Assembly (NCBI GenBank): GCA_964549735.1
Contig: CAZJWO010000004.1
Span: 1 to 62,225, forward strand
DNA from: an uncultured Fibrobacteraceae bacterium
GTDB taxonomy: Bacteria; Krumholzibacteriota; Krumholzibacteriia; LZORAL124-64-63
Direction: 5' to 3'
Length of the DNA stretch: 62,225 nt
Shown: piece after piece, positions 1 through 62,225 of the stretch
Layout: every line of letters starts with the position of its first letter
Position numbering within the stretch: position 1 is the first letter of the stretch
Translations under genes and position numbers: made by a program
The notes under the pieces: model-generated
Told to the model about the DNA's origin: nothing
Databases searched by the model: none
Seen by the model: only the letters and a program-made list of their open reading frames with translations

Positions 1-14
1 CACCACCCAATCCT

Positions 15-47
15 ACACTCTTTCCCTACACGACGCTCTTCCGATCT
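15..47 (+). other. Illumina TruSeq adapter/read-1 primer sequence (assembly artefact)
   Basis: Exact ACACTCTTTCCCTACACGACGCTCTTCCGATCT at 15-47; its reverse strand gives the tell-tale 'IGRASCRERV' end of ORF 13..615. Genomic sequence starts at about 48. Confidence 0.97.
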
Positions 48-48
48 C

Positions 49-1185
49 GAGGAGTTCACCGTCGCGCAGCTCCTGGCCGAGGGCGACGCGATCCTCGCCG
101 ATCCCGAGACGTCCGTCGAGCTGGTGCTGCAGGTCGCATCGGCCGTCAAGCGGGCGGCGCCGCCCGCGCAGTACGTGCCGTATCTGGAGCGGGCCCTGGC
201 CGTCACCGCCGAGGTTCCCGCCGATCCCGAGCTGGCCGCCGACTACGAGCGCTACCGCCGCCAGCTCGCGGTCGACGAGGCGCTGCTCATCCGGCGCGAC
301 CGGACGCTGGCCCTGCGGCTGCGGCGCGAGAACCTGTCGCCGGACTGGATGCAGGACACGTCCGAAGTGCATCGATTCGCCTGGTGGTGCTACGAGAACG
401 ACCTCAACCTGGCCGAGGCGTATCGGCTGACGGTCGCCGCCGCCGCGGCGGTCGCGGGCGACGCCGACCGCGCGAGCATCCTGAATACCGGGGCCGCGCT
501 GGCGTTCAAGCTCGGCGATCTGCAGCAGGCCGTCGCCCATCAGCAGGAGGTCGTCGCGCTTTCGCCGGCGCGCGAGCGCTACCAGACGGCGTTGCGGAAG
601 TACGAGGCGGCCCACGCGACGGCGGCCGGCGAGTTCGTCGAGCCGCGATCGCAGACCGCTTTCCCCGACCGCATCACGATCGCCAATGGCGCCGGGACGG
701 CGACCCTCGTCGCGACCGGCGCGGGTCTGCGCCAGCGCACGATCATGAAGATCGACGCCTACGCCATCGTCTCCTACGTGAGCGCGGGCCTCGACCTCGC
801 CGCGGCGGCGGACGCGGGCGTCGATCCCGGCGCGGCGATCCGCGTCGTCGATGCGCCGAAGCGCATCCAGCTGGATCTCAAACGCAACGCCCCGCGTGAC
901 CGGCTGATCGGCAGCCTCGCGAAAGCCATCGCGGCCAACTATCCCGACATGTCAGCCTTCAGCGACGACCTGGCGGCGTTCCGCGCCTGCTTCGATCGCG
1001 ACGGCCGCGAAGGCGACCGCATCGTCTTCGACTACCTGCCGGACGCCGGCCTGGTGATCACCCTCAACGGCGAGTTCAAGGGCGCGATCGCGGGCCCGGC
1101 GTTCATGGAGGCGCTGTGGTCGGTGTGGTTCGGCGCCAGGCCTGTGGACGAGCGGTTGAAACAGGATCTGACGGCGCGCGTCTGA
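49..1185 (+). CDS. 5'-truncated protein: TPR-like helical region plus C-terminal chalcone-isomerase-like domain
   Basis: Frame is open from 49 (EEFTVAQLL...) into track ORF 124..1185. TPR-like 'ASILNTGAALAFKLGDLQQAVAHQQEVVALSP'. C-terminal 'GLRQRTIMKIDAYAIVSY...ALWSVWFGARPVDERLKQDL' resembles the chalcone isomerase-like fold family. Confidence 0.7.
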   Translation, partial: EEFTVAQLLAEGDAILADPETSVELVLQVASAVKRAAPPAQYVPYLERALAVTAEVPADPELAADYERYRRQLAVDEALLIRRDRTLALRLRRENLSPDWMQDTSEVHRFAWWCYENDLNLAEAYRLTVAAAAAVAGDADRASILNTGAALAFKLGDLQQAVAHQQEVVALSPARERYQTALRKYEAAHATAAGEFVEPRSQTAFPDRITIANGAGTATLVATGAGLRQRTIMKIDAYAIVSYVSAGLDLAAAADAGVDPGAAIRVVDAPKRIQLDLKRNAPRDRLIGSLAKAIAANYPDMSAFSDDLAAFRACFDRDGREGDRIVFDYLPDAGLVITLNGEFKGAIAGPAFMEALWSVWFGARPVDERLKQDLTARV

Positions 1186-1226
1186 GGCGGCGCCAGCACA
1201 GGACGCGCGAGCCCTGAGCGGCAACG

Positions 1227-1257
1227 AAAGGCGGCCCCCTTGCGGGGGCCGCCTCTT
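1227..1257. terminator. Intrinsic terminator hairpin between convergent genes
   Basis: GGCGGCCCCC-TTGC-GGGGGCCGCC, a 10-bp stem flanked by AAA on the left (U-tract for the minus gene) and TCTT on the right. Confidence 0.75.
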
Positions 1258-1275
1258 GCGTCGGTCGATGTCGGA

Positions 1276-3294
1276 CTAGTTGATGACGCGGCTCGGGTAG
1301 CTGCCGGGATCCACCTCGTTGCCGCTGCTGTCCTCGAAAGCCCGCAGCTCCAGGGTCGATCCCACGATGTTGGTGTTCGCGGGGATCAGCAACGTGATCG
1401 TGCCGCCGTTGCCGCCGGCATTCCAGGCGAACGACGTCGTGGTCCCCTGCGGGTTGGTCAGGACGATGACGGGCGGCACGGCCCGGTTCAGGTACTCGCC
1501 GTTGGTCGCGTTGAAGGGCAGCGTGATCTCGCGCGGCGAGGTCGTGTTGTTGTTGCCCGAGCCGCCGACCTGAGCGCCGATGGTGCCGGTCGGCGCAATG
1601 GTGTCGCCGATCTCCACCGCGGACGAGAGCGCTCCGCGGCCGCTGTTGTTGCGCGCGGTGGCCACGAAGGTCACCGTGCTGCCTTCCACGAACGGCGTGA
1701 CGATCCCACCCGTGTAGTAATCCCAATCGGAGGGCAGGTTGACCGAGCCCGTCTGGAACGTCGCGGCCGGGTCGGCCGTGACCGAGCCGAGCAGGCGGGT
1801 CTCCTTGGCGTTGTTCCAACGGCCCCAGATCTCGTAGGTCCCCGCGTCGGCGACGGTGTTCCAGAAGAAGGTGAATCCCGTCGTCGTGTTGAAGTTCACC
1901 TCGAAATCCGGGTCGTTGAACCGGAAGCCGGTCACCTGGCCGGGCACCGGCAGAGCGGCGGCGGTCGTGAACGTCCAGGACTGCGCCCCCAAGATATCGC
2001 CAGGCAGCGTCGAGGCGATCGTCGCGCCGAGCCAGTAGACCGTGCCCGGCAGCAGCGGCGACAGCGGCGCGATGCTCACCGTCTGGTTGCTGTTGGTCAG
2101 GGTCACGGCCGCGGCGATGATGGTGCCGCCCGCGTTGGTGCGCCGCAGTTCGACGGTCGACCGCGTCAGATCGACAGGCAGGCTATACGTCAGCTCGATG
2201 GCCTGGCCGACCGGGAAGTCGATCGACACGCCGTCGATGGTCTGCAGGTTCGTGCTGACGAGCTGGATGCCGTCGATGGTCCGGAAATCGATGGTCCGCG
2301 AGAAATTCACGCGGCTCTGCGACTGTCCGGTCATGGAGAGGCGGTACAGCGCGTTGGGCAAGAGCGAGACGTAGGGGTCGAGCGTCAGTTCGAGCCCGTC
2401 CGCCGACCACTCCTCCGCGAACAGGACGACGCGGTTGGCGGCCACGTGCCGCAGGTCGATCGTGAACGACTCGGCCAGCATCGGCTCCGAGAACACGATC
2501 TCGAGGTCGTCATCGAGGCCGAAGTCGCCGTTGGCGAAGTTGTTCTGGATGATCAACGGAGCGATGCCGGTCACGCCGACGACGATGTTCGGAGCGAAGA
2601 CCTCGGAGGCGTGCACGAGACCCACTTCGACCGCCTGCTGACCGAAGTTGTGGGTGCCGTCGTTGTGGGGCATCGCGCGCGAGTAGATCGTGCCGGCCGC
2701 GGGCAACCCTTCGAGCGCGTAGTTGCCGTTGGCGTCGGTCGTCGTCTCGTACTTGTCGACGGAGAGGTCGTACCCGCCGAAGTCGGCGACCACCGTGACG
2801 CCGGACGCCGGGGCGAGGCTCTCGTTGTCGACCTGCTTGAAGACCCGGCCCGAGTAGGCCGCGGTCATCGGGTAGAGGTACATGTCGTAGTAGTCGCTGT
2901 AGTGGAAGTCGCGGCTGCTGGGCTGCTCATCCATATAGATGTCGTCCAGCGTCGGGATCCACACGTAGGTCCGGCCGACGGCGTAGGCATCCGCCACATC
3001 CTTGGAGCCGGGGAAGTGGAAGGTGACCGTGTAGTAGCCGGAGTCCAGCTTGTCGAAGACGTAGTAGCCTTCGCTGTTCGTCTTGGTGGTGACGATCTTG
3101 CCGTCGATGGCCGCCGTCACGACGACATCGGGCAGGCGCGCGTTGTTGATCGCGTCGACGACCACGCCGTGGATGGTGCCGATGACTCGGCCGTCGACGT
3201 AGTTCTCGTGCGAGGCGTCGACCTTGTGTTCACTGCAGCCGCTGGCCAGGAACACCAGCGACAGGGCGAGAAGAGCGAAACGAGTTGCCCTCAT
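1276..3294 (-). CDS. Surface lipoprotein with carboxypeptidase-regulatory-like, bacterial Ig-like (Big_5/SbsA-type) and Fn3-like domains
   Basis: Start reassigned to ATG 3294 (GGAGGT RBS). Lipobox 'LVFLASG|C'. 'IHGVVVDAINNARLPDVVVT...TNSEGYYVF'; two Ig repeats 'LEIVFSEPM', 'IELTYSLPVD'; Fn3-like 'VPGQVTGF...FFWNTVADAGTYEIW'. Confidence 0.7.
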   Translation of the reverse strand: MRATRFALLALSLVFLASGCSEHKVDASHENYVDGRVIGTIHGVVVDAINNARLPDVVVTAAIDGKIVTTKTNSEGYYVFDKLDSGYYTVTFHFPGSKDVADAYAVGRTYVWIPTLDDIYMDEQPSSRDFHYSDYYDMYLYPMTAAYSGRVFKQVDNESLAPASGVTVVADFGGYDLSVDKYETTTDANGNYALEGLPAAGTIYSRAMPHNDGTHNFGQQAVEVGLVHASEVFAPNIVVGVTGIAPLIIQNNFANGDFGLDDDLEIVFSEPMLAESFTIDLRHVAANRVVLFAEEWSADGLELTLDPYVSLLPNALYRLSMTGQSQSRVNFSRTIDFRTIDGIQLVSTNLQTIDGVSIDFPVGQAIELTYSLPVDLTRSTVELRRTNAGGTIIAAAVTLTNSNQTVSIAPLSPLLPGTVYWLGATIASTLPGDILGAQSWTFTTAAALPVPGQVTGFRFNDPDFEVNFNTTTGFTFFWNTVADAGTYEIWGRWNNAKETRLLGSVTADPAATFQTGSVNLPSDWDYYTGGIVTPFVEGSTVTFVATARNNSGRGALSSAVEIGDTIAPTGTIGAQVGGSGNNNTTSPREITLPFNATNGEYLNRAVPPVIVLTNPQGTTTSFAWNAGGNGGTITLLIPANTNIVGSTLELRAFEDSSGNEVDPGSYPSRVIN

Positions 3295-3457
3295 CAGAGA
3301 GACCTCCTTGCGATTCGGGGAAAGGTCATCTTTCTCCGGGTTTGACCAAAGCTTACCGGTTGCATGCAAACGCATGGCAGAATCACATCCCCTTTGCTTA
3401 TTCCGTTCAAGGGGTTTACCGGTTTTTCGAAAGCCTGACAAGCAATTTTTCTAGATT

Positions 3458-3880
3458 TTACGACCCTCCCTTGCTGTCGTGCGGACCGAACAGATCGCGC
3501 AGGTCCTCACGATTCAACAACAAAAGGGTGGCGACTCCCAATAGCGTACCGAGCGGCACGTTGAGGCAGGCCACCGCGGCAACGACCATGCAGAACGTAT
3601 GGCGGCGGCGCATCAGCAAGCTGCGCCCCGCGAAGATCAGCACGCCGACCCAGATCCAGGCCAGCAGGACGATGAACCCGATCAACGTCAGGCCTAGGGC
3701 TCCGGTGGCGACGGCCGGCAGCAGGCCGGAATCGCGCCTGGCTTCCTGCGCCAGCTCCGGCCACCAGATCGACGCGACGAGCAGCCAGAACGCGGGCAGC
3801 AGCGAACCCAGCAGGACGACTCCGGCATAGACGAAGTGGAAGATCGCCAGCAGGCGGATGTGCTCGCGGCGACGGTCCAT
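3458..3880 (-). CDS. Small multi-pass membrane protein, function unknown
   Basis: ATG 3880 with GGAGGGG RBS; 'HIRLLAIFHFVYAG', 3-4 hydrophobic helices, 'CLNVPLGTLLGVATLLLL'. Confidence 0.7.
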   Translation of the reverse strand: MDRRREHIRLLAIFHFVYAGVVLLGSLLPAFWLLVASIWWPELAQEARRDSGLLPAVATGALGLTLIGFIVLLAWIWVGVLIFAGRSLLMRRRHTFCMVVAAVACLNVPLGTLLGVATLLLLNREDLRDLFGPHDSKGGS

Positions 3881-4066
3881 GACAGCCCCTCCAGTGCCCG
3901 GAACCATGATCACACGCCCGGCAGCCTATACTGTTCCATCGGATCAGCGCTGGCAAGCGAAGAAACTATTGATATAAGATGATGCGATCGAATTCCTACC
4001 AATGCGCTTACGGAAAACCCGTGCCTTCATCGGCCCCGCGAGCGGCAACGAGAGTCGAGTGTCGAG

Positions 4067-5473
4067 ATGCAACTTTCTTTCCACGGCGCCGCCGGTTGCG
4101 TGACCGGCTCGCGCTTCCTCGTGACCAGCGGCCGGCGCCGCGTGCTGATCGACGGCGGCATGTTCCAGGGTCTGAAGAAACTGCGCCTGCGCAACTGGGA
4201 AACCCCCGCCTTCGACGTGGCCGCGGTCGACACGGTGCTGCTGACCCATGCGCACCTCGACCACTCGGGCTGGCTGCCGCGTGCGACGCGGCTCGGCCTG
4301 CGCGCGCCGATCCACGCGACCGAGGGCACGGCCGAGCTGCTCGAGCTGTTGCTGATGGACGCGGCCCACCTGCAGGAAGAAGACGCGGCGTGGGCCAACA
4401 AGAAGGGCTACTCGAAGCACGACCCCGCCCGGCCGCTCTACACCACGGTCGACGTGCTGCGGGCATTGAAGTACGTGCGGCCCCAGCCGTTCGACCGCTG
4501 GCTCGAGCTGGGCGACGGGTTGCGGGCCCGCTTCGGCAACGCGGGCCATATCCTCGGCGCGGGTTTCATCGAGTTGCGGGTGCCGCCTGACGGCGGCGCG
4601 GGCGATCGCGAGCAGACGGTCGTCTTCAGCGGCGACGTCGGTCGCTACGGCGTCGCGTTGCATCGCGACCCCGACCCGCTGCCGGCCTGCGACGTGCTGG
4701 TCGTCGAATCGACCTACGGCGACCGGGCGCACACGACCGAGCCGGTCGCCGGCCAGATCCGCCGGTTGTTCGAGCAGACCATCGCTCGCCGCGGCGTGGT
4801 GCTGATGCCGGCGTTCGCCGTCGGGCGCGTGCAGCTGGTGGCCTTGATCCTGCGCGAGCTGATGCAGAGCGGCGAGCTGCCGGCGGTGCCCATCTACGTC
4901 GACAGCCCGATGGCCGTCGACGCGACGTCGATCTACAGCCGCCATCTCTACGACACGAACCTCGACGACGGCGTGGTCGACGACGGCCGCAGCAGCCTGT
5001 TCCCCGCCGAGGTCCATCTCTGCCGCACGGTGCACGAATCGAAGCAGCTGAACACCATGGAAGGTCCGCTCGTCATCATCTCCAGCAGCGGCATGCTGAC
5101 CGGTGGCCGCATCCTGCACCACCTCGTGCGCCGTCTGGGCCGGCCGGAGAACCTGATCCTCTTGACCGGCCATCAGGCCAGCGGCACGCGCGGCCGCGCG
5201 CTGCAGGACGGCGCGAGGTCGCTGCGCATCCATGGCGAGGATTGGCCCGTGCGCTGCCGCGTCGCGACGATCCACGGCCTCTCGAGCCACGCCGATCGCG
5301 ACGAGCTGCTGCGCTGGATCGCGACCGCGCCCGAACCGCCGCGGCGCGTCTTCGTGGTGCACGGCGAACCGGAGGCGGCATCGGCGTTCGCCGCGGCGCT
5401 GCGCGACGGCGCCGGCGGCGTCGCGATCGGCGAGGTCACGGTGCCCGAGCTGGACCAGGCGTTCGCGTGGTAG
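4067..5473 (+). CDS. MBL-fold metallo-hydrolase with beta-CASP/RNA-specificity domain (YSH1-like RNase family)
   Basis: 'GAAGCVTGS', 'THAHLDHSG', 'AGHILG', 'FSGDVG', 'ESTYGDR', 'SSHAD', 'VHGE' motifs. Confidence 0.92.
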   Translation: MQLSFHGAAGCVTGSRFLVTSGRRRVLIDGGMFQGLKKLRLRNWETPAFDVAAVDTVLLTHAHLDHSGWLPRATRLGLRAPIHATEGTAELLELLLMDAAHLQEEDAAWANKKGYSKHDPARPLYTTVDVLRALKYVRPQPFDRWLELGDGLRARFGNAGHILGAGFIELRVPPDGGAGDREQTVVFSGDVGRYGVALHRDPDPLPACDVLVVESTYGDRAHTTEPVAGQIRRLFEQTIARRGVVLMPAFAVGRVQLVALILRELMQSGELPAVPIYVDSPMAVDATSIYSRHLYDTNLDDGVVDDGRSSLFPAEVHLCRTVHESKQLNTMEGPLVIISSSGMLTGGRILHHLVRRLGRPENLILLTGHQASGTRGRALQDGARSLRIHGEDWPVRCRVATIHGLSSHADRDELLRWIATAPEPPRRVFVVHGEPEAASAFAAALRDGAGGVAIGEVTVPELDQAFAW

Positions 5474-5491
5474 GGTGACCCGGCGCGGCCG

Positions 5492-6316
5492 TCAATCCGC
5501 GAAGAGGTCCGCGTACTCGTCGAGCGCCATGTACATGGCCTCGTAGCCGGCTTCGTACGGCTGCTTCCACTCGTCGAAGTCCTGCACGCGGATGTCCGGG
5601 TCGATGAGCGGGCGCACCAGGATGTCGGGCGGGTTCAGGGCCAGGCGCACGTCGGTCAGCAGGCGCTGCGGGATGTCGTAGGCCTTGGTGACGATGTCGA
5701 GGATCAGCGGCCGGCGCAGGGCGCGCTGGGTCAGGCTCTCCCACCAGGAGCCGTGCTCCTCCTCGAAGGCCAGCTCGCGGTTCGCGGGCGCCGCGACATC
5801 GACGGCGATCACCGGCTCGTGCGTCATGGTGCGGATGATGTCGACGGGCAGGTTGTTGATCAACCCGCCGTCGAGCAGGATGCGGTCCTCGAAGCGGGCG
5901 GGCGGGAAGACACCGGGCAGCGAGATCGTCGCGCGCACGGCGGCGCGCAGGTCGCCCTTGTCGAAGACCACCAGACTGCCCTGTTGGATGTCGCAGGCGG
6001 TCACCTTGAGGGGGATGCGCAGGTCGGCGAAGGTCGGCGCCAGGTAGCGTTCGAGTGCCTTCTTCAGCTTATGGCCGCGGTTCAAGGCCTCGCGGTCGCC
6101 GATGTCCAGCAGCTCGGTGAAACGGAACTCGCGGGCCTGGGCGAGCAGGTCGTCGGCGCTGGCGCCGGCGCCGTACATCGCGCCCACGATGCCGCCCATC
6201 GAGCAAGCGGCGATGGCCACGGGTTCGATGCCGCGCTCTTCGAGCGCCTTGAGCACGCCGATGTGCGCGTAGCCGCGGGCGCCGCCGCCGCCGAGCGCGA
6301 GACCGACCTTGGGCAT
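5492..6316 (-). CDS. Patatin-like phospholipase (RssA/NTE family)
   Basis: Start at ATG 6316 'MPKVGLALGGGGARGYAHIGVL'; nucleophile 'ACSMG'; 'LLDGGLINNLP'. Confidence 0.92.
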   Translation of the reverse strand: MPKVGLALGGGGARGYAHIGVLKALEERGIEPVAIAACSMGGIVGAMYGAGASADDLLAQAREFRFTELLDIGDREALNRGHKLKKALERYLAPTFADLRIPLKVTACDIQQGSLVVFDKGDLRAAVRATISLPGVFPPARFEDRILLDGGLINNLPVDIIRTMTHEPVIAVDVAAPANRELAFEEEHGSWWESLTQRALRRPLILDIVTKAYDIPQRLLTDVRLALNPPDILVRPLIDPDIRVQDFDEWKQPYEAGYEAMYMALDEYADLFAD

Positions 6317-6576
6317 CTTGGGACCTCCGGCGTGGGGATGCAGGTGCCGTTGCGATCCCGGCAAATCAAGGCAGATCGCGGCCGCGGGGCAAGCTGGTCC
6401 GCTCCTGCCGTCGGCATTCCAACCGATATCCCAGAACCGGACGGTGATTTGCAGCCGGCCGCAACATTCCGAATTCTCAGGCAAATATTCTGCGACTAGA
6501 GAAAGCGCGGCGAAGATACCCAGGGGGGCGCACCGGCCACACGACCCATGGCCGCACGCCCCCCGCCTCAATCAAC

Positions 6577-8613
6577 CTACTGCAAGAACTCCCCCAGCCA
6601 CTCCCTCTTGGTCTGGTACCAGTGCAGCGAGTTGTTGGGTTTGAGGATCCAGTGGTTCTCGTCCGGGTAGTAGACGAAGCGGCTGCGCACGCCGCGGTTC
6701 TGCAGGATGTTGAACAGCTCCAGGCCGTGGTTCACCGGCACGCGGTAGTCGAGCTGGCCGTGGATGACCAGGGTCGGGGTCGAGAAGTTGCCGGCCCCGT
6801 AGTGCGGCGACGACACCGCGAAGTGGTCCGCGCCATCGCTCCAGAACTCCCCGAAGCGCCGCTTGCTCGCGCCGTAGTCGGCCGCGTACTGGGTGTACCA
6901 GTTGAAGACGGCCGCGTGCGCCACGAGCGTCTTGAACGGATGCTCGCGCCCGAGCAGGATCGAGGCGAGGTAGCCGCCGTAGCTGCCGCCGCCGGCGGCC
7001 ATGCGCTCCTTGTCGATCCAGGGCTGCGCGGCGAACCACTCGGCGGCCTTGATCGTGTCGGTGTACGGCAATTCGGACTGGTAGGGGTTGATCGCGTCGG
7101 TGAAGTCCTGCCCGAAGCCGCTCGAGCCGTGGAAGTTGTGCCAGGCCGTCACGTAGCCCCAGCCGGCGAAGACGTGCGCGTTCCAGCGCCAGTGGAAGCT
7201 GTCGCCGATGCCGTTGTGCGGCCCGCCGTGCAGCAGCAGATAGAGCGGGTAGCGCTTGCCGGGGTCGAAGCCGGGCGGGTAGACGACCCACATCTGGATC
7301 GCGGCGTCGTTCGCGCCCTGGTAGGTCACGCTCTCGTAGCGGCCGAAGTCGACCGCGCCGAGCAGCTCGTCGTTGAACGTCGAGAGCTTGGTGACGGCGC
7401 CGCGGCGCGGATCGACGCGCACGAGCGTCGGCGGCTCGCTGAAGCTCTGCCGCAGCGCGACCAGGACGCGGCCGTCTTGGGAGAGCTGCGGACTGCCGAA
7501 GCTGTGCTCGCGCGTGAGCGCCCGGGTCTGGCCGTTGCGCGCGTCGATGCTGTAGAGACGGTCGTGCGCCGCGTCGTCGATCGCGGCGTACAGCGTGCGG
7601 CTGTCCGGCGCCCAGACGACCCCGCTGACCGTGCGATCGAAGTCCTCGGTCAGGATGCGCCGGGTTCCGGCGTGGCGATCGTAGAGCGCGAGGCGCGCCC
7701 GGTCGGCGTAGAAGCCCGGGTTCTGGCGCGCCGAGTAGGCGAGCAGCTTGCCGTCGGGGCTGTAGGCGGGCGCGAAATCGGCCGCCGGATTGTCCGCGGT
7801 CACGTTGCGGGCGGGGCCGCCCGCGGCCGGCAGCACGTAGATGTCGAGGTTGGACTCGATGCCGGTGGGGTCGGAGTCGGCCACCACGGCGATCTCGCGC
7901 CCGTCGGGGGCGATGCTGTAGCTGCCCGTGCCGGGGTCGGCCAGCGGCAGATGCACGCCCGAGCCCGGCGTGATGGGCACGACCTCGCCGCCCTCGCGCG
8001 CGACGCGGAACAGGTGGGGCTCGCGGTCATCGTGCCAGCGGTCCCAGTAGCTGACCGGCGCCTGGTCCCACATCTTGGCCGAGACCTTCGCCTCCTTGCG
8101 CGCCTTGATCCGCGCGGCCATCTCGTCCCAGTCGGCGGTGTCCTCCCAGACGCGGCTGATGAAAACGATCTCGCGCGCGTCGGGGAACCACTGCGGCGCG
8201 CTCGCGCCGGTGGGCAGTTCGGTGACGCGCCGCGCCTCGCCGCCGGCCAGCGGGATGACGTAGATCTGGCCCTGCTCGTCGTCGCCTCGCCGCGAGACGA
8301 ACGCGATGTGGCGGCCGTCCGGGCTCCACGCCGGACCGCTGTCGCTGCCGCTGTGCGTCGTCAGCTGGCGGGCCGGGCCGCCGTCGGTCGGCACGAGCCA
8401 GAGATTCGTGACGCTCTTGTCGTCGTCGAGGTCGAAGCTGGTCAGCGTGACGACGGCGAGCCGGCCGTCCGGCGAGATGGCCGGGCTGCCGAGGCGCTGG
8501 ATGCGCCAGAGCGTCTCGGGGTCGAGCGGCCGGCGTTCGGCGGCCGCGGCCGGATCGACGGCCCACGCGAGCGCGACGACAAGCGCCAGCGCGATCAGGA
8601 TCCTGGGGCTCAT
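6577..8613 (-). CDS. Secreted S9 family peptidase (dipeptidyl/acylaminoacyl peptidase) with PD40 beta-propeller
   Basis: Signal peptide 'MSPRILIALALVVALAWAVDPAAA'; PD40 repeats 'PAWSPDG'; 'LHGGP', 'GGSYGG', 'DYRVP', 'ENHW' catalytic triad. Confidence 0.93.
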   Translation of the reverse strand: MSPRILIALALVVALAWAVDPAAAAERRPLDPETLWRIQRLGSPAISPDGRLAVVTLTSFDLDDDKSVTNLWLVPTDGGPARQLTTHSGSDSGPAWSPDGRHIAFVSRRGDDEQGQIYVIPLAGGEARRVTELPTGASAPQWFPDAREIVFISRVWEDTADWDEMAARIKARKEAKVSAKMWDQAPVSYWDRWHDDREPHLFRVAREGGEVVPITPGSGVHLPLADPGTGSYSIAPDGREIAVVADSDPTGIESNLDIYVLPAAGGPARNVTADNPAADFAPAYSPDGKLLAYSARQNPGFYADRARLALYDRHAGTRRILTEDFDRTVSGVVWAPDSRTLYAAIDDAAHDRLYSIDARNGQTRALTREHSFGSPQLSQDGRVLVALRQSFSEPPTLVRVDPRRGAVTKLSTFNDELLGAVDFGRYESVTYQGANDAAIQMWVVYPPGFDPGKRYPLYLLLHGGPHNGIGDSFHWRWNAHVFAGWGYVTAWHNFHGSSGFGQDFTDAINPYQSELPYTDTIKAAEWFAAQPWIDKERMAAGGGSYGGYLASILLGREHPFKTLVAHAAVFNWYTQYAADYGASKRRFGEFWSDGADHFAVSSPHYGAGNFSTPTLVIHGQLDYRVPVNHGLELFNILQNRGVRSRFVYYPDENHWILKPNNSLHWYQTKREWLGEFLQ

Positions 8614-8913
8614 GAGTGTCATCCTCGAGGTTTCGACTGCTCGTCGGTGGTCTGTTCTTTCGCGACGCGCCGGTTCGTTGCGGATCGCGAGCTTCGTGGC
8701 CGCCGCCGGCCGGCGCGCCTCGACAGGACAAGGAACATCAGGCGCGGGAAATCCGCACGACCTCGCCATCCGCGCGCCGTGAGCGAGCGCGGCCGGCCGG
8801 GCCTTTCGCTTGCAATCTCGACCGTGGAGGCGCCGGCGCGACGAGCATCAGGAGCCTTCGCAGTACGGAGCGCCCGTATCAGGCATCATCGGACGTGATC
8901 GCGGAGTTGCAAC

Positions 8914-9633
8914 ATGCCGGAGCACCTTGCAAACCACGACCAGGGCGGCGAGGTCGCCGGCGACGCGCTGCGGCTGATCGATGAGGTCTTGCGCCCGGTC
9001 GACGAAGCGCCGCGCCAGGCCGACGACGCGTCGCGCCTGGTCGACGCAGTCCTGCGCCCCGCTGCGGCGCCGCCGCCCCGCGCCGAGGCTCCCGGGCGCC
9101 GCCTGCAGGTCGGGCCAGACAACCCCTCGGCCGCCGACGCCGGCCTGCGCGAGGCGAACCGGCTGCTCGAGCAGCAGGATTACGACAAGGCCGAACCGAT
9201 CCTGATCCGCCTGGTGAAGGAGCGGCCGCGCGATCCCGAGCCGCTGGCGAGCCTCGCCGTCTGCGTCGCGGCGGGACGTGGCCAGTTCGCCACCGCCACC
9301 AAGCTGGCCGACCGTGCCCGCAAGCTCGCGCCGGGGCGCGGCTGCGGGTGGTTCGCCCTGGGCTACGTGCACCTGCTCGGTTCGCGCATCGCCGAAGGCT
9401 ACCGCTTCCTCGAAGAAGGACGCCGCCGCGATCCCCAGGATCCCCGCCTGCGCTGGGGGCTGCAGGACTGGGAAGAGCGCCGCCTCGGCGCCGGCCCCGT
9501 GGCCCCCCGCCGCGGTCCGGCGGCGCGGCTGGCGACCGTCGCCCGCGAGGTGGTCGCCGACCGCCGCGTCGTCCTGGCCGGCGGACTCTATGTGCTCTAT
9601 CGCGCGGCTTTCCTCTATGCGCAGCTCGGGTGA
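8914..9633 (+). CDS. TPR-containing protein with C-terminal hydrophobic anchor
   Basis: TPR-like 'EANRLLEQQDYDKAEPIL...PRDPEPLASLA', 'GWFALGYVHLL...RRRDPQDP'; C-terminal hydrophobic tail. Confidence 0.65.
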   Translation: MPEHLANHDQGGEVAGDALRLIDEVLRPVDEAPRQADDASRLVDAVLRPAAAPPPRAEAPGRRLQVGPDNPSAADAGLREANRLLEQQDYDKAEPILIRLVKERPRDPEPLASLAVCVAAGRGQFATATKLADRARKLAPGRGCGWFALGYVHLLGSRIAEGYRFLEEGRRRDPQDPRLRWGLQDWEERRLGAGPVAPRRGPAARLATVAREVVADRRVVLAGGLYVLYRAAFLYAQLG

Positions 9634-9722
9634 ACCGGTCGCGGTTCCAGTTGCCAAGGCGGGCGAACGGCGCGATGATCGGCCCCCGGTCGCGATCCCC
9701 GCGGCCGGCAAGGAGTGCGATC

Positions 9723-10445
9723 ATGCGCAACAACGTCCCGGCGGCCCTGATCCTGGGCCTGTGCTTCGTGCTCGGCGTGGCGATCGCCGCGCAGACCTGG
9801 CGCGGCAACATCAAGGCGGCGCAGACGCTCAAGGTCACGGGATCGGCGAAGCTCGACCTGATCTCGGACCTGGGCCTGCTGCGTTTCTGGTTGCAAGGCC
9901 AGGGCGCGACCGCCGAGGCGGCGTGGCAGGATCTGCAGCGCCAGCGCCCGCTGGTCACGGATTTCCTAGCAGCCCGCGGGGTCGCGGCCGCGAATCTGGA
10001 GACCTTTCCCGCCAGCGCCTGGGCGCTCGACGAGCACGACGAGCGCGGCAACCGCACCGGCCGCGTGCTGCAGTATCAGACCGACCAGGGCTTCCTGATC
10101 GAGCACCGCGACGTGCAGCTCGTCAAGCAGCTCTCGCTCGACCTCGCGGCCCTGGTGACCGAGGGCGTCAACGTGCGCACCAGCATGCCCGAGTACCTGT
10201 ACACCGATCTCGCCACGGTCAAGGAAGAGGTGCAGGCCCTGGCCGCCGAGGACGCGATGCGCCGCGCCGGCAAGGTCGCCGCGGCGGCCGGCGCCCGCCT
10301 CGGTCCGATCCGCGACGCGCGCATGGGGGTGCTGCAGGTCACGCCGCGCCACAGCACGCAGGTCAGCGACTACGGCATCAACGACAACTCGTCGATCGAG
10401 AAGCAGATCACGGCCGTCGTGCACGCCAGCTTCGCGATCCGGTGA
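9723..10445 (+). CDS. SIMPL (DUF541) domain periplasmic protein
   Basis: ATG 9723 after AGGAG; N-terminal TM; 'LKVTGSAK', 'AAEDAMRRAGKVAAAAGARLGPIRDARMGVLQVTP', 'KQITAVVHASFAI'. Confidence 0.88.
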   Translation: MRNNVPAALILGLCFVLGVAIAAQTWRGNIKAAQTLKVTGSAKLDLISDLGLLRFWLQGQGATAEAAWQDLQRQRPLVTDFLAARGVAAANLETFPASAWALDEHDERGNRTGRVLQYQTDQGFLIEHRDVQLVKQLSLDLAALVTEGVNVRTSMPEYLYTDLATVKEEVQALAAEDAMRRAGKVAAAAGARLGPIRDARMGVLQVTPRHSTQVSDYGINDNSSIEKQITAVVHASFAIR

Positions 10446-10488
10446 GCCGGCAGCCGCGCGCAGCGGCACCGTCGTCGCCGACGCCGCC

Positions 10489-13155
10489 TCAGAGCGAGAA
10501 CCAGTAGTTCAGCTTGACGAGCACGGTGTTGCGCGGCTCCTGGTCGAACCAGAGTCCGGGGCGCAGCGACGCGTCGAACCCGGCGGGGTCGTCCTGGCCG
10601 TTGCGGCGGTCGAAGCTCTGCCGCCCGTGCGACCAGACCACGAAGAGCGTCGAGCCCGGCCGGTACTCCCAGCGGTAGACCAGGTTCAGGTTGACCGCGG
10701 CGTAGGTGAAGTCGAAGGCGGCGGCGTCGAGGTCGTACGGGCGCAGATCCAGGCTGGCGGGGCGCGCGAGATAGCGCGGGTCCGTGTAGCGGCCCGCCGT
10801 CAAATACGGCTGCAGGTAGAGTTCGAGCGAGCGGTCGCGGTCGTGCAGCCAGGCGGCGCGCAGCGTCGTGTCGAAGGTCTGCTGGTCGAGGCGGCCGAAG
10901 ACGTAGGCGACGCCGTCGATGCCGACGGCGCTGTCGGCGCGGTTGGCCAGCCACTGGGCATCCTCGTGGCGATCGGCGATGCCGGCGGCCAGGCGCAGGA
11001 TCAGGTGGCGGCCGGCGTTCCAGCGCACGGAGTAGTTCGCTTCCCAGAGGCGGCCGTCGAGTTCGTCGCGCGCCGCGCCCGCAACCAGCGCGTGCACGAC
11101 GTCGCGCCGCCAGTCGGTCTGCACGCGCGCCTGCAGCCAGGTGTACGAAGCGGCCTCCATGAGCGGACCGGACCGGCCCGCGAAGTGCCGCGTATTGTAC
11201 TTCGACATGCCGCCAAGGCCCATTTCGACCGCCAAATTCACCTCCCAGAAGCCGTGCGTCTGGTTGTAGCTGTCGAGATAGAGGAAGCTGGCGCGGGGAA
11301 AGCCGCGGCCGTGCCGCCAGACCTCGCGGCCGTCGGCGGCGCGCCGCGCGTTCTCGCCGTAGTGCCAGCTGCGGTAGACCTGCAGATACTGGTACGACGT
11401 CTTGAAGAGGCTGCGGTCGCCGTCGGCGTCGTAGCGGTACTGCACCCAGGCGCGCGCCGCGATCTCGTCGTTGGCCTGCAAGAAGCCGATGTCGTTGGGA
11501 TCGAAGCGGTCGCTCTCCCAGGAGCCCTGCAGCGCCGCGCGCAGCTTGCCGGCCTTCTTGCGCAGGTTCAGGGTGCCGGCCGTGCCGTAGATGCGGTCGT
11601 GCGGGAGCGTGGGGTCGGCGGCGATCGGGTGCGGATCGAGGACCGTGCCCACCGCGCTGCCGTCGACGCCCCAGGCCTTGTCCCGCAGATTGAACTCCCA
11701 GTCGAGGCCGCCGCTGTACGCGTCGCGGTGGTCGCGGTGGCGCCGTGGATCGAGGCGGCCGGCGTCCTGGCGCCAGACGCCGGTGCCCATCAGGCCCACG
11801 CGGTGATTGCCGCCGGCGAGGTCGCGCGCCAGGCGCACGGCGGCGTAGCCGGTCTCGCGCTCGCCGCGCCGCAGGGGGTTGTGGACCTGTTCGGGGTCGG
11901 TCACGTCGGTGAACGCGCCGAGCGCGGCCACGGTCCAGCGGCCATCGAGCTTGCCGGTCAGCTTGCCCGCGGCGCGGATGCGGCTGCCCTCCTCGCCGGT
12001 GCCGATGCGCCGCGAGTAGAAGAGGTTGAAGGCCGGGTGGCTGAAGAAGCGCGCCCCCTCGACGAAGAACGGGCGCTTCTCCTGGTAGAAGGTCTCGAAG
12101 GGCGAGAGATTCAACAGCGCGGGGTCGGCCTCGACCTGGCCGAAGTCGGGCTGGAACGTGGCCTGCGCGGTGAGCGCGCCGTTGAGGTTGTATTTCAGGT
12201 CGGCGCCCCAGTTGAGGTAGCGGGTCAGGCGCTCGCTGTCCTGCGCGGGGTCGGCCTCGTCGACCAGGCCGCCCGCGACGTAGGGCAGGATCTCCAGTGC
12301 CCGCCGGCTGGTGATCCCGTCGAGGCCGGCGAGGGTGCCCCAGCGGCTGACGAAGCCCGACTCGGTGCGGTCCCAGGTGGCCCAGCCGGTGTCCTCGCCG
12401 CGGCCGTGCAACCAGCGGTAGACCTGCAGGCCCCAGACCATCGCCGGCGCCGGCCTGAAGCGCAGGGCCTGCAGCGGGATGCGCACCTCGACGAACCAAC
12501 CGCGGTCGTCCTCGGCGGTGGCGGCCTGCCAGACGGCGTCCCAGTCGGTGTCGCGGTTGCCGTCGTCGAACATGTAGGCGTCGACCTTCACGCCCTCGAT
12601 GTTGACGCGGAAGTTGTAGCCGGTCAGGCGATCGAGGTAGGGGTCGAGGTAGATGCTCACGAGGTCGCTGCTCTCGATCGTGTCGCGGCGCGAAAGCCGG
12701 CGCGCGACGCGCGACATGTCGTCTTCCCAGCACGCGACGGCGAAGTAGAGAGCGTGGTCGTCGTAGGCCACCTTGAAGACGGTCGGCACGGAAGCCGGCG
12801 CGCGCCGCTGCGGATCGTGCTGCAGGAAGCCGAAGGCCGCCTCGGCGCGCGCCCAGACGGGATCGTCGAGGTGGCCGTCGAGCGCGATCGTCTCGCCGGG
12901 CCGCAAACGCGCGGCGCTGACCTGCGGCCGGTCGGACCGGCGGCCGTCGGCGCGGTCGGGGTACAGTACGCCGCTGCCGTCGGGGGCGAAGTGGGCCAGG
13001 GCGGCGGCACTCGGCGCCGGGATGGCGGGGGCGTCTGCGGCGGCGGCGAGGCTGGCGGCGGCTCCGTCCGCGGCGGACGTACCGGCGGCGGCCGGCAGCG
13101 ACGCCGGCAGGATCAGCAGAGCGAGCGCTAGAGCGGCGAGCGAATGGCGCGTCAT
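10489..13155 (-). CDS. DUF5916 family outer-membrane protein with N-terminal CBM9-like domain
   Basis: Signal peptide from ATG 13155; 'IALDGHLDDPVW', 'WDAVWQAA...GWFVEVRIP', 'TFQPDFGQVEADP...LSPFETFYQEKRPFF', 'LFYSRRIG'; terminal 'VKLNYWFSL'. Confidence 0.88.
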   Translation of the reverse strand: MTRHSLAALALALLILPASLPAAAGTSAADGAAASLAAAADAPAIPAPSAAALAHFAPDGSGVLYPDRADGRRSDRPQVSAARLRPGETIALDGHLDDPVWARAEAAFGFLQHDPQRRAPASVPTVFKVAYDDHALYFAVACWEDDMSRVARRLSRRDTIESSDLVSIYLDPYLDRLTGYNFRVNIEGVKVDAYMFDDGNRDTDWDAVWQAATAEDDRGWFVEVRIPLQALRFRPAPAMVWGLQVYRWLHGRGEDTGWATWDRTESGFVSRWGTLAGLDGITSRRALEILPYVAGGLVDEADPAQDSERLTRYLNWGADLKYNLNGALTAQATFQPDFGQVEADPALLNLSPFETFYQEKRPFFVEGARFFSHPAFNLFYSRRIGTGEEGSRIRAAGKLTGKLDGRWTVAALGAFTDVTDPEQVHNPLRRGERETGYAAVRLARDLAGGNHRVGLMGTGVWRQDAGRLDPRRHRDHRDAYSGGLDWEFNLRDKAWGVDGSAVGTVLDPHPIAADPTLPHDRIYGTAGTLNLRKKAGKLRAALQGSWESDRFDPNDIGFLQANDEIAARAWVQYRYDADGDRSLFKTSYQYLQVYRSWHYGENARRAADGREVWRHGRGFPRASFLYLDSYNQTHGFWEVNLAVEMGLGGMSKYNTRHFAGRSGPLMEAASYTWLQARVQTDWRRDVVHALVAGAARDELDGRLWEANYSVRWNAGRHLILRLAAGIADRHEDAQWLANRADSAVGIDGVAYVFGRLDQQTFDTTLRAAWLHDRDRSLELYLQPYLTAGRYTDPRYLARPASLDLRPYDLDAAAFDFTYAAVNLNLVYRWEYRPGSTLFVVWSHGRQSFDRRNGQDDPAGFDASLRPGLWFDQEPRNTVLVKLNYWFSL

Positions 13156-13580
13156 GCGGCAGTCGACCTCACGGGATGCGGTGCGCCCCGGCCTCCGCGG
13201 AGGTCCGCGTCCGCACGATGGCAGGCGATGGAGGCATAAATACGCGCCGGGTCGCCGGCGGTTGCAAGAGCGATCGGTTATCGCGCGCGTCCGGTCGCCT
13301 CGCCGACCGCCGGCGGAGAACCTGCCGGCGATCGCCGAGGCTCTGGCCGCGGGCGGCAATCCGGCTGTCACCATCCGCCAGTTCGACGGCCTGAACCGCC
13401 TCATCCAGACCGCGACGACCGGTTCTGAGCGCCCATGGCGACCGCAGCGGCTCGCGCGTCGATCTTCCCTTAGGTTGTACGTCCATCGCCGCCGCGCCGG
13501 CCGCCACGCCGTCCGGCGCGGGCGGGCAGGTGCCGGCGCCGGCCGGTCGCACGAATGGGAGAACCCGGGAGCAGCCGCAG

Positions 13581-14246
13581 ATGACCGCCACGCACCACGA
13601 TCCGGTCCTGGTGACCGACTTCGACGGCACGCTCACGCAGCGCGACTTCTACGAGCTGGTGCGCGAGCGCCTGCTGCCGCCCGCGACGCCGGATCATTGG
13701 GCGGCCTACCGGCGCGGCGAGCTCAGCCACTTCGACGCGCTGCAGGCGTTCTTCGCCGCCGCCCGGCCCGATGAGCAGGCTTTGGCGGCGATCATCGACG
13801 ACATGGTCCTCGAGCCGCGCCTCGCCGAAGCGTTGGCGCTGTTGGAGGCCGCCGGCTGGACGGTCGTCGTCGTCTCCAACGGCTGCCGCTGGTATATCGA
13901 CCAGTTGCTGGCGCGCGCCGGCGTCCGGCTCGAGGTGCACGCCAATCCCGGGCGCGTGGTCGACGGTCGCCTCGTCATGCAGCGGCCCGAGGGCACCCGC
14001 TTCCCCTCGCCGCAGACGGGGATCAGCAAGGCGGCGGTGGTGCAGTCGTTCCTGGCTGCCGGCCGCGCGACGGCGTTCGCGGGCGATGGTCCGCCCGACC
14101 TCGAGCCGGCGCTGCTGGTCGCGCCGGAGCGCCGCTTCGCACGCGGTCATCTCGCGGACGCCCTGGCCGCACGCGGCGAGACGTACCGGCCGTACGCACG
14201 CTGGCTCGACGTGGCGCAGGCCCTCGTCGCCGGAGGAACGTCATGA
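13581..14246 (+). CDS. HAD-IB family phosphatase (MtnX-like)
   Basis: 'LVTDFDGTLT' motif I, 'VVSNG' motif II, 'SKAAVV', 'FAGDGPPD' motif IV. Confidence 0.85.
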   Translation: MTATHHDPVLVTDFDGTLTQRDFYELVRERLLPPATPDHWAAYRRGELSHFDALQAFFAAARPDEQALAAIIDDMVLEPRLAEALALLEAAGWTVVVVSNGCRWYIDQLLARAGVRLEVHANPGRVVDGRLVMQRPEGTRFPSPQTGISKAAVVQSFLAAGRATAFAGDGPPDLEPALLVAPERRFARGHLADALAARGETYRPYARWLDVAQALVAGGTS

Positions 14247-15295
14247 TCGGCGCGCGCGCCAGGGTCGGCATCCCCGCGTTCGTGCGCATCAAACCCGGCG
14301 CGCTCGACAGGCTGGGGATCTACGCCGCGCGTCACGCGCACCGCAAGCTGGCGTTGCTCGCGAGCGAGGGGCTGCCGCCGGCCCTGATGGGGCGCGCCGA
14401 GGCGGGGCTCGTGGCCGAGGGCGCGCAGCGCGTGGTCCACATCGAGGCCGTGGAGGCGAGCTTCGAAGCGGCCGCGCGGCTCCTGGCCAGCCTGCCTCGC
14501 GACCTGGACGCCGTGATCGGCCTCGGCGGCGGCCGCGCCCTGGACGTGGCCAAGTACGCCGCGTTCCTGGCCGGCAGGCCGTTGTACGCGGTGCCGACGT
14601 CGCTGTCGAACGACGGTTTCTGCTCGCCGCAGGCGAGCCTGACCCTCGAGGGCGCGCGGCGGTCCCTGCCGGCCGCGCTGCCGTTCGCGGTCGTGGTCGA
14701 CACCGAGGTGTGTCTGGGCGCGCCGTTGCCGCTGTGGCGGTCCGGCGTCGGCGACCTGGTGGCCAAGGTGACCGCGGTGCGCGACTGGAAGCTCGCCTAC
14801 CACGCGGTCGGCGAGCCGGTCGACGACTTCGCGGCCCTGCTCTCCGACGCGACGGTCTCGCAGTTCCTGGCCCGGCCCGTGCGCGACCTGGAGGGCCTGC
14901 GCCTGCTCGCCACGGCGCTGATGCTCAACGGGATCGCGATGGCCGTGTGCGGCTCCTCGCGCCCGGCGAGCGGTTCGGAGCACCTGATCTCCCACGCGCT
15001 CGACGCGATCTGCGCGCGCCCGCGGCTGCACGGCCTGCAGGTGGGCACGGCCGCCTACCTCGTGAGCCGCCTGCAGGGCGACACGACCGAGCGCATCGCC
15101 GGCGCGCTGGAGCGCACCGGCTTCTGGGACGGCATCCGCGCCGACCCGTTCCGGCGCGACGAATGGCTCGCGGCCGTGCGCCGAGCGCCGGCCGTCGACC
15201 CCGAGCGTTACACCGTGCTCTCCACGCGCGACTGCACGCCCGAGATCGCGGAGTCGATCGACCGCGACGAGAGGCTCGCCGGCTGCTTCGTGTGA
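14243..15295 (+). CDS. Glycerol-1-phosphate dehydrogenase-like (EgsA/AraM-like) metal-dependent alcohol dehydrogenase family protein
   Basis: 'GLGGGRALDVAKY', 'PTSLSNDGFCSP', 'GVGDLVAK', 'SSRPASGSEHLISHALD', 'LHGLQVG'; ATGA overlap with the HAD gene. Confidence 0.85.
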   Translation: MIGARARVGIPAFVRIKPGALDRLGIYAARHAHRKLALLASEGLPPALMGRAEAGLVAEGAQRVVHIEAVEASFEAAARLLASLPRDLDAVIGLGGGRALDVAKYAAFLAGRPLYAVPTSLSNDGFCSPQASLTLEGARRSLPAALPFAVVVDTEVCLGAPLPLWRSGVGDLVAKVTAVRDWKLAYHAVGEPVDDFAALLSDATVSQFLARPVRDLEGLRLLATALMLNGIAMAVCGSSRPASGSEHLISHALDAICARPRLHGLQVGTAAYLVSRLQGDTTERIAGALERTGFWDGIRADPFRRDEWLAAVRRAPAVDPERYTVLSTRDCTPEIAESIDRDERLAGCFV

Positions 15296-15343
15296 GCCGG
15301 CGGGCGGACCGGCGATTCCGCGCTTTGCTTCCGCCTATTCCCG

Positions 15344-15925
15344 TTGTTCCATGGGCGGAATGTCACGGTGGACCGAACCCGCAGGCCCGGTCGTGCGTCT
15401 CTGCTGCGTACGGCCGGCCCGACCGGCCCCGCCGCGCCCAAGCCCGTGCCGGCGCGCCGCGACCTGCCCACCAAGGTGCCGTTCCTGGCGGGATTCCTGT
15501 CCGGTATCTTTCCGGGCGTGGGGCAGCTCTACGTCGGCTACTACCAGCAGGGCATCGTCCTGGGCCTGCTGTTCGCCGCGGTCGTCACGATCCTGGCGAG
15601 CGGCAACGTCTCGCCGATGGAGCCGTTCCTGGGCATCAGCCTCGGCTTCATCTGGCTGTACGGCATCATCGACGCCAGCCGGCGCGCCCAGGCCGTCAAC
15701 CGCTACGTGGAGGGATTCGGCGAGGAGCCGCTGCCCGAGACCGCGGCCAGCCTGCGCGGCGGGTCGGTCTTCGGCGGCGCGGTCCTGGTCATCCTCGGCG
15801 TCATCATGCTGCTGCACACCCGCTTCGACATGGATCTGCAGTGGCTGGCCGACTGGTGGCCGGTGGTGCTGGTCGGCCTCGGCGCCTGGCTGATCTGGCA
15901 GGCGCGCAAAGACCGTAACTCCTAG
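15344..15925 (+). CDS. Membrane protein with TM2-like N-terminal region and C-terminal DUF5668/LiaF-like TM segment
   Basis: 'LSGIFPGVGQLYVG' and 'GAVLVILGVIMLL...WWPVVLVGLGAWLI'; start codon uncertain. Confidence 0.65.
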   Translation: MFHGRNVTVDRTRRPGRASLLRTAGPTGPAAPKPVPARRDLPTKVPFLAGFLSGIFPGVGQLYVGYYQQGIVLGLLFAAVVTILASGNVSPMEPFLGISLGFIWLYGIIDASRRAQAVNRYVEGFGEEPLPETAASLRGGSVFGGAVLVILGVIMLLHTRFDMDLQWLADWWPVVLVGLGAWLIWQARKDRNS

Positions 15926-16053
15926 CGCACCTTCGTGCTTTTCGCGCTCAACCCGGGCCCGACTCCTGCCGATGATGGTGGCAACCGGAGCAGGAGTCGG
16001 GCCGCCGTCTCGGCAGGCCGCTCCCCGCTCGCGACAGGCGAAGGACAGCCGTC

Positions 16054-17124
16054 TTGGAAGCCAGGAAGCCGCGCGTCTTCATCGTCGATGACGAGAACCA
16101 GGATCTGCGGATCCACGTGGCGACGCTCAGGTCGCAGGGTTACGACATCATCACGGCGAGCAACGGCGAGGAAGCCCTGCTGCGCGTCGAGGCCGACGTG
16201 CCCGATCTGTTCCTGATCGCGGCCAAGATGAGAGCGATGGACGGGTTCACGCTCTGCGAGCGCCTCAAGGAAGACGCCCGCCTCATCAACGTGCCGGTCA
16301 TCTTCGTGACGGCCGACCCCTCGAGCGAGGACATCGACCGCGGCTACGCGGCCGGCGGCGTCGACTACATCAGCAAGCCTTGCCACCTGAGCGAATTCCT
16401 GGCGCGCGTGCGCGCCCACATCCGCCTGTATCAGCTCCTGCAGGAGGTCGCGCGCCTCGAGGACATCGCCATCGACGCGAACCCGCTGACCCACTTGCCG
16501 GGCAACAACACGATCATGACGGTCATCCAGGACGCCATCGACCGCAAGCTGGACATGACCGTGCTCTACGCGGATCTCGACAACTTCAAGGCCTACAACG
16601 ACTACTACGGATTCAGCGACGGCGACGACCTGCTGCTGTTCACGGCCGAGACGCTGCAGACCGCGATCCGCACCGTCTGCGGCGGCGACGCGTTCCTCGG
16701 CCACATCGGCGGCGACGACTTCGTGCTGATGGTCAAGTCCGAGCAGGTGCAGGACCTAGCCGCCGAGATCATCGAGCAGTTCGACGCCGGCGCGCCGGCC
16801 TTCTACCGCGACGAGGACGCCAAGCGGGGCTATATCGAGACCAAGGACCGCGCCGAGAGGGTCGTCCGCTATCCGCTGGCGAGCCTGAGCATGGGCGGCG
16901 TGCGGCTCTACGCCCATAGCTTCCAGCGCTATCTCGAGGTGGCCAGCGTCTGCGCCGAGGTCAAGCACATGGCCAAGGCCATTGCGGGCAGCAACCTCTT
17001 CATGGATCGGCGCGGCGAGCATTGCGCCGGCCAGCCCGCGGCCGGAGCCGGCGACGCGGAGGCGTCGGACGGCGATGCCGTGGGCGCCGCGTCAGGTCCG
17101 GCCGGCGGTCGGACCGAGAACTGA
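16054..17124 (+). CDS. Receiver-GGDEF diguanylate cyclase
   Basis: REC 'VFIVDDE...VIFVTA...DYISKP'; GGDEF 'NPLTHLPGN', 'YADLDNFKAYNDYYG', 'GHIGGDDF'. Confidence 0.9.
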   Translation: MEARKPRVFIVDDENQDLRIHVATLRSQGYDIITASNGEEALLRVEADVPDLFLIAAKMRAMDGFTLCERLKEDARLINVPVIFVTADPSSEDIDRGYAAGGVDYISKPCHLSEFLARVRAHIRLYQLLQEVARLEDIAIDANPLTHLPGNNTIMTVIQDAIDRKLDMTVLYADLDNFKAYNDYYGFSDGDDLLLFTAETLQTAIRTVCGGDAFLGHIGGDDFVLMVKSEQVQDLAAEIIEQFDAGAPAFYRDEDAKRGYIETKDRAERVVRYPLASLSMGGVRLYAHSFQRYLEVASVCAEVKHMAKAIAGSNLFMDRRGEHCAGQPAAGAGDAEASDGDAVGAASGPAGGRTEN

Positions 17125-18549
17125 CTCCAGCGCCGCGAGGATGCCGCGACCGAGATCGGTCAGCGACGGATCACGCGCCCCCATGACCAGCACGAGATCG
17201 CCGGGCCGCGCCGCGGCAGCCACCAGCGGCGGCAGGTCGTCGCGTCGCGGACAGAACCTGGCGTCGCGCCCGCGGGCGGCGAGGTCGGCCGCGAGGTCGG
17301 CGCTCGAGAGGTCGCGCGTGACCGTGCCGCCGGCGTAGTAGATCTCCGGCAGCCAGAGCACGTCGGTCGGCCGCAGCGCGGCGGCGAGCGCGGCGACCAG
17401 GTCGGCGCGCAGGAACCGCGTGGGGCCGAAGCCGTGCGGCTGGAAGATCGCGAGCACGCGGCCCGGGCCGTCGCCGAGACGCGCGCGGCCGGTCGCCAGA
17501 GCGGCGGCGAGCTTGTCGGGGTTGTGGGCGAAGTCGTCGATGACCTCGACGCCGCCGGCCGTGCCCAGCGAGACGAACCGCCGCTCGACGCCGCGGAAGC
17601 CGGCCAGCGGCCGCGCCATGTCGGCCGCGCCGAGGCCCGCCTGGCGGCAGACCGCGATCGCGGCCAGGGCGTTGAGCGCGGTGTGGCGGCCGGGCCAGGG
17701 CACGGTGAAACGCACGCCGTCGACCGTGAAGCTCACGTCGCGGGCCGACAGCTGCAGATCCTGCGCGCGCACGTCGGCCCGCGCGCCGAAGCCGAACGTC
17801 ACGGCGCCGGGACGCAGGAAATCGAGGTTGGCGTCCTCGCCCACGACGAGCGGTCCCTGGCAGTTCAGCCGGAACTCCGTGAACATCGCGGCCACGTCGG
17901 CGATCTCCTTGTGGTCGCGCGCCAGGTTCAGGACGACGCCGGCCCAGGGCTGATACCGCACGACCGTGCCGTCGCTCTCGTCGGCCTCGATGACGAGCAG
18001 CTCGCCGCCGGCGCCATCTCGCCCGGTTGCGCTCCGCGCATCGCCGCCCCAGGCGTTGCCGAGCAGGCCGCGCTCCTGCAGCGCGATGAGCCCAGCGCCG
18101 GTCAGCAGGCGCGGGTCGCGGCCGCAGCCGTGCAGGATCGTCCAGATCATGGCCGTGGTCGTCGACTTGCCGCTGGTGCCGGTCACCGCGATGGTCCGGT
18201 GGCGCGCCACGTAGACGGCGAGCAGGTCGGAGCGGTGCTGGATCGGCAGGCCCAACGCGCGAGCCCGCGCCAGATCGGCGATCTGGGCCTCGACGGCGGT
18301 GCTGCAGATGACCGCGGCGCAGCCCGCGTCGAGGACCGCGCCGTCCTGGGGCACGATCTCGACGCCGGCCGCCACGAGGGCCGCGCGGATCTGCGGATGC
18401 TGCCCGCGATCCAGCGCGCGGTCGCTGCCGGTCGCGCGGCCGCCGCGGCCGACGTGGAACTGCGCGAGCGCGCTCATGCCGCTGCCGGCGACGCCGACGA
18501 AGTGCAACCAGGGGCGGATTTCGGCCGGAGGCACGGGCGCTCCCGTCAC
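17092..18549 (-). CDS. Mur ligase family protein, MurC-like paralog
   Basis: 'HFVGVAGSGMSALA', 'GTSGKSTTT', 'EADESDG', 'NLARDH', 'GVERRF', 'DDFAHNP', 'FQPH'; GTG start overlaps the GNAT stop. Confidence 0.88.
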   Translation of the reverse strand: MTGAPVPPAEIRPWLHFVGVAGSGMSALAQFHVGRGGRATGSDRALDRGQHPQIRAALVAAGVEIVPQDGAVLDAGCAAVICSTAVEAQIADLARARALGLPIQHRSDLLAVYVARHRTIAVTGTSGKSTTTAMIWTILHGCGRDPRLLTGAGLIALQERGLLGNAWGGDARSATGRDGAGGELLVIEADESDGTVVRYQPWAGVVLNLARDHKEIADVAAMFTEFRLNCQGPLVVGEDANLDFLRPGAVTFGFGARADVRAQDLQLSARDVSFTVDGVRFTVPWPGRHTALNALAAIAVCRQAGLGAADMARPLAGFRGVERRFVSLGTAGGVEVIDDFAHNPDKLAAALATGRARLGDGPGRVLAIFQPHGFGPTRFLRADLVAALAAALRPTDVLWLPEIYYAGGTVTRDLSSADLAADLAARGRDARFCPRRDDLPPLVAAAARPGDLVLVMGARDPSLTDLGRGILAALESVLGPTAGRT

Positions 18550-19055
18550 GCCTGCAGGCGCTTGACGAAGAAGTACTTGGCGTCGCCGACAGCGTAGAAG
18601 TCCTCGAAGACGGCCGCCACCGCGTAGCCGCAGCGGCGGTAGAACGCCCGCGTCGATTCGTACTGCGCCCGGCCGCTCGTCTCGGCGTAGACGGCCAGGC
18701 CGCCCGCGGCGCGCACGCGATCTTCGGTCAGCTGCAGCAGGCGGCGGCCCAGGCCGCCGCCCTGCTTGCGCGCGTCGACGGCGATCCAGTAGAGATCCCA
18801 GCTCACGGCGGAGCAGGGGATCAGGCCGTAGCAGCTGTAGCCCACGAGCCGGCCGCCCTGTTCGGCCAGCAGGAACTCATAGCCGCTCTGCAGGCCGCGG
18901 TCGAGCCGCTCCTGCACCAGCTCGGCGGCGATCGCCACCTCTTCGGCGTTGAAGAAGCCCGTGCCCTGGACCAGGGCCCGTACGGCGGCGACGTCCTCGA
19001 GGCGCACCGCGTCGCGCAGGTCGAGGTCATCGCTCGAGTTCGCGTGGTCGTTCAT
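18546..19055 (-). CDS. GNAT family N-acetyltransferase
   Basis: 'WDLYWIAVDARKQGGGLGRRLL', 'TRAFYRRCGY'. Confidence 0.9.
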   Translation of the reverse strand: MNDHANSSDDLDLRDAVRLEDVAAVRALVQGTGFFNAEEVAIAAELVQERLDRGLQSGYEFLLAEQGGRLVGYSCYGLIPCSAVSWDLYWIAVDARKQGGGLGRRLLQLTEDRVRAAGGLAVYAETSGRAQYESTRAFYRRCGYAVAAVFEDFYAVGDAKYFFVKRLQA

Positions 19056-20815
19056 GAACCGAACGCTCCCTTCATGAGGCCGGTGAGGAAGTGATGCGCG
19101 TTGGCGCCGAGGGTGCGCGTGCGGTAGCCGCCTTCTTGCACCACCAGCGTCGGCAGGCCGAGCGCGCCGACCCGGCGCCCGTTCTCGGCGAAATCCTTGC
19201 CTTGCAGCGTCCAGGTGCCGGTGGGGTCGCCCTTGGCCGTGTCCAGACCGAGGCAGAGCACCAGGGCGGCCGGCGCGAACGAGCGCACACGCCGCAACGC
19301 CTGGTCGAGCGTCTCGCGATAACGCTCGGTGGTGATGTGCTCGGCCAACGGCAGGTTCACGTTGTAGCCGCGACCGGCGCCCTCGCCCTGCTCGTCGGCG
19401 AAGCCGGAGAAATAGGGGTAGGCGAAGCGGGGATGACCGTGGATCGAGACCGTCAGCACGTCGGGGCGCGCGTAGAAGATGTTCTGCTGGCCGTTGCCGT
19501 GATGGTAGTCGAGGTCCAGGATCGCCACCCGACCGAGGCGCAACAGGTCGCAGGCGGCGATCGCCGCGTTGTTGAAATAGCAGAAGCCGCCGAAAAGGCG
19601 GCGTTCGGCGTGATGTCCCGGCGGCCGCACGAGCGCATAGGCGAGACGGCGGCCGCGCCTGATCTCGGCGGCGGCGCCCAGCGTGCAGTCCACGGCGCGG
19701 CGTGCGGCCAGGAACGCGTTGCGGCTCAGAGGGGTGAACGTGTCGATGCAGTAATAGCCGGCGCGCACGGCGAGGTCGCTAGGCGGCCGCGCGGGGTTGC
19801 GCACCGGAAAGACGTACGGGTAGACGGCTTTGTCGGCCGGCAAGGAAAGGCAGGTGCGGCGCAGGTAAGAGACGAAGGCCGGGTCGTGGACCTCGCGCAC
19901 CGCGTCGAGGGAGCGCGACCGCGGTCTGAGCTGCTCGCAGATGTCGGACTTCGCCAGTTCGGCCATGATCTGCCGCACGCGCACAGGCGCTTCGACGTAG
20001 CCGCGGTCGTGCACGTGGTGGATGTCGTGGCGGTCGTTGACGAACAGGGCGATGCGCTCGCGCGGCCGCGTGGTTGCGGCGGTAGCCGCCGCCGCGGCGG
20101 CGCCGGCGTTGGCGTCGCTCCGCTTCAGGTAGCGAGGCTCGCGCAGCGCGACGGGGTCGTCCTGGATCGAGCGGACCACCTTGCGCACGTAAGCGGGCGG
20201 GCAGAGATGCGCATACTTGCGCTCGAGGATCGCGCGCACCGCCCGGCGGACGTAGCGCTGGCGCAGCGGTTCGCCGCGATCGAGGCCGTCGAAGACCAGG
20301 TACGGCATGACGCCCGCGCCCGGGCCGTAGGGCAGATCGTAGCCGGTGTTGGCGAGCGGACGCGCGCCGAAGCGCTCGTAGAAGCGCAGGCGGGCGCGGT
20401 TGGCGGCGAGGTCCGCCGCCGCGAGGCCGGGGACGGGATCGTCGGGCAGGCACTCGAAGAACACGCCGCGGGCATTGAGCGCCACGGCCTCCTCGCGGAC
20501 ACGCTGGTAGAGCGCGCCGCCGATGCCGCGGCTGATCAGGCGCGCGCCGGCCGCGATGAAATCGAGGACCACCATGTGCAGGCGCGGCTCGTGCAGCAGG
20601 ACGGCGCAGCCCTGGACCATCCCTTCGCGCGACTCGGCGACCAGCAGCAATACGCGGAAGCGCTGCAGGAACGGATCCCGCAACTTGGCGGGCAGGCTGT
20701 CGATCTCCCCGGCGGCGACCCCGGGGAACTGATCGCGCAGGATGGCCTGCGCCTGGGCGATCGCCTGGCGGTCGACGGGCAGCACGTCGTCCGAGATGGT
20801 GCGGATGCGGAACAA
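19052..20815 (-). CDS. GNAT::histone deacetylase-family (acetylpolyamine amidohydrolase-like) fusion
   Basis: TTG start at 20815 after GGAGGTG; N-terminal GNAT 'SRGIGGALYQRV...RLRFYERFG'; C-terminal HDAC 'RPPGHHA', 'GFCYFNNAA', 'LDLDYHHGNG', 'GLDTAKGDP', 'QEGGY'. Confidence 0.88.
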   Translation of the reverse strand: MFRIRTISDDVLPVDRQAIAQAQAILRDQFPGVAAGEIDSLPAKLRDPFLQRFRVLLLVAESREGMVQGCAVLLHEPRLHMVVLDFIAAGARLISRGIGGALYQRVREEAVALNARGVFFECLPDDPVPGLAAADLAANRARLRFYERFGARPLANTGYDLPYGPGAGVMPYLVFDGLDRGEPLRQRYVRRAVRAILERKYAHLCPPAYVRKVVRSIQDDPVALREPRYLKRSDANAGAAAAAATAATTRPRERIALFVNDRHDIHHVHDRGYVEAPVRVRQIMAELAKSDICEQLRPRSRSLDAVREVHDPAFVSYLRRTCLSLPADKAVYPYVFPVRNPARPPSDLAVRAGYYCIDTFTPLSRNAFLAARRAVDCTLGAAAEIRRGRRLAYALVRPPGHHAERRLFGGFCYFNNAAIAACDLLRLGRVAILDLDYHHGNGQQNIFYARPDVLTVSIHGHPRFAYPYFSGFADEQGEGAGRGYNVNLPLAEHITTERYRETLDQALRRVRSFAPAALVLCLGLDTAKGDPTGTWTLQGKDFAENGRRVGALGLPTLVVQEGGYRTRTLGANAHHFLTGLMKGAFGS

Positions 20816-20819
20816 GCCG

Positions 20820-21851
20820 TCACCTCCCGTCGTGATGAGCGGGCCGCGCGAGCGCCGCGTCGACCATGCCGTCGATGGCGTCCGCGAAGACGATGCCGGT
20901 CCGGGCCAACGCCGCGGCGTAGCCGGCGTCGGGCGACAGGCAGGGGTTGGCGTTGACCTCCAGGATCCACGGCTGGCCCGCTTCGTCGACGCGCAGATCG
21001 ACCCTGGCCCAGCCGCGAAGGTCGAAGAGGTCCCAGCAGGCGCGGGCCAGGCCGACCAAACGCGCCAGGAGCCGGTCGTCGCCCGGCGGCAGATCGAAGG
21101 TGCGCATGGTGTGGCCGTACTCGAAGGAGTGGGGCTCCCACTTGGCGGCATAGCCGACGATGCGCGGCTTGCCGGCCGGGAAGTCGGCGAACAGCATCTC
21201 CGCCGGCGGCAGCACCTGCACGCCGCCGGGCCCCTCGAGCAGGCCCAGGTTGAACTCGCGGCCCTCGATGTACGCCTCGGCGAACCAGGGATCGCCGGGC
21301 CGGCCCTGGCGCTCCTGCAATGCGGCGCGCGCGGCGTCGCTCCCGTCGACGACGGCGCTGTCGTCCATGCCCAGCGAGGCGTCCTCCCAGATCGACTTGA
21401 CGATCCAGCGCGCGGGCGGCCCGGCGGTCGACTCCGCCGCCGGCGTCGTCCCGTCGCCGGCGAGGCCGGCCGGCAGCAGCCAGTCGGGCGTCGGCAGCCC
21501 GCCGTGGCGCAGCAGGCGCTTGGCCAGGACCTTGTGCGAGGTCAGGAAGACGGCCTCGGTCGGACAGCCGACCATACGACAGCCGGCGGCGTCGAGAAGG
21601 CTCGGCACGACGTGGATGAGGCGGCCGCTGCCCGCCAGGCCCTCGACGAGATTGAACACGGCGTCGGGCCGCTGCGTGCGCAGGCGGTCGGCCAAGCCGG
21701 CGAGATCGAGGTCGGCCGCGACCGCGGCGACCGCGTGGCCGCGCGCGCGCAGGGCGGCGGTGACCGCCTCGACCTGGACCAGGACGTCCTCTTCGTCAGG
21801 CGCCGCTTGCGGCGAGACCTGGTTGTGCAACACCCAGATCTTCAACGCCAA
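20820..21851 (-). CDS. D-Ala-D-Ala ligase-like ATP-grasp enzyme (2)
   Basis: TTG start with AGGAGGT RBS; 'VFNLVEGL', 'IVKSIWEDASLG', 'EAYIEGREFN', 'WARVDLR', 'LEVNANP'. Confidence 0.88.
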   Translation of the reverse strand: MALKIWVLHNQVSPQAAPDEEDVLVQVEAVTAALRARGHAVAAVAADLDLAGLADRLRTQRPDAVFNLVEGLAGSGRLIHVVPSLLDAAGCRMVGCPTEAVFLTSHKVLAKRLLRHGGLPTPDWLLPAGLAGDGTTPAAESTAGPPARWIVKSIWEDASLGMDDSAVVDGSDAARAALQERQGRPGDPWFAEAYIEGREFNLGLLEGPGGVQVLPPAEMLFADFPAGKPRIVGYAAKWEPHSFEYGHTMRTFDLPPGDDRLLARLVGLARACWDLFDLRGWARVDLRVDEAGQPWILEVNANPCLSPDAGYAAALARTGIVFADAIDGMVDAALARPAHHDGR

Positions 21852-22850
21852 GCACCTCCTGCACGGCGGTCGCCGGCTCGAGGCGCTCGCAGGCCGAGGT
21901 GACGATGCGGTCGATGAGGGTGTCGTACGGCACGCCGACGGCGGTGCAGATCATCGGCAGATCCGAATGCTCCGGATGCAGTCCGGCCAGCGGATTCAGC
22001 TCGATGAGCTGCGGGACGCCAGCCTCGTCGGCGCGCAGGTCGATGCGCCCCGCGTCGCGGCAGCCCAGCAGACGCCAGGCGGCCAGGGCGGTCGCCTCGG
22101 CGGCGCGCACGACGGGGTCGGCCGCCGACACGTGCCGGTACTCGACCAGCTCCTCGCAGTTCTCCTTGTTGGCGTAGCCGTAGGCGCCGGGATCGGCCGT
22201 GTCGCGCAGCAGCACCTCCAGCGTGCCGAGCACCTCGGCCCGCGGCCCGGTGCCGGCGATGCCGACGGTGAACTCGCGCCCCGGCAGGTACCGCTCCACC
22301 AGCACCGGCTGGCGGTACCGCTCCAGCAGCAGGGCGCAACGCCGCCGCAGGTCTTCCGCGGCGTGCAGGACCGAGCCGCTGTCGATGCCCTTGCCGGTCC
22401 CCTCGGCCACCGGTTTGGCGAACAGGGGATACGGCAGGGCGACATGCGCCAACTCGTCCAGGTCGCCGACGACCGCGAACGCCGGCGTCGGCAACCCGCC
22501 GTCGCGCAGCACCCGCTTGGTCATCCCCTTGTGCAGGCTGAGCGACATGACGAGGGGATCGCTGAACGTGTACGGCACGCCGTAGAGGTCGAGCAGGCAG
22601 GGGACCAGCGACTCGCGCCCGATGCCGTGCAGGCCCTCGGCGATGTTGAAGACGAGGTCCCAGCGCTCGCCCGCCGCGAGCCGCGTGATGAGCTGGCGCG
22701 CGTGGCCGATGCGGACTGTCGCGTGGCCGAGCCGCTGCAGCGCGCCCTCGATGGCCTCGATGGTCGACAGCCGGTCGAACTCGGCCGTCTCCTCCTCGCC
22801 GTAGCCCATGCGCAGGTACTCGTCGCGCAGGTCGTAGCAGAGTCCGATCT

Positions 22851-22854
<4 letters not shown>
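21796..22854 (-). CDS. D-Ala-D-Ala ligase-like ATP-grasp enzyme (1)
   Basis: 'MKIGLCYDLR', 'VFNIAEG', 'FAKPVAEGTGKG', 'ERYLPGREFTVG', 'GRIDLR', 'IELNPLAGL'; ATGA overlap with the kamA-family stop. Confidence 0.88.
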
Positions 22855-24191
<1,337 letters not shown>

Positions 24192-24367
24192 GGTTCACCT
24201 CCACGGAACTGTTGCCTGTGGGGCCCGCTGACGCGAGAGCTTCGGACGCTGGCTGGCGTGCTCGCGCGAGAGCGGTTCGGCGGGCCACCCCCGCCGATGC
24301 CGGCCGACTGTCCTCGAAAGCCCCGCCGCCCGGGAGCGTTTCCCGGCCGGGTTCTTCCGTGGTGGCG
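24192..24367 (-). ncRNA. Candidate cis-regulatory structured leader (riboswitch-like) of the kamA operon
   Basis: 5' CCACGGAA (24362-24355) is complementary to UUCCGUGG (24208-24201), which overlaps the GGAGG SD; internal hairpins at 24330-24346 and 24277-24297. No Rfam class recognised by eye. Confidence 0.45.
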
Positions 24368-24372
24368 GCGTG

Positions 24373-24400
24373 AATGTATGCGGAATGCGGGCCATGTCAA
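24373..24400 (-). promoter_or_regulatory. Sigma70-type promoter for the kamA operon
   Basis: Minus strand TTGACA (24400-24395), 16 bp, TACATT (24378-24373). Confidence 0.6.
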
Positions 24401-24471
24401 CAGGTATGCTGCGGTGGGGCGCAATATTTTTACGGCAATCGGTTTTCACCGGGGCCGGCCCGTCCGGTCCG

Positions 24472-24987
24472 CTAGACGATGACGACCGGATCATCGACCG
24501 CGACGAGGTCGCAGAGGGCGACGATGTCGTCGCGCCGCAGGCGCACGCAGCCATGGCTGCACGGCTCTCCGATGCGGTTTTCGTGGTTGGTGCCGTGCAG
24601 GTAGATGAAGCGGGAGCGCGAGTCGACGCCCGGACCGCGGTTGATCCCGTCCTGGCAGCCCTCGAGCGTCAGCACGCGGCCGAGGATCAGGTCGCGCGCG
24701 TCGGCGCGACCGTCCCAGACCTCGCCGGTGGGACGGCGGCTCACGAAGATGGTGTCCGGGCTGGCACCACTGCCAATTTTCTGGGCGATGCGGTGCACGC
24801 CGGGCGGCGTGCCGCCGCTGTCCTGGCGGGCGTCCAGGCCGGCGGCGGCCGTCGACACCGGCCACGCGGCCAGGATCTGCCGGCCGTTCAGCAGAAAGGT
24901 CCGCTGGACGGCGGTGTCCACCAGGAGCCAACGCTCGGGCGTACGTCCGAGCAAGGTCAGCGCTTGTTGCAACGCCTCGTTCCGCAT
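24472..24987 (-). CDS. L,D-transpeptidase (YkuD) family protein
   Basis: 'LLVDTAVQR', 'GTPPGVHRI', 'FIYLHGTNHE...SHGCVRL' (HxxxxxSHGC catalytic motif). Confidence 0.88.
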   Translation of the reverse strand: MRNEALQQALTLLGRTPERWLLVDTAVQRTFLLNGRQILAAWPVSTAAAGLDARQDSGGTPPGVHRIAQKIGSGASPDTIFVSRRPTGEVWDGRADARDLILGRVLTLEGCQDGINRGPGVDSRSRFIYLHGTNHENRIGEPCSHGCVRLRRDDIVALCDLVAVDDPVVIV

Positions 24988-25170
24988 CGTGTCCTCGCCG
25001 GTTGGTCAAGGCCACGGTAACACCGGGTCGCGCCGGGCGGCAATGGCTTGAAATTCGGCGTCCATCGCATCACATTAGCGGGTGTTGGACCGTTAACAAG
25101 ATATCCGCTGCGTTCGCCGGCGATCGGCGAACGGCGGTCGCTCGCCGTCTGCTCGCAAAGGACCCTGACC

Positions 25171-27384
25171 ATGTTCGATATCGGCGCGTCCCTGGACCGC
25201 GAAATCCTGGCGGTCATGAAGAACCGCCCCACCGTGCTGTTCATCGAGCCCCAGGATCCGCGGGTCATCGAAGCGGCGCTGCATCTGCCGCGCTACGCGC
25301 GCCCGGTGTTCCTGTGCAGCCGCGAAGAGGTCGAGGCGGTGATCGGCGAGCATCTGCCGCACGTCTCGCCGGCGCGGGTGGCCTTCACGCTCAGCGAATC
25401 GGCGTTCTGCGAGCTGGATCAGTGCCCGCAACTGCAGGAGGAACTGGCCCGCGCGATGCTGGAGCTGCCTGCCGAACGGCGGCTGACGGACGACATCGAG
25501 GAGGCGCGGCGCCTGGTCGCCACCCCGACCGGCTTCGGCATCATGGCGACGCACGAGGAGCACTGCGACATGGTCGTCGGCGGCGCCCGCCATGAGCCGC
25601 GCGAGTTCTTCCGGCCGCTGCTCAAGGTCATGCAGCGCGAGCCCGTGCTGACCGAGGCCGGCGTGATCATCCTGCCCGACGACCATCCGCAGGACTTCTA
25701 CCCGCACAACATCCTGGTCATCGGCGACGTCGGGGTCAACGCCACCATGACGCCGGAGAAGCTCGCCCGCATCGCGGTCGGCACCTGCGCGATCGCGCGC
25801 GACCTGATCCCGATGGAGGCGCTGCCGGAGATCAGCGGGGTGATGGTCAGCTACTCGAACCACGGCGGCGACGAGGGGCCGTCGCCCGAGCTGGTGCGCC
25901 AGGCGGTCCAGCTGCTGCCGCCGTTCCTGGACGAACGCTGCCGGCGCGGCGCGCGCTACTGCACGATCAGCATCCGGGGCGAAGTGAAGATCAACGTGGC
26001 GCTCAGCCGGCGCTCCGCGCGGCTGTATCAGGGGGGATACGACCAGACCGACCGCTACCGCGGCACGAACGTCATCATCACGCCCAACCTCGACACCGGC
26101 AACCTGCTGTTCCATCTCTTCGCGACGCGGTATCCGCAGGCGCGCAAGTTCGGCGCCGTGTTCGGCATCCGGTTCCGCGGCGTGGACCTGCCGATGGACG
26201 TCGAGCCCATCGACGCCGCCCTCGCGGTCAAGGCCAATATCCTGCGGCTCATCAAGTTCGGCGAGTGGGTGCGCACGCCGCGCGACACCTTCTTCCCGCG
26301 GCCGCGCATCCTGGCCATCAACCCCGGTTCGACGTCGACCAAGCTGGCGGTCTACGAGGGCGAGGAGGAGGTCTTCGCCAAGGAGCTCCAGCACGCGACC
26401 AGCGAGCTGGAGCCGTTCGAGGGCCAGCGCATCGTCGCGCAGTTCGAGTTCCGCAAGCAGGTCATCGAGAGCTTCCTGGCGGACAACGGCCTGACGCTGG
26501 ACATGATCGATGCCGTGAGCGCCCGCGGCGGCCTGGTGCGCCCCATCCCGCACGGGACCTACGATGTGAACGAAGACATGCGGCGGGACCTGCTCGAGGG
26601 ATCGCTCGCCGACCACGCGTCGAACCTGGGCGCGCTCATCGCCCACGCGCTGGTCGGCGATCTCGGCAAGCCGGCCTTCATCGTCGATCCCGTCGTGGTC
26701 GACGAGATGGAGGATCGGTGCCGCTACACGGGCTTCAAGGAGATCCGCCGCAAGCCCATCAGCCACGCGCTCAACCAGATCGCCACGGCGCATCGCTACG
26801 CGCACGATCGGGAGACGTTCTACGAGCACCTGAATCTGATCGTCTGCCACATGGGCGGCGGCATCTCGATCGGCGCGCATCGCAAGGGACGGTTCGTCGA
26901 CGTCAACAACGCCCTGGACGGCGAGGGCCCCTTCACGCCGCAGCGTTCGGGCTCGCTGCCGGTCGCCGACCTCATCCGCCTCTGCTTCAGCGGCAAGTAC
27001 ACCATGGACCAGCTGCTGAAGCTGAACAAGGGGCGCGGCGGCCTCATCGATCTGCTGGGGACGGCCGACTTCATGCTGGTGGAGAAGAAGTATCTGGCAG
27101 GCGATCCCGACTTCGCCCCTGTCTTCGAGGCGATGTGCTACCAGATCAGCAAATGGATCTGCTCGCTGGTGCCGGCTTTCAACGGCGAACCGGTCGACCA
27201 GGTGCTGCTGACCGGCGGGCTGGCGCGCGCCAAGCCGCTGGTCGGGCTGGTGCGCAAGGCCTGTGAACCGCTGGGTTGCGGCTTGAGCGTGTATCCCGGC
27301 GAGAACGAGATGATGGCCCTGGCCCAGGGCGCGCTGCGCGTGCTCTCGGGTCGCGAACCGGCCAAGCAGTACGTGTCCGCCTGA
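25171..27384 (+). CDS. buk: Fusion of a phosphate acyltransferase (PTA/PTB)-like domain and butyrate kinase
   Basis: N-terminal PTA-fold remnants 'IGDVGVN', 'PNLDTGN'; C-terminal Buk 'ILAINPGSTSTK', 'SARGG', 'HASNLGA', 'HMGGGIS', 'GEGPFTPQRSG', 'PGENEMMAL'. ATG 25171 chosen. Confidence 0.88.
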   Translation: MFDIGASLDREILAVMKNRPTVLFIEPQDPRVIEAALHLPRYARPVFLCSREEVEAVIGEHLPHVSPARVAFTLSESAFCELDQCPQLQEELARAMLELPAERRLTDDIEEARRLVATPTGFGIMATHEEHCDMVVGGARHEPREFFRPLLKVMQREPVLTEAGVIILPDDHPQDFYPHNILVIGDVGVNATMTPEKLARIAVGTCAIARDLIPMEALPEISGVMVSYSNHGGDEGPSPELVRQAVQLLPPFLDERCRRGARYCTISIRGEVKINVALSRRSARLYQGGYDQTDRYRGTNVIITPNLDTGNLLFHLFATRYPQARKFGAVFGIRFRGVDLPMDVEPIDAALAVKANILRLIKFGEWVRTPRDTFFPRPRILAINPGSTSTKLAVYEGEEEVFAKELQHATSELEPFEGQRIVAQFEFRKQVIESFLADNGLTLDMIDAVSARGGLVRPIPHGTYDVNEDMRRDLLEGSLADHASNLGALIAHALVGDLGKPAFIVDPVVVDEMEDRCRYTGFKEIRRKPISHALNQIATAHRYAHDRETFYEHLNLIVCHMGGGISIGAHRKGRFVDVNNALDGEGPFTPQRSGSLPVADLIRLCFSGKYTMDQLLKLNKGRGGLIDLLGTADFMLVEKKYLAGDPDFAPVFEAMCYQISKWICSLVPAFNGEPVDQVLLTGGLARAKPLVGLVRKACEPLGCGLSVYPGENEMMALAQGALRVLSGREPAKQYVSA

Positions 27385-27452
27385 GCAGCGCGGGTTCGCC
27401 GGCCGCGGCGACGCGGCCGCCGGACCCGAGGACCTTCAGCGGGAGGCCGACC

Positions 27453-28373
27453 ATGACCCCCATCCGCAGTCTCGACCAGCTCGTCGCCCAGCTCAAGGAC
27501 CAGCCGTCGCGCCGCGTGGCGGTGGCCGCCGGTCAGGATCCCAACACGATCCAGGCCGCGGCCCGCGCCGCCGCCGAGGACATCGCCCAGGTGATCCTGG
27601 TCGGGCACCGGGGACGGATCGCCGGACTGTGCGACGAGTTCGGGCTCGATCTCGGCGTCTTCACGGTCGTCGACGAGCCGGACGAGGCGCGCGCGGGCGC
27701 CGAGGCCGTGCGCCTGGTGCGCAACGGCGAGGCCGACGTGCTCATGAAGGGCCTGATCGGCACCGAGAAATACATGCGCCTGATCCTGGACAAGGATGAC
27801 GGCCTGCTGCCGGCCAAGGCCGTGCTCAGCCACATCACGGTCCTGGACATCCCGGCCTATCGCTCCGCCCAGGACAAGCTGCTCATCGTCAGCGACGTGG
27901 CGATCATTCCGGACCCCGATCTGGCGACCAAGCTCAAGATCGTGCAGTACGTCATCGACGCGGCCCATGCGTTCGGCATCGCCGAACCCCGGGTCGCCCT
28001 CGTCGCGGCGACCGAAAAGGTCAATCCGAAGATGCCGGCCTGTGTCGATGCCGCTATCATCACCCAGATGAATCGGCGCGGCCAGATCGCCGGCGCCGTC
28101 GTCGACGGTCCCCTGGCCCTCGACGTGGCCTGCAGTCCGGAGGCCTGCGAGATCAAGGGCCTGACGTCGCCCGTCGGCGGCAGCGCGGACTGCCTGGTGT
28201 TTCCGAACATCGAGACCGGCAACGTGTTCTATAAGGCGACCACGGTGCTGGCCGGCGCGCGGCTGGCCGCCGCGGTCGTCGGCACCACGGCCCCGTGCGT
28301 GCTGACGAGCCGCGCCGACAGCGAGGAGTCGAAGTTCCTGTCGATCGCGCTGGGATGCCGGCTGGTGCGGTAG
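27453..28373 (+). CDS. ptb: Phosphate butyryltransferase
   Basis: ATG after GGGAGG; 'LMKGLIGT', 'DGPLALDVA', 'PNIETGNVFYK', 'LTSRADSEESK'. Confidence 0.9.
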   Translation: MTPIRSLDQLVAQLKDQPSRRVAVAAGQDPNTIQAAARAAAEDIAQVILVGHRGRIAGLCDEFGLDLGVFTVVDEPDEARAGAEAVRLVRNGEADVLMKGLIGTEKYMRLILDKDDGLLPAKAVLSHITVLDIPAYRSAQDKLLIVSDVAIIPDPDLATKLKIVQYVIDAAHAFGIAEPRVALVAATEKVNPKMPACVDAAIITQMNRRGQIAGAVVDGPLALDVACSPEACEIKGLTSPVGGSADCLVFPNIETGNVFYKATTVLAGARLAAAVVGTTAPCVLTSRADSEESKFLSIALGCRLVR

Positions 28374-28419
28374 GCTCGCGCCGCCTCGGCCGGGCGTTTT
28401 GCCGCGGGGAAGGCTGAAC

Positions 28420-29241
28420 ATGAATCCAACGACCGCGCTGCCGGCCGTCTGGTGGGGCCCGAGCGAATTGCCCGAGAACGCGGCCAGCTTCTGGCAGATC
28501 GGCCCGCTGGCCTTCTGGCTGCAGCGGTCGGCCTACGAGTGGCGGTTCGCCAGCGAGCAGCGCGCCAACGCCCCGGAGGGCACGCTCATCCGCGAGCATC
28601 CGACCACGCGGCCGCTGCCGGAGCAGGGGCCGGCGCTGCGCCGTCTCGGCTTCCGCCGCACCGCCGGCGCCATGCGCCTCTTACCGGCCTTGCCGGACCG
28701 TCCGGTCGTGGTGCAGCCCGCCTCGCCGTTCTCGCTGCCTCCCGCCGAGGAGATCGCCCTGCACATCAGCACGCCGCTGTGGGTGCGCATCGCCGTGGGC
28801 CAGCCGCTGGTCGAGTTCGTGGAGCTGCCGACGCAGCGGCCGTCCGATACCTGGTTCGGACCCAACACCCGCGTCGGCGAGCTGTGCTACGCCTTGAGCA
28901 CGAGCGCGCGGCTGCGCCGCGAGGATCTGCCGGTGCGACCTTATCGCGTCTTGACCGAGCTGCGCTTGCGCAACCAGGCGGACACGGTCCTGACCGTCGA
29001 GAAGGTGCAGCTCCCGCTGCCGAACATGGCGCTGTACGCGTCGGCCGCGGGCGAGTTGTGGACCGAGTCCGTGACCCTGGTGCGCCGCGACGACGGCGAG
29101 CTGGCCGCCCTCGAGTTGAGCAAGCAGGCGCCCGCCCATCTGCGGCAGCCCAGCTGCCTCGCCGAGCCCCGCTTGCCGGCCGAGCGTGGCCTGCTGCTGC
29201 GCGCCTTCGGTGGGCTCATCGGCGGAGGCAGGCAGCCATGA
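28420..29241 (+). CDS. Conserved hypothetical protein (DUF432-like)
   Basis: 'LPDRPVVVQP', 'PSDTWFGPNTRVGELCYAL' pattern; coupled by an ATGA overlap to mscS. Confidence 0.6.
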   Translation: MNPTTALPAVWWGPSELPENAASFWQIGPLAFWLQRSAYEWRFASEQRANAPEGTLIREHPTTRPLPEQGPALRRLGFRRTAGAMRLLPALPDRPVVVQPASPFSLPPAEEIALHISTPLWVRIAVGQPLVEFVELPTQRPSDTWFGPNTRVGELCYALSTSARLRREDLPVRPYRVLTELRLRNQADTVLTVEKVQLPLPNMALYASAAGELWTESVTLVRRDDGELAALELSKQAPAHLRQPSCLAEPRLPAERGLLLRAFGGLIGGGRQP

Positions 29242-30134
29242 GCGACGTGCTGAACTTCGGCCTCGCGGATCTGGTCACGCTCGACAGGCTCATCGCGATC
29301 GTGCAGGCGGCCTTCATCGTCCTGATCGGCTGGCTCATCGCGCGCACGGTCTCGGCGCTGGTCTGGCGCATCGCCCAGCGGCGCTCGACCGCCCAGGGCG
29401 CCATGCTCATGCGCCGCCTCGTCTTCTATCCCCTGATCCTGCTGACCCTGATGGCGGCATTGAACCAGCTCGGCTTCAAGCTCGGCGTCCTGCTGGGGGC
29501 GGCGGGCATCCTGACCGTGGCCATCGGCTTCGCCTCGCAGACGTCGGCCAGCAACCTGATCAGCGGCCTGTTCCTGATCGTCGAGAGGCCGTTCGTCGTG
29601 GGCGACGTCATCCAGGTCGAGGGCATCACCGGCGAGGTCCTGAGCGTCGACCTGCTGTCGGTCAAGCTGCGCACCTTCGACAATCTCTACGTGCGGGTGC
29701 CCAACGAGTCGATCATCAAGTCGCGGGTGACCAACAACACCTACTTCCCGATCCGCCGCTACGACATGCAGGTCGGTGTCGCGTACAAGGAAGATCTGGA
29801 TCGCGTGCGAGGGATCCTGATGGAGGTCGCCGACGCGAACCCGCTCGTGCTCATCGATCCGCGACCGCTGTTCATCTTCCAGGGTTTCGGCGAGAGCTCG
29901 CTGGACATGCAGCTTTCGGTCTGGGCCAAGCGCGAGAACTTCCTCGAGATGCGCAACCAGATGCACCTGCAGGTCAAGGCGGCGTTCGACGCCCACGGCG
30001 TCGAGATCCCGTTCCCGCACCGCACGTTCTACACCGGCAGCGAGTGCGCGCCGCTGCCCGTGCGGCTGGTCGCCGAGGGCGTGGGCAAGAGCGAAGGCGT
30101 CGAGCCGGACGACCGGCCGCCGGCCGGCGTCTGA
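29238..30134 (+). CDS. mscS: Small-conductance mechanosensitive channel (MscS family)
   Basis: Three TMs; 'AIGFASQTSASNLISGLFLIVERPFVVGDVIQV', 'VPN', 'IPFPHRT'. Confidence 0.92.
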   Translation: MSDVLNFGLADLVTLDRLIAIVQAAFIVLIGWLIARTVSALVWRIAQRRSTAQGAMLMRRLVFYPLILLTLMAALNQLGFKLGVLLGAAGILTVAIGFASQTSASNLISGLFLIVERPFVVGDVIQVEGITGEVLSVDLLSVKLRTFDNLYVRVPNESIIKSRVTNNTYFPIRRYDMQVGVAYKEDLDRVRGILMEVADANPLVLIDPRPLFIFQGFGESSLDMQLSVWAKRENFLEMRNQMHLQVKAAFDAHGVEIPFPHRTFYTGSECAPLPVRLVAEGVGKSEGVEPDDRPPAGV

Positions 30135-30156
30135 CGTCGGATGTCTGACGTCCGAG

Positions 30157-31041
30157 CTACCGTCGCCGCCCGACGAGCGCGGCGGCGATCCCGCCGAGGA
30201 TCATGCTGGCCGCCACCAGGAAGCGCAGCCCCAGCGCCTCGCCCAGCAGCAGCGCCCCGCCGACGGCGGCCAAGACCGGCGCCGAGAGCTGGACCGTGGC
30301 CGCCGCCGTGGTCGCCAGCCAGGGCAGCGCCGCGTACCAGGCCACGTAGCCCAGGCCCGAGGCCAGGGCTCCCGAGAGCACGGCGAGCACCAGGCCGCGA
30401 GGCGTGGCGTGCAGCGACGCGCCCAGCAGGACGAGCAGCGCGAGGGCGGGCACGGCCGCCAGCGCGAAGTTGGTGGCCGTCGCGCGCAGCGGCTCGGCGG
30501 CGCCGCGACCGCGCAGGGAGTAGACGCCCCAGGCCACGCCGGCCAGGGCCATCAGCAGCGCGCCGCGCACGGGCGGCGCCGCCAGGCCGGGCGCGGTGAG
30601 TACGACCAGCCCCCCGATCGCCAGCGCAACCCCGGCCCAGCCCATCGGCCGCAGCCGCTCGCCACGGCGGAGGCCCCAGGCGAGCATCGTGGCCTGGACC
30701 AGGGCGAAGAGCAGCAGCGCGCCGGTGGCCGCGTTCAGGTCGCGGTAGGCGAACGAGAAGGCCAGCGCGTAGACCAGCAGCATCGCCGCTGCGGCGATGT
30801 CCAGGCGGCTGGCTGGGCGCATCCCATCCCGCGGCAGGCCCACGAGCAGGGCCAGGCAGACGGCGCCCGAGCCCAGGCGCACGGCGGTGAAGGCCATCGC
30901 ATCGATCGCGCCAGTGCCGAGGGCGAGCCGGCAGAGCACGGAGTTCATGGCGAAGGCCGTCATGGCGAAGGCGACCAGCGCGAAGAGACGCGCGCGGCCA
31001 GGCGGCGGCAGGTTCCGGTGGCGGCGGTCGTTCGCGGGCAT
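30157..31041 (-). CDS. DMT/EamA family transporter
   Basis: About ten hydrophobic segments; 'FAMNSVLCRLAL', 'GALASGLGYVAWY', 'VQLSAPVLA'. Confidence 0.88.
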   Translation of the reverse strand: MPANDRRHRNLPPPGRARLFALVAFAMTAFAMNSVLCRLALGTGAIDAMAFTAVRLGSGAVCLALLVGLPRDGMRPASRLDIAAAAMLLVYALAFSFAYRDLNAATGALLLFALVQATMLAWGLRRGERLRPMGWAGVALAIGGLVVLTAPGLAAPPVRGALLMALAGVAWGVYSLRGRGAAEPLRATATNFALAAVPALALLVLLGASLHATPRGLVLAVLSGALASGLGYVAWYAALPWLATTAAATVQLSAPVLAAVGGALLLGEALGLRFLVAASMILGGIAAALVGRRR

Positions 31042-31220
31042 GGTTCCTGCCAGGCTCTCGTCCGGGCGCGGCGCGGTTTTCGATTGACCGCGGCCCGCGC
31101 TCTCCGTGCACTATCGCTGTGGAATCCTCTACACCACACCGCCCCGGCGGTCGATGAGGAAATCCGGGCCGGCCGACCGCGTCGCCGCCAGTCGCAGGAC
31201 CCGCAACCGAGGATAGGACC

Positions 31221-31904
31221 ATGCACAAGTACGTCATCATGGGCGTCCAGGGCTGCGGCAAGGGCACGCAGGCCAAGCTGCTGGCCGCCGACTTCGATCT
31301 GGTGCACATCTCGGTCGGCGACATCTTCCGCTGGCATATCCAGAGCCACACCAAGCTGGCGGCGCGCATCCGGCGCATCGTCGACGCGGGGCAGCTCGTG
31401 CCGGACGACATCGTGGCCGACATCGTCCACGCCCGCCTCGAGGAGCACGACTGGAACTACGGCTTCATCCTCGACGGTTTCCCGCGCAACCACCACCAGG
31501 CGCAGTTCTTCCTCGAGAGCTACGACATCGACGCGGTCATCAACATCGAGGTCTCCGACGCGGTCGTCATGGAGCGCGTGCTGTCGCGCCGCATCTGCGC
31601 CTCCTGCGGCGTCGACTACAACCTGATCTACCACCGGCCCGCCGTGCCCAACCGCTGCGACATGTGCGGCGGCGAGCTGATCGCGCGCGCGGACGACAAC
31701 GAGGAGGCCGTGCGCAAGCGCCTGGCCGACTTCCACGCGCAGACCAGCCCGGTGCTGGCGCTGTTCGCGCGCAAGGAGCTGGTGGTGACGGTGGACGGGA
31801 CCAAGCCGGTCGTGGAGGTGCAGGGGTTGATCCGGCGCGGGTTGCGGTTGCCGGCGGCAGCGTCGGCGAAGGGGGCGGCGCCGACGTCCGACGACGCGGC
31901 CTGA
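31221..31904 (+). CDS. adk: Adenylate kinase family protein with Zn-LID
   Basis: 'GVQGCGKGTQ', 'HISVGDIFR', 'GQLVPD', 'FILDGFPR', LID 'RRICASC...CDMCGGELIARADD'. Confidence 0.85.
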   Translation: MHKYVIMGVQGCGKGTQAKLLAADFDLVHISVGDIFRWHIQSHTKLAARIRRIVDAGQLVPDDIVADIVHARLEEHDWNYGFILDGFPRNHHQAQFFLESYDIDAVINIEVSDAVVMERVLSRRICASCGVDYNLIYHRPAVPNRCDMCGGELIARADDNEEAVRKRLADFHAQTSPVLALFARKELVVTVDGTKPVVEVQGLIRRGLRLPAAASAKGAAPTSDDAA

Positions 31905-32083
31905 GTACTGAGCGGAAGCCGGCCGCTGTGAGAAGAGATCGGCGGCGTGCTCCCAATCGACAGTCAGGCAGGTGCGCAGCATTGGCTTCGGCAGGCTGCG
32001 CCGTGCCAGACTCGGGACGCCGTAACGGCCACGTGGACAAGGGACAGAGACAAGGCCATCGTCGACGTCTGGATCAGCCAGAG

Positions 32084-32112
32084 TTGACATCATGTGCCCA
32101 AACCATTATATT
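32084..32112 (+). promoter_or_regulatory. Sigma70 promoter giving a probably leaderless transcript
   Basis: TTGACA (32084-32089), 17 bp, TATATT (32107-32112); ATG at 32120 with no SD. Confidence 0.7.
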
Positions 32113-32119
32113 CTCATTC

Positions 32120-32614
32120 ATGAGAAGTCGTATCGCAGCGTTGAATGCCCCGCTCGGGCCGGCCATCCGGCGGCTCCGCAAGGCCAAGGGATTGTCCCTG
32201 AAGCAACTGGCCGTCAAGGTCGGCACAAGCGAGTCGGCTATGCATCGCTACGAGAGCGGCTGGGATCGCTTCGAGATACGGACCCTACGTCGCCTCGCCG
32301 AGGCCCTGGACGCCACGCTGGAGATCCGCCTCGAAAAGCGGTCCGACGCCGACGATCCGCGCGACGCCCGCGATCTCGCCCGCGGGATCGCATCTCTGTT
32401 CTGGGATGTGGATCTTCAGCCCCATCATCTGCGGGACAACTCCGACTGGGTGTTGCGCCGAGTTCTCGAGTTCGGCGACCTCGACCAGAACCGGTGGGTC
32501 CGCAGGTACTTCGGCGATGACGCCATCGCCCGGGCAGCGCAACATCGGAGCATGAATCCACGCGTGGGTCGATTCTGGGAAGTCGTCTTGCAAGCGAAGA
32601 GGGTCTCCACATGA
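32120..32614 (+). CDS. XRE-family HTH fused to DUF6922-like domain (putative antitoxin)
   Basis: 'IRRLRKAKGLSLKQLAVKVGTSESAMHRYESG' HTH; 'LFWDVD...DWVLRRVLEFGD' DUF6922-like. Confidence 0.8.
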   Translation: MRSRIAALNAPLGPAIRRLRKAKGLSLKQLAVKVGTSESAMHRYESGWDRFEIRTLRRLAEALDATLEIRLEKRSDADDPRDARDLARGIASLFWDVDLQPHHLRDNSDWVLRRVLEFGDLDQNRWVRRYFGDDAIARAAQHRSMNPRVGRFWEVVLQAKRVST

Positions 32615-33231
32615 ACCCCAGGGTTCTGCCCGCCGAGGCCTGGGCCGTGGTCAAGCGCCTGGACCGCGAGGGATTGCTGGCCGACTGGATCCTGGCCGGC
32701 GGCACGGCGCTCGCCCTCCAATTCGGGCATCGCGTCTCGCTCGACCTCGATTTCTTCAGCTACGACGCCTTCGACCTGCCGACCCTGCGCATGTCGCTCG
32801 CGAAGCTCGGTCAGCTGGAAGTTCAGTCGATGGCCGCCGGAACCCTGCACACGCGGCTGGACGGAGTGTTCCTGACCTTCCTGCGATCCGAGGTCCCTTT
32901 CCTGTACGAGCCGGTGCCTTATCGAGGCCTCCGCCTGGCCGATGTGCGCGACATCGCGGCGATGAAAGTCATCGCCGTCGCCGGCCGCGGCAGCAAGAAG
33001 GACTTCGTCGACCTGCACGCCTACTTCGAATCCGGCGCCACCTTCGGCGACCTGATGGCCATCGTCCAGCAGCGCTACGCGGGCACCGACTTCAACCCCA
33101 TGCACCTGCTGCGCAGTCTCATCTACTTCGACGACGCCGAGGCCGAACCCATGCCGAGGATGCTCACGAAGGTGGATTGGCCCCGGATCAGGCGCCGGTT
33201 GGAAGTCGAGGTCAGGAACTGGGCTCCCTGA
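32611..33231 (+). CDS. AbiEii-family nucleotidyltransferase (putative type IV TA toxin)
   Basis: 'LAGGTALALQFGHRVSLDLDFF', 'DIAAMKVIAVAGRGSKKDFVDL'; ATGA overlap. Confidence 0.88.
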   Translation: MNPRVLPAEAWAVVKRLDREGLLADWILAGGTALALQFGHRVSLDLDFFSYDAFDLPTLRMSLAKLGQLEVQSMAAGTLHTRLDGVFLTFLRSEVPFLYEPVPYRGLRLADVRDIAAMKVIAVAGRGSKKDFVDLHAYFESGATFGDLMAIVQQRYAGTDFNPMHLLRSLIYFDDAEAEPMPRMLTKVDWPRIRRRLEVEVRNWAP

Positions 33232-33388
33232 CGTATCGGCTGGCGATCGCGGCGAGCGCCTGAGGTGCGGCGGATCGGGCTGAAGGGTGGTATGCTCTGG
33301 CGGGCCGGGTCCCCGCGGACGGGCGCCCTTCTGGGACATCGGCCGGCCCGCCGATCCGCCACCGCTACCCCAACCGGAGCCTCGACCG

Positions 33389-33877
33389 ATGCCGCACGAT
33401 CGATCACCGGCCGTCCAGGACCACTACCCCGAAGATGTCGCCCACTGTTACGGCTGCGGCCGCCTGAATCCCGACGGCTTGCAGCTCAAGACGCGTTGGG
33501 ACGGTGAAGAGACGGTCGCGCGGTTCACGCCGCGCCCCGCGCACACCGCGATGCCGGGCTTCGTCTACGGCGGATTGCTGGCCTCGCTCATCGACTGCCA
33601 TGCCATGGGCACCGCGGCGGCAGCCGCCGAGCGCGCCGCCGGCCGCGAGATCGGCGACGGCCTGGCGCCGCGGTACGTGACCGCCTCGCTCCAGGTGCTC
33701 TACCGGCGGCCGACGCCGCTGGGGCCGGAACTGGAGCTCCGCGGCCGCGTGCTGGAGCTGGGCGAGCGCAAGGCCGTCGTGGCGGTCACGATCGCGGCCG
33801 CCGGCGAGGTCACCGTCACCGGCGAGGTCGTCGCCGTGCGCTTGCCGGCGGCGATGTCCCGCGGCAACGGTTCCTGA
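33389..33877 (+). CDS. PaaI-like hotdog-fold thioesterase
   Basis: 'CYGCGRLNPDGL', 'GFVYGGLLASLIDCH', 'VTASLQVLYRRPTP'. Confidence 0.85.
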   Translation: MPHDRSPAVQDHYPEDVAHCYGCGRLNPDGLQLKTRWDGEETVARFTPRPAHTAMPGFVYGGLLASLIDCHAMGTAAAAAERAAGREIGDGLAPRYVTASLQVLYRRPTPLGPELELRGRVLELGERKAVVAVTIAAAGEVTVTGEVVAVRLPAAMSRGNGS

Positions 33878-33891
33878 GCGGTTCCAGCAGG

Positions 33892-33920
33892 TTGCGCCGA
33901 GGATTGCGCTGTGCTAGTGT
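33892..33920 (+). promoter_or_regulatory. Possible sigma70 promoter for vgrG
   Basis: TTGCGC (33892-33897), 17 bp, TG-c-TAGTGT (33915-33920), i.e. an extended -10. Confidence 0.35.
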
Positions 33921-33986
33921 CCTGCCAAATCACTCCTGTATCTTCGCGTTCCGTGCGATCGCCCGACTCCAACCACGGGATGAACC

Positions 33987-36077
33987 ATGGCGTTCGAGCA
34001 GGATAACCGGATCTGCCAGATGGCGGCGTCCTCTGGCCTTGATCGTTTCATGGTGCGCCGTTTCCAGGGCCGCGAGGCCGTGAGCGAACCGTTCCGTTTC
34101 GACCTGGATCTCGTCGCGCCGGATCTGGAGACCGATCTCGCCAAGCTGCTGGGCGCTTCGGTCACCTTCGAGGTGCTGCTGGAATCGGGCGTCCGCCGGC
34201 CGTTCAACGGCGTGGTCGACCAGGTGCGCCAGGTGGAGGCCGACCTCACCGGCGCGGTCTATCGCCTGCGGCTCGTGCCCTGGACCCGGCTGCTCGAGCT
34301 GCACACGAATTGCCGCATCTTCCAGGCTCTGACGGTGCCCGACATCGTCGACAAGGTGCTCGCGGACCATGGCGCCCAGGATGTCGCCTGGCGGCTCGAG
34401 GGGACGTACCAGCCGCGCGTGCTCTGCGTCCAGTACCGCGAGAGCGACTGGGCGTTCATCTCGCGCCTGCTCGAGGACGAGGGCATCGCCTACCACTTCG
34501 AGCACGAGGACGGGCGCCACGTCCTGGTCTTCGGCGACGCGCCCGGACAGCGGCAGGCCTGTCCCGAACAGCCGACGGCGCTCTTCCGCACCGCGCAGGA
34601 CGGCGGTCAGGCCGCCGACGGCAGGCTGCACGACATCGTGCAGGAGTTCCGGCTCGAGCGTTCGCTCGTCACGGGGCGCCGGCTGCTTTCCGACTTCAAC
34701 TACCTCGATCCGGGCGCCAGCCTGCAAGCGGCGGCCGCGGCCGAACTGGCCGTCGCCGCGAGCAAGGAGCTGGAAGACTTCGAGTACCCTGGCGGCTTCG
34801 TCAAGCTGGGCGCCGAGGATGACGCGAAGCTGCCGCTCGGCGAGGGCCTGGCCGCCGTGCGCGCCGAGGCCCTCGACGCGCGCACGCTCCTGGCGCAGGG
34901 CGAGTCGAACTGCCGCGGCCTGCAGGCGGGATGCACCTTCGAGCTGCTGAATCACCTGCGCAAGGACTGCAACATCTCGTGGCTGCTGCTGGCGGTCGAA
35001 CATGCGCTCGACCAGTCGGCGGTGCTGTCGACGACCGCCGGCGGCGAACCGCGCTACGCCAACTCGCTGCGCTGCCTGCCGGCCGCGATCCCGTTCCGGC
35101 CGGCGCGCCACACGCCGCGGCCGGTCGTGCGCGGTCCGCAGACGGCCATCGTGACCGGGCCGTCCGGCGAGGAGATCCACACCGACAAGCACGGCCGCGT
35201 CAAGGTCGCCTTCCACTGGGACCGCTACGCGCCGCGCGACGGCGGCGACACCTGCTGGGTGCGGGTCGCGCACGGCTGGGCGGGCGCGGGATGGGGCCTG
35301 CAGTTCACGCCGCGCATCGGCCAGGAAGTGGTCGTCGAGTTCCTCGAGGGCGATCCCGATCGGCCGCTGATCACCGGCAGCGTCTACAACGGCAAGAACG
35401 CCATCCCCTTCAAGCCGGCGACGCAGAGCGGGATCCGCACGCGCAGCTCCAAGGACGGCAGCGCTGCGAACTGCAACGAGATCCGCTTCGAGGACAAGAA
35501 GGGCAGCGAGGACCTCTTCATCCAGGCCGAACGCACGCAGACCATCAACGTCAAGGCGTCCCAGACCTCGACGATCGGCACCGACCAGAGCCTGAGCGTC
35601 GGCAAGGATCGCAGCGTCAACGTCGAGAAGAACGAAGCGGTCAACATCGGCAGCAACCAGAGCGTGTCGATCGGCAGCAAGCAGAGCGTGTCGGTCGGCG
35701 GCGAACAGAGCGTGTCGGTCGGCAAGAACCGCTCGCTGGCCGTCAGCAAGGACCTCGCGAACTCGGTCGGCGGCAACCAGGCCGACGATGTCGGCGGGGC
35801 GCGCAGCACGGCCGTCGCCAAGGACGACAACCTGAGCGTCGGCGGCGGCTACACGGTCGACGTCAAGAAGGACGGCGCGCTCAAGACGGGCAAGACGCTG
35901 ACGCTCGAGGCCGCCGAGGCCATCACGATCAAGGTCGGCAAGGCCTCGGTCACGCTCAAGAAAGACGGCACGATCACGATCGACGGCAAGGACATCAGCC
36001 TGAAGGGCTCCGGCAAGGTCAACGTCAAGGCCTCGTCGGACGTGACCATCAAGGGTTCGAAGGTCCAGTCGAACTGA
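33987..36077 (+). CDS. vgrG: T6SS spike protein VgrG
   Basis: 'GREAVSEPFRFDL', 'CVQYRESDWAFISRLLEDEGI', 'GPQTAIVTGPSGEEIHTDKHGRVKV', 'PRIGQEVVVEFLEGDPDRP', 'NEIRFEDKKGSE'; gp5-like C-terminal repeats. Confidence 0.96.
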   Translation: MAFEQDNRICQMAASSGLDRFMVRRFQGREAVSEPFRFDLDLVAPDLETDLAKLLGASVTFEVLLESGVRRPFNGVVDQVRQVEADLTGAVYRLRLVPWTRLLELHTNCRIFQALTVPDIVDKVLADHGAQDVAWRLEGTYQPRVLCVQYRESDWAFISRLLEDEGIAYHFEHEDGRHVLVFGDAPGQRQACPEQPTALFRTAQDGGQAADGRLHDIVQEFRLERSLVTGRRLLSDFNYLDPGASLQAAAAAELAVAASKELEDFEYPGGFVKLGAEDDAKLPLGEGLAAVRAEALDARTLLAQGESNCRGLQAGCTFELLNHLRKDCNISWLLLAVEHALDQSAVLSTTAGGEPRYANSLRCLPAAIPFRPARHTPRPVVRGPQTAIVTGPSGEEIHTDKHGRVKVAFHWDRYAPRDGGDTCWVRVAHGWAGAGWGLQFTPRIGQEVVVEFLEGDPDRPLITGSVYNGKNAIPFKPATQSGIRTRSSKDGSAANCNEIRFEDKKGSEDLFIQAERTQTINVKASQTSTIGTDQSLSVGKDRSVNVEKNEAVNIGSNQSVSIGSKQSVSVGGEQSVSVGKNRSLAVSKDLANSVGGNQADDVGGARSTAVAKDDNLSVGGGYTVDVKKDGALKTGKTLTLEAAEAITIKVGKASVTLKKDGTITIDGKDISLKGSGKVNVKASSDVTIKGSKVQSN
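35570..35880 (+). repeat. VgrG gp5-like octapeptide beta-helix repeats (24-bp period)
   Basis: CAGAGCGTGTCG at 35658, 35682 and 35706; peptide units such as SVGKDRSV, SIGSKQSV, SVGGEQSV. Confidence 0.8.
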
Positions 36078-36114
36078 GGCGGCCCGGCGGCCGCCGCGGT
36101 GGGAGAATCGCGGC

Positions 36115-36621
36115 GTGAAGAAGAAGCACGGCAGGGAAGAGATCGCGCGCGAGCCGACCGCCGAGGAACCCGCGCGCGGCGTGCTCGAGGAGATCCTCGC
36201 CACGTCGTCGCCGGGCGTCCGGCGCGTCGGGCTGGTCATCGGGCGGTTCTGCGGTCGCGACGAGGCCGGCGCGCCGCTCGTCGATTTTCCCGGCAACCCG
36301 CTCTCGTCGCCGCTGCCGGCGCGCAGCACGGTCGCACTGAGCGACAGCGACGCCGGCCGCCCGCTCGCGCTGCTCTTCGAGGACGGTCAGCTGCGGCTGC
36401 CGGTCGTCGTGGGCGTACTTCAACCGGACGCGCCGGCCGCGACGGCCACCGTCGACGGTCGCGAGGTCGTGCTGGAGGGCAAGGAGCGCGTCGAGCTGCG
36501 CTGCGGCAAGGCGAAGATCGTCCTGACCAAGGACGGCAAGGTCCTCGTCAAGGGCACCGACATCCTGAGCCGCTCCGAGGGGCCGAACCGTCTGAAGGGC
36601 GCCTCGATCCAGCTCAACTGA
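36115..36621 (+). CDS. DUF6484 family T6SS spike-associated protein
   Basis: 'PLALLFEDGQLRLPVVVG', 'VDGREVVLEGKERVELRCGKAKIVLTKDGKVLVKG'; directly after vgrG. Confidence 0.8.
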   Translation: MKKKHGREEIAREPTAEEPARGVLEEILATSSPGVRRVGLVIGRFCGRDEAGAPLVDFPGNPLSSPLPARSTVALSDSDAGRPLALLFEDGQLRLPVVVGVLQPDAPAATATVDGREVVLEGKERVELRCGKAKIVLTKDGKVLVKGTDILSRSEGPNRLKGASIQLN

Positions 36622-36650
36622 CCCGCCGACCGGCGGCCGGGAGCGCGACC

Positions 36651-37769
36651 GTGAACCTGCCTCGCCCGCAACTCCTGCTGCCGATCCTCGCCCAGCACTT
36701 CACTGAGCTCGATGTCCTGTGGGAGCGGCGCGAGGCTGCCGTCGCTGATCCTGCGGCGACCGCGCGAGAACTGGCCGACATCGAGCGGCGCGCGCAGCGG
36801 CACCTCGAGGGGCTGCTGCTGGGCCAGGGGCACGCGTTGGACCTGGCGCGGCCGGCGCTCCAGGGCGAGGAGCGCGGGGCGGCCACGGCCGCGTCGTTCG
36901 TCATGCTCGACCTCGGCCCTGCCGAACTGCGCGCCGAGTTGATCGCGGCGCTGGCGGCCGCCGGGCCCGAAGCCGCGCACGGCATCCGCATCGCGCTACG
37001 CCACCGCGACGTCGCCGATCTCGAACCGCGGTTGCGGGAGCTGGCCGCCGCGGCCTCGCCGCTGGCGCGCGCCTGCGCCTGCGACGTGCTGGCGTTCCAG
37101 CGCCGCGACCCGGTCGCGTCGGTGCGCGAGCTGCTCGACGTCGACGACGAGGAGATTCGCGCGCTGGCGATCGGCTGTCTCGGGCGGTGGGGCGGACCCT
37201 GGACCGCCGACGATCTGCGCGCGCAGCTCGCCGCGCCCGGCACGGCGCGAGCGCACCGGGCCGCACTGGAGACCTCGGCCCGGGTGGCGCTGCCGGGACT
37301 GCTCGAGATCTGCCGCGAGGCGGCGTACCGCCAGGACGAGCCGTCGCTGGAGGCGTTGCGGTTCCTCGGCGTGATCGGCGATGAGGGTGAGATTCCGCGG
37401 TTGCAGCGGGTCGTGGCAGACGCGGCCGCCGCGGATCAGCCAGATTCGCCCGCACTCGCGCGGGGCGCCGCGGCGCTGGCGGCGCTGGGCGCGCTCGGTT
37501 CGCCGCAGGGCGTGCCGATCCTGCTCGCCGCCCTGGAGAAAACGCTGCTGGCGCACGCGGCCGCGGCCGCGTTCCTGCGCATCACCGGCGCCGCGGACGT
37601 CAAGGGCGAGCCGGTGCCGCCGCCGCCGTCACTGGACGCCGAGGCCGCGGAGTTCTGGGACGAGCATGTCGAGGTCGACCCGGTGCTGGCGCGGCGGTGG
37701 TGGCAGGAGCACGGCGGGCGCTTCGCGCCGGCGGCGCGGTGGCAGGCAGGGGTGGCGGTGGAGGGGTGA
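36651..37769 (+). CDS. TIGR02270 family HEAT-repeat T6SS accessory protein
   Basis: GTG 36651; 'QHFTELDVLWERR...RHLEGL', 'AAAAFLRITGA', 'RRWWQEHGGRF...GV'; gene context. Confidence 0.75.
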   Translation: MNLPRPQLLLPILAQHFTELDVLWERREAAVADPAATARELADIERRAQRHLEGLLLGQGHALDLARPALQGEERGAATAASFVMLDLGPAELRAELIAALAAAGPEAAHGIRIALRHRDVADLEPRLRELAAAASPLARACACDVLAFQRRDPVASVRELLDVDDEEIRALAIGCLGRWGGPWTADDLRAQLAAPGTARAHRAALETSARVALPGLLEICREAAYRQDEPSLEALRFLGVIGDEGEIPRLQRVVADAAAADQPDSPALARGAAALAALGALGSPQGVPILLAALEKTLLAHAAAAAFLRITGAADVKGEPVPPPPSLDAEAAEFWDEHVEVDPVLARRWWQEHGGRFAPAARWQAGVAVEG

Positions 37770-37786
37770 TCGATCGCCACCGAGCG

Positions 37787-38347
37787 TCACTCGGCCAATT
37801 CCTGAGCGGCGAACGCTAGGCCAGTGATGCCCGCAGCCTCGATCGCCCGTACGATCTCCTCATGCGCGACGATCTGCACCGGCATCTCGGCGAGGACGAA
37901 CAAGCGGAAATCGCCGATTTTCGTTTCATCGAGCACGAGCGAGTCGAAGCCGATGATATCCGTCTCGCTACCGGCAGCGTAGATCGCGCGAGACTTGACA
38001 TGGTCCACACAAGCGACCTTGCCAACGACGTTGACGACATGGAACTGCGTGTGGATCTCGCCGGTGACGGTGTTGTGAATCGTGCAAGGAAAGGACTCGA
38101 TGTTGTCGACACCGTTGGCCGCCAAGAGCTGGAGCAGTCTGGTCGAAAGCACTCGCCCCCTACCGGTCAACAGCACGTTGTCGGTCAAGTTGCCTTGTGA
38201 TCGTTCATTCATCTTGATGAGGATCGGCGGGACGCCGCCGGCGATCCGTCCACCGGTGTAGAACGAGAGCCCCAGATCCGGGGGCCACCCGCCGTAGATG
38301 AACGCATCGCCATCGTTCTTGTCGTTTTCCCAAAGATAGTATCGCAT
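37787..38347 (-). CDS. Putative immunity protein (Imm11/DUF1629-like)
   Basis: 'LSTRLLQLL...IESFPCTI...FHVVNVVGKVACVD...LVLDETKI...LFVLAE...IVRAIEAAGITG'; TGATG coupling to the toxin stop. Confidence 0.75.
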   Translation of the reverse strand: MRYYLWENDKNDGDAFIYGGWPPDLGLSFYTGGRIAGGVPPILIKMNERSQGNLTDNVLLTGRGRVLSTRLLQLLAANGVDNIESFPCTIHNTVTGEIHTQFHVVNVVGKVACVDHVKSRAIYAAGSETDIIGFDSLVLDETKIGDFRLFVLAEMPVQIVAHEEIVRAIEAAGITGLAFAAQELAE

Positions 38348-39345
38348 CACGACGCGGAGCCTTTCGAGGCCAGTTTCTCGGCAAGCATGCGCTTGCTCAG
38401 CCAGCGCGAGAAGGGTTGATTGGGGTTCTCGCCGTCATCGAGGGCTCGCAGGGCTTCTGCGATATAGTGGTCCCAGCGCGGAAAACCTGAAGGCATCAGA
38501 TTGGCTTTGTTCAACGCCGCTTCATGGTACTTCCTCATGAGATCGAATCCATCGCCCTTGACCTTCGTCTTCAGCACGCCAGGCGGCCGCTGGGCGGTCT
38601 TGTCCTTGCCGTAGCCGCCGACATCGCCGAGTGTCATCTTGGCCAGCTTCGTTAAATACCAGCGCCAGCCCGTGAGCTTGCGGCGGATCAGATCGGAGAC
38701 TTGCTGCAGGTCCGCAATGACCCTTCGCTGCGCCTCCGTCTCGCCGCGAGGATCGGCAGAACAGTAGCTGTAGCAGCGCTCCTGCAACTGGGCCAGCAGC
38801 GGGGAGGTCTTCGCGTCGAGATCGTATTCGAGCGGCGCCGGGTCGCTCCACGCATGACTGCTGGCGTGGTGCTGCAGATCGTGGCAGACGATGTCCACGA
38901 TAAATCCGGGCACGTGAAAGCCGTTTTCCTTGCAGTTGATATCGTAGCCCATCAGGATCGCGTTGTGGACGAGTTCGGGGAACTCGCTCTCGCTGAAGAC
39001 GTCGCAACTGATCAGATGGTGGCCTTCCGTGTAATACTCGGGGTACGGATACGCGCTGGCGGGTTTGCCGCGGCTGATATGGTAGTCCTTGTTGGCGTGC
39101 AGGGAGTCGACGCCTGGCCCTTCGATGATCCACGGCACGAGCTTGTCGTTGTCCTTCCACCGCCCGGGCGCCTTGGCGTCGCGGTCGGCCTTGCCCCCCT
39201 TGGGATAGTCCGGCTTCTTCAAGTGCCATTTCGCTTCGTGCGGACCCTTCTGGCCGGGACCGCACCGCCATTCGCACGCGTGCAATTCGGACGACGGCGC
39301 AGGCAGCGCGAGGGGCACCGCAACAGATTCACCGACCTGTGTCAC
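38347..39345 (-). CDS. Putative T6SS nuclease effector, AHH (HNH/EndoVII) family
   Basis: 'EGHHLISC', 'GYDINCKENG', 'QHHASSH' match the AHH pattern; GTG start with GGAGG RBS; lies between PAAR and an immunity-like gene. Confidence 0.75.
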   Translation of the reverse strand: MTQVGESVAVPLALPAPSSELHACEWRCGPGQKGPHEAKWHLKKPDYPKGGKADRDAKAPGRWKDNDKLVPWIIEGPGVDSLHANKDYHISRGKPASAYPYPEYYTEGHHLISCDVFSESEFPELVHNAILMGYDINCKENGFHVPGFIVDIVCHDLQHHASSHAWSDPAPLEYDLDAKTSPLLAQLQERCYSYCSADPRGETEAQRRVIADLQQVSDLIRRKLTGWRWYLTKLAKMTLGDVGGYGKDKTAQRPPGVLKTKVKGDGFDLMRKYHEAALNKANLMPSGFPRWDHYIAEALRALDDGENPNQPFSRWLSKRMLAEKLASKGSAS

Positions 39346-39372
39346 TGGAGTTCCTCCCGTTCCGCGCTCCGC

Positions 39373-39756
39373 TCACCCCGGGATGTTCTTCTCATTGTGA
39401 AACAACGGATCGCCCATCCGACAGACGTTCTTCCCCTCGAACTTCACGTCGAACGAGTACATCATGAACTCGCAGGCGCCCTTGAACTTGCTGCTCGCCA
39501 CGCCGCCGCCGGCCGAGCCCGCCTCGTCCCCGGCCGACATCTGGTACTTGGCGCCCTTGACCATGGGCATCGCGCCGTCGGTCTTGACCTTCGACGGGCC
39601 GCCGCTGGTGTCCGACGCCTTGCCGATGTTCGGGTAGGGGATGGGGACCGGTCCGCCCGGCGTGGGGGTCTTGCAGACGTCGGGAAAGACCACGCTCATC
39701 CCACCGCTCTGCTTGTGCACGATGCCGCGGCCGTTGGCGAATGTCGACTGTCCCAT
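39373..39756 (-). CDS. PAAR-like DUF4150 spike tip protein
   Basis: 'FPDVCKTPTPGGPVPIPYPNIG', 'SAGDEAGS.GGV.S', 'DVKFEGKNVCRMGD...HN'. Confidence 0.92.
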   Translation of the reverse strand: MGQSTFANGRGIVHKQSGGMSVVFPDVCKTPTPGGPVPIPYPNIGKASDTSGGPSKVKTDGAMPMVKGAKYQMSAGDEAGSAGGGVASSKFKGACEFMMYSFDVKFEGKNVCRMGDPLFHNEKNIPG

Positions 39757-39839
39757 CGCGAGGTCCTCCGTCCCTATTTGTTATCGCCGCCGCCGCCGCG
39801 CCGCAACGAACTGCCAGCCGCGTCAGGCGCGCCCGGAAC

Positions 39840-40934
39840 TCAACCCGCCACCGCGTCGACCAACGCGGCCGCCCGCCGGGGGCCGTCCGACGCGCACCAG
39901 ACCAGCGCCGGCGCGGCGACGCGCTGCTTCCGGATGCCGAGCGCCGCCAGCCCCAGCATGACCGGCCCCAGGGCCGCGCCGAGGTCGCCGCAGCAGTCGG
40001 CGGGATGCTCGACGACCACGCCGGGATCCAGCTCGCGGTGCGAGCGCAAGCTGGCGACCCCGTACTCCTTGGCGCCGAAGCTCTCGCCGTTCAGCCCGGC
40101 GAAGATGGTCGCCACCGGCGCACGGAGCAGGCCGGGCGCGGTCAACACCGCGGCGAACGCCGCGGCCAGCCCGTCTCCCCGGTACGGCTCCTTGCTGTAA
40201 CGGTGTCCCGCCTCGTCGGCCGCGCCGACCGCCAGCACCCGCGCGAGAGGCTCGAGGTCCGCCAGCGGCGGCGGCGCCCCCGGCCGGCCGAGCAGGACCA
40301 CGCCGGCGCCCTCCCCGGGGATGAACCCGTCCATGACCTGCGCGCTCTGGATGCGCCGCTCGCGGTCCAGGGTGGCCAGCAGCATGAGGTCCAGGTAGCT
40401 GTCGACGCCGCCGGCGAGCGCGTAGTCACCCGCACCCGACGCCAGGAATTCCAGCGCCTTGGCGACTGCCATCAGTCCTGCTGCCCGGCCTCCCGGCACG
40501 AGCCGGCTGCGCGCGAGATCGAAGCGCACCCCCGCCGGCTCGAGTTGGGCGGCCAGGTGCGCCAGGAACGCTGCTGCGACCGGGTCGGCCAGCTCCGGGT
40601 GCTTCTCCGGCGTGGCCAGGAAGAGTGGCATCGGATCGCCCCGCCCGGTGTTCTGCAGGCCGTCGAGGACCTCCCCGACAGCCGGCGCCGCCAGCCGCAA
40701 GAGACGGCGCTGGCGGCTGGTCAAACCCGACACCGCCGCAACGTCCGGCACGAGCGGCGGCAGCGCATCCTCCTGCAGAAGCGCCATCACCAGAGGCTCG
40801 TGACGAGCGTCCATGACCGGCGACTCGGCGAAACCCGCCACGCCGGCCTGCACCGACGCGAAGGTCTGGGCCGCGCCCTGGCCCACGGCCGTGATCATAC
40901 CCGCGCGGTAGATGATCGCACCCGGTGTCGCCAT
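39840..40934 (-). CDS. Thiolase/ketoacyl-synthase-like T6SS accessory protein (PRK06147-like)
   Basis: Start ATG 40934; 'GMITAVG', 'ALAGGVDSYL', 'FIPGEGAG', 'GDLGAALG'; lies between DUF2169 and DUF4150. Confidence 0.85.
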   Translation of the reverse strand: MATPGAIIYRAGMITAVGQGAAQTFASVQAGVAGFAESPVMDARHEPLVMALLQEDALPPLVPDVAAVSGLTSRQRRLLRLAAPAVGEVLDGLQNTGRGDPMPLFLATPEKHPELADPVAAAFLAHLAAQLEPAGVRFDLARSRLVPGGRAAGLMAVAKALEFLASGAGDYALAGGVDSYLDLMLLATLDRERRIQSAQVMDGFIPGEGAGVVLLGRPGAPPPLADLEPLARVLAVGAADEAGHRYSKEPYRGDGLAAAFAAVLTAPGLLRAPVATIFAGLNGESFGAKEYGVASLRSHRELDPGVVVEHPADCCGDLGAALGPVMLGLAALGIRKQRVAAPALVWCASDGPRRAAALVDAVAG

Positions 40935-41947
40935 CACGCGGGCCTTTCGTCGAGCACCATTTCGCGCAGCTTGATCTCGACCCGCTGCAACCGGAGCGCC
41001 TTCTTGTCGCAGGGCAGGGCCGCCCGCCAGAGCATCGACAATCGCTCGTCGTCCGGCTCGACGAGCACGGTCTCGAGATGACACGACGGTCGCTCGCTGG
41101 CGCCGTCCAGCCTGACCGCGATGTCCAGCCCGCATCGCGGCAGCCGGAAGCTAAGCCGGCCGCGGGGTGACAGATGGATCAATTCGACCGGCTCGCCGCC
41201 CAGGAGGTAGCCGTCGGCCACGAGGTCCGGGTGCGCGGCGTTGAAGAACCGCGGATCGAAATCGGCCGGCAGATAGGGCGCCCGCTCGCGCTCCCACGCG
41301 GCGTCGTAGGTGCCGGCGAAGTCGCGTCGCGGTTTCCAGTTGGGCGCGACGAAACCGTAGCCGGCGGGACGCTCGGATTGCGACGGGTCGAGGAGATTGG
41401 GCGCGAGCGTGCCCTTGAGCTCCTTGCGCCGCTTCTCGGCGCGAAAACCACGGCCGACCGGATTCGCCTCCTCGGCCTTGATCTTGCCCTTCTCGGCATC
41501 GATCACGTGCACGCCGCCGAACGCGCGCTCGTAGACCAGCGGCATGCTCGTGAACGGCTGCGCCGCGTCCAGAGCGGCGCCCAGGACGCGGCCGTTGTAG
41601 AGGCGATCGCCCACGACGCGCACGCGCTTACGCAAGCGGCCGACCGTCAGCTGCGTGTCCAGCGTCGTGACCGGCCGTCGATCCGGCGCATGGGCGCTGC
41701 CGACAAGGACGACATCGGTCGCCGGTTTCGCCAGATGGATGTCGGCGGCATACCGGAGGCTGGACGCGCCGGGTTCGCCCCAGGACTCGTCGGCGAGCAG
41801 CAGCGGCCGCTGCTGTTCCGCGACCGCGAGGCTGTCGCCGAGGGTGAACGTCGCCTTGACGACCACATGGAGGGCGTCGACACCTCGCACGTCCGGCAAG
41901 AGGCTCAGCGCGGCCACGAAGGGCGTTTCATTGGCCAACTGCAGCAT
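40934..41947 (-). CDS. DUF2169 T6SS adaptor/chaperone
   Basis: 'VVVKATF', 'KPATDVVLVGSA', 'PLVYERAFGG', 'NPVGRG', 'PAGYGFVAPNWKPR...AGTYD', 'FFNAAHPDL', 'LETVLVEPD'. Confidence 0.93.
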   Translation of the reverse strand: MLQLANETPFVAALSLLPDVRGVDALHVVVKATFTLGDSLAVAEQQRPLLLADESWGEPGASSLRYAADIHLAKPATDVVLVGSAHAPDRRPVTTLDTQLTVGRLRKRVRVVGDRLYNGRVLGAALDAAQPFTSMPLVYERAFGGVHVIDAEKGKIKAEEANPVGRGFRAEKRRKELKGTLAPNLLDPSQSERPAGYGFVAPNWKPRRDFAGTYDAAWERERAPYLPADFDPRFFNAAHPDLVADGYLLGGEPVELIHLSPRGRLSFRLPRCGLDIAVRLDGASERPSCHLETVLVEPDDERLSMLWRAALPCDKKALRLQRVEIKLREMVLDERPA

Positions 41948-42109
41948 CGTCGTTGCATTTCCGACCAGCGGCCATCCCGCCGGCCCCTAGGGGGAGCGTT
42001 GCGGTCTTATTTTTTCGCGAGCAGACCGAACCGACTGCACCGGGCCCGCGTCCGGACAGCAAATACGAATTCGCGACATCAAGAACCGCCGCGACGGCGG
42101 CGCGGCGAG

Positions 42110-42139
42110 ATTCTACGCGAAACCGGCCACGCCCTGCAA
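42110..42139 (-). promoter_or_regulatory. Possible sigma70 promoter for the DUF2169 cassette
   Basis: Minus strand TTGCAG (42139-42134), 18 bp, TAGAAT (42115-42110). Confidence 0.4.
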
Positions 42140-42152
42140 CACCTCTCTTGTT

Positions 42153-42277
42153 CCGCGAAGATTGTTGCTGGAACGGTCAAGGCCATATAATAAAAAGATT
42201 TAAGCGCCATTAGCGGCCGAACCAGCCAAATCCTTCCACGGCAGGAGCTTCGATAACGGTAGCAACAATCTTCGCGG
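42153..42277. repeat. Perfect 17-bp inverted repeat flanking a 91-bp partly AT-rich spacer
   Basis: CCGCGAAGATTGTTGCT (42153-42169) and its exact reverse complement AGCAACAATCTTCGCGG (42261-42277); TATAAT at 42186-42191 inside. Confidence 0.9.
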
Positions 42278-42292
42278 CATAACCCTATGATA

Positions 42293-42308
42293 TGGACTAT
42301 CAATTGCC
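42293..42308 (+). promoter_or_regulatory. Possible sigma54 -24/-12 element upstream of tssA
   Basis: TGGACTATCAATTGCC fits GG-N10-GC with TTGC; only a partial match at the -24 box. Confidence 0.25.
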
Positions 42309-42395
42309 TATTGCCAGACGCTCCGTCGGTGCTACCATCACCGCACACGTCGCGTGCCCGCCCCTTGGTAGTCTGCCGCGCGAGGAGTCACGACC

Positions 42396-43490
42396 ATGCC
42401 CGATCTCGCCGCCCTGCTGCGACCGATCAACGACGCCCAGCCCAGCGGAGCCAACCTGCGTCTGCACGCCGGCGATCTGACGTTCTCGCAGCTGGAGGAG
42501 CTGCGCCGCGAGAGCGATCCCCTGCTCGATCCGGGCGGTGAAGGCAAATCGGCCGACTGGCGCGGCGTCGTTCGCCTGTGCGAGCAGGCCCTGGGCGAGA
42601 AGACGAAGGACCTCGAGCTGGCGGCGGCCTTGACGCAGGGTCTGCTCTACACCACCGGTTGGCCCGGCCTGCAGGCGGGGCTCGCGCTGATCGCCGGCCT
42701 GGTCGAGAACTTCTGGGAGACGCTGCATCCCGGCTGGGACGACGGCGAGATCATCACGGCGATCCGCGCGCGACCGCTCTCCTGGCTGGGCTCGAGCCAG
42801 GACTTCCTGCGGGCCGCCAAGCGGGTGCCGCTGACCGCGCCGATCGGCGATCAGCCGCGCTCGTGGTTCGATTACGAGCAATCCCGGCGGGTCGACGAGG
42901 CCGCGACCAAGGCCAACCGCGCAGCCTTCCAGGAACTCGTCGAGGCGGGCCTGATCACCGGCGAGCAGTGGCGCAGCTCGCTCGCCGGCACGCCCCTGGA
43001 TCGCCTCGACGCCGTGGTTGCCGAGCTGGCCGCGTGCCAGATGGCCCTGCAGGCCCTCGAGGCGGTCTGCGCCGAGCGCTACGGCGACGACGCGCCCTAC
43101 CTGCTGGAGTTGCGCAACCTGCTCGATGACTGCCACGACTACCTGGTCAAGTACAAGGCCGGCCAGCTCGACACGGGGCCGGCTTCGACTGCGGCGCAAA
43201 GATCGCAAGAGGGGACGGCAGAAATGGCAGCAACGCCGCCAGCAGCGGCTTCCGTGGCGGCGTCCGGGCCGATCCAGACGCGGGATGAAGCGTTCCGTCG
43301 CTTGCGGGAGGTTGCGGATTTCCTGCGACGGACCGAACCTCACAGCCCGGTCTCGGCCCTGCTCGAACGCGCGGTCCGCTGGGGCAACATGTCTTTCGAG
43401 GACCTGTTCCGCGACGTCGTGCAGAGCGAAGACGCGCGCGGCGAAGTCGGCAAAATCTTGGGCTTGAAATTGTGGAAAGAAGAAGAGTAA
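42396..43490 (+). CDS. tssA: T6SS protein TssA (ImpA family)
   Basis: ImpA_N 'ADWRGVVRLCEQALGEKTKDLELA...ENFWETLHP'; C-terminal 'EAFRRLREVADFLRRTEPHSPV'. Confidence 0.92.
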   Translation: MPDLAALLRPINDAQPSGANLRLHAGDLTFSQLEELRRESDPLLDPGGEGKSADWRGVVRLCEQALGEKTKDLELAAALTQGLLYTTGWPGLQAGLALIAGLVENFWETLHPGWDDGEIITAIRARPLSWLGSSQDFLRAAKRVPLTAPIGDQPRSWFDYEQSRRVDEAATKANRAAFQELVEAGLITGEQWRSSLAGTPLDRLDAVVAELAACQMALQALEAVCAERYGDDAPYLLELRNLLDDCHDYLVKYKAGQLDTGPASTAAQRSQEGTAEMAATPPAAASVAASGPIQTRDEAFRRLREVADFLRRTEPHSPVSALLERAVRWGNMSFEDLFRDVVQSEDARGEVGKILGLKLWKEEE

Positions 43491-43601
43491 TCTCCGGCAG
43501 TCTTTTCTAGAGGCGGTCCTGACGCGGATTTCGCCCGGTTCCGGTCGGTGCCGGTCTGCTGTCGGCGCCGGTATTGGCCACCATCCTGAGGGAGGACCTG
43601 C

Positions 43602-44126
43602 ATGGCTGGAAGCATCTACGACAAGAAGGCGCGGGTCCGCCCCCCGCGGGTCCACATCTCGTACGATGTGGAGTTGAACGGCGCCCAGGTCAAGAAGGAG
43701 CTGCCCTTCGTCGTCGGCGTGCTCGCCGATTTCTCGGGCAACCCCAGCCAGCCGCTGCCGCGCCCGCGCGATCGCAAGTTCGTCGAGATCGACCGCGACA
43801 ACTTCGACGACATCCTCAAGAGCACCAAGCCGCGGGCGGCCTACAAGGTCGCCAACACGCTGCAGGACGACGGCAGCGAGCTGTCGGTCGAGCTCGAGTT
43901 CGAGAAGCTCGCCGACTTCTCGCCCGACGCGGTGGCGCGGCAGGTCAAGCCGCTGAACGATCTGCTGGAGATCCGCACGCGGCTGAAGGCCCTGCTCAGC
44001 AAGACCGAGGGCAACGATCGGCTCGAGGAGTTGCTCAACGCGATCGTCAAGAATCCCGAGCTTCGCGACAAGTTGAAAGATGTCATGAACATCGACGAGC
44101 CCGGATCCGGCGGGGAGGGTGCGTGA
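43602..44126 (+). CDS. tssB: T6SS contractile sheath small subunit
   Basis: 'RVRPPRVHISYDVE', 'ELPFVVGVLADFSG', 'RKFVEIDRDNFD', 'FSPDAVARQV'. Confidence 0.96.
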   Translation: MAGSIYDKKARVRPPRVHISYDVELNGAQVKKELPFVVGVLADFSGNPSQPLPRPRDRKFVEIDRDNFDDILKSTKPRAAYKVANTLQDDGSELSVELEFEKLADFSPDAVARQVKPLNDLLEIRTRLKALLSKTEGNDRLEELLNAIVKNPELRDKLKDVMNIDEPGSGGEGA

Positions 44127-45613
44127 TGGCGGAGAAGAAGAAGCAGCACAAGGTCGAGGAGCTCATCGAGCTCGAAGGCGCCGACATCCTCGAGGAGATG
44201 ATCTCGACGGGCATCAAGCCGCGCGACGAAGCGGCCCGCACGCACGGCGAGGCCATGTTGCGCGATCTGGTGGCTCAGCTCATCGATCCCGGGACGGTGG
44301 TGGCCAAGGACGCCAGCAAGACGATCCTGAACCGGATCGCCGCGATCGATCAGACGATCAGCCGCCAGCTCAACGAGATCATGCACCATCCGGACTTCCA
44401 GAAGCTGGAGTCGACCTGGCGCGGCTTGCATCACCTGGTCATGAACAGCGAGACCGGCGAGACGATGAAGGTCCGCATCCTGAACATCAGCAAGAAGGAC
44501 CTCTTGCGGGACTTCCAATCGGCGGCCGAATTCACCGAGAGCGCGCTCTGGAAGAAGGTCTACGAGAACGAGTTCGGCCAGTACGGCGGCGATCCCTACG
44601 GCGCCCTGGTCGGCGACTACGAATTCAACCGCCATCCCCAGGACATCGAGCTGCTCGAGCACATCAGCCACGTCGCGGCCGGCGCGCACGCGCCGTTCAT
44701 CTCGGCCGCCGACGCCCAGATGTTCGGCCTGGAAAGCTACACCGACATGCCGAACCCGCGCGACCTGGCCAAGGTCTTCGACAAGAGCAATCCCGAGAAC
44801 GCCAAGTGGCTCAGCTTCCGCGACAGCGAGGACGCGCGCTTCGTCGCTCTGACGATCCCGCATGTCCTGGGCCGGCTGCCCTACGGCAAAGCGACCAAGC
44901 CGGTCGACGCCTTCGATTTCGAGGAGGATGTCAGCGGCTCGCACGACCACTACCTGTGGACCAACGCCGCGTACTCCTTCGCCGGCCGCCTGACCGACGC
45001 GTTCTCCCGTCATCACTGGTGCGTCGCAATCCGCGGCCCGGAAGGCGGCGGACTGGTGGAGGGGCTGCCGATCCATTCCTTCAAGACGCGCGAGGGCGAC
45101 GTCGGCGCCAAGTGCCCGACCGAGGTCCTGATCCCCGACACGCGCGAGAAGGAACTGAGCGACCTGGGCTTCATCCCGCTGATCCACTGCAAGAACACCG
45201 ACTACGCCGCCTTCTTCGGCGCCAACAGCGTGCAGCGGCCCAAGGTCTACCAGGACGACGCGGCGACGGCCAACGCGGACCTGTCGCGCAAGATCCAGTA
45301 CCTCATGGCCACCGCGCGCATCGCGCACTACCTGAAGGCGATCTGCCGCGACAAGGTCGGCTCCTTCGCGGCGCGGTCCAACGTGCAGGATTTCCTGAAC
45401 AACTGGATCAACCAGTACGTGCTCAACCAAGACGACGCCACGCAGGAGCAGAAGGCCAAGTTCCCGCTGCGCGAAGCCCATATCGAGGTGACCGAGGACA
45501 AGGCCCGGCCGGGTTGCTACAAGGCCGTCGCGCACCTCAAGCCGCACTTCCAGCTCGAGGAGCTGAACGTCTCTCTGCGTCTGGTGGCCGACCTTCCGGC
45601 AGCCGCCAAATGA
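44126..45613 (+). CDS. tssC: T6SS contractile sheath large subunit
   Basis: 'IDQTISRQLNEIMHHPDFQKLESTWRGL', 'YENEFGQYGGDPYG', 'GPEGGG', 'ELSDLGFIPL', 'KPHFQLEEL'. Confidence 0.97.
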   Translation: MAEKKKQHKVEELIELEGADILEEMISTGIKPRDEAARTHGEAMLRDLVAQLIDPGTVVAKDASKTILNRIAAIDQTISRQLNEIMHHPDFQKLESTWRGLHHLVMNSETGETMKVRILNISKKDLLRDFQSAAEFTESALWKKVYENEFGQYGGDPYGALVGDYEFNRHPQDIELLEHISHVAAGAHAPFISAADAQMFGLESYTDMPNPRDLAKVFDKSNPENAKWLSFRDSEDARFVALTIPHVLGRLPYGKATKPVDAFDFEEDVSGSHDHYLWTNAAYSFAGRLTDAFSRHHWCVAIRGPEGGGLVEGLPIHSFKTREGDVGAKCPTEVLIPDTREKELSDLGFIPLIHCKNTDYAAFFGANSVQRPKVYQDDAATANADLSRKIQYLMATARIAHYLKAICRDKVGSFAARSNVQDFLNNWINQYVLNQDDATQEQKAKFPLREAHIEVTEDKARPGCYKAVAHLKPHFQLEELNVSLRLVADLPAAAK

Positions 45614-45617
45614 GGAT

Positions 45618-45653
45618 GCGGTCGGCGCCGCGCTCCGGCGCGGAGCCGACCGC
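45618..45653 (+). other. Strong intergenic hairpin between tssC and hcp (no U-tract)
   Basis: GCGGTCGGC-g-CCGCGC-[TCCG]-GCGCGG-a-GCCGACCGC: 15 paired bases with one mismatch. Confidence 0.6.
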
Positions 45654-45743
45654 TGGCGCCGCCAGGCGCAGTGCGCGGCGCCTTCGCAACAGACAGTGTT
45701 CCAGGTATGACCTGTCGCCAACGCCCAGCGAAAGGACACGACG

Positions 45744-46232
45744 ATGATCGATGCCTACCTCAAGATCGAGGGCATACCCGGCGAATCGACCGCCAAGGGT
45801 TTCGAGAAGCAGATCGAGATCCTGAGCTTCTCCCACAACGTGCATCAGTCGACCGATATCTCGGCCAGTTCGGCGGGCGGGGCCACGACCGGCCGCACGA
45901 CGCACGCCGATTTTACCATCACCAAGGCGGTGGATCTGGCGTCGCCGGTTCTCCTGCAGCGCTGCTGCGACGGCACGCACATCCCCTCGGTGGCCTTGAC
46001 GCTGGTGCGGGCCGGCGGCGACAGCAAGGTGCCGTTCATGGTCTACACCCTGACGAACCTCGTCGTCAGCGACGTCAGCTACTCCGGCAGCAAGGACGGG
46101 CTGCCCATGGAGTCGGTGTCGTTCAACTACGGCAAGATCGAGTGGGTGTACACGCAGCAGAAGCGCGCCGGCGGCGGCGGCGGCGGCAACACGACGGGCA
46201 CGTGGAACCTGGAGACCAATTCGGCGAAGTAG
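45744..46232 (+). CDS. hcp: T6SS tube protein Hcp
   Basis: 'AYLKIEGIPGES...QIEILSFSH', 'FTITKAVDLASP', 'ESVSFNYGKIEWVY'. Confidence 0.96.
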   Translation: MIDAYLKIEGIPGESTAKGFEKQIEILSFSHNVHQSTDISASSAGGATTGRTTHADFTITKAVDLASPVLLQRCCDGTHIPSVALTLVRAGGDSKVPFMVYTLTNLVVSDVSYSGSKDGLPMESVSFNYGKIEWVYTQQKRAGGGGGGNTTGTWNLETNSAK

Positions 46233-46261
46233 CCGCGGATCGCTGACCGCAGGGAAGGACG

Positions 46262-47077
46262 GTGCCCGTGTCCACACCGACGGCAGCCGATCTATGGCAA
46301 TCCGGGGATCTGGCCGGGGCCATCGCCGCGCAGACGGCGGTGGTCAAGGCCAGTCCCACGGATACCGACGCGCGCTCGCTCCTGTTCGCTCTGCTCGCGT
46401 TCGCCGGGCAGTGGGAACGCGCCGGTACGCATCTGCGCGCCATGGCGGCGGCCGAGCAGGAGCTGCAGCGTTCGGTGGAGTTCTACCGGGGGCTCTTGAC
46501 CGCCGAGATCCACCGGCAAGGCGTCTTCGAAGGCGACGCGGTCCCGGTGCTGCCGCCGCAGGCGCCGGCCCACCTGGAGCATCGCCTCGCCGCCGTGCAG
46601 GCCTGGCGCCGCGGCGACGCGGCGGGCGCGGGCGAACATCTCGCCGCGGCGCTGGACTGCCAGCCCGATTTGCGGGGCACGGTCGACGGCCGGCCGTTCT
46701 CGGGCTGGCGCGAACTGGACGACCTGCTGGGCTCGGTCTGCGAGGTGCTGGCCGGCGGTCGCTACCTGTGGTTGCCCTGGGAGTGGGTCCGCAGCCTGGA
46801 GGTGACGGCGCCAACGCGGTTGCCCGACCTGCTCTGGGTCGGAGCCAGGATCCTGCACCGCGACGGCGACGAGCTGTCGGTGAACCTGCCGGCTCTCTAT
46901 CCTGGCAGCCACGCGTGGTCGGAGCCGGCCCTGCAGCTGGGACGGCGCACCGAGTGGAGCGGCGCGGCGGGCCTGCAGAGGGGACAGGGGCAGCGGTTGC
47001 TGGCGTACGGCGACGCCGCGGGCGAGGTCTGCGAACTGCCGTTGCTGGAGCTGCGCACCCTCGAGTTCGAGCCCTGA
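46262..47077 (+). CDS. tagJ: T6SS accessory protein TagJ (ImpE/SciE)
   Basis: 'VKASPTDTDARSLLFALLAFAGQWERA', 'ELDDLLG', 'PTRLPDLLW', 'GRRTEW...GQGQRLL'. Confidence 0.88.
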   Translation: MPVSTPTAADLWQSGDLAGAIAAQTAVVKASPTDTDARSLLFALLAFAGQWERAGTHLRAMAAAEQELQRSVEFYRGLLTAEIHRQGVFEGDAVPVLPPQAPAHLEHRLAAVQAWRRGDAAGAGEHLAAALDCQPDLRGTVDGRPFSGWRELDDLLGSVCEVLAGGRYLWLPWEWVRSLEVTAPTRLPDLLWVGARILHRDGDELSVNLPALYPGSHAWSEPALQLGRRTEWSGAAGLQRGQGQRLLAYGDAAGEVCELPLLELRTLEFEP

Positions 47078-47124
47078 GGCACCCGCCCGGCTGCCGATCG
47101 CGCGGCAATCCGGAAAGGACGTCG

Positions 47125-47631
47125 ATGTCGGGTTTCCGAGCACAGGACCGGCTGCGGCCGCCGTTCTGGGACCGGCTGACTGCCGATCCCGCCGCGGTGA
47201 CGTCGGCCGCCTTGCGCGTCGACGCGCGGCAGCTCGTCGCGGCCGTGCGGCGGGACATCGAGCGGCTGCTCAACACCCGGCGCACCGATCTGCTCGACCT
47301 CGCGCATCTGCCGGAAGCCGCGGCTTCTCTGCTCGGCTTCGGTCTGCCGGACCTGTCGGCGTTCTCGGGCCGCAGCACGCGCGACCGCCGCGCGATCTGC
47401 GACCTGATCGCCGATCTGCTGCGCAAGTACGAGCCGCGGCTGGTGCCGGCCTCGATCCGCGTCGACTACATCGACGGCGGTTCGATCGCCCGCCTGGCCA
47501 CGGCCGCGGAGGCGCATTTCCGCATCCGCGCGCTGCTGCACGTCGAGCCCCTGCGGCAGCCGGTGACGTTCGACACCGCCGTCGACATGGAGACCAGCGA
47601 GGTCAAGCTCGAGGATGGCGGCGATGCGTGA
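47125..47631 (+). CDS. tssE: T6SS baseplate gp25-like subunit
   Basis: 'PFWDRL', 'VRRDIERLLNTR', 'FGLPDL', 'LRKYEPRL'. Confidence 0.92.
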   Translation: MSGFRAQDRLRPPFWDRLTADPAAVTSAALRVDARQLVAAVRRDIERLLNTRRTDLLDLAHLPEAAASLLGFGLPDLSAFSGRSTRDRRAICDLIADLLRKYEPRLVPASIRVDYIDGGSIARLATAAEAHFRIRALLHVEPLRQPVTFDTAVDMETSEVKLEDGGDA

Positions 47632-49477
47632 TCAGCTCCTGCACCACTACGAACGCGAGCTGCGGTTCATCCGGCGCGAAGCCGGCCAGTTCGCGGCGCG
47701 TTATCCCGCGATCGCCGACCTCCTGCAGATCGAGGCCGATCGCTGCAACGATCCGCACGTCGAGCGCCTCATCGAGGCGTTCGCCATGCTCGCGGCGCGC
47801 GTGCAGCTGCGCCTGGACGACGAGTTCCCCGAGATCACGACCGCATTCCTGCAGGCGCTGTGCCCGCCGCTCGTCACGCCGGTCCCCTCGCTGACGGTCG
47901 TTCAATTCACGGCCGATCCCGATCAGAGCGAGGCCACCAGCGGCGTCGACGTTCCCCGCGGGACCCAGATCCACACGCGGCCGTCCGGCGGCGTCATCTG
48001 CCGCTTCAAGACGTGCTATCCGGTGACGCTCTGGCCGCTGGAGGTCACCGGGCTGGATGTCATCGGGCTGGACGCCGGCGAGCCGGGCCTGCCGCCCGGC
48101 GCGACGGCGGCGCTGCGCATCCGCCTGCAGACGCGCGGCGCGCAGAATTTCCGCGAGTTGGACCTCGACCGCCTGCAGTTCTTCCTCGACGGCGACGCCT
48201 CGCTGGTCTATCGGCTCTACGAAGTGCTCTGCCGCCGAACCGTCGGCCTCGTGCTGCGGCCCAGCCAGGCCGGCTCGAGCCGCGGCCGCGGGATCGCGCT
48301 GCCGCCCGACAGCCTGCGTCCGGTCGGCTTCGCGGACGACGAAGCGTTGCTCGAGTTCCCGCAAGGCGCGTTCGCGGGCCATCGCCTGCTGCAGGAGTAC
48401 TTCGCGTTCCCCGAGAAGTTCCTCTTCGCCGAATTGCGCAACCTCGCGGCCGGCGCGCTCGGCGATCTCGGACACACGCTCGAGGTGCTGGTCTGTCTGG
48501 ACGAGCTGCCGCTCGACCTCGAGGGCAAGCTCGGTCCGCAGAATCTGAAGCTCGGCTGCACGCCTGCGATCAACATCTTCCCGCAGACCGCCGAGCCGAT
48601 CCGCCTGACGCATCAGATCAGCGAATATCCCGTGATCCCCGACGCGCGCGCGGCCGCCTCGTACGAGGTCTACGGGATCACCGCGGTCGAGACCTTCGAC
48701 GCCCAGAGCGGCAAGAGCCGCGTCTTCTTCCCGCTGCACGCGCAGGGGCACTGGAACGCGCCGGCCGACGCCGCCTACTGGCAGGCGTCGGTGCGGGCGA
48801 ACCACGGCGAGGACGCCGGCGTGACGACCTACCTGACTCTGGTCGACCGGGCCGCCCGGCCGCTCGACGAGCTGCCGACCAAGACCTTGACCGTCGAGAC
48901 GCTGTGCACGAACGGCGATCTGCCCGCGGAGTTGCCGATGGGCGATCCGCGGGGCGACTTCCAGGTCGAAGGCCGCCCCGGCGTGGCGCGCATCCAGGTC
49001 CTGCGCAAGCCGACGCGCACGCTGCGTCCGCCGGAGCGCCGGTTCGGTCTCTGGCGTCTGGTCAGCCTGCTGAACGTCAATCATCTCTCCCTGGCGGGCG
49101 CGCCCGGGACCGCCGACGCCGGCGGCTGGTCCGATCCCGCGGCCTTGCGCGAGCTGCTGGGTCTGCTCGACTTCACCGGCACCGCGGCGGCGCGGCAGCG
49201 CATCGCCGGCCTGGTGGCCGTCCGCGCCCGCTCCGTCCTGCGCCGCGTCGACTCCGGACGCGCGGGCCTCTTCGCCCGCGGCACCGAAATCGGCCTGCGC
49301 TTCGACGAGGGGCGCTTCGCCGGCAGCGGCGCCTTCCTGCTGGCGGCGGTGCTCGAGCGATTCCTGGGCAGCCTGGCGCCGATCAACTCCTTCACCCAGC
49401 TGGTCGCCAGCAGCCAGCAGCGGGAGGAGGTGCTCAAGCAATGGCCGCCGCGCGCCGGACAGAAGGTTCTTGTCTAG
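47624..49477 (+). CDS. tssF: T6SS baseplate subunit TssF
   Basis: 'LLHHYERELRFIR', 'DPHVERLIEAFA', 'LLQEYFAFPEKFLF', 'LGCTPAINIF', 'LWRLVSLLNVNHLSL', 'INSFTQL'. Confidence 0.96.
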   Translation: MRDQLLHHYERELRFIRREAGQFAARYPAIADLLQIEADRCNDPHVERLIEAFAMLAARVQLRLDDEFPEITTAFLQALCPPLVTPVPSLTVVQFTADPDQSEATSGVDVPRGTQIHTRPSGGVICRFKTCYPVTLWPLEVTGLDVIGLDAGEPGLPPGATAALRIRLQTRGAQNFRELDLDRLQFFLDGDASLVYRLYEVLCRRTVGLVLRPSQAGSSRGRGIALPPDSLRPVGFADDEALLEFPQGAFAGHRLLQEYFAFPEKFLFAELRNLAAGALGDLGHTLEVLVCLDELPLDLEGKLGPQNLKLGCTPAINIFPQTAEPIRLTHQISEYPVIPDARAAASYEVYGITAVETFDAQSGKSRVFFPLHAQGHWNAPADAAYWQASVRANHGEDAGVTTYLTLVDRAARPLDELPTKTLTVETLCTNGDLPAELPMGDPRGDFQVEGRPGVARIQVLRKPTRTLRPPERRFGLWRLVSLLNVNHLSLAGAPGTADAGGWSDPAALRELLGLLDFTGTAAARQRIAGLVAVRARSVLRRVDSGRAGLFARGTEIGLRFDEGRFAGSGAFLLAAVLERFLGSLAPINSFTQLVASSQQREEVLKQWPPRAGQKVLV

Positions 49478-50499
49478 GCGATCAGCTCCTGGCCGCGCCG
49501 GGTCGCTGGGACTTCTACCAGGCGGTCCGCCTCTGGCAGCAGGCCGCCCGCGATCTGGCCGCCGTCGGCGTCGACGACGACCCCGCGCGCGAGGCCTTGC
49601 GCTTCCGCACCTCGGTCTCCTTCGCGTTTCCGACCTGCGAGATCGGCGCCTGCCGTCTCGATCCCGAGCAGCCGGGCCGCGCCGAGCTGCGCGTGAACTT
49701 CATGGGCGTGGCCACGCCGGCCAGTTTCGGTTCGCTGCCGACGCCCTACGCCGAGGACGTGTCCCTGGCCGATCGCCGTCGCCTGCCGGCCCTGCACGAA
49801 TTCCTCGACATGTTCAACCACCGGTTCATCTCGCTCTTCTATCGCGCCTGGCAGAAGCATCACGCCGCGGTCGCGTACGAACAGGCCGCCGCGGGGCAGC
49901 CCGCCCTTTTCGAGATGGCCTTGCGCAGCCTGCTGGGCATGGCCAATCCGGGCGCCCATGCCCAGGTGTCGCGGCTGGACGAACTCGTGCTCGGGCGGCC
50001 GGGACTGCTGCGCCCCGGCGCGACGAGCTGCAGCTCGCTCGTCGCGCTCATGGACCAGATCTTCGGCGTGCGGGCGCGCGTCGAGCAGTTCGAGACGCGC
50101 TGGTTCACGATCGAGCCGGAAGACCGGTCGCGCCTCGGCCGCGCGGCCTGCCGCCTGGGCGAGGACCTGACGGTCGGCGACAGCGTCGCGCTGGCGCAGT
50201 CGCGTTTCCGGCTCGTGCTCGGTCCGCTCGCCTGGGACGCGTTCGCGTCGTTCCTGCCGCAGGGCGGCGCGCACGACGTGTTGCACGACCTGATCAAGGT
50301 CGCCGTCGGACCGGAGTTGACGTATGACATCCAGCTCGATCTGGACGCCGCCGGCGTGCCGCCGTTGCGCCTCGGCCTCGCGGCTGAAGAGCCGGCGGCC
50401 CGGCTGGGCTGGACGACCTGGCTCGGCCCGCCGCGCGGGAGAGGCGCCGTCTCGGTCGTGGTCGCGAGCCGGCCGCAGGTTGGAGCCGAAGTAGCCTAG
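49441..50499 (+). CDS. tssG: T6SS baseplate subunit TssG
   Basis: 'WDFYQAVRL', 'LRFRTSVSFAFP', 'FLDMFNHRFISLFYRAWQKH', 'LGWTTWLG'; overlaps the tssF end. Confidence 0.92.
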   Translation: MAAARRTEGSCLGDQLLAAPGRWDFYQAVRLWQQAARDLAAVGVDDDPAREALRFRTSVSFAFPTCEIGACRLDPEQPGRAELRVNFMGVATPASFGSLPTPYAEDVSLADRRRLPALHEFLDMFNHRFISLFYRAWQKHHAAVAYEQAAAGQPALFEMALRSLLGMANPGAHAQVSRLDELVLGRPGLLRPGATSCSSLVALMDQIFGVRARVEQFETRWFTIEPEDRSRLGRAACRLGEDLTVGDSVALAQSRFRLVLGPLAWDAFASFLPQGGAHDVLHDLIKVAVGPELTYDIQLDLDAAGVPPLRLGLAAEEPAARLGWTTWLGPPRGRGAVSVVVASRPQVGAEVA

Positions 50500-50521
50500 C
50501 GCAGAGAAAGGTCGATCACCC

Positions 50522-53218
50522 ATGGGTCTGAACTTGAAGAACCTGGTGAGCAAGCTGACGCCGCAGGCCCGCCGCGCGCTCGAGAGCGCCGCCGGCCTGT
50601 GCCAGTCGCGTTCGCATTTCGAGGTGGCTTGCGAGCACTGGCTGGTCAAGCTGGCCGAGCAGCCGTCGCACGACATCGCCCGCATCTGCGAGCACTACGA
50701 GATCGCGCCCGACGTGGCGCTGCTCGGCCTGGAGCGCGGCCTGGCCGATTACAAGACCGGCAACAGCGGACGGCCGACGCTCGGCGCGGACATCGAGGAA
50801 CTGTTGCAGGCCGGCTGGCTGCGCGCCTCGATCGACTACCAGCACTCGCGCGCGCGCTCCGGCGTCATCTTCCTGGCGGCGCTCGCCGACCGCGCCATGG
50901 GACGGCGCCTGCGCGACAATTTCCCAGATCTGGAGCACATCAACGTCGAGGACCTCGCCAAACGGTTGCCCGACATCGTGGCCGGCTGCCCGGAGGATCG
51001 CGAGGTCTTCCATCAGGCCGGCGGCGCCACGGCCGTCGCCGGCAAGGCGCGCGCGGGCGGCGCGGCGGCCGGTCCAGCCACTCCGGCCCTCGACCAGTTC
51101 ACCGTCGACATGACCGACGAGGCGAAGCAGGGCCGCATGGACCCGATCCTCGGCCGCGACCGCGAGATCCGGCAGATCGTCGACATCCTGACCCGCCGGC
51201 GCCAGAACAACCCGATCCTGACGGGCGAGGCCGGCGTGGGCAAGACCGCCGTCGTCGAGGGCTTCGCCCAGCGCGTGGCCGCCGGCGACGTGCCCGAGCC
51301 CCTGCGCGGCGTGATGGTCAAGTCGCTCGACCTGGGGTTGCTGCAGGCCGGCGCGGGGGTCAAGGGAGAGTTCGAGAACCGGCTCAAGCAGGTCATCGAG
51401 GAGGTGCACACCTCGCCGGTGCCGATCATCCTCTTCATCGACGAGGCCCACACGCTCATCGGCGCCGGCGGCCAGGCCGGCCAGAACGACGCCGCCAACC
51501 TCCTGAAACCGGCCCTGGCGCGCGGCGGCCTGCGCACCATCGCGGCGACGACCTGGGCCGAATACAAGAAGTACTTCGAGAAGGACCCCGCCCTGACGCG
51601 GCGTTTCCAGGTCATCAAGATCGACGAGCCGGACGAGGCCGTGGCCATCGAGATGATGCGCAGCCTGGCGCCCAAGCTGGAGAAGCACCACGGCGTGCAC
51701 CTGCTGGACGAGGCCGTGCGCGACTCGGTCCGCCTCTCGCTGCGGTATCTGCCGGCGCGGCAGCTGCCGGACAAGTCGGTCAGCGTGCTGGACACGGCCT
51801 GCGCGCGCGTCGCCATCGGCCAGGGCGCGATCCCCGAGGGCATCGAGAGCCGGCGCAGCCGCTTGAACGCGTTGTCCGCCGAGGCGGCGGTGCTCGAGCG
51901 CGAGGCGGCGCTCGGCGCCGATCGCGCGGCGCGGCTCGCGGCGATCGCCGGCGAGAAGCAGAGGGTCGCCGGCGAACTGGCCGCGGTCGAACAGCGCTGG
52001 GAGCAGGAGAAGGCCCTGGTCACCGAGATCTGCCAGCTGCGGGCCACGCTGCACGGCGCGCCGCCGGCCGACAAGCCCGCCGAGGAGCGCGCCACGCCGG
52101 CCGCGGCGCAGCCGGCCGCGACGCTCGACAAGGCGAAGTTGCTGGCCCGCTACCAGGCGTGCCAGAAGCAGCTCGCCGAACTGCAGGGCGAGGAACCGCT
52201 CGTCTCGAGCGAGGTCGACGCGCAAGCCGTCGCCGCGGTCATCTCGAGCTGGACCGGGATCCCGGTCGGGCGCATGGTCGCCGACCAGATCCAGACGGTG
52301 CTCGAGCTGCCCAGCCGTCTGGAGCAGCGCGTCATCGGCCAGAACCACGCGCTGGAGACCATCGCGCAGCGCATCCGCACCTCGCGGGCCAACCTGGACA
52401 ATCCGTCGCGTCCGGTCGGGGTGTTCCTGCTGGTCGGCCCGAGCGGCGTCGGCAAGACCGAGACGGCGCTGGCGCTCTCGGAGATCCTCTACGGCGGCGA
52501 GCGCAACCTCGTCTCGATCAACATGTCCGAGTACCAGGAAGCGCACACGGTCAGCAGCCTGAAGGGTTCGCCGCCCGGCTACGTCGGCTACGGCGAGGGC
52601 GGCGTGCTGACCGAGGCGGTCCGGCGGCGCCCCTACTCGGTCGTCCTGCTGGACGAGGTCGAGAAGGCCCACCCCGACGTCATGGAGCTGTTCTTCCAGG
52701 TCTTCGACAAGGGCGTGCTCGAGGATGGCGAGGGGCGGGTCATCGATTTCAAGAACACGGTCATCCTGCTGACGAGCAACATGGGCACCGAACTGACCAT
52801 GTCGCTCTGCCAGGATCCCGACACCATGCCGGCGCCCGACGCCTTGGTCGAGGCGCTGCGGCCGGAGATCCTGAAGACCTTCCCGCCGGCCCTGCTGGGG
52901 CGCATGATCGTGGTGCCCTACTATCCGCTGCACGGCGAATCGCTGCGCCGGATCGTGGCGCTGCAGGTCGGCCGCATCGCCAAGCGCATGCGGGCCAACC
53001 ACGGCGTCGAGCTGGTCTATGACGATGGATTGCTCGAGGCCATCGCTGAGCGCTGCCAGGATCCCGACAGCGGCGCGCGCGTCGTCGACCACATCCTGAC
53101 GCGCTCGCTGTTGCCCGAGATCTCGGCCGAGTTCCTGGCGCGCATGGCGCGCAACGAGACGTTTACGCGGGTGCAGGTGACCCTCGACGCGAGCGGCTTC
53201 ACCTACGCCATCAGCTAG
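50522..53218 (+). CDS. tssH: T6SS AAA+ ATPase ClpV
   Basis: 'DILTRRRQNNPILTGEAGVGKT', 'LQAGAGVKGEFENRL', 'GPSGVGKTETA', 'LKGSPPGYVGYGEGGVLTEAVRRRPYSVVLLDEVEKAH'. Confidence 0.97.
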   Translation: MGLNLKNLVSKLTPQARRALESAAGLCQSRSHFEVACEHWLVKLAEQPSHDIARICEHYEIAPDVALLGLERGLADYKTGNSGRPTLGADIEELLQAGWLRASIDYQHSRARSGVIFLAALADRAMGRRLRDNFPDLEHINVEDLAKRLPDIVAGCPEDREVFHQAGGATAVAGKARAGGAAAGPATPALDQFTVDMTDEAKQGRMDPILGRDREIRQIVDILTRRRQNNPILTGEAGVGKTAVVEGFAQRVAAGDVPEPLRGVMVKSLDLGLLQAGAGVKGEFENRLKQVIEEVHTSPVPIILFIDEAHTLIGAGGQAGQNDAANLLKPALARGGLRTIAATTWAEYKKYFEKDPALTRRFQVIKIDEPDEAVAIEMMRSLAPKLEKHHGVHLLDEAVRDSVRLSLRYLPARQLPDKSVSVLDTACARVAIGQGAIPEGIESRRSRLNALSAEAAVLEREAALGADRAARLAAIAGEKQRVAGELAAVEQRWEQEKALVTEICQLRATLHGAPPADKPAEERATPAAAQPAATLDKAKLLARYQACQKQLAELQGEEPLVSSEVDAQAVAAVISSWTGIPVGRMVADQIQTVLELPSRLEQRVIGQNHALETIAQRIRTSRANLDNPSRPVGVFLLVGPSGVGKTETALALSEILYGGERNLVSINMSEYQEAHTVSSLKGSPPGYVGYGEGGVLTEAVRRRPYSVVLLDEVEKAHPDVMELFFQVFDKGVLEDGEGRVIDFKNTVILLTSNMGTELTMSLCQDPDTMPAPDALVEALRPEILKTFPPALLGRMIVVPYYPLHGESLRRIVALQVGRIAKRMRANHGVELVYDDGLLEAIAERCQDPDSGARVVDHILTRSLLPEISAEFLARMARNETFTRVQVTLDASGFTYAIS

Positions 53219-53298
53219 CGGCCGTTCCCGGCGGTCGGGCCGGACCGGCGTTATGATTTCGAATGCTGCGATGCTCTTCAAGCCTGGAGGCGCGAGCC

Positions 53299-56115
53299 AT
53301 GCGTGATGGTCGGTTGTTGATCGAGTCGGCACCGTTCTGGTGCGCGCTGGCGGCGGTATGCTGCCTGGCCTGGTCGCCCGCGGCCGGCGCGGCGTCCGAC
53401 GCCCCCCTGTTCGAGACGCTGCAAGCGGCCGCTGCCAGCGGCGACGACCCGCCGGCGCTCGCGGCCGCGGAAGAGGACGCCGGCTGGTGGGACGGCTTCG
53501 CGCCGGCGCCTGATGGCCAGGGGTTGCGCAGCGGCGCTCTGCGGGGTCGCTGCGCCAGCCTCCTCGTCCATGACGGCAAGCTCTACGCCCACGGCGTCTT
53601 CGACAACGCGGGCGGACAGACGGTCCAGAACATCGCGGCGTTCGACGGCCGCAGCTGGACCGCGCTGCCTGGCGTCGGCCCGCCCCGTTACGATCTCCTG
53701 GGTCCGACGCTGGCCGTGTTCGATGGCAAGCTGGTCGTGGCCGAGTTTTCGGGCGGCGTCACCGCGGTACGGCGCCTCGACGGCACGAACTGGACCGCGC
53801 TCGGCACGGCGCCCATCGGGGCCGTCCAGCATCTGCACAGCTTCACCGTGGCCGGACAGGAACGATTGTACCTCGTGGTGAACGACGCTTTGGATGTGAC
53901 CAGCCAGGGGCGGGTCTACCGGTGGAATCCGCAGACGCTGCTCTGGCAGGTCCAGGGGACGGGCCTGCCTGTCGGTGTGATCTTCGCGATGGCCGAGCAC
54001 GACGGCGACCTCTACGTGACGGTCTATGGTCAGGCCGCCGGCATGGTCTGGCGCCTGCGCGGCGACGAGCCCGGGGGCGACTGGGCCAGCGTCTACGCGA
54101 GCGCCGAGATGCGGCCGATCCACCTGCTCAGCCATCAGGGATCACTCTATACCTCGGGCCTGGCCAACAACGCGGGCCTTCTGCTGCGCTACAACCCGAG
54201 CGGCGTCCCGCAGTGGCAGAACGTGGGGGCCACCGTGACCGGTGCAGGGCACGTGTATCACATGGCGAGCTGGCAGGAGCGCATCGTCCTGGTGGGGAAC
54301 TTCCCGGGGCTTGGCGCCGCGACGTCGCGCAACGTCGCCTACTGGCAGGACGGCACGGTCCACGCGATGGGCTCCGGACTGACGTCGGCGACCGAGAACG
54401 ATCCCTTCACGGTCGCCGTGTTCGGCGGCGACGTCTATGTCGCCGGTCGTTTCGGCGACGCCGGCGGCCGCGCGTCCTCTGGCATCGCCCGCTGGCGCGA
54501 CCTCGACGATCCCCTGGCCACTCCGACGATCAACCCGACCGTTCCGGCCACGCTCTTCGCCGGCGAGCCCGTGAACATCGCGGCGACGATCGCCTCATAT
54601 CAGACCGTGCGCGGCGTCCGCCTGGGGTACCGCACCTTCGATCAGGACGCCTACAGCTTCCGGCCCATGGCGCTGCAGACGGGCAGCAACGACGTCTACC
54701 GCGCGACGATCCCCGGCGGCGCGGTCACGACGCACGGGCTCCAGCATTTCGTCGAGGTGGAGACCGACCTGGGCACCTTCACGATGCCGCCCGACGCCGC
54801 GCAGGCCGCCGCGTACGTGGGGACCGAGGTCGGTGGCCGCATCATCATGCCGCTGGCGGGGCGCTACGAACTCATCGGCATCCCGTTCGTGCCGACGGGC
54901 ACCATGTCGCAGATCTTCGAGGGCGTCATGGGCGAGTACAAGCCGTCGCGCTGGCGTCTGGAGCGCTGGGATCCCGAGACCGAGACGTATCTGCCGTTCC
55001 CGCAGGTACCGCCCGCCGACCCCGGCACCGGTTACTTCCTGATCCAGCGCGACGAGCAGGACGTGCTGGTCACCGGCGTTTCGTCCAGCACGGTGGGCGG
55101 CGCCACTATCCCGCTGGAGCCGGGTTGGAACATGATCTCCACGCCGTACCAGCTCTTCATCCCCTGGGCCCAGGTGGTGCGGCCGGCCGGGGTCGAGAAC
55201 CAGCTCATCACCCGCGCCAACGACGAGTACGTGGTTGTTTCGCCGGCAGTCATGGCCCCGGGGACCGGCTACTTCGTCTATCACGCCGGCGCGAACCCGG
55301 TGACGCTCAGGGTGCCGACCGTCAGCGCCGGCAAAGCCGCCGGCGATCGCCAGCCCGGCAGCGCGGCCGAGGCAGAACTCGCGGACCTCGCCGGCTGCGC
55401 CTGGACGATCCGCATCGCCGCGAGCCAGGGCGGACGGCACGACCTGATCAAGACGATCGGTGCGCTCGCGCCCGGAGCCGAAGGTCCCGGCAACCTGCAC
55501 CAGCCGCCCGCGCTGCCGCACGATCTGGCGGTGTGGCTGGAGCACGAGAGCGCCGCCGGCGTGCACCGGCTGCGGCGCGATCTGCGTTCCTTCGACCAGG
55601 GCGGCGTCTGGGACCTCGTGGTGCGCCCCGCGGCCGGCGGCGGCCCCGTGACGCTGACCTTCGCCGGGCTCGACGAGGTGCCCGCCGATCTGCAGATCGC
55701 GCTCGCCGCGCCGCACGGCACGGTCGACCTGCGCCGCGCCGGCGCGACCTGGCAGAGCGCGGCCGACGGCGAGACGCATCTGCGCCTGGTGGTCGGTTCG
55801 CAGGATCTCGTCGAACAGGCCGCGGGCTCGTTGCCGCAGCCGTTCGCGCTGCTGCCGGCCTATCCGAATCCGTCCAATCCGTCAACGAGGGTGACCTTCG
55901 CGTTGCCACGCGCGACCGCGGTCCGCCTGTCCGTGTACGACCTCGCCGGCCGGCGCGTGCGCACGCTGCTCGACGACGTGCGCGCTCCTGGCCGCCACGC
56001 GATCGAGTGGGACGGCGCCGACGACACCGGCCGCGGCCTCGCTTCTGGTATCTACGTGTTGCGGTTGCAGGCCGGCGAGCTGAGCCAGACGCGCAAGTTG
56101 ACGCTGGTTCGCTGA
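53299..56115 (+). CDS. Secreted beta-propeller-repeat protein with C-terminal FlgD Ig-like domain
   Basis: ATG 53299 after GGAGG; signal peptide; repeats 'LYAHGVFDNAGG...IAAFDG', 'VYVAGRFGDAGG...IARW'; C-terminal 'AYPNPSNP...VYDLAGRRVRTL...WDG...ASGIYVLRL'. Confidence 0.8.
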   Translation: MRDGRLLIESAPFWCALAAVCCLAWSPAAGAASDAPLFETLQAAAASGDDPPALAAAEEDAGWWDGFAPAPDGQGLRSGALRGRCASLLVHDGKLYAHGVFDNAGGQTVQNIAAFDGRSWTALPGVGPPRYDLLGPTLAVFDGKLVVAEFSGGVTAVRRLDGTNWTALGTAPIGAVQHLHSFTVAGQERLYLVVNDALDVTSQGRVYRWNPQTLLWQVQGTGLPVGVIFAMAEHDGDLYVTVYGQAAGMVWRLRGDEPGGDWASVYASAEMRPIHLLSHQGSLYTSGLANNAGLLLRYNPSGVPQWQNVGATVTGAGHVYHMASWQERIVLVGNFPGLGAATSRNVAYWQDGTVHAMGSGLTSATENDPFTVAVFGGDVYVAGRFGDAGGRASSGIARWRDLDDPLATPTINPTVPATLFAGEPVNIAATIASYQTVRGVRLGYRTFDQDAYSFRPMALQTGSNDVYRATIPGGAVTTHGLQHFVEVETDLGTFTMPPDAAQAAAYVGTEVGGRIIMPLAGRYELIGIPFVPTGTMSQIFEGVMGEYKPSRWRLERWDPETETYLPFPQVPPADPGTGYFLIQRDEQDVLVTGVSSSTVGGATIPLEPGWNMISTPYQLFIPWAQVVRPAGVENQLITRANDEYVVVSPAVMAPGTGYFVYHAGANPVTLRVPTVSAGKAAGDRQPGSAAEAELADLAGCAWTIRIAASQGGRHDLIKTIGALAPGAEGPGNLHQPPALPHDLAVWLEHESAAGVHRLRRDLRSFDQGGVWDLVVRPAAGGGPVTLTFAGLDEVPADLQIALAAPHGTVDLRRAGATWQSAADGETHLRLVVGSQDLVEQAAGSLPQPFALLPAYPNPSNPSTRVTFALPRATAVRLSVYDLAGRRVRTLLDDVRAPGRHAIEWDGADDTGRGLASGIYVLRLQAGELSQTRKLTLVR

Positions 56116-56172
56116 GCTTTCCATCCAGGGCGGTCCGGCGCGCACGACGCCGCCGGGCCGCCGGGAGTCGCG

Positions 56173-57054
56173 ATGTTCTTCAAGAAGCGGAACCAGAGCG
56201 TGCGCAAGTGTCCCAGCGGGCACATCATGGATCCCGACTGGGACACTTGCCCCTACTGTGCGGGCGAGCAGTCCTCGGTCTTCCTGGACGAGAGCCGCGC
56301 CGATCAACGATCGGCCTCGCCGCGGGGCGATCTGCCGCCCGCGCCCCCGCTGCCGCCGCTGCCGCCGCCGCCGTCACCCTCGCCGGTCGCCTCGCACCGC
56401 GCGGCGCCGCCTCCGCCTCCATCCCCCGCGACGAGCGATCCCGACGTGACGCAGATCAGCCGCCGTGGTCCGCCGCCGCCGCCGCCGCCGCCGCCCGCAA
56501 GGGGTTCTCCGCCGCCTGTCGCGCCGTATGCGCCGTTGCCGCCCACGGCACCTGCCGCCGGATCCGGGCCGCCGCCGCTGGTCGAGTTCACCGATGCCCG
56601 CGGTCGGCCGGCGTCGCCGCCGCTGCCGCCGCCTGCCGCCACGCCCCATCTGCCGCCAACGGCGCCTTCCGGCAGGTCCGCGCCGCAGGTGCCTGGCAGC
56701 CTGGATGAACCGACGCGCATCCTGAGCGCCGCGACCGGCGGCGGCCTGCTGGTCGCCTGGCTCGTGGCGGTTTCGGGGCCCTGGCGTGGCCAGGATTTCC
56801 GGATCCAGCCCGGCGGCGCCCGTGTCGGCCGGCTCCCCGCCTGCGGGATCTGCCTGCCGCAAGGGCAGGACCTCGGGCTCTCGAAAGAGCATGCGGAGGT
56901 GCGCATCGCGGCCGGCACCTGCGTCCTGGTCGACTTGGGTTCGGCCAACGGCACCTTCGTCAACGACGAGCGCATAACCGAACGGGCTCTTCAGGATGGC
57001 GACCGGGTGCGGTTCGGCCTGCTCGAGTTCGTCTACAAGTGTCTGGTGCTATGA
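56173..57054 (+). CDS. Zn-ribbon-like / Pro-rich / FHA domain protein
   Basis: 'CPSGHIMDPDWDTCPYC'; long poly-Pro linker; FHA 'VGR...SKEHA...DLGSANGTFVN'. Confidence 0.85.
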   Translation: MFFKKRNQSVRKCPSGHIMDPDWDTCPYCAGEQSSVFLDESRADQRSASPRGDLPPAPPLPPLPPPPSPSPVASHRAAPPPPPSPATSDPDVTQISRRGPPPPPPPPPARGSPPPVAPYAPLPPTAPAAGSGPPPLVEFTDARGRPASPPLPPPAATPHLPPTAPSGRSAPQVPGSLDEPTRILSAATGGGLLVAWLVAVSGPWRGQDFRIQPGGARVGRLPACGICLPQGQDLGLSKEHAEVRIAAGTCVLVDLGSANGTFVNDERITERALQDGDRVRFGLLEFVYKCLVL

Positions 57055-58778
57055 CCGCGCGCGCCGACGATGCGACGCGCTCCGGCCCGTCGCGAACGGA
57101 TCTGGAGCTGGTCTCCCTGGGCGCGGCGCCCGCGATCGCCCGCTGCCTGCCGGGCGCGGAGCTCGTCCTGGGGCGCGACCCGTCGTGCGACGTGCGGCTG
57201 GACGATGCCACGGTCAGCCGGCGCCACACCCGTTTGGCCTGGCAGGACGGCGCCTGGTGGGTGCAGGACCTCGGTTCGGGCAACGGCACCCTGCTGGCCG
57301 GCGCGCGCGTGCAGCAAGCGGTGCTCAGCGACGGCGCGACGTTGCAGGTCGGTCCGTTCCAGTGGGTCGTGCGCCTGCGCCGCCCGCCGGCGCGCTGGCG
57401 CGCCGCCGACGGCTGGCTGGTCTGGCGGCTCTCCGCGCTCGAGCCGCGGGCGGGCGCGGTCGACCGCCTGCTCTGGAAGCGTCAGACCGTGCTCGGGCGC
57501 AGCGCCACGGCCGATGTCGTGGTCGGCGGCGACCAGGTCTCGGCGCTGCACGCGAAGCTCCAGTACGGCGCCGCCGGCCTCGGCGTGACCGATCTCGGCA
57601 GCGCCAACGGGACCCGCGTCAACGGCGCGCCGGTGCGGGGGGCCCGCGTGCAGGACGGCGACCGCCTGGAGATCGCCGACCTGCCGTTCCGCTTGCGCCG
57701 CACCTGGGTGCCCGTGCCGGCGGTCATGGGCGCGGCGGGCGTGTTCGCGGCGCTGCTGCTGGTGCTGGCGCTGCTGCCGACGGCCGGCCGCCGCACGCTC
57801 GAGCGGGACCGCTGGTGGACGCGCGAGATGTACCTCGAGCAGGCCCAGCGCAGCCTCACCGAAGCGGTCGACGCCTGGCAGCGGCCGCAGCCGGCGCGCG
57901 AGCTGGCCCGCGCACGCTTCGACATCGCGTTGCGTTCCCTGGCCGCCGTCGACTACCTGCCCATGCACGCGCCCGCCGGAAGCGACATCGCCGCCGCCCT
58001 GCAGCGCGCGGAACTGGAGTTCGGCGGTCCGCTGCAGGGCCGCGACCTCTACGCCATCCTGCAGGAGCTCGAGGATGCGCCGCAGCCGCCGCCGGTCGCC
58101 GAGACGGCGGCGCCGAGCGCGCCGCCTCCATATTCGCTGGACGCGGAGCTGAGCCTGATCATGGCCGAATTCGGCATCGACGTCGCCACCCAGCCGATGC
58201 CGCCCGACCTGGTGGCGGCCATCGAACGCTTCGTCGACTACTGGTCGAACGAGAAACGCGGCTTCACGCGCCGCGCCTGGCGGCGCGGCCAGCAGCATCT
58301 GCCCATGATCGAGGACACGCTGCGGCGTTACCGTCTGCCGCCGGTCTTCAGCTACCTGCCGTTCATCGAGAGCCGTTTCGAGGTCGACATCCTGAGCGAG
58401 GCCGGCGCCCGCGGCCTGTGGCAATTCATGCCCGCCACGGCGCGCCAATACGGCCTGCGAGTCGACGCCGCGGTCGACGAGCGCATCGACCCCGTGAAAT
58501 CGACCGAGGCCGCGTGCCAGTATATCGAGTTCCTGCTGAACGCGTTCGGCGCCAACTCGTTCATGAGCGCGATCGCCGCCTACAACAAGGGCGAGCACGG
58601 CATCCTGCGCTGCCTGGGCCGTGCCGCGGACTGGCGCTCGCGCTGGAATTTCTGGGACATCGCCACGCGCGGCGACTGCCTCAAGCAGGAGACGATCGAA
58701 TACGTCCCGAAGTTCCTCGCCGCGGCCGTCGTCCTGCGGCGGCCCGATGTCTTCGTGCTGGAGGAGGGGGGCGTATGA
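57051..58778 (+). CDS. Tandem FHA-FHA-TM-lytic transglycosylase (SLT/MltD-like) protein
   Basis: Two FHA ('LGR...VSRRH...GSGNG'; 'LGR...VSALH...GSANG'); TM 'GVFAALLLVLALL'; SLT 'FIES', 'GARGLWQFMPATA', 'AAYNKGE'; ATGA overlap with the upstream gene. Confidence 0.88.
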   Translation: MTARADDATRSGPSRTDLELVSLGAAPAIARCLPGAELVLGRDPSCDVRLDDATVSRRHTRLAWQDGAWWVQDLGSGNGTLLAGARVQQAVLSDGATLQVGPFQWVVRLRRPPARWRAADGWLVWRLSALEPRAGAVDRLLWKRQTVLGRSATADVVVGGDQVSALHAKLQYGAAGLGVTDLGSANGTRVNGAPVRGARVQDGDRLEIADLPFRLRRTWVPVPAVMGAAGVFAALLLVLALLPTAGRRTLERDRWWTREMYLEQAQRSLTEAVDAWQRPQPARELARARFDIALRSLAAVDYLPMHAPAGSDIAAALQRAELEFGGPLQGRDLYAILQELEDAPQPPPVAETAAPSAPPPYSLDAELSLIMAEFGIDVATQPMPPDLVAAIERFVDYWSNEKRGFTRRAWRRGQQHLPMIEDTLRRYRLPPVFSYLPFIESRFEVDILSEAGARGLWQFMPATARQYGLRVDAAVDERIDPVKSTEAACQYIEFLLNAFGANSFMSAIAAYNKGEHGILRCLGRAADWRSRWNFWDIATRGDCLKQETIEYVPKFLAAAVVLRRPDVFVLEEGGV

Positions 58779-60049
58779 GCGCGCCTGCCATCCGCCTGCT
58801 CGCCGCGCAGGCGGCGCTCGCCGCCGGCCTCGCGGTGGCGGTCGGGCCGGCTGTCGCCGCGGACGCCGTGCACCGGCTGCACATCGAACCTGGCTTCCGC
58901 ATGCCGCAGGCCCAGCTGCTGATCCCAGTCACCGCCGTGAACGAGCAGGGCGCGTTCGTGCTCCTTTCGCGCGCCGCGCCGACCTGCCAGATCGCGGGGG
59001 AGCCGGTCGAGATCGTCGATCTCGTCGAGCCCGTCGCGACCGCCGTGCTGATCATCAGCGATCAGTTCCTTGTGGCGCCAGCATGGTCCTCGACGCCGCT
59101 GGTGGCGCCCGCGTCGCCCCACTGGCTTGGGATCTGGGACGCATCCCAGGAGCCGATCCCGCACGTCGCGCTGCAGCCGGCCGCCGGCCTGGCTCCGGCG
59201 GCGATGCCGGCGCCCCACGTGCCGCGCCTCTGGGACGCGCTGCTGGCCGGGATCCGCGAACTCGCCGTCTTGCCGTCGATACCGGTCCGCCGGGTCATCC
59301 TGGTCATCGGCGACCTGCGCGAAGAAGACGCCAGCGCGCACCCGATGGCCGCCTGCCTCGAGGCGGCCGTCGAGGTCGCGATCCCGATCCATGCCGTGGT
59401 CATCGACGGTGCCGACCCGCAGGCGGTCGAGCGCCTGCGCCATCTGGCGGAGGCGACCGGCGGCAGCCTGCAGCGGGAGGTCTCGGCGGTGCCGGCCCTG
59501 CTCGCGGGGTTGGCCCGGATCGGGGCGGCCGGCGGACTGATCGTGCACGATCCCGGCGGGCCGCTGCCCCTGGCGGCGACCGTGACGGCGCACACGGGCG
59601 CACCGGCCGCGCACACGCGGATCGTCGCCCGGCCGCGCGGCCGCTACACGCCGGGCGCGGGCCTGGTGACGGCCGCGGCGGTGCTGCTGGCCGCCGCCGG
59701 CGGGTGGACGGCCTGGCGGCTGTGGCGGCGGCGTCCGGTGGGCTATCTGGTCGGCGCCGATCCGGCGCATCCCTGGTGTCGCGCGATACCGGCCGCCGGC
59801 CTGACCATCGGCCGCACGCCGAACAACGGCCTGCACCTGGCAGAGAACCGGGTTTCCAAGCATCATGCCCTCGTGCGCTGGCATCGGGGGCAGATCCAGC
59901 TCATCGACCTGCGGTCGACCAACGGCACGCAGATCAACGACCGGCCGGTGCGATCGGCCGCGCTCGCCGAGGGCGACACGATCGTGTTCGGCGACGCGGT
60001 GACGGTGCAGTTCCGGCGGCGCGCGCCGCAGTCGCGAGATAGGACATAG
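58775..60049 (+). CDS. Signal peptide / VWA-like / TM / FHA membrane protein
   Basis: Start ATG 58775 (ATGA overlap); signal peptide; VWA-like 'RRVILVIGD...IPIHAVVI...LRHLAEATGG'; TM followed by RRR; FHA 'IGR...VSKHH...STNGT'. Confidence 0.75.
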   Translation: MSAPAIRLLAAQAALAAGLAVAVGPAVAADAVHRLHIEPGFRMPQAQLLIPVTAVNEQGAFVLLSRAAPTCQIAGEPVEIVDLVEPVATAVLIISDQFLVAPAWSSTPLVAPASPHWLGIWDASQEPIPHVALQPAAGLAPAAMPAPHVPRLWDALLAGIRELAVLPSIPVRRVILVIGDLREEDASAHPMAACLEAAVEVAIPIHAVVIDGADPQAVERLRHLAEATGGSLQREVSAVPALLAGLARIGAAGGLIVHDPGGPLPLAATVTAHTGAPAAHTRIVARPRGRYTPGAGLVTAAAVLLAAAGGWTAWRLWRRRPVGYLVGADPAHPWCRAIPAAGLTIGRTPNNGLHLAENRVSKHHALVRWHRGQIQLIDLRSTNGTQINDRPVRSAALAEGDTIVFGDAVTVQFRRRAPQSRDRT

Positions 60050-60132
60050 GCGGCGGGCGAAAAAAGTGGCATGATGCGACCGGCAAGGTCCGCTTGCCGG
60101 CGCGCCGGATCAACGGAAGAGGACACAGCACC

Positions 60133-60900
60133 GTGGAGCAGGGATATCCCACCATCTTGCCGGAGCTCAACCTCGTGCACGCGTACGTGTCCGATCCGGG
60201 CTGCAAGCGCGAGAGGAACGAGGACGCGGCGGGATTCTTCGCCGGTCCCGACGGCAGCGGGGCCTACCTCATGGTGGTGGCCGACGGCGTCGGCGGGACG
60301 CTGGCCGGCGAGGTCGCCAGCCAGCTCGCCGTCGAGATGATCGGCCAGCGGTTCTTCGCCGCCGGCGTGCCGGAGCGGCCCGCGCACGCCCTGAAGGACG
60401 CCATCACGGCGGCCAACGAGGCGATCCGCGCGGCGGCCGCCCGCGAACCCCGTCACGCCGGCATGGCCACGACGTGCACGGCGGCCTACCTGTGCGGCCA
60501 GGATCTGGTGCTGGGACACATCGGCGACTGCCGCGCCTACCTCATCGAGCAGGGCCAGATCCGCAGGCTGACCCATGACCATTCCGCCGCCGCCGAGATG
60601 CAGCGCCGCGGCGAGTACGTGCCGCCGGACCGCCAGGATCTCGCCAACACCTTGACGCGCTGGCTGGGCACCGAGCCGGTGGTCGAGATCGATGTCCATC
60701 AGCCCATCGTCTTCGCCGCCGGCGCCACGCTCGTGCTCTGCTCCGACGGCCTGGTCAAGGTCGTCGACGAGGCCGAGATCGTCCGCGTCGTATCGTTGCA
60801 TCTGCCCGGGGGCGCCTGCCGCAAGCTGGTCGACCTGGCGCGGGAGCGCGGCGGGCCCGACAACATCACGGTCCACGTGGCGCGCTACTGCCGGTCGTGA
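60133..60900 (+). CDS. PP2C (Stp1/PppA-like) Ser/Thr phosphatase
   Basis: 'SDPGCKRERNED', 'VADGVGG', 'GHIGDCRAY', 'LCSDGL', 'GGPDNIT'; GTG start after AGAGGA. Confidence 0.93.
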   Translation: MEQGYPTILPELNLVHAYVSDPGCKRERNEDAAGFFAGPDGSGAYLMVVADGVGGTLAGEVASQLAVEMIGQRFFAAGVPERPAHALKDAITAANEAIRAAAAREPRHAGMATTCTAAYLCGQDLVLGHIGDCRAYLIEQGQIRRLTHDHSAAAEMQRRGEYVPPDRQDLANTLTRWLGTEPVVEIDVHQPIVFAAGATLVLCSDGLVKVVDEAEIVRVVSLHLPGGACRKLVDLARERGGPDNITVHVARYCRS

Positions 60901-60919
60901 ACGAGGAGTCGAAAGAGCG

Positions 60920-62225
60920 ATGAAACAGACGTTCCACGGCTTCGAGATCCGCGAGAAGATCGGCTCGGGCGGCATGTCCACGGTCTATCGCGGCGTTCAC
61001 GCCACGCTCGGCTACCCGGTGGCGATCAAGGTGCTGCACCCGGCTCTGGCGGGCGACGAGAACTTCATCGCCCGCTTCGAGCGCGAGGCCCGCAGCGCGT
61101 CCTCGCTGCGCTCGAACAACATCGCGACGGTCATCGATTTCGGGACCGAGAACGACATCTACTTCATCGTCATGGAGTACGTCGACGGGCCGGATCTCAG
61201 CCAGCTGCTCGGCCAGACGCAGGACTCGCAGCAAGCGCCGCGCGGCTTGCCCGCCGAGATCGCGCTGATCCTGCTGGAGGAGACGGCGTACGGCCTGCAG
61301 GAGGCCCACCACCAGAACATCATCCACCGCGACGTGAAGCCCAGCAACATCCTGCTGAACAAGAAGGGCGAGGTCAAGATCGCCGACTTCGGCCTGGCGC
61401 GCGACACCAGCAAGGTCTCGCTGGGCAGGCGCGACCTGACGATGCCGGGCATGGTCGTCGGCACGCCGTCGTACATGTCGCCGGAACAGGCGGTGGGCAA
61501 GGAGAACATCGACCAGTGCACCGACGTCTTCAGCCTCGGCGTGGTGGCGTACCAGCTGCTGTCCGGTCGCAAGCCGTTCGTGGGGACCACGCCGGCCGAG
61601 GTCCAGGAGAACATCATCAACCAGCCGCCGCCGCCGCTCGAGTATCGCGAGTGCCCGCTGCGGACCGCGGAGATCGATCAGCTCCTGGCCAAGATGCTGG
61701 CGAAGGATCCGTCGCGGCGCTACCAGAACATGGAGCAGGTGCGGCGCGGCATCCAGGCCGCCATCGACAGCATCGACGTGGCGGGCAACGTGGGGCGCTA
61801 CCGGCGCGAGTACCTCAAGCGCTTCGTGGCCGATCCGCGCCTGTTCGCCGAGGAGATGCGGCAGCAGAACATCGCCGACCGGCTCAAGCGCGGCTATCAC
61901 TTCAAGGAGATGGGCCTGTCGAACATCGGCGACGCGGTGCAGGAGTTCTCCGTCGTCCTGGCGCTCGATCCCGAGAACCAGAAAGCCGCCGCCGCGCTCG
62001 CCGAGCTGCAGCGCAAGGCCGAGGAGTCGGGCGTGGCGTTCCCGGCGTTCGGGCAGCGGGCGCGACCCGACGCCGCCGACGTGACGCGGATCGTGGCGGC
62101 GGATGACCGCGCCGCCCGCGCCGCCCCGGCCGCCGAGCCCACGCGCATCGTCGGCGGCCAGCCCGCCGCGCCGTCGCCGCCGCGCCGGGCCGCCAGGGCG
62201 GCGGGTCCGCGAGCTGGCGAAGCGG
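60920..62225 (+). CDS. Hanks-type Ser/Thr protein kinase with TPR-like segment, 3'-truncated by the window edge
   Basis: Not in the ORF track (no stop). Hand translation: 'KIGSGGMSTVY', 'VAIKVLH', 'FEREA', 'IHRDVKPSNILL', 'KIADFGLA', 'GTPSYMSPEQ', 'DVFSLG', then 'DAVQEFSVVLALDPENQKA'. Confidence 0.93.
   Translation, partial: MKQTFHGFEIREKIGSGGMSTVYRGVHATLGYPVAIKVLHPALAGDENFIARFEREARSASSLRSNNIATVIDFGTENDIYFIVMEYVDGPDLSQLLGQTQDSQQAPRGLPAEIALILLEETAYGLQEAHHQNIIHRDVKPSNILLNKKGEVKIADFGLARDTSKVSLGRRDLTMPGMVVGTPSYMSPEQAVGKENIDQCTDVFSLGVVAYQLLSGRKPFVGTTPAEVQENIINQPPPPLEYRECPLRTAEIDQLLAKMLAKDPSRRYQNMEQVRRGIQAAIDSIDVAGNVGRYRREYLKRFVADPRLFAEEMRQQNIADRLKRGYHFKEMGLSNIGDAVQEFSVVLALDPENQKAAAALAELQRKAEESGVAFPAFGQRARPDAADVTRIVAADDRAARAAPAAEPTRIVGGQPAAPSPPRRAARAAGPRAGEA

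What the first reader, a model, noticed from the sequence alone, without database searches (positions are those of the whole stretch)
24192..24400. Riboswitch-like ~175-nt leader whose 5' end sequesters the kamA Shine-Dalgarno
Seen on the minus strand: a TTGACA-16-TACATT promoter places the start near 24366. The first transcribed bases CCACCACGGAA can pair with UUCCGUGGAGG at the 3' end (8 contiguous bp plus 2 after a mismatch), masking GGAGG just before the ATG. Inside are hairpins CCGGGA-aacgc-UCCCGG and UCGGCGGG-ggugg-CCCGCCGA, and a duplicated motif CCGAA(cc)GCUCUCGCG (plus-strand CGCGAGAGC at 24232-24240 and 24265-24273). Inference: a multi-stem junction closed by an SD-blocking P1 is typical of translational riboswitches. 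I could not match it by eye to lysine, SAM, c-di-AMP or cobalamin consensus features, so it may be a new motif sensing lysine, an osmotic signal or a pathway product.
Basis: partly seen in the sequence, partly recalled or inferred. Interest (0 to 1): 0.65.

Follow-up and report, generated by a model that had tools for sequence, protein, structure and literature searches.

The report
Conserved structured leader before kamA operon
The stretch in front of a beta-lysine (lysine 2,3-aminomutase) operon of an uncultured Krumholzibacteriota bacterium is a real, strongly conserved, folded mRNA leader. It matches no described RNA family and probably switches translation on and off, but its signal is unknown and it occurs in only two genera.

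Summary
A single sigma-70-like promoter (TTGACA-16-TACATT, 24400-24373, minus strand) precedes a ~175-nt leader. Its first bases (24365-24355) are complementary to the Shine-Dalgarno region (24208-24198) of kamA.

The promoter and leader accompany the orthologous kamA in every genome of the genus that has it (6 of 6, and 0 of 3 without it) and in one sister genus. They were found in no other genome among 208 of the phylum, and before none of 68 other kamA genes.

The 5' 100 nt are 82-97% identical within the genus, while kamA third codon positions are only 56-70% identical. Hairpin 2 (24297-24277) has several independent compensatory changes. Hairpin 1 and stem P5 have fewer. No Rfam family matches.

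The same 5' strand pairs at least as consistently with an invariant CUUUCG (24320-24315), and its CCACC fits the GGUGG loop of hairpin 2.

Best reading: a new, lineage-restricted regulatory leader in which a 5' sensor fold and SD masking exclude each other. Whether a metabolite, a protein or temperature drives it is open. There is no transcription start data and no ligand evidence.

The parts
24395..24400 (-). -35 hexamer TTGACA
   Evidence: Only promoter-like site in 24100-24600. It is kept in the homologous leaders (TTGACA in most; TTGACT in L003, TGGACA in L109) and in further metagenome contigs (TGTCAA in the loose ends).
24373..24378 (-). -10 hexamer TACATT (16-nt spacer). The predicted transcription start is near 24366.
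   Evidence: The variants are TACATT, TAGATT and TACGTT at the same distance. The start is inferred from geometry only; there are no RNA data.
24354..24366 (-). 5' segment GCCACCACGGAAG, invariant in the genus, with three possible partners: (a) the SD region; (b) CUUUCG; (c) the GGUGG loop of hairpin 2.
   Evidence: Invariant in 11 genus sequences. No variant appears here in 8 metagenome runs.
24322..24351 (-). Domain 1, hairpin 1: CCGGGA-AACGC-UCCCGG (24346-24330), flanked by CCCG (24351-24348) and CGGG (24325-24322).
   Evidence: The loop varies in sequence and in length (4-7 nt, including a GCGA tetraloop in L104). L109 changes G-C to U-A in the stem. The flanking helix has C-G to G-C (L002) and C-G to U-A (L114) but is broken in L109.
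24315..24320 (-). Invariant CUUUCG, which pairs with CGGAAG (24359-24354) to close domain 1 (helix P1'). It is also a weak anti-SD (CUUUC:GGAGG through G-U pairs).
   Evidence: Invariant in all 14 sequences. P1' is paired in 98.8% of cells. In the sister genus GGAAG becomes GAAGG and pairing is kept through swapped G-U/A-U pairs. Domain 1 folded alone gives this helix in 4 of 5 variants.
24304..24317 (-). Small hairpin P3: UCGA-GGACAG-UCGG. It competes with P1' for UCG.
   Evidence: 87.5% paired. L114 has UCGG-GAGA-CCGA. The evidence is weak.
24277..24297 (-). Hairpin 2: UCGGCGGG-GGUGG-CCCGCCGA.
   Evidence: 98.2% paired. Three pairs change on both sides: U-A/C-G (8:6), G-C/A-U, and C-G/U-A/U-G. 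There are also G-U variants, giving at least 4 independent events. This is the best-supported helix.
24232..24266 (-). Stem P5: CGCGAG (24266-24261) with CUCGCG (24237-24232), enclosing a variable insert with a conserved GCCAGCC.
   Evidence: 79.8% paired, with three pairs changed on both sides (C-G to U-A in L107, L085 and L005). The alignment of this fast-evolving half is uncertain.
24198..24208 (-). UUCCGUGGAGG: the 3' strand of the SD-masking helix. The SD GGAGG is at 24202-24198.
   Evidence: Inverted repeat I2. It is in the MFE fold. Forcing this helix gives the MFE or near-MFE fold in the genus, mostly 8-14 kcal/mol below folds with the SD free (4-5 kcal/mol in L085 and L109).
22851..24191 (-). 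kamA (lysine 2,3-aminomutase family, 446 aa), first gene of the regulated operon.
   Evidence: Pfam LAM_C 1.1e-21 and Radical_SAM 3.7e-10. It is followed by two Ddl-like ATP-grasp genes, an HDAC-domain gene, a GNAT gene and a Mur-ligase gene.

Best explanation
The stretch is the promoter plus a roughly 175-nt cis-acting regulatory leader RNA of the kamA operon (kamA, two Ddl-like ATP-grasp ligases, an HDAC-domain protein, GNAT, a MurC-like ligase). It gates translation initiation by alternative pairing of its 5' segment.

Proposed working:
1. As the RNA is made, the first ~56 nt fold into domain 1. This is hairpin 1 closed by CGGAAG:CUUUCG.
2. The free 5' tail GCCACC can dock on the GGUGG(C) loop of hairpin 2.
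3. In this state the Shine-Dalgarno sequence is free (ON).
4. Once the SD region is transcribed, the thermodynamically favoured fold instead pairs the same 5' segment (CCACCACGGAA) with UUCCGUGGAGG. This dissolves the closing helix of domain 1 and masks the SD (OFF).
5. An effector that stabilises the 5' fold would keep translation on. I judge a small molecule (a riboswitch-like ON switch) the likeliest effector, but this is unproven.

Shown:
- the promoter and leader are conserved;
- the leader is exclusively linked to orthologous kamA;
- purifying selection on the 5' 100 nt is stronger than on the coding sequence;
- hairpin 2 has covariation, with lesser support for hairpin 1 and P5;
- both competing pairings exist.

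Inferred: the transcription start, the switching itself, its direction, and the nature of the effector.
For: **Linkage and distribution**
- The leader is found once per genome, always directly upstream of orthologous kamA. Six of 6 genus genomes with the orthologue have it, and 0 of 3 without.
- One sister-genus genome has it too.
- The neighbouring upstream gene differs between loci while promoter, leader and kamA stay together.

**Selection**
- Core identity to the window is 82-97% in the genus. Whole kamA DNA is 72-83% identical and third codon positions 56-70%.
- The 3' half drifts (38-79% identity), yet leader length stays at 159-163 nt from CCACC to GGAG.
- In 8 metagenome runs all differences fall in loops or the variable half. 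None falls in the 5' segment or in CUUUCG.

**Structure**
- Overall 90.9-93% of cells pair, against 34-52% when partners are slid.
- 15-16 cells changed on both sides, against about 5 in shuffles, 0 of 500 reaching the observed value.
- Hairpin 2 carries at least 4 independent compensatory events.
- Indels of 1-3 nt in loops exclude a conserved reading frame.

**Switch**
- The 5' end is the best SD partner in 9 of 11 genus sequences.
- The SD-masked fold is the MFE or near-MFE in the genus.
- Domain 1 alone folds with CGGAAG:CUUUCG. The two pairings share nucleotides and cannot coexist.

**Precedent and novelty**
- Riboswitches do control lysine 2,3-aminomutase genes: the tandem Na+-I and c-di-AMP riboswitches before ablA in Dehalobacter (PMC9337991).
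- No Rfam family matches.
Against: - There is no transcription start or expression data. If transcription began downstream of 24355, both 5' pairings would fall.
- Only 13 distinct sequences from two genera exist. A brute-force scan shows the two-clade split alone creates many spurious 'covarying' column pairs, so only hairpin 2 is really secure.
- The SD-masking helix is weak in L005 and L002 and absent in the sister genus. There the predicted fold keeps the CUUUCG helix and masks the SD with another segment, so mutual exclusion is not conserved.
- The tail-loop contact never varies within the genus and is not alignable in the sister genus.
- The single-sequence fold is only z = -2.
- A distribution limited to two genera is narrow for a metabolite riboswitch.
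- High G+C content makes alternative helices easy to find.
Confidence: 0.4

Rival explanations
1. The leader is a protein-binding site. A trans-acting RNA-binding protein recognises the conserved single-stranded motifs and represses or activates translation at the SD. Candidates are CsrA, or a product of the operon acting in autoregulation. The stems merely present the sites.
For: - Sequence, not only structure, is strongly conserved in the 5' 100 nt, as in ribosomal-protein leaders.
- Two GGA motifs lie at the two ends: ACGGAAG at the 5' end and GUGGAGG at the SD.
- The genome encodes CsrA (80 bits, above the Pfam cut-off).
- A narrow, lineage-specific distribution fits co-evolution with a protein.
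Against: - The 5' GGA is inside a predicted helix rather than a hairpin loop.
- One sister-genus variant (L114) has GGU in its place.
- No protein partner is indicated by gene context.
- CsrA sites alone would not explain the invariance of roughly 100 nt or the compensatory changes in hairpin 2.
Confidence: 0.25
2. There is no dedicated effector. The leader is a constitutive or physical-signal element. It could be an RNA thermometer or salt-sensitive SD-masking structure, or a throttle and stability element that simply sets a low translation rate for the operon.
For: - SD masking is the thermodynamically favoured state.
- Other Krumholzibacteria kamA genes carry a different, shorter leader that also ends in an SD-masking hairpin, CGGCCUC...GGAGGUCG. 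Masking itself is therefore the recurrent theme.
- CUUUC:GGAGG pairing through G-U pairs recalls fourU-type thermometers.
- Beta-lysine derivatives are osmolytes whose genes respond to salt (PMC9337991).
Against: - Thermometers and throttles usually conserve pairing, not roughly 100 nt of sequence including loops and junctions.
- The most conserved part is the 5' domain, not the SD-masking strand.
- The masking helix (-17.5 kcal/mol duplex, G+C-rich) is far stronger than known thermometer stems.
- No Rfam ROSE or FourU match.
Confidence: 0.15
3. The conserved 5' box is mainly a DNA element: an operator or an extended promoter and initially transcribed region bound by a transcription factor. 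The helices downstream are incidental G+C-rich hairpins.
For: - The most invariant bases start right at the -10 box (CACGCCGCCACCACGG).
- A similar CGC(C/G)CCAC box follows the -10 in other Krumholzibacteria kamA promoters with otherwise different leaders (L004, L006).
- CCCGGCCGGG is a 10-nt palindrome that stays palindromic in L002 (GCCGGCCGGC).
Against: - Conservation extends about 100 nt downstream of the start, too long for an operator.
- Hairpin 2 shows compensatory changes that keep RNA pairing, including G-U pairs, which have no meaning in duplex DNA.
- Loop lengths vary while stems are kept.
Confidence: 0.08

Closest known systems
Translational ON riboswitches of the add adenine type (Vibrio vulnificus add; purine family RF00167). 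Comparison from general knowledge.
   Same: The SD is masked by pairing with nucleotides that are also needed for the closing helix of a 5' sensor fold, so the sensor fold and SD masking exclude each other. Control is purely translational, with no terminator.
   Different: There is no sequence or structure match to the purine or any other Rfam aptamer. The ligand is unknown. Here the very 5' end of the transcript is the anti-SD strand, about 150 nt from the SD, with two further stems (hairpin 2 and P5) in between. The switching is inferred, not shown.
Riboswitch-controlled lysine 2,3-aminomutase genes: the tandem Na+-I (DUF1646 motif) and c-di-AMP (ydaO) riboswitches before ablA of Dehalobacter sp. 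CF (PMC9337991), and the lysine riboswitch before kamA catabolic operons in some Firmicutes (recalled from Rodionov et al. 2003, not re-read).
   Same: The same kind of gene (lysine to beta-lysine) is under control of a structured leader RNA.
   Different: Those act by transcription termination and belong to known families. This leader has no terminator and matches none of those families.
Lineage-specific leaders of kamA plus two Ddl-like ligase operons noted earlier in this scan (Omnitrophota e1-998718, e1-1042715; Synergistales e1-2079566). These are AI notes, not verified here.
   Same: The same operon core (kamA plus two Ddl-like ATP-grasp genes) lies behind a conserved promoter-leader cassette that matches no described RNA family.
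   Different: Those cassettes were read as terminator and mini-ORF attenuators, or as an 80-nt duplicated leader. This one has no terminator and no conserved mini-ORF, and works (if at all) through SD masking. No sequence similarity was detected between the leader types.
SD-masking RNA thermometers (ROSE, fourU)
   Same: Several hairpins in a leader with the SD paired. CUUUC can pair with GGAGG through G-U pairs.
   Different: There is far stronger sequence conservation and a much more stable masking helix. The masking is long-range (5' end to SD) rather than a local hairpin. No Rfam match.

Membership tests
Lysine riboswitch (L-box, RF00168) | Match to the five-helix junction covariance model | tested here: not met
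   No hit at the gathering score in the window. No hit up to E=10 in 24100-24500 with permissive filters, nor in nine homologous loci.
c-di-AMP (ydaO, RF00379) and Na+-I (DUF1646 motif) riboswitches known before ablA/kamA | Match to the family covariance model, followed by an intrinsic terminator as expression platform | tested here: not met
   No Rfam hit. No terminator-like site in 24100-24600.
SAM (I-VI), cobalamin and T-box leaders | Match to the respective Rfam covariance models | tested here: not met
   The same Rfam scans cover all 4227 families. The only listing was RF_site1 at E=4 and 14.9 bits against a gathering score of 40, which is a chance match.
Riboswitch (generic) | Conserved multi-stem fold supported by covariation | tested here: inconclusive
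   Hairpin 2 is well supported. Hairpin 1, its flanking helix and P5 are partly supported. With only 13 sequences in two clades a formal covariation test is not possible, and spurious covariation is abundant.
Riboswitch (generic) | Highly conserved nucleotides outside helices, and constant association with one gene family | tested here: met
   Invariant CUUUCG, GCCACCACGGAAG, the GGUGG loop and GGC(C/A)GGCA. The core is more conserved than the kamA coding DNA. The element sits upstream of orthologous kamA only.
Riboswitch (generic) | Expression platform whose pairing excludes the sensor fold | tested here: inconclusive
   This is true in the own genus, where the SD strand and CUUUCG compete for 24359-24354. 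It is not conserved in the sister genus.
Riboswitch (generic) | Direct, selective ligand binding by the RNA | not testable with these tools
   Needs in-line probing, SHAPE or ITC.
CsrA-regulated leader | Two or more A(N)GGA sites, one overlapping the SD, typically in hairpin loops, with CsrA present in the organism | tested here: inconclusive
   GGA occurs at 24357-24355 and in the SD, and a CsrA gene is present. However, the 5' site lies in a predicted helix and is GGU in L114.
RNA thermometer (ROSE / fourU) | Local SD hairpin with weak or mismatched pairs, low sequence conservation, and an Rfam ROSE or FourU match | tested here: not met
   No Rfam hit. The masking helix is long-range and strong (-17.5 kcal/mol). 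Sequence conservation is high.
Leader-peptide attenuator | Conserved short reading frame with a start codon and SD, followed by a terminator | tested here: not met
   The window's leader has no AUG. The AUG/UUG about 25 nt before the kamA start in some relatives differs in frame and is absent in the window. There are 1-2-nt indels throughout and no terminator.

The most novel reading that the evidence does not exclude
The 5' 100 nt are the aptamer of an undescribed riboswitch class confined to a Krumholzibacteria lineage. The aptamer would be domain 1 closed by CGGAAG:CUUUCG, hairpin 2, and a 5'-tail/loop pseudoknot GCCACC:GGUGGC. It would bind lysine, beta-lysine or the operon's end product (or an ion or osmotic signal). 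By holding the 5' strand it would keep the SD free, giving a translational ON switch for an uncharacterised beta-lysine/ATP-grasp/Mur-ligase pathway.
Probability: 0.3. Interest if true: 0.7.

Novelty: new variant of a known kind. Interest (0 to 1): 0.5.

Why it matters
The kamA plus two Ddl-like ligase operon is widespread in uncultured phyla, and its product is unknown. It could be a beta-lysine peptide, an osmolyte or an envelope component.

A leader under stronger purifying selection than the enzyme gene says the pathway is tightly regulated after transcription starts. The effector of that leader would be a direct clue to what the pathway makes or responds to.

If the effector is a small molecule, this would be a new riboswitch class with an unusual layout, in which the transcript's own 5' end is the anti-SD strand.

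The practical limits are serious. The organism is uncultured, the element occurs in only two genera, and there are no expression data. For now it is a well-founded candidate, not a discovery.

Tried and rejected
- **Rfam.** A gathering scan of the window, a permissive scan of 24100-24500 and a permissive scan of nine homologous loci found nothing. The RF_site1 hit (E=4) is chance.
- **More members.** The core covariance model R1 found only the 7 training genomes among 208 of the phylum. It found nothing before 68 other kamA loci. A metagenome pattern scan gave mostly identical copies, one truncated new variant (L104) and one chance hit in a coding region (L102). Twelve contig look-ups added five full-length variants plus L118, whose 5' part differs.
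- **Domain 1 search.** nhmmer with domain 1 against all kamA upstream regions detected no homology to the other leader types.
- **RNAalifold's long-range helix** GCGG:CCGC and its GCU:GGC helix are rejected. They are broken in the new variants L109, L114 and L002.
- **Brute-force listing of covarying column pairs** was too noisy to use. The two-clade split yields many false pairs.
- **RNA-seq.** No run holds the stretch, so there is no start-site evidence.
- **Coding explanations.** The long ORFs across the leader (24195-24554 and 24155-24424 on the minus strand, 24129-24482 on the plus strand) are rejected, because 1-3-nt indels in the alignment break every frame. A conserved mini-ORF is rejected for the same reason.
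- **T-box idea** (AAG codon, CCA-like 5' end, GGUGG loop). It has no model match and no Stem I architecture.
- **SD masking in the sister genus.** Duplex searches gave several G+C-rich alternatives and no clear answer.

Full report
**What is there**

On the minus strand the window reads TTGACA (24400-24395), a 16-nt spacer, then TACATT (24378-24373). A 175-nt untranslated stretch follows, then GGAGG (24202-24198) and the ATG of a 446-aa KamA-family radical-SAM protein at 24191.

- The promoter scan finds this one site in 24100-24600, with 0.0 expected from shuffles, and finds no terminator.
These are the 11-nt 5'-end/SD complement (24355-24365 with 24198-24208, 91%), hairpin 1, hairpin 2 (8 bp perfect) and the direct repeat containing CGCGAGAGC twice.
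- The SD-masking helix is part of the minimum-free-energy fold (-93.1 kcal/mol). That fold is only z = -1.99 against shuffles, so a single sequence proves little.
- The genes behind kamA are two Ddl-like ATP-grasp ligases, an HDAC-domain protein, a GNAT and a Mur-ligase homologue.

**Where else it occurs**

The organism is a Candidatus Krumholzibacteriota MAG.

- The leader DNA is found upstream of kamA in five other genomes of the same genus and in one genome of a sister genus.
- A covariance model of the 5' 98 nt (R1) finds exactly one copy in each of these seven genomes. It finds none in the other 201 genomes of the phylum, and none before 68 kamA genes of other lineages.
- Within the genus the six genomes that have the orthologous kamA (at least 70% identity) all have the leader. 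The three genomes without the leader carry no orthologue: two have only paralogues of about 50% identity and one has no KamA match.
- The window's own genome has two further KamA paralogues without the leader.
- A metagenome pattern scan and twelve contig look-ups added variants. The total is 13 distinct full leaders plus one truncated copy.
- The gene upstream differs between loci (YkuD in some, unrelated or divergent genes in others). The promoter-leader-kamA unit is constant.
- Parts of the leader occur in about 20 metagenome runs from wastewater, sludge, sediment, lake and soil.

**Selection**

| Region compared with the window (within the genus) | Identity |
|---|---|
| First 100 nt of the leader | 82-97% |
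| kamA DNA overall | 72-83% |
| kamA third codon positions | 56-70% |
| 3' half of the leader | 38-79% |

- The 3' half of the leader drifts at about the neutral rate.
- The distance from CCACC to GGAG nevertheless stays at 159-163 nt.
- In eight metagenome runs every difference lies in the loop of hairpin 1, the loop of P3, the two known compensatory positions of hairpin 2, or the variable half. None lies in the 5' segment, the domain-1 stems or CUUUCG.
- The 5' 100 nt are therefore under purifying selection stronger than that on the enzyme's coding sequence.
- Indels of 1-3 nt in the loops rule out a conserved reading frame on either strand.

**Structure**

On the 14-row alignment A5 I counted pairs for three hand-built models.

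| Helix | Cells paired | Comparative support |
|---|---|---|
| Hairpin 2 (24297-24277) | 98.2% | Changes on both sides at three pairs (U-A/C-G 8:6, G-C/A-U, C-G/U-A/U-G) plus G-U variants; at least four independent events |
| Hairpin 1 (24346-24330) | 93% | Loop of 4-7 nt that varies freely; one G-C to U-A change |
| Flanking helix CCCG:CGGG | 92.9% | Two compensatory changes (L002, L114), but broken in L109 |
| Stem P5 (24266-24261 with 24237-24232) | 79.8% | Three pairs with double changes; lies in the poorly alignable half |

- Hairpin 2 is the one secure helix.
- P5 explains the 'duplicated motif'. The two copies are largely its two strands around the palindrome CTCGCGCGAG.
- For the whole models, 15-16 cells changed on both sides against about 5 in shuffles (0 of 500 reach the observed value). 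Pairing drops from 91-93% to 32-52% when partners are slid.
- A brute-force search shows the split into two clades alone makes many false covarying pairs. These statistics should therefore be read cautiously.
- Two long-range helices proposed by RNAalifold on the first seven sequences are broken in the newer variants and were dropped.

**The 5' segment and the SD**

The segment GCCACCACGGAAG (24366-24354) is invariant in the genus and has three possible partners.

1. **The SD region UUCCGUGGAGG.**
   - It is paired in 90.8% of cells.
   - It is the best partner of the SD segment in 9 of 11 genus sequences, at -13 to -17.5 kcal/mol.
   - Forcing it gives the MFE or near-MFE fold, mostly 8-14 kcal/mol below folds with a free SD.
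   - Changes on the SD side (L005, L002, L109, L085) weaken it and are never compensated.
   - In the sister genus it is essentially gone, at -5.7 and -3.7 kcal/mol.
2. **The invariant CUUUCG (24320-24315).**
   - CGGAAG:CUUUCG is paired in 98.8% of cells.
   - In the sister genus GGAAG has become GAAGG, which keeps all six pairs by swapping a G-U and an A-U.
   - The first 56-58 nt folded alone give this helix in 4 of 5 variants.
   - In L118, whose domain 1 is replaced by a different hairpin (possibly a contig-end artefact), CGAGA:UUUCG can still close it.
3. **The loop of hairpin 2.**
   - GCCACC is a perfect complement of GGUGGC, whereas it pairs with GGAGG only across an A-A mismatch.
   - This contact never varies in the genus, so it is untested.
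   - In the sister genus the loop differs, but GGUGG(A/G)G lies in the 5' strand of the same hairpin opposite a 5' CCCCACC.

Partners 1 and 2 share nucleotides 24359-24355 and cannot coexist.

**Mechanism proposed**

Domain 1 with the CUUUCG helix forms first during transcription, perhaps tied to hairpin 2 by the 5' tail, and leaves the SD free. The more stable full-length fold moves the 5' strand onto the SD region and blocks initiation. An effector that stabilises the 5' fold would turn translation on.

This is the logic of translational ON riboswitches such as the add adenine riboswitch (comparison from general knowledge). The switching, its direction and the effector are inferences.

Riboswitch control of lysine 2,3-aminomutase genes has precedent in the tandem Na+-I and c-di-AMP riboswitches before ablA of Dehalobacter (PMC9337991). 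This leader matches neither those families nor any other Rfam family.

**Rivals**

- **Protein-bound leader.** This fits the strong sequence conservation and the narrow distribution. The genome encodes CsrA, and GGA motifs sit at the 5' end and in the SD. However, the 5' motif lies in a helix and is GGU in one variant.
- **Thermometer or constitutive throttle.** This fits the recurrent SD masking. Other Krumholzibacteria kamA genes carry a different, roughly 90-nt leader ending in a local SD hairpin. It does not explain the invariance of about 100 nt.
- **DNA operator.** This could explain the box next to the -10, but not compensatory changes that use G-U pairs.

**Limits**

There is no transcription start, no expression data and no ligand test. 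Only 13 sequences from two genera are available, and the high G+C content offers many alternative helices.

**Verdict**

The element is a new, lineage-restricted, structured regulatory leader, a new variant of a known kind. It is a reasonable but unproven riboswitch candidate.

Noticed in passing
window 24090-24116 (-), KamA residues 26-34 (SDQSDEPPV): The roughly 65-residue N-terminal extension of KamA is poorly conserved except for one motif, [QK]E[VA]xS[DE]xS-D[DE]PP. The motif is nearly invariant in all 19 Krumholzibacteria KamA homologues compared, whichever leader type they have. The window's extension has four Pro-Pro pairs. Because beta-lysine modifies EF-P in some bacteria, a link to Pro-Pro stalling is conceivable but untested.
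   Followed up: partly
L007:2838-2938, L008:2886-2986, L009, L010, L011 (upstream of kamA): Other Krumholzibacteria kamA genes carry a different conserved leader of about 90 nt: TTGACA-N17-TACTTT, then a long hairpin with a GGGAAUCAUCCC tip, then a local SD-masking hairpin CGGCCUC...GGAGGUCG. A Latescibacterota locus (L019) shares its GCAACUCGC(A/G)AGG start. No sequence homology to the window's leader could be shown.
   Followed up: partly
P0008, P0009 (relatives of window 22851-24191): NCBI's annotation calls KamA in close relatives as 380 aa, starting about 63 codons downstream. The upstream ATG/GTG with its GGAGG, and the first residues MxxGPQxVRK, are conserved. The longer product is therefore the better call.
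   Followed up: yes
L118:1-80: One metagenome contig has the 3' 110 nt of the leader, but its domain 1 is replaced by an unrelated perfect 7-bp hairpin (CGUAUCC...GGAUACG). CGAGA:UUUCG can still close that hairpin, and no promoter is visible. The contig ends 17 nt further upstream, so an assembly chimera cannot be excluded.
   Followed up: partly
G000:C7:14175-15422 and G000:C56:13015-14052: The same genome has two more KamA-family paralogues (48% and 39% identity) that lack this leader. The first reads through one TGA.
   Followed up: no
window 24472-24987 (-): A 171-aa YkuD (L,D-transpeptidase) gene lies directly upstream on the same strand. It is the neighbour in only some homologous loci (L106, L109, L112, L119, L104) and not in others (L108, L111, L114). 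It is therefore not part of the conserved unit.
   Followed up: yes

Follow-up and report, generated by a model that had tools for sequence, protein, structure and literature searches.

A canonical T6SS-i gene cluster split over three contigs of a metagenome-assembled genome

The window analysed here, 62,225 nucleotides in length, comprises all of contig C4 from a MAG of 208 contigs. From position 33,987 onwards it carries T6SS genes; to their left lie an adenylate kinase gene, an XRE/AbiEii pair and a thioesterase gene, in line with a sequence-only reading that had reported unrelated genes there. The inventory of that reading (vgrG, PAAR, tssA, B, C, hcp, tagJ, tssE, F, G and clpV) was likewise borne out by Pfam matches. 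The leftmost gene, vgrG (TssI; 33987..36077, plus strand), encodes a 696-aa protein matching Phage_GPD (1.9e-87), Phage_base_V and Gp5_trimer_C. The sheath and baseplate genes, all on the plus strand, begin with tssA (ImpA_N; 42396..43490; 364 aa; PF06812, 3.1e-29) and continue with tssB and tssC for the small and large sheath subunits (43602..44126; T6SS_VipA, 4.5e-57; and 44126..45613; VipB, 2.5e-133, VipB_2, 7e-43), hcp (TssD; 45744..46232; T6SS_HCP, 2.8e-43), tagJ (ImpE; 46268..47077; ImpE, 6.7e-31, TPR_19), tssE (gp25-like; 47125..47631; GPW_gp25, 4.7e-15), tssF (47624..49477; T6SS_TssF, 1.3e-201) and tssG (49441..50499; T6SS_TssG, 1.3e-81), the gene calls for tagJ and tssE being those on locus L024 of another assembly (see below). 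Directly after tssG lies clpV (TssH; 50522..53218, plus strand), with a two-AAA ClpB-type architecture (AAA, AAA_lid_9, AAA_2 and ClpB_D2-small). The nearest solved chains to TssC in the PDB are 9n4v_A (6.5e-175) and 5n8n_B (7.4e-145), and among solved sheaths those of T6SS-i are the closest.

Between vgrG and tssA lie spike accessories and a candidate effector operon. On the plus strand, vgrG is followed by a gene for a spike-associated 168-aa DUF6484 protein (36115..36621; PF20093, 4.3e-22), which adjoins DUF2169 again in relatives and on contig C41, and by one for a TIGR02270-like HEAT-repeat protein (36651..37769; HEAT_2, 1.3e-6) scoring 97.7 bits, under the TIGR02270 cut-off of 206.8. The remaining genes of this interval form a divergent minus-strand operon, which comprises a DUF2169 effector adaptor (40934..41947; 337 aa; PF09937, 9.9e-98), a thiolase/ketoacyl-synthase-like accessory (39840..40937; 365 aa; partial ketoacyl-synt match, 6.5e-8) with a paralogue beside DUF2169 on C41, a PAAR-like spike tip (Tox-PAAR-like/DUF4150; 39373..39756; 127 aa; PF13665, 3.3e-40), a 332-aa protein (38347..39345) and an Imm11-family immunity protein (37787..38350; 187 aa; PF07791, 1e-13), whose gene is coding on the minus strand as judged from codon-position GC. 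The 332-aa protein gave no Pfam match even at E<=5; the position of its gene, in a lower-GC stretch between the PAAR-like and Imm11 genes, makes it a candidate effector toxin.

TM-containing FHA proteins had been described as following clpV directly. The FHA/SLT/PP2C/kinase block is indeed there, on the plus strand, but a secreted 938-aa protein comes first (53299..56115), and a membrane anchor seems likely in just two of the three FHA proteins. The secreted protein has a signal peptide and a T9SS-type C-terminal sorting domain (FlgD_ig, 5.2e-9; Por_Secre_tail; TIGR04183, 2.8e-7), together with weak Kelch-type repeat matches under the cut-off; its C-terminal ~90 aa are found again at >80 places in the genome. 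FHA protein 1 (56173..57054; 293 aa; FHA, 1.8e-16), composed of a Cys-rich N-terminus, a Pro-rich linker and a C-terminal FHA domain, is probably cytoplasmic: hydropathy revealed no convincing TM helix, the sole hydrophobic segment, a weak one at residues 183-201, leads straight into the FHA fold, for which a YscD-type match begins at residue 201. The second protein, FHA-FHA-TM-SLT (57051..58778; 575 aa; two FHA domains, 3.8e-34; SLT, PF01464, 2.9e-20), is predicted to comprise two cytoplasmic FHA domains, a TM helix (residues 222-251) and a periplasmic lytic transglycosylase, in which the SLT catalytic Glu-Ser motif is present and FIES, GLWQFM and AYNKGE show no variation among three orthologues. 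FHA protein 3 (58775..60049; 424 aa; FHA, 2.1e-16 at residues 344-406) consists of a signal/anchor, a ~260-aa periplasmic domain of no assigned family, a hydrophobic stretch and a C-terminal FHA domain; its hydropathy profile has maxima at residues 5 and 295. A PppA-like PP2C phosphatase (60133..60900; PP2C_2, 6.3e-19; PP2C, 9.6e-15) and a PpkA-like Ser/Thr kinase (60920..62225; Pkinase, 5e-50) complete the window, the kinase being the last ORF and open at its 3' end after the first 435 of 806 codons.

Profile searches of the 62,225 bases gave no TssK, DotU/TssL, IcmF/TssM or TssJ match, as the sequence-only reading had noted; the window is a whole contig ending inside the kinase gene, so this absence says nothing about the genome. 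That reading had proposed a search of the genome for these genes and had named in advance their discovery as evidence against a variant system. Genome-wide profile searches found exactly one tssJ, tssK, tssL and tssM, all over the curated cut-offs and corroborated with Pfam and NCBIfam equivalog models, on contigs C193 and C82, beginning ~1.2 kb beyond the end of C4 and in the same orientation as the window genes. Following a gene for a 189-aa TPR-like protein adjacent to the kinase, tssJ is located at C193:1694-2242 (PF12790, 4.9e-20, profile match 1868-2206; TIGR03352, 73.7 bits against a cut-off of 31.6) and tssK at C193:2271-3284 and C82:3-353 (PF05936, profile 1-316 and 318-428; TIGR03353, 283 bits against 100), its match in the genome-wide search extending over C193:2328-3284 (profile 1-318) and C82:6-344 (profile 318-428). 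These are followed by tssL (DotU; C82:383-1081; DotU, 4e-44, profile match 422-1024; TIGR03349, 142.7 bits against 90) and tssM (IcmF; C82:1101-4652; profile match in a 1287-codon open frame; TIGR03348, 540 bits against 388).

The three contigs are joined on L024, a contig of 289,888 bp that belongs to a different public assembly (ENA ERZ16299682 NODE_31) and encodes the FHA-SLT protein of the window letter for letter. By blastn, C4 47051-62225 corresponds to L024 1-15175 (99.91% identity), C193 39-3283 to L024 15193-18437 (99.91%) and C82 1-3298 to L024 18431-21728 (99.97%), with a gap of 17 nt between C4 and C193 and an overlap of 7 nt between C193 and C82. The genes called on L024 run from TagJ to the kinase (806 aa), the 189-aa protein, TssJ, TssK (453 aa), TssL (232 aa) and TssM (1181 aa). 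Both genes interrupted in the MAG are intact there, namely tssK, split exactly between C193 and C82, and the kinase gene (kinase, TM and PEGA region; L024 13870-16290), split exactly between C4 and C193, where its remainder occupies C193:42-1133. Illumina adapter sequence, present on 104 of the 208 contigs, is found at both ends of C193 and at the 5' end of C4 and visibly accounts for the C193 breaks at least.

We conclude that the locus, which belongs to a genome that is probably Krumholzibacteriota, is almost certainly one contiguous, complete and canonical T6SS-i cluster of ~38 kb, with its first ~28 kb in the window and the rest on C193 and then C82. It is a known kind of T6SS broken up by poor assembly, not a new T6SS type. 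TssB and TssC, Hcp, VgrG and the PAAR-like protein, TssE, TssF and TssG, TssK, TssJ with TssL and TssM, and TssA with ClpV are all encoded in one linked cluster, whose reconstructed order is vgrG-DUF6484-HEAT, the divergent DUF2169-thiolase-like-PAAR-like-toxin-Imm11 operon, and tssA-tssB-tssC-hcp-tagJ-tssE-tssF-tssG-clpV, continuing with the 938-aa secreted protein, FHA, FHA-FHA-TM-SLT, TM-FHA, PP2C, kinase, the 189-aa protein and tssJ-tssK-tssL-tssM. Downstream of tssM are the housekeeping genes AhpC and EamA. The arrangement is conserved in relatives: the FHA module adjoins tssJKLM in all eight further MAGs examined, including Krumholzibacteria, one MAG labelled Gemmatimonadota and one labelled Fibrobacteraceae, and synteny is kept on single contigs of a same-genus (G008) and a same-family (G012) genome as well as in other MAGs, among them ones with the label Krumholzibacteria or Gemmatimonadota, the cluster order persisting across several genera at 40-85% protein identity.

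The sequence-only reading had left two explanations for the missing genes, namely that they lie beyond position 62225 or elsewhere, as proved to be the case, or that a variant T6SS lacking TssJ, TssK, TssL and TssM uses the membrane-anchored FHA proteins together with the SLT fusion to attach its baseplate to the envelope. The second possibility, for which only the absence of tssJKLM from the 62-kb window and the two TM-bearing FHA proteins speak, is now vanishingly unlikely, as tssJ-tssK-tssL-tssM follow the kinase and one small gene in the same genome and orientation, ~1.2 kb beyond the point where C4 stops, form one unbroken stretch with the window genes on the 99.9%-identical 290-kb contig and co-occur with the FHA module in eight of eight relatives. 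Docking through this module in place of TssJLM and TssK is refuted by the contiguity on L024: the module, which had been proposed to stand instead of TssJLM, accompanies the canonical TssJLM set in every relative examined and is no substitute for it. The estimated ~2% contamination of the bin and the small size of C193 (3.3 kb) could alternatively point to a misbinned foreign organism or a second T6SS as the source of tssJKLM, leaving the window cluster incomplete. We give this practically no credence, given the exact splits of the kinase gene and tssK at the contig ends, the coverage of C4, C193 and C82 by a single contig of an independent assembly at 99.9% identity, the single-copy state of each core gene in the genome (tblastn) and a codon-position GC in agreement with the window. 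That the complete cluster is a silent or decaying relic and no working weapon is very improbable, considering that the frames of 13 of 13 core genes and of the accessory genes are intact with coding-type GC3 (0.85-0.97), that gene order is conserved across genera at the identities given above, and that an immunity gene is paired with the candidate toxin gene.

Among known systems, the cluster resembles the H1-T6SS of Pseudomonas aeruginosa: the set of 13 core genes is complete, with TssJLM and TssK among them, TagJ/ImpE and ClpV are present, FHA proteins are encoded along with a PP2C phosphatase and a Hanks-type kinase that has a TM helix, and TssC is close to the sheath chain 5n8n_B. Past its TM helix the kinase gives a PEGA-type match; the corresponding part of PpkA contains a vWA domain. 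Whereas H1-T6SS has one Fha1, three FHA proteins are encoded here, which together contain four FHA domains, and none of the three is a full-length TagH/Fha1 match (TIGR03354, 26, 67 and 36 bits against a cut-off of 120, FHA domain only). Also in contrast to H1-T6SS, the cluster includes genes for an SLT fusion and for a secreted protein with a T9SS tag, a genome-wide search for the TagF repressor (PF09867) gave no match at E<=1, and no clear TagQRST was found, with only a weak TssQ-like match (22 bits against 65). With neither a full-length TagH/Fha1 nor TagF, the wiring of the phosphorylation circuit may differ from that of the Pseudomonas model. T6SS-iii, the Bacteroidota type, is not known to have TssA, TssJ, TssL and TssM. 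The present host seems likewise to be a member of the FCB group and employs sorting domains of the T9SS type, but its cluster encodes these T6SS-i hallmarks and is therefore not T6SS-iii.

By analogy with the well-studied T6SS family, including H1-T6SS (background in a review from 2026 on the accessory factors of T6SS, PMC13584744), TssJ, TssL and TssM would form the envelope-spanning membrane complex, joined by TssK to the TssE/F/G-VgrG baseplate, and TssA would prime polymerisation of the Hcp tube and TssBC sheath. Sheath contraction would fire the VgrG/PAAR-like spike with the DUF2169-adapted candidate toxin, Imm11 would protect the producer, and ClpV, probably helped by TagJ, would recycle the sheath. 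The kinase, PP2C and FHA genes may provide a threonine-phosphorylation switch of the P. aeruginosa H1/Agrobacterium type that gates assembly. In Agrobacterium tumefaciens, PpkA phosphorylates TssL and Fha binds phospho-TssL (PMC13584744); the location of kinase and FHA genes next to tssL and tssM, as in that species, suggests that FHA proteins dock here, too, on a membrane-complex subunit in its phosphorylated state, although two of the present FHA proteins, unlike the A. tumefaciens counterpart, look membrane-anchored and one has a peptidoglycan hydrolase domain.

The roles of the 938-aa and 189-aa proteins and of the SLT fusion can be suggested from position and domains. To judge by its domain order, FHA-FHA-TM-SLT most likely makes a local opening in the peptidoglycan through which the membrane complex is inserted, and the switch would control this step. 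Known T6SS cell-wall remodelers include TagX, an L,D-endopeptidase of Acinetobacter, and MltE, a lytic transglycosylase with a housekeeping role that TssM recruits in EAEC; an FHA-SLT fusion is absent from the accessory-gene list of the same review (PMC13584744). As with TagX and MltE, the FHA-SLT protein would present an inner-membrane-anchored, periplasmic peptidoglycan-cleaving domain with a conserved catalytic motif, and its gene lies beside the membrane-complex genes. It differs from MltE in being locus-encoded, from the VanY-type peptidase TagX in being an SLT-family transglycosylase, and from both in its fusion to two cytoplasmic FHA domains. More tentatively, the conserved FHA/FHA-FHA-TM-SLT/TM-FHA/PP2C/kinase block, invariably located beside tssJKLM in Krumholzibacteria and allied uncultured lineages, might be an undescribed accessory module, a conjecture we rate as doubtful, in which phosphothreonine marks placed by the kinase would recruit the lytic transglycosylase through its cytoplasmic FHA domains and the wall would be opened where and when TssJLM is inserted, with the T9SS-tagged surface protein as a conceivable outer sensor. 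The FHA-FHA-TM-SLT architecture itself is common to ~84 database proteins.

The window is the entire contig C4 (62,225 bp) of a 3.68-Mb, 208-contig assembly with an estimated completeness of 97%, and the kinase reading frame at its right end remains open, so absence of a gene from the window amounts to absence from one contig only. Profiles for TssK, DotU, IcmF and TssJ had zero matches across the whole window. When the whole genome was searched with profiles, we found a single TssJ (C193:1868-2206), a single TssK split between C193:2328-3284 (profile positions 1-318) and C82:6-344 (positions 318-428), a single DotU/TssL (C82:422-1024) and a single TssM, a 1287-codon open frame on C82, where C193 and C82 are two further contigs of the same MAG. 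All four exceed the curated cut-offs of the Pfam and NCBIfam equivalog models, and TssM carries all four IcmF domains. AhpC and EamA genes come after tssM on C82, indicating that the T6SS cluster ends there.

Direct proof that C4, C193 and C82 are contiguous was obtained from an independent assembly. A database search revealed a sequence identical to that of the FHA-FHA-TM-SLT protein of the window (57051..58778, plus strand; hereafter FHA-SLT protein) on the 289,888-bp contig NODE_31 of ENA ERZ16299682 (locus L024). Using blastn, C4 47051-62225 aligned to L024 1-15175 (99.91% identity), C193 39-3283 to 15193-18437 (99.91%) and C82 1-3298 to 18431-21728 (99.97%), leaving a gap of 17 nt, or about seven kinase-linker residues, between C4 and C193 and an overlap of 7 nt between C193 and C82. 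The gene order on L024 is TagJ, TssE, TssF, TssG, ClpV, the 938-aa protein, FHA (293 aa), FHA-FHA-SLT (575 aa), FHA (424 aa), PP2C (255 aa), kinase (806 aa, Pkinase and PEGA), a 189-aa protein, TssJ (165 aa), TssK (453 aa), TssL (232 aa) and TssM (1181 aa).

The sequence-only reading had proposed either that the missing genes lie beyond position 62225 or that a membrane-anchored FHA module (the FHA, FHA-SLT, FHA, PP2C and kinase block) stands in for TssJLM and TssK. The former is borne out by C193 and C82 of the same genome, contiguous on L024, and the latter is refuted in the strongest form, tssJKLM being located after the kinase in the same genome. The relatives agree. When GTDB representative genomes were scanned with a sequence pattern, ten loci encoding the FHA-SLT protein were recovered, with labels including Candidatus Krumholzibacteria/Krumholzibacteriia, "Gemmatimonadota" and "Fibrobacteraceae", and the FHA module adjoins tssJKLM at every one of the ten with enough flank, sometimes in divergent orientation. 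In a genome of the same genus (G008) and another of the same family (G012), the order FHA, FHA-FHA-SLT, FHA, PP2C, kinase, small protein, TssJ, TssK, TssL, TssM is found on a single contig each. Thus, in the relatives examined, the module is always an addition to the canonical membrane complex and in no case a substitute for it. Two other sources of tssJKLM were considered. A second T6SS is ruled out, because tblastn of each cluster protein against the genome showed every T6SS core gene to be single-copy, so that tssJKLM cannot belong to another system; bin contamination is ruled out by the same single-copy core genes together with the blastn placements on L024. The claim of a new-lineage T6SS that lacks TssJLM/TssK should be dropped, as it stems from an assembly artefact.

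The origin of the artefact can be traced to the contig ends. Illumina adapter occupies window positions 1-47 (the 5' end of C4), C193 1-41 and C193 3284-3328, and 104 of the 208 contigs contain adapter-like sequence, nearly always at the ends. Evidently, untrimmed reads terminated many contigs and hence produced artefactual breaks, including those within the T6SS cluster. Once the adapter is removed, C193 ends in ...CTCTTGAC and C82 starts with TCTTGAC.... A search for exact overlaps of 15 nt or more between the ends of C4, C193, C82 and all other contigs found none; C193 and C82 truly overlap by just 7 nt, and adapter masks the ends of C193. The first ORF of C193 has no start codon; its product has a TM helix and then a PEGA-matching region, the parts that a receptor kinase cut short on C4 would be missing. 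A gene's absence at the end of a contig should not count as evidence, least of all where half of the contigs end in adapter. Translated adapters, reading ...DRKSTRLNSSH / VTGVQTCALPIS, can also be mistaken for protein ends. The same kinase gene is broken in independent assemblies as well: on a Logan contig (SRR10178538) it stops ~426 codons in, versus 435 on C4, and a contig of a same-genus MAG (G003:C7) ends within its C-terminal half. The kinase region may be a place where assemblies repeatedly fail.

Reading frames in the window (G+C ~70%) were set by a codon-position GC scan, and genes were named with Pfam and NCBIfam. Rightwards from 33987 lie vgrG, a DUF6484 gene and a HEAT-repeat gene, then a divergent minus-strand operon (DUF2169, thiolase-like, Tox-PAAR-like, a 332-aa protein and Imm11), after which come tssA, tssB, tssC, hcp, tagJ (ImpE), tssE, tssF, tssG and clpV. 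After clpV comes a gene (53299..56115, plus strand) for a secreted protein of 938 aa whose C-terminus bears a T9SS-type sorting domain; next are a 293-aa FHA protein, the 575-aa FHA-SLT protein, a 424-aa protein with an FHA domain at its end, a PP2C phosphatase and, running past the window end, a Ser/Thr kinase. The earlier inventory was essentially right, except that the gene after clpV is not FHA and the first FHA protein has no convincing TM helix. Genes to the left of the cluster (adenylate kinase, an XRE/DUF6922-AbiEii pair, thioesterase) are unrelated to it. The XRE-HTH/DUF6922 gene and the AbiEii nucleotidyltransferase toxin gene make up a type IV TA-like pair at 32084-33231, just left of the T6SS, and 25021-28370 contains a putative 787-aa ORF with phosphate acetyl/butyryl-transferase and acetate-kinase-family matches, followed by a second putative PTA_PTB gene.

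All 13 core T6SS-i components are present, so the standard T6SS-i model applies, and TssC is closest to solved T6SS-i sheath proteins (9n4v_A, then 5n8n_B, then 5urw). Judging from family knowledge, TssJLM would form the envelope complex, to which TssK would dock the TssEFG-VgrG baseplate, and TssA would prime growth of the Hcp tube and TssBC sheath. Contraction would expel the VgrG/PAAR-like spike with DUF2169-adapted cargo, presumably the 332-aa protein, with Imm11 as its predicted immunity partner, and ClpV, probably with TagJ, would recycle the sheath. This is a T6SS-i of the ordinary kind, complete, from an under-studied lineage; the labels of the closest named relatives suggest that the host belongs to Candidatus Krumholzibacteriota. 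The cluster is apparently the first noted in Krumholzibacteriota, as no paper in the literature searched pairs Krumholzibacteria or Krumholzibacteriota with type VI secretion.

The FHA-SLT accessory module is the sole mildly new element. The FHA-SLT protein contains one strong TM helix, its catalytic motifs are conserved, and ~84 database proteins share its architecture. Judged by domain order and by analogy with TagX and MltE (PMC13584744), it would open peptidoglycan for insertion of the membrane complex under phospho-control, making this locus-encoded fusion of FHA and lytic transglycosylase a neat candidate for cell-wall opening regulated by phosphorylation. The cluster resembles the threonine-phosphorylation pathway (PMC13584744) in its kinase and PP2C, both features of that pathway, and in its FHA proteins, but differs in that full-length TagH was not matched in the cluster by NCBIfam models, nor TagF in the whole genome by profile search. 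In the third FHA protein, no credible vWA or other known domain showed up in the periplasmic part at E<=5. Between the kinase and tssJ, all relatives conserve a 189/194-aa protein (C193:1137-1718; L024 16306-16875). It starts with a signal or anchor, is TPR-like in the middle and has a TM helix at its C-terminus. No credible family was found for it at E<=5, and a sub-threshold TssQ-family match (22 bits versus a cut-off of 65) provides the sole possible link to TagQRST; the protein may partner the kinase in the envelope.

The 332-aa candidate toxin (38347-39345, minus strand), encoded between the PAAR-like gene and Imm11, lies in a stretch of lower GC content (0.64 versus ~0.70), and Pfam gave nothing for it even at E<=5. 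By eye, its GHHLIS motif and second His-rich stretch, HDLQHHASSH, recall AHH/GHH-type HNH nuclease toxins. A second DUF6484, DUF2169, thiolase-like and Tox-PAAR-like set, 35-46% identical to that of the window, is located at ~6.9-9.6 kb of another contig, C41. This orphan effector-loading island has no core T6SS genes nearby and probably serves the single T6SS as an auxiliary effector module.

The C-terminal ~90 aa of the 938-aa protein (about 55830-56115) constitute a FlgD_ig/T9SS type-A sorting domain, similar copies of which at >80 places across the genome point to a large T9SS-type secretome. The host looks FCB-like and carries many sorting domains of this type; the best-known T6SS of FCB bacteria is of the iii type, unlike this T6SS-i. 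In a distant MAG (L019), a homologue of the 938-aa protein is likewise encoded beside the T6SS cluster, and hence the gene may be tied to the T6SS rather than being a chance insertion.
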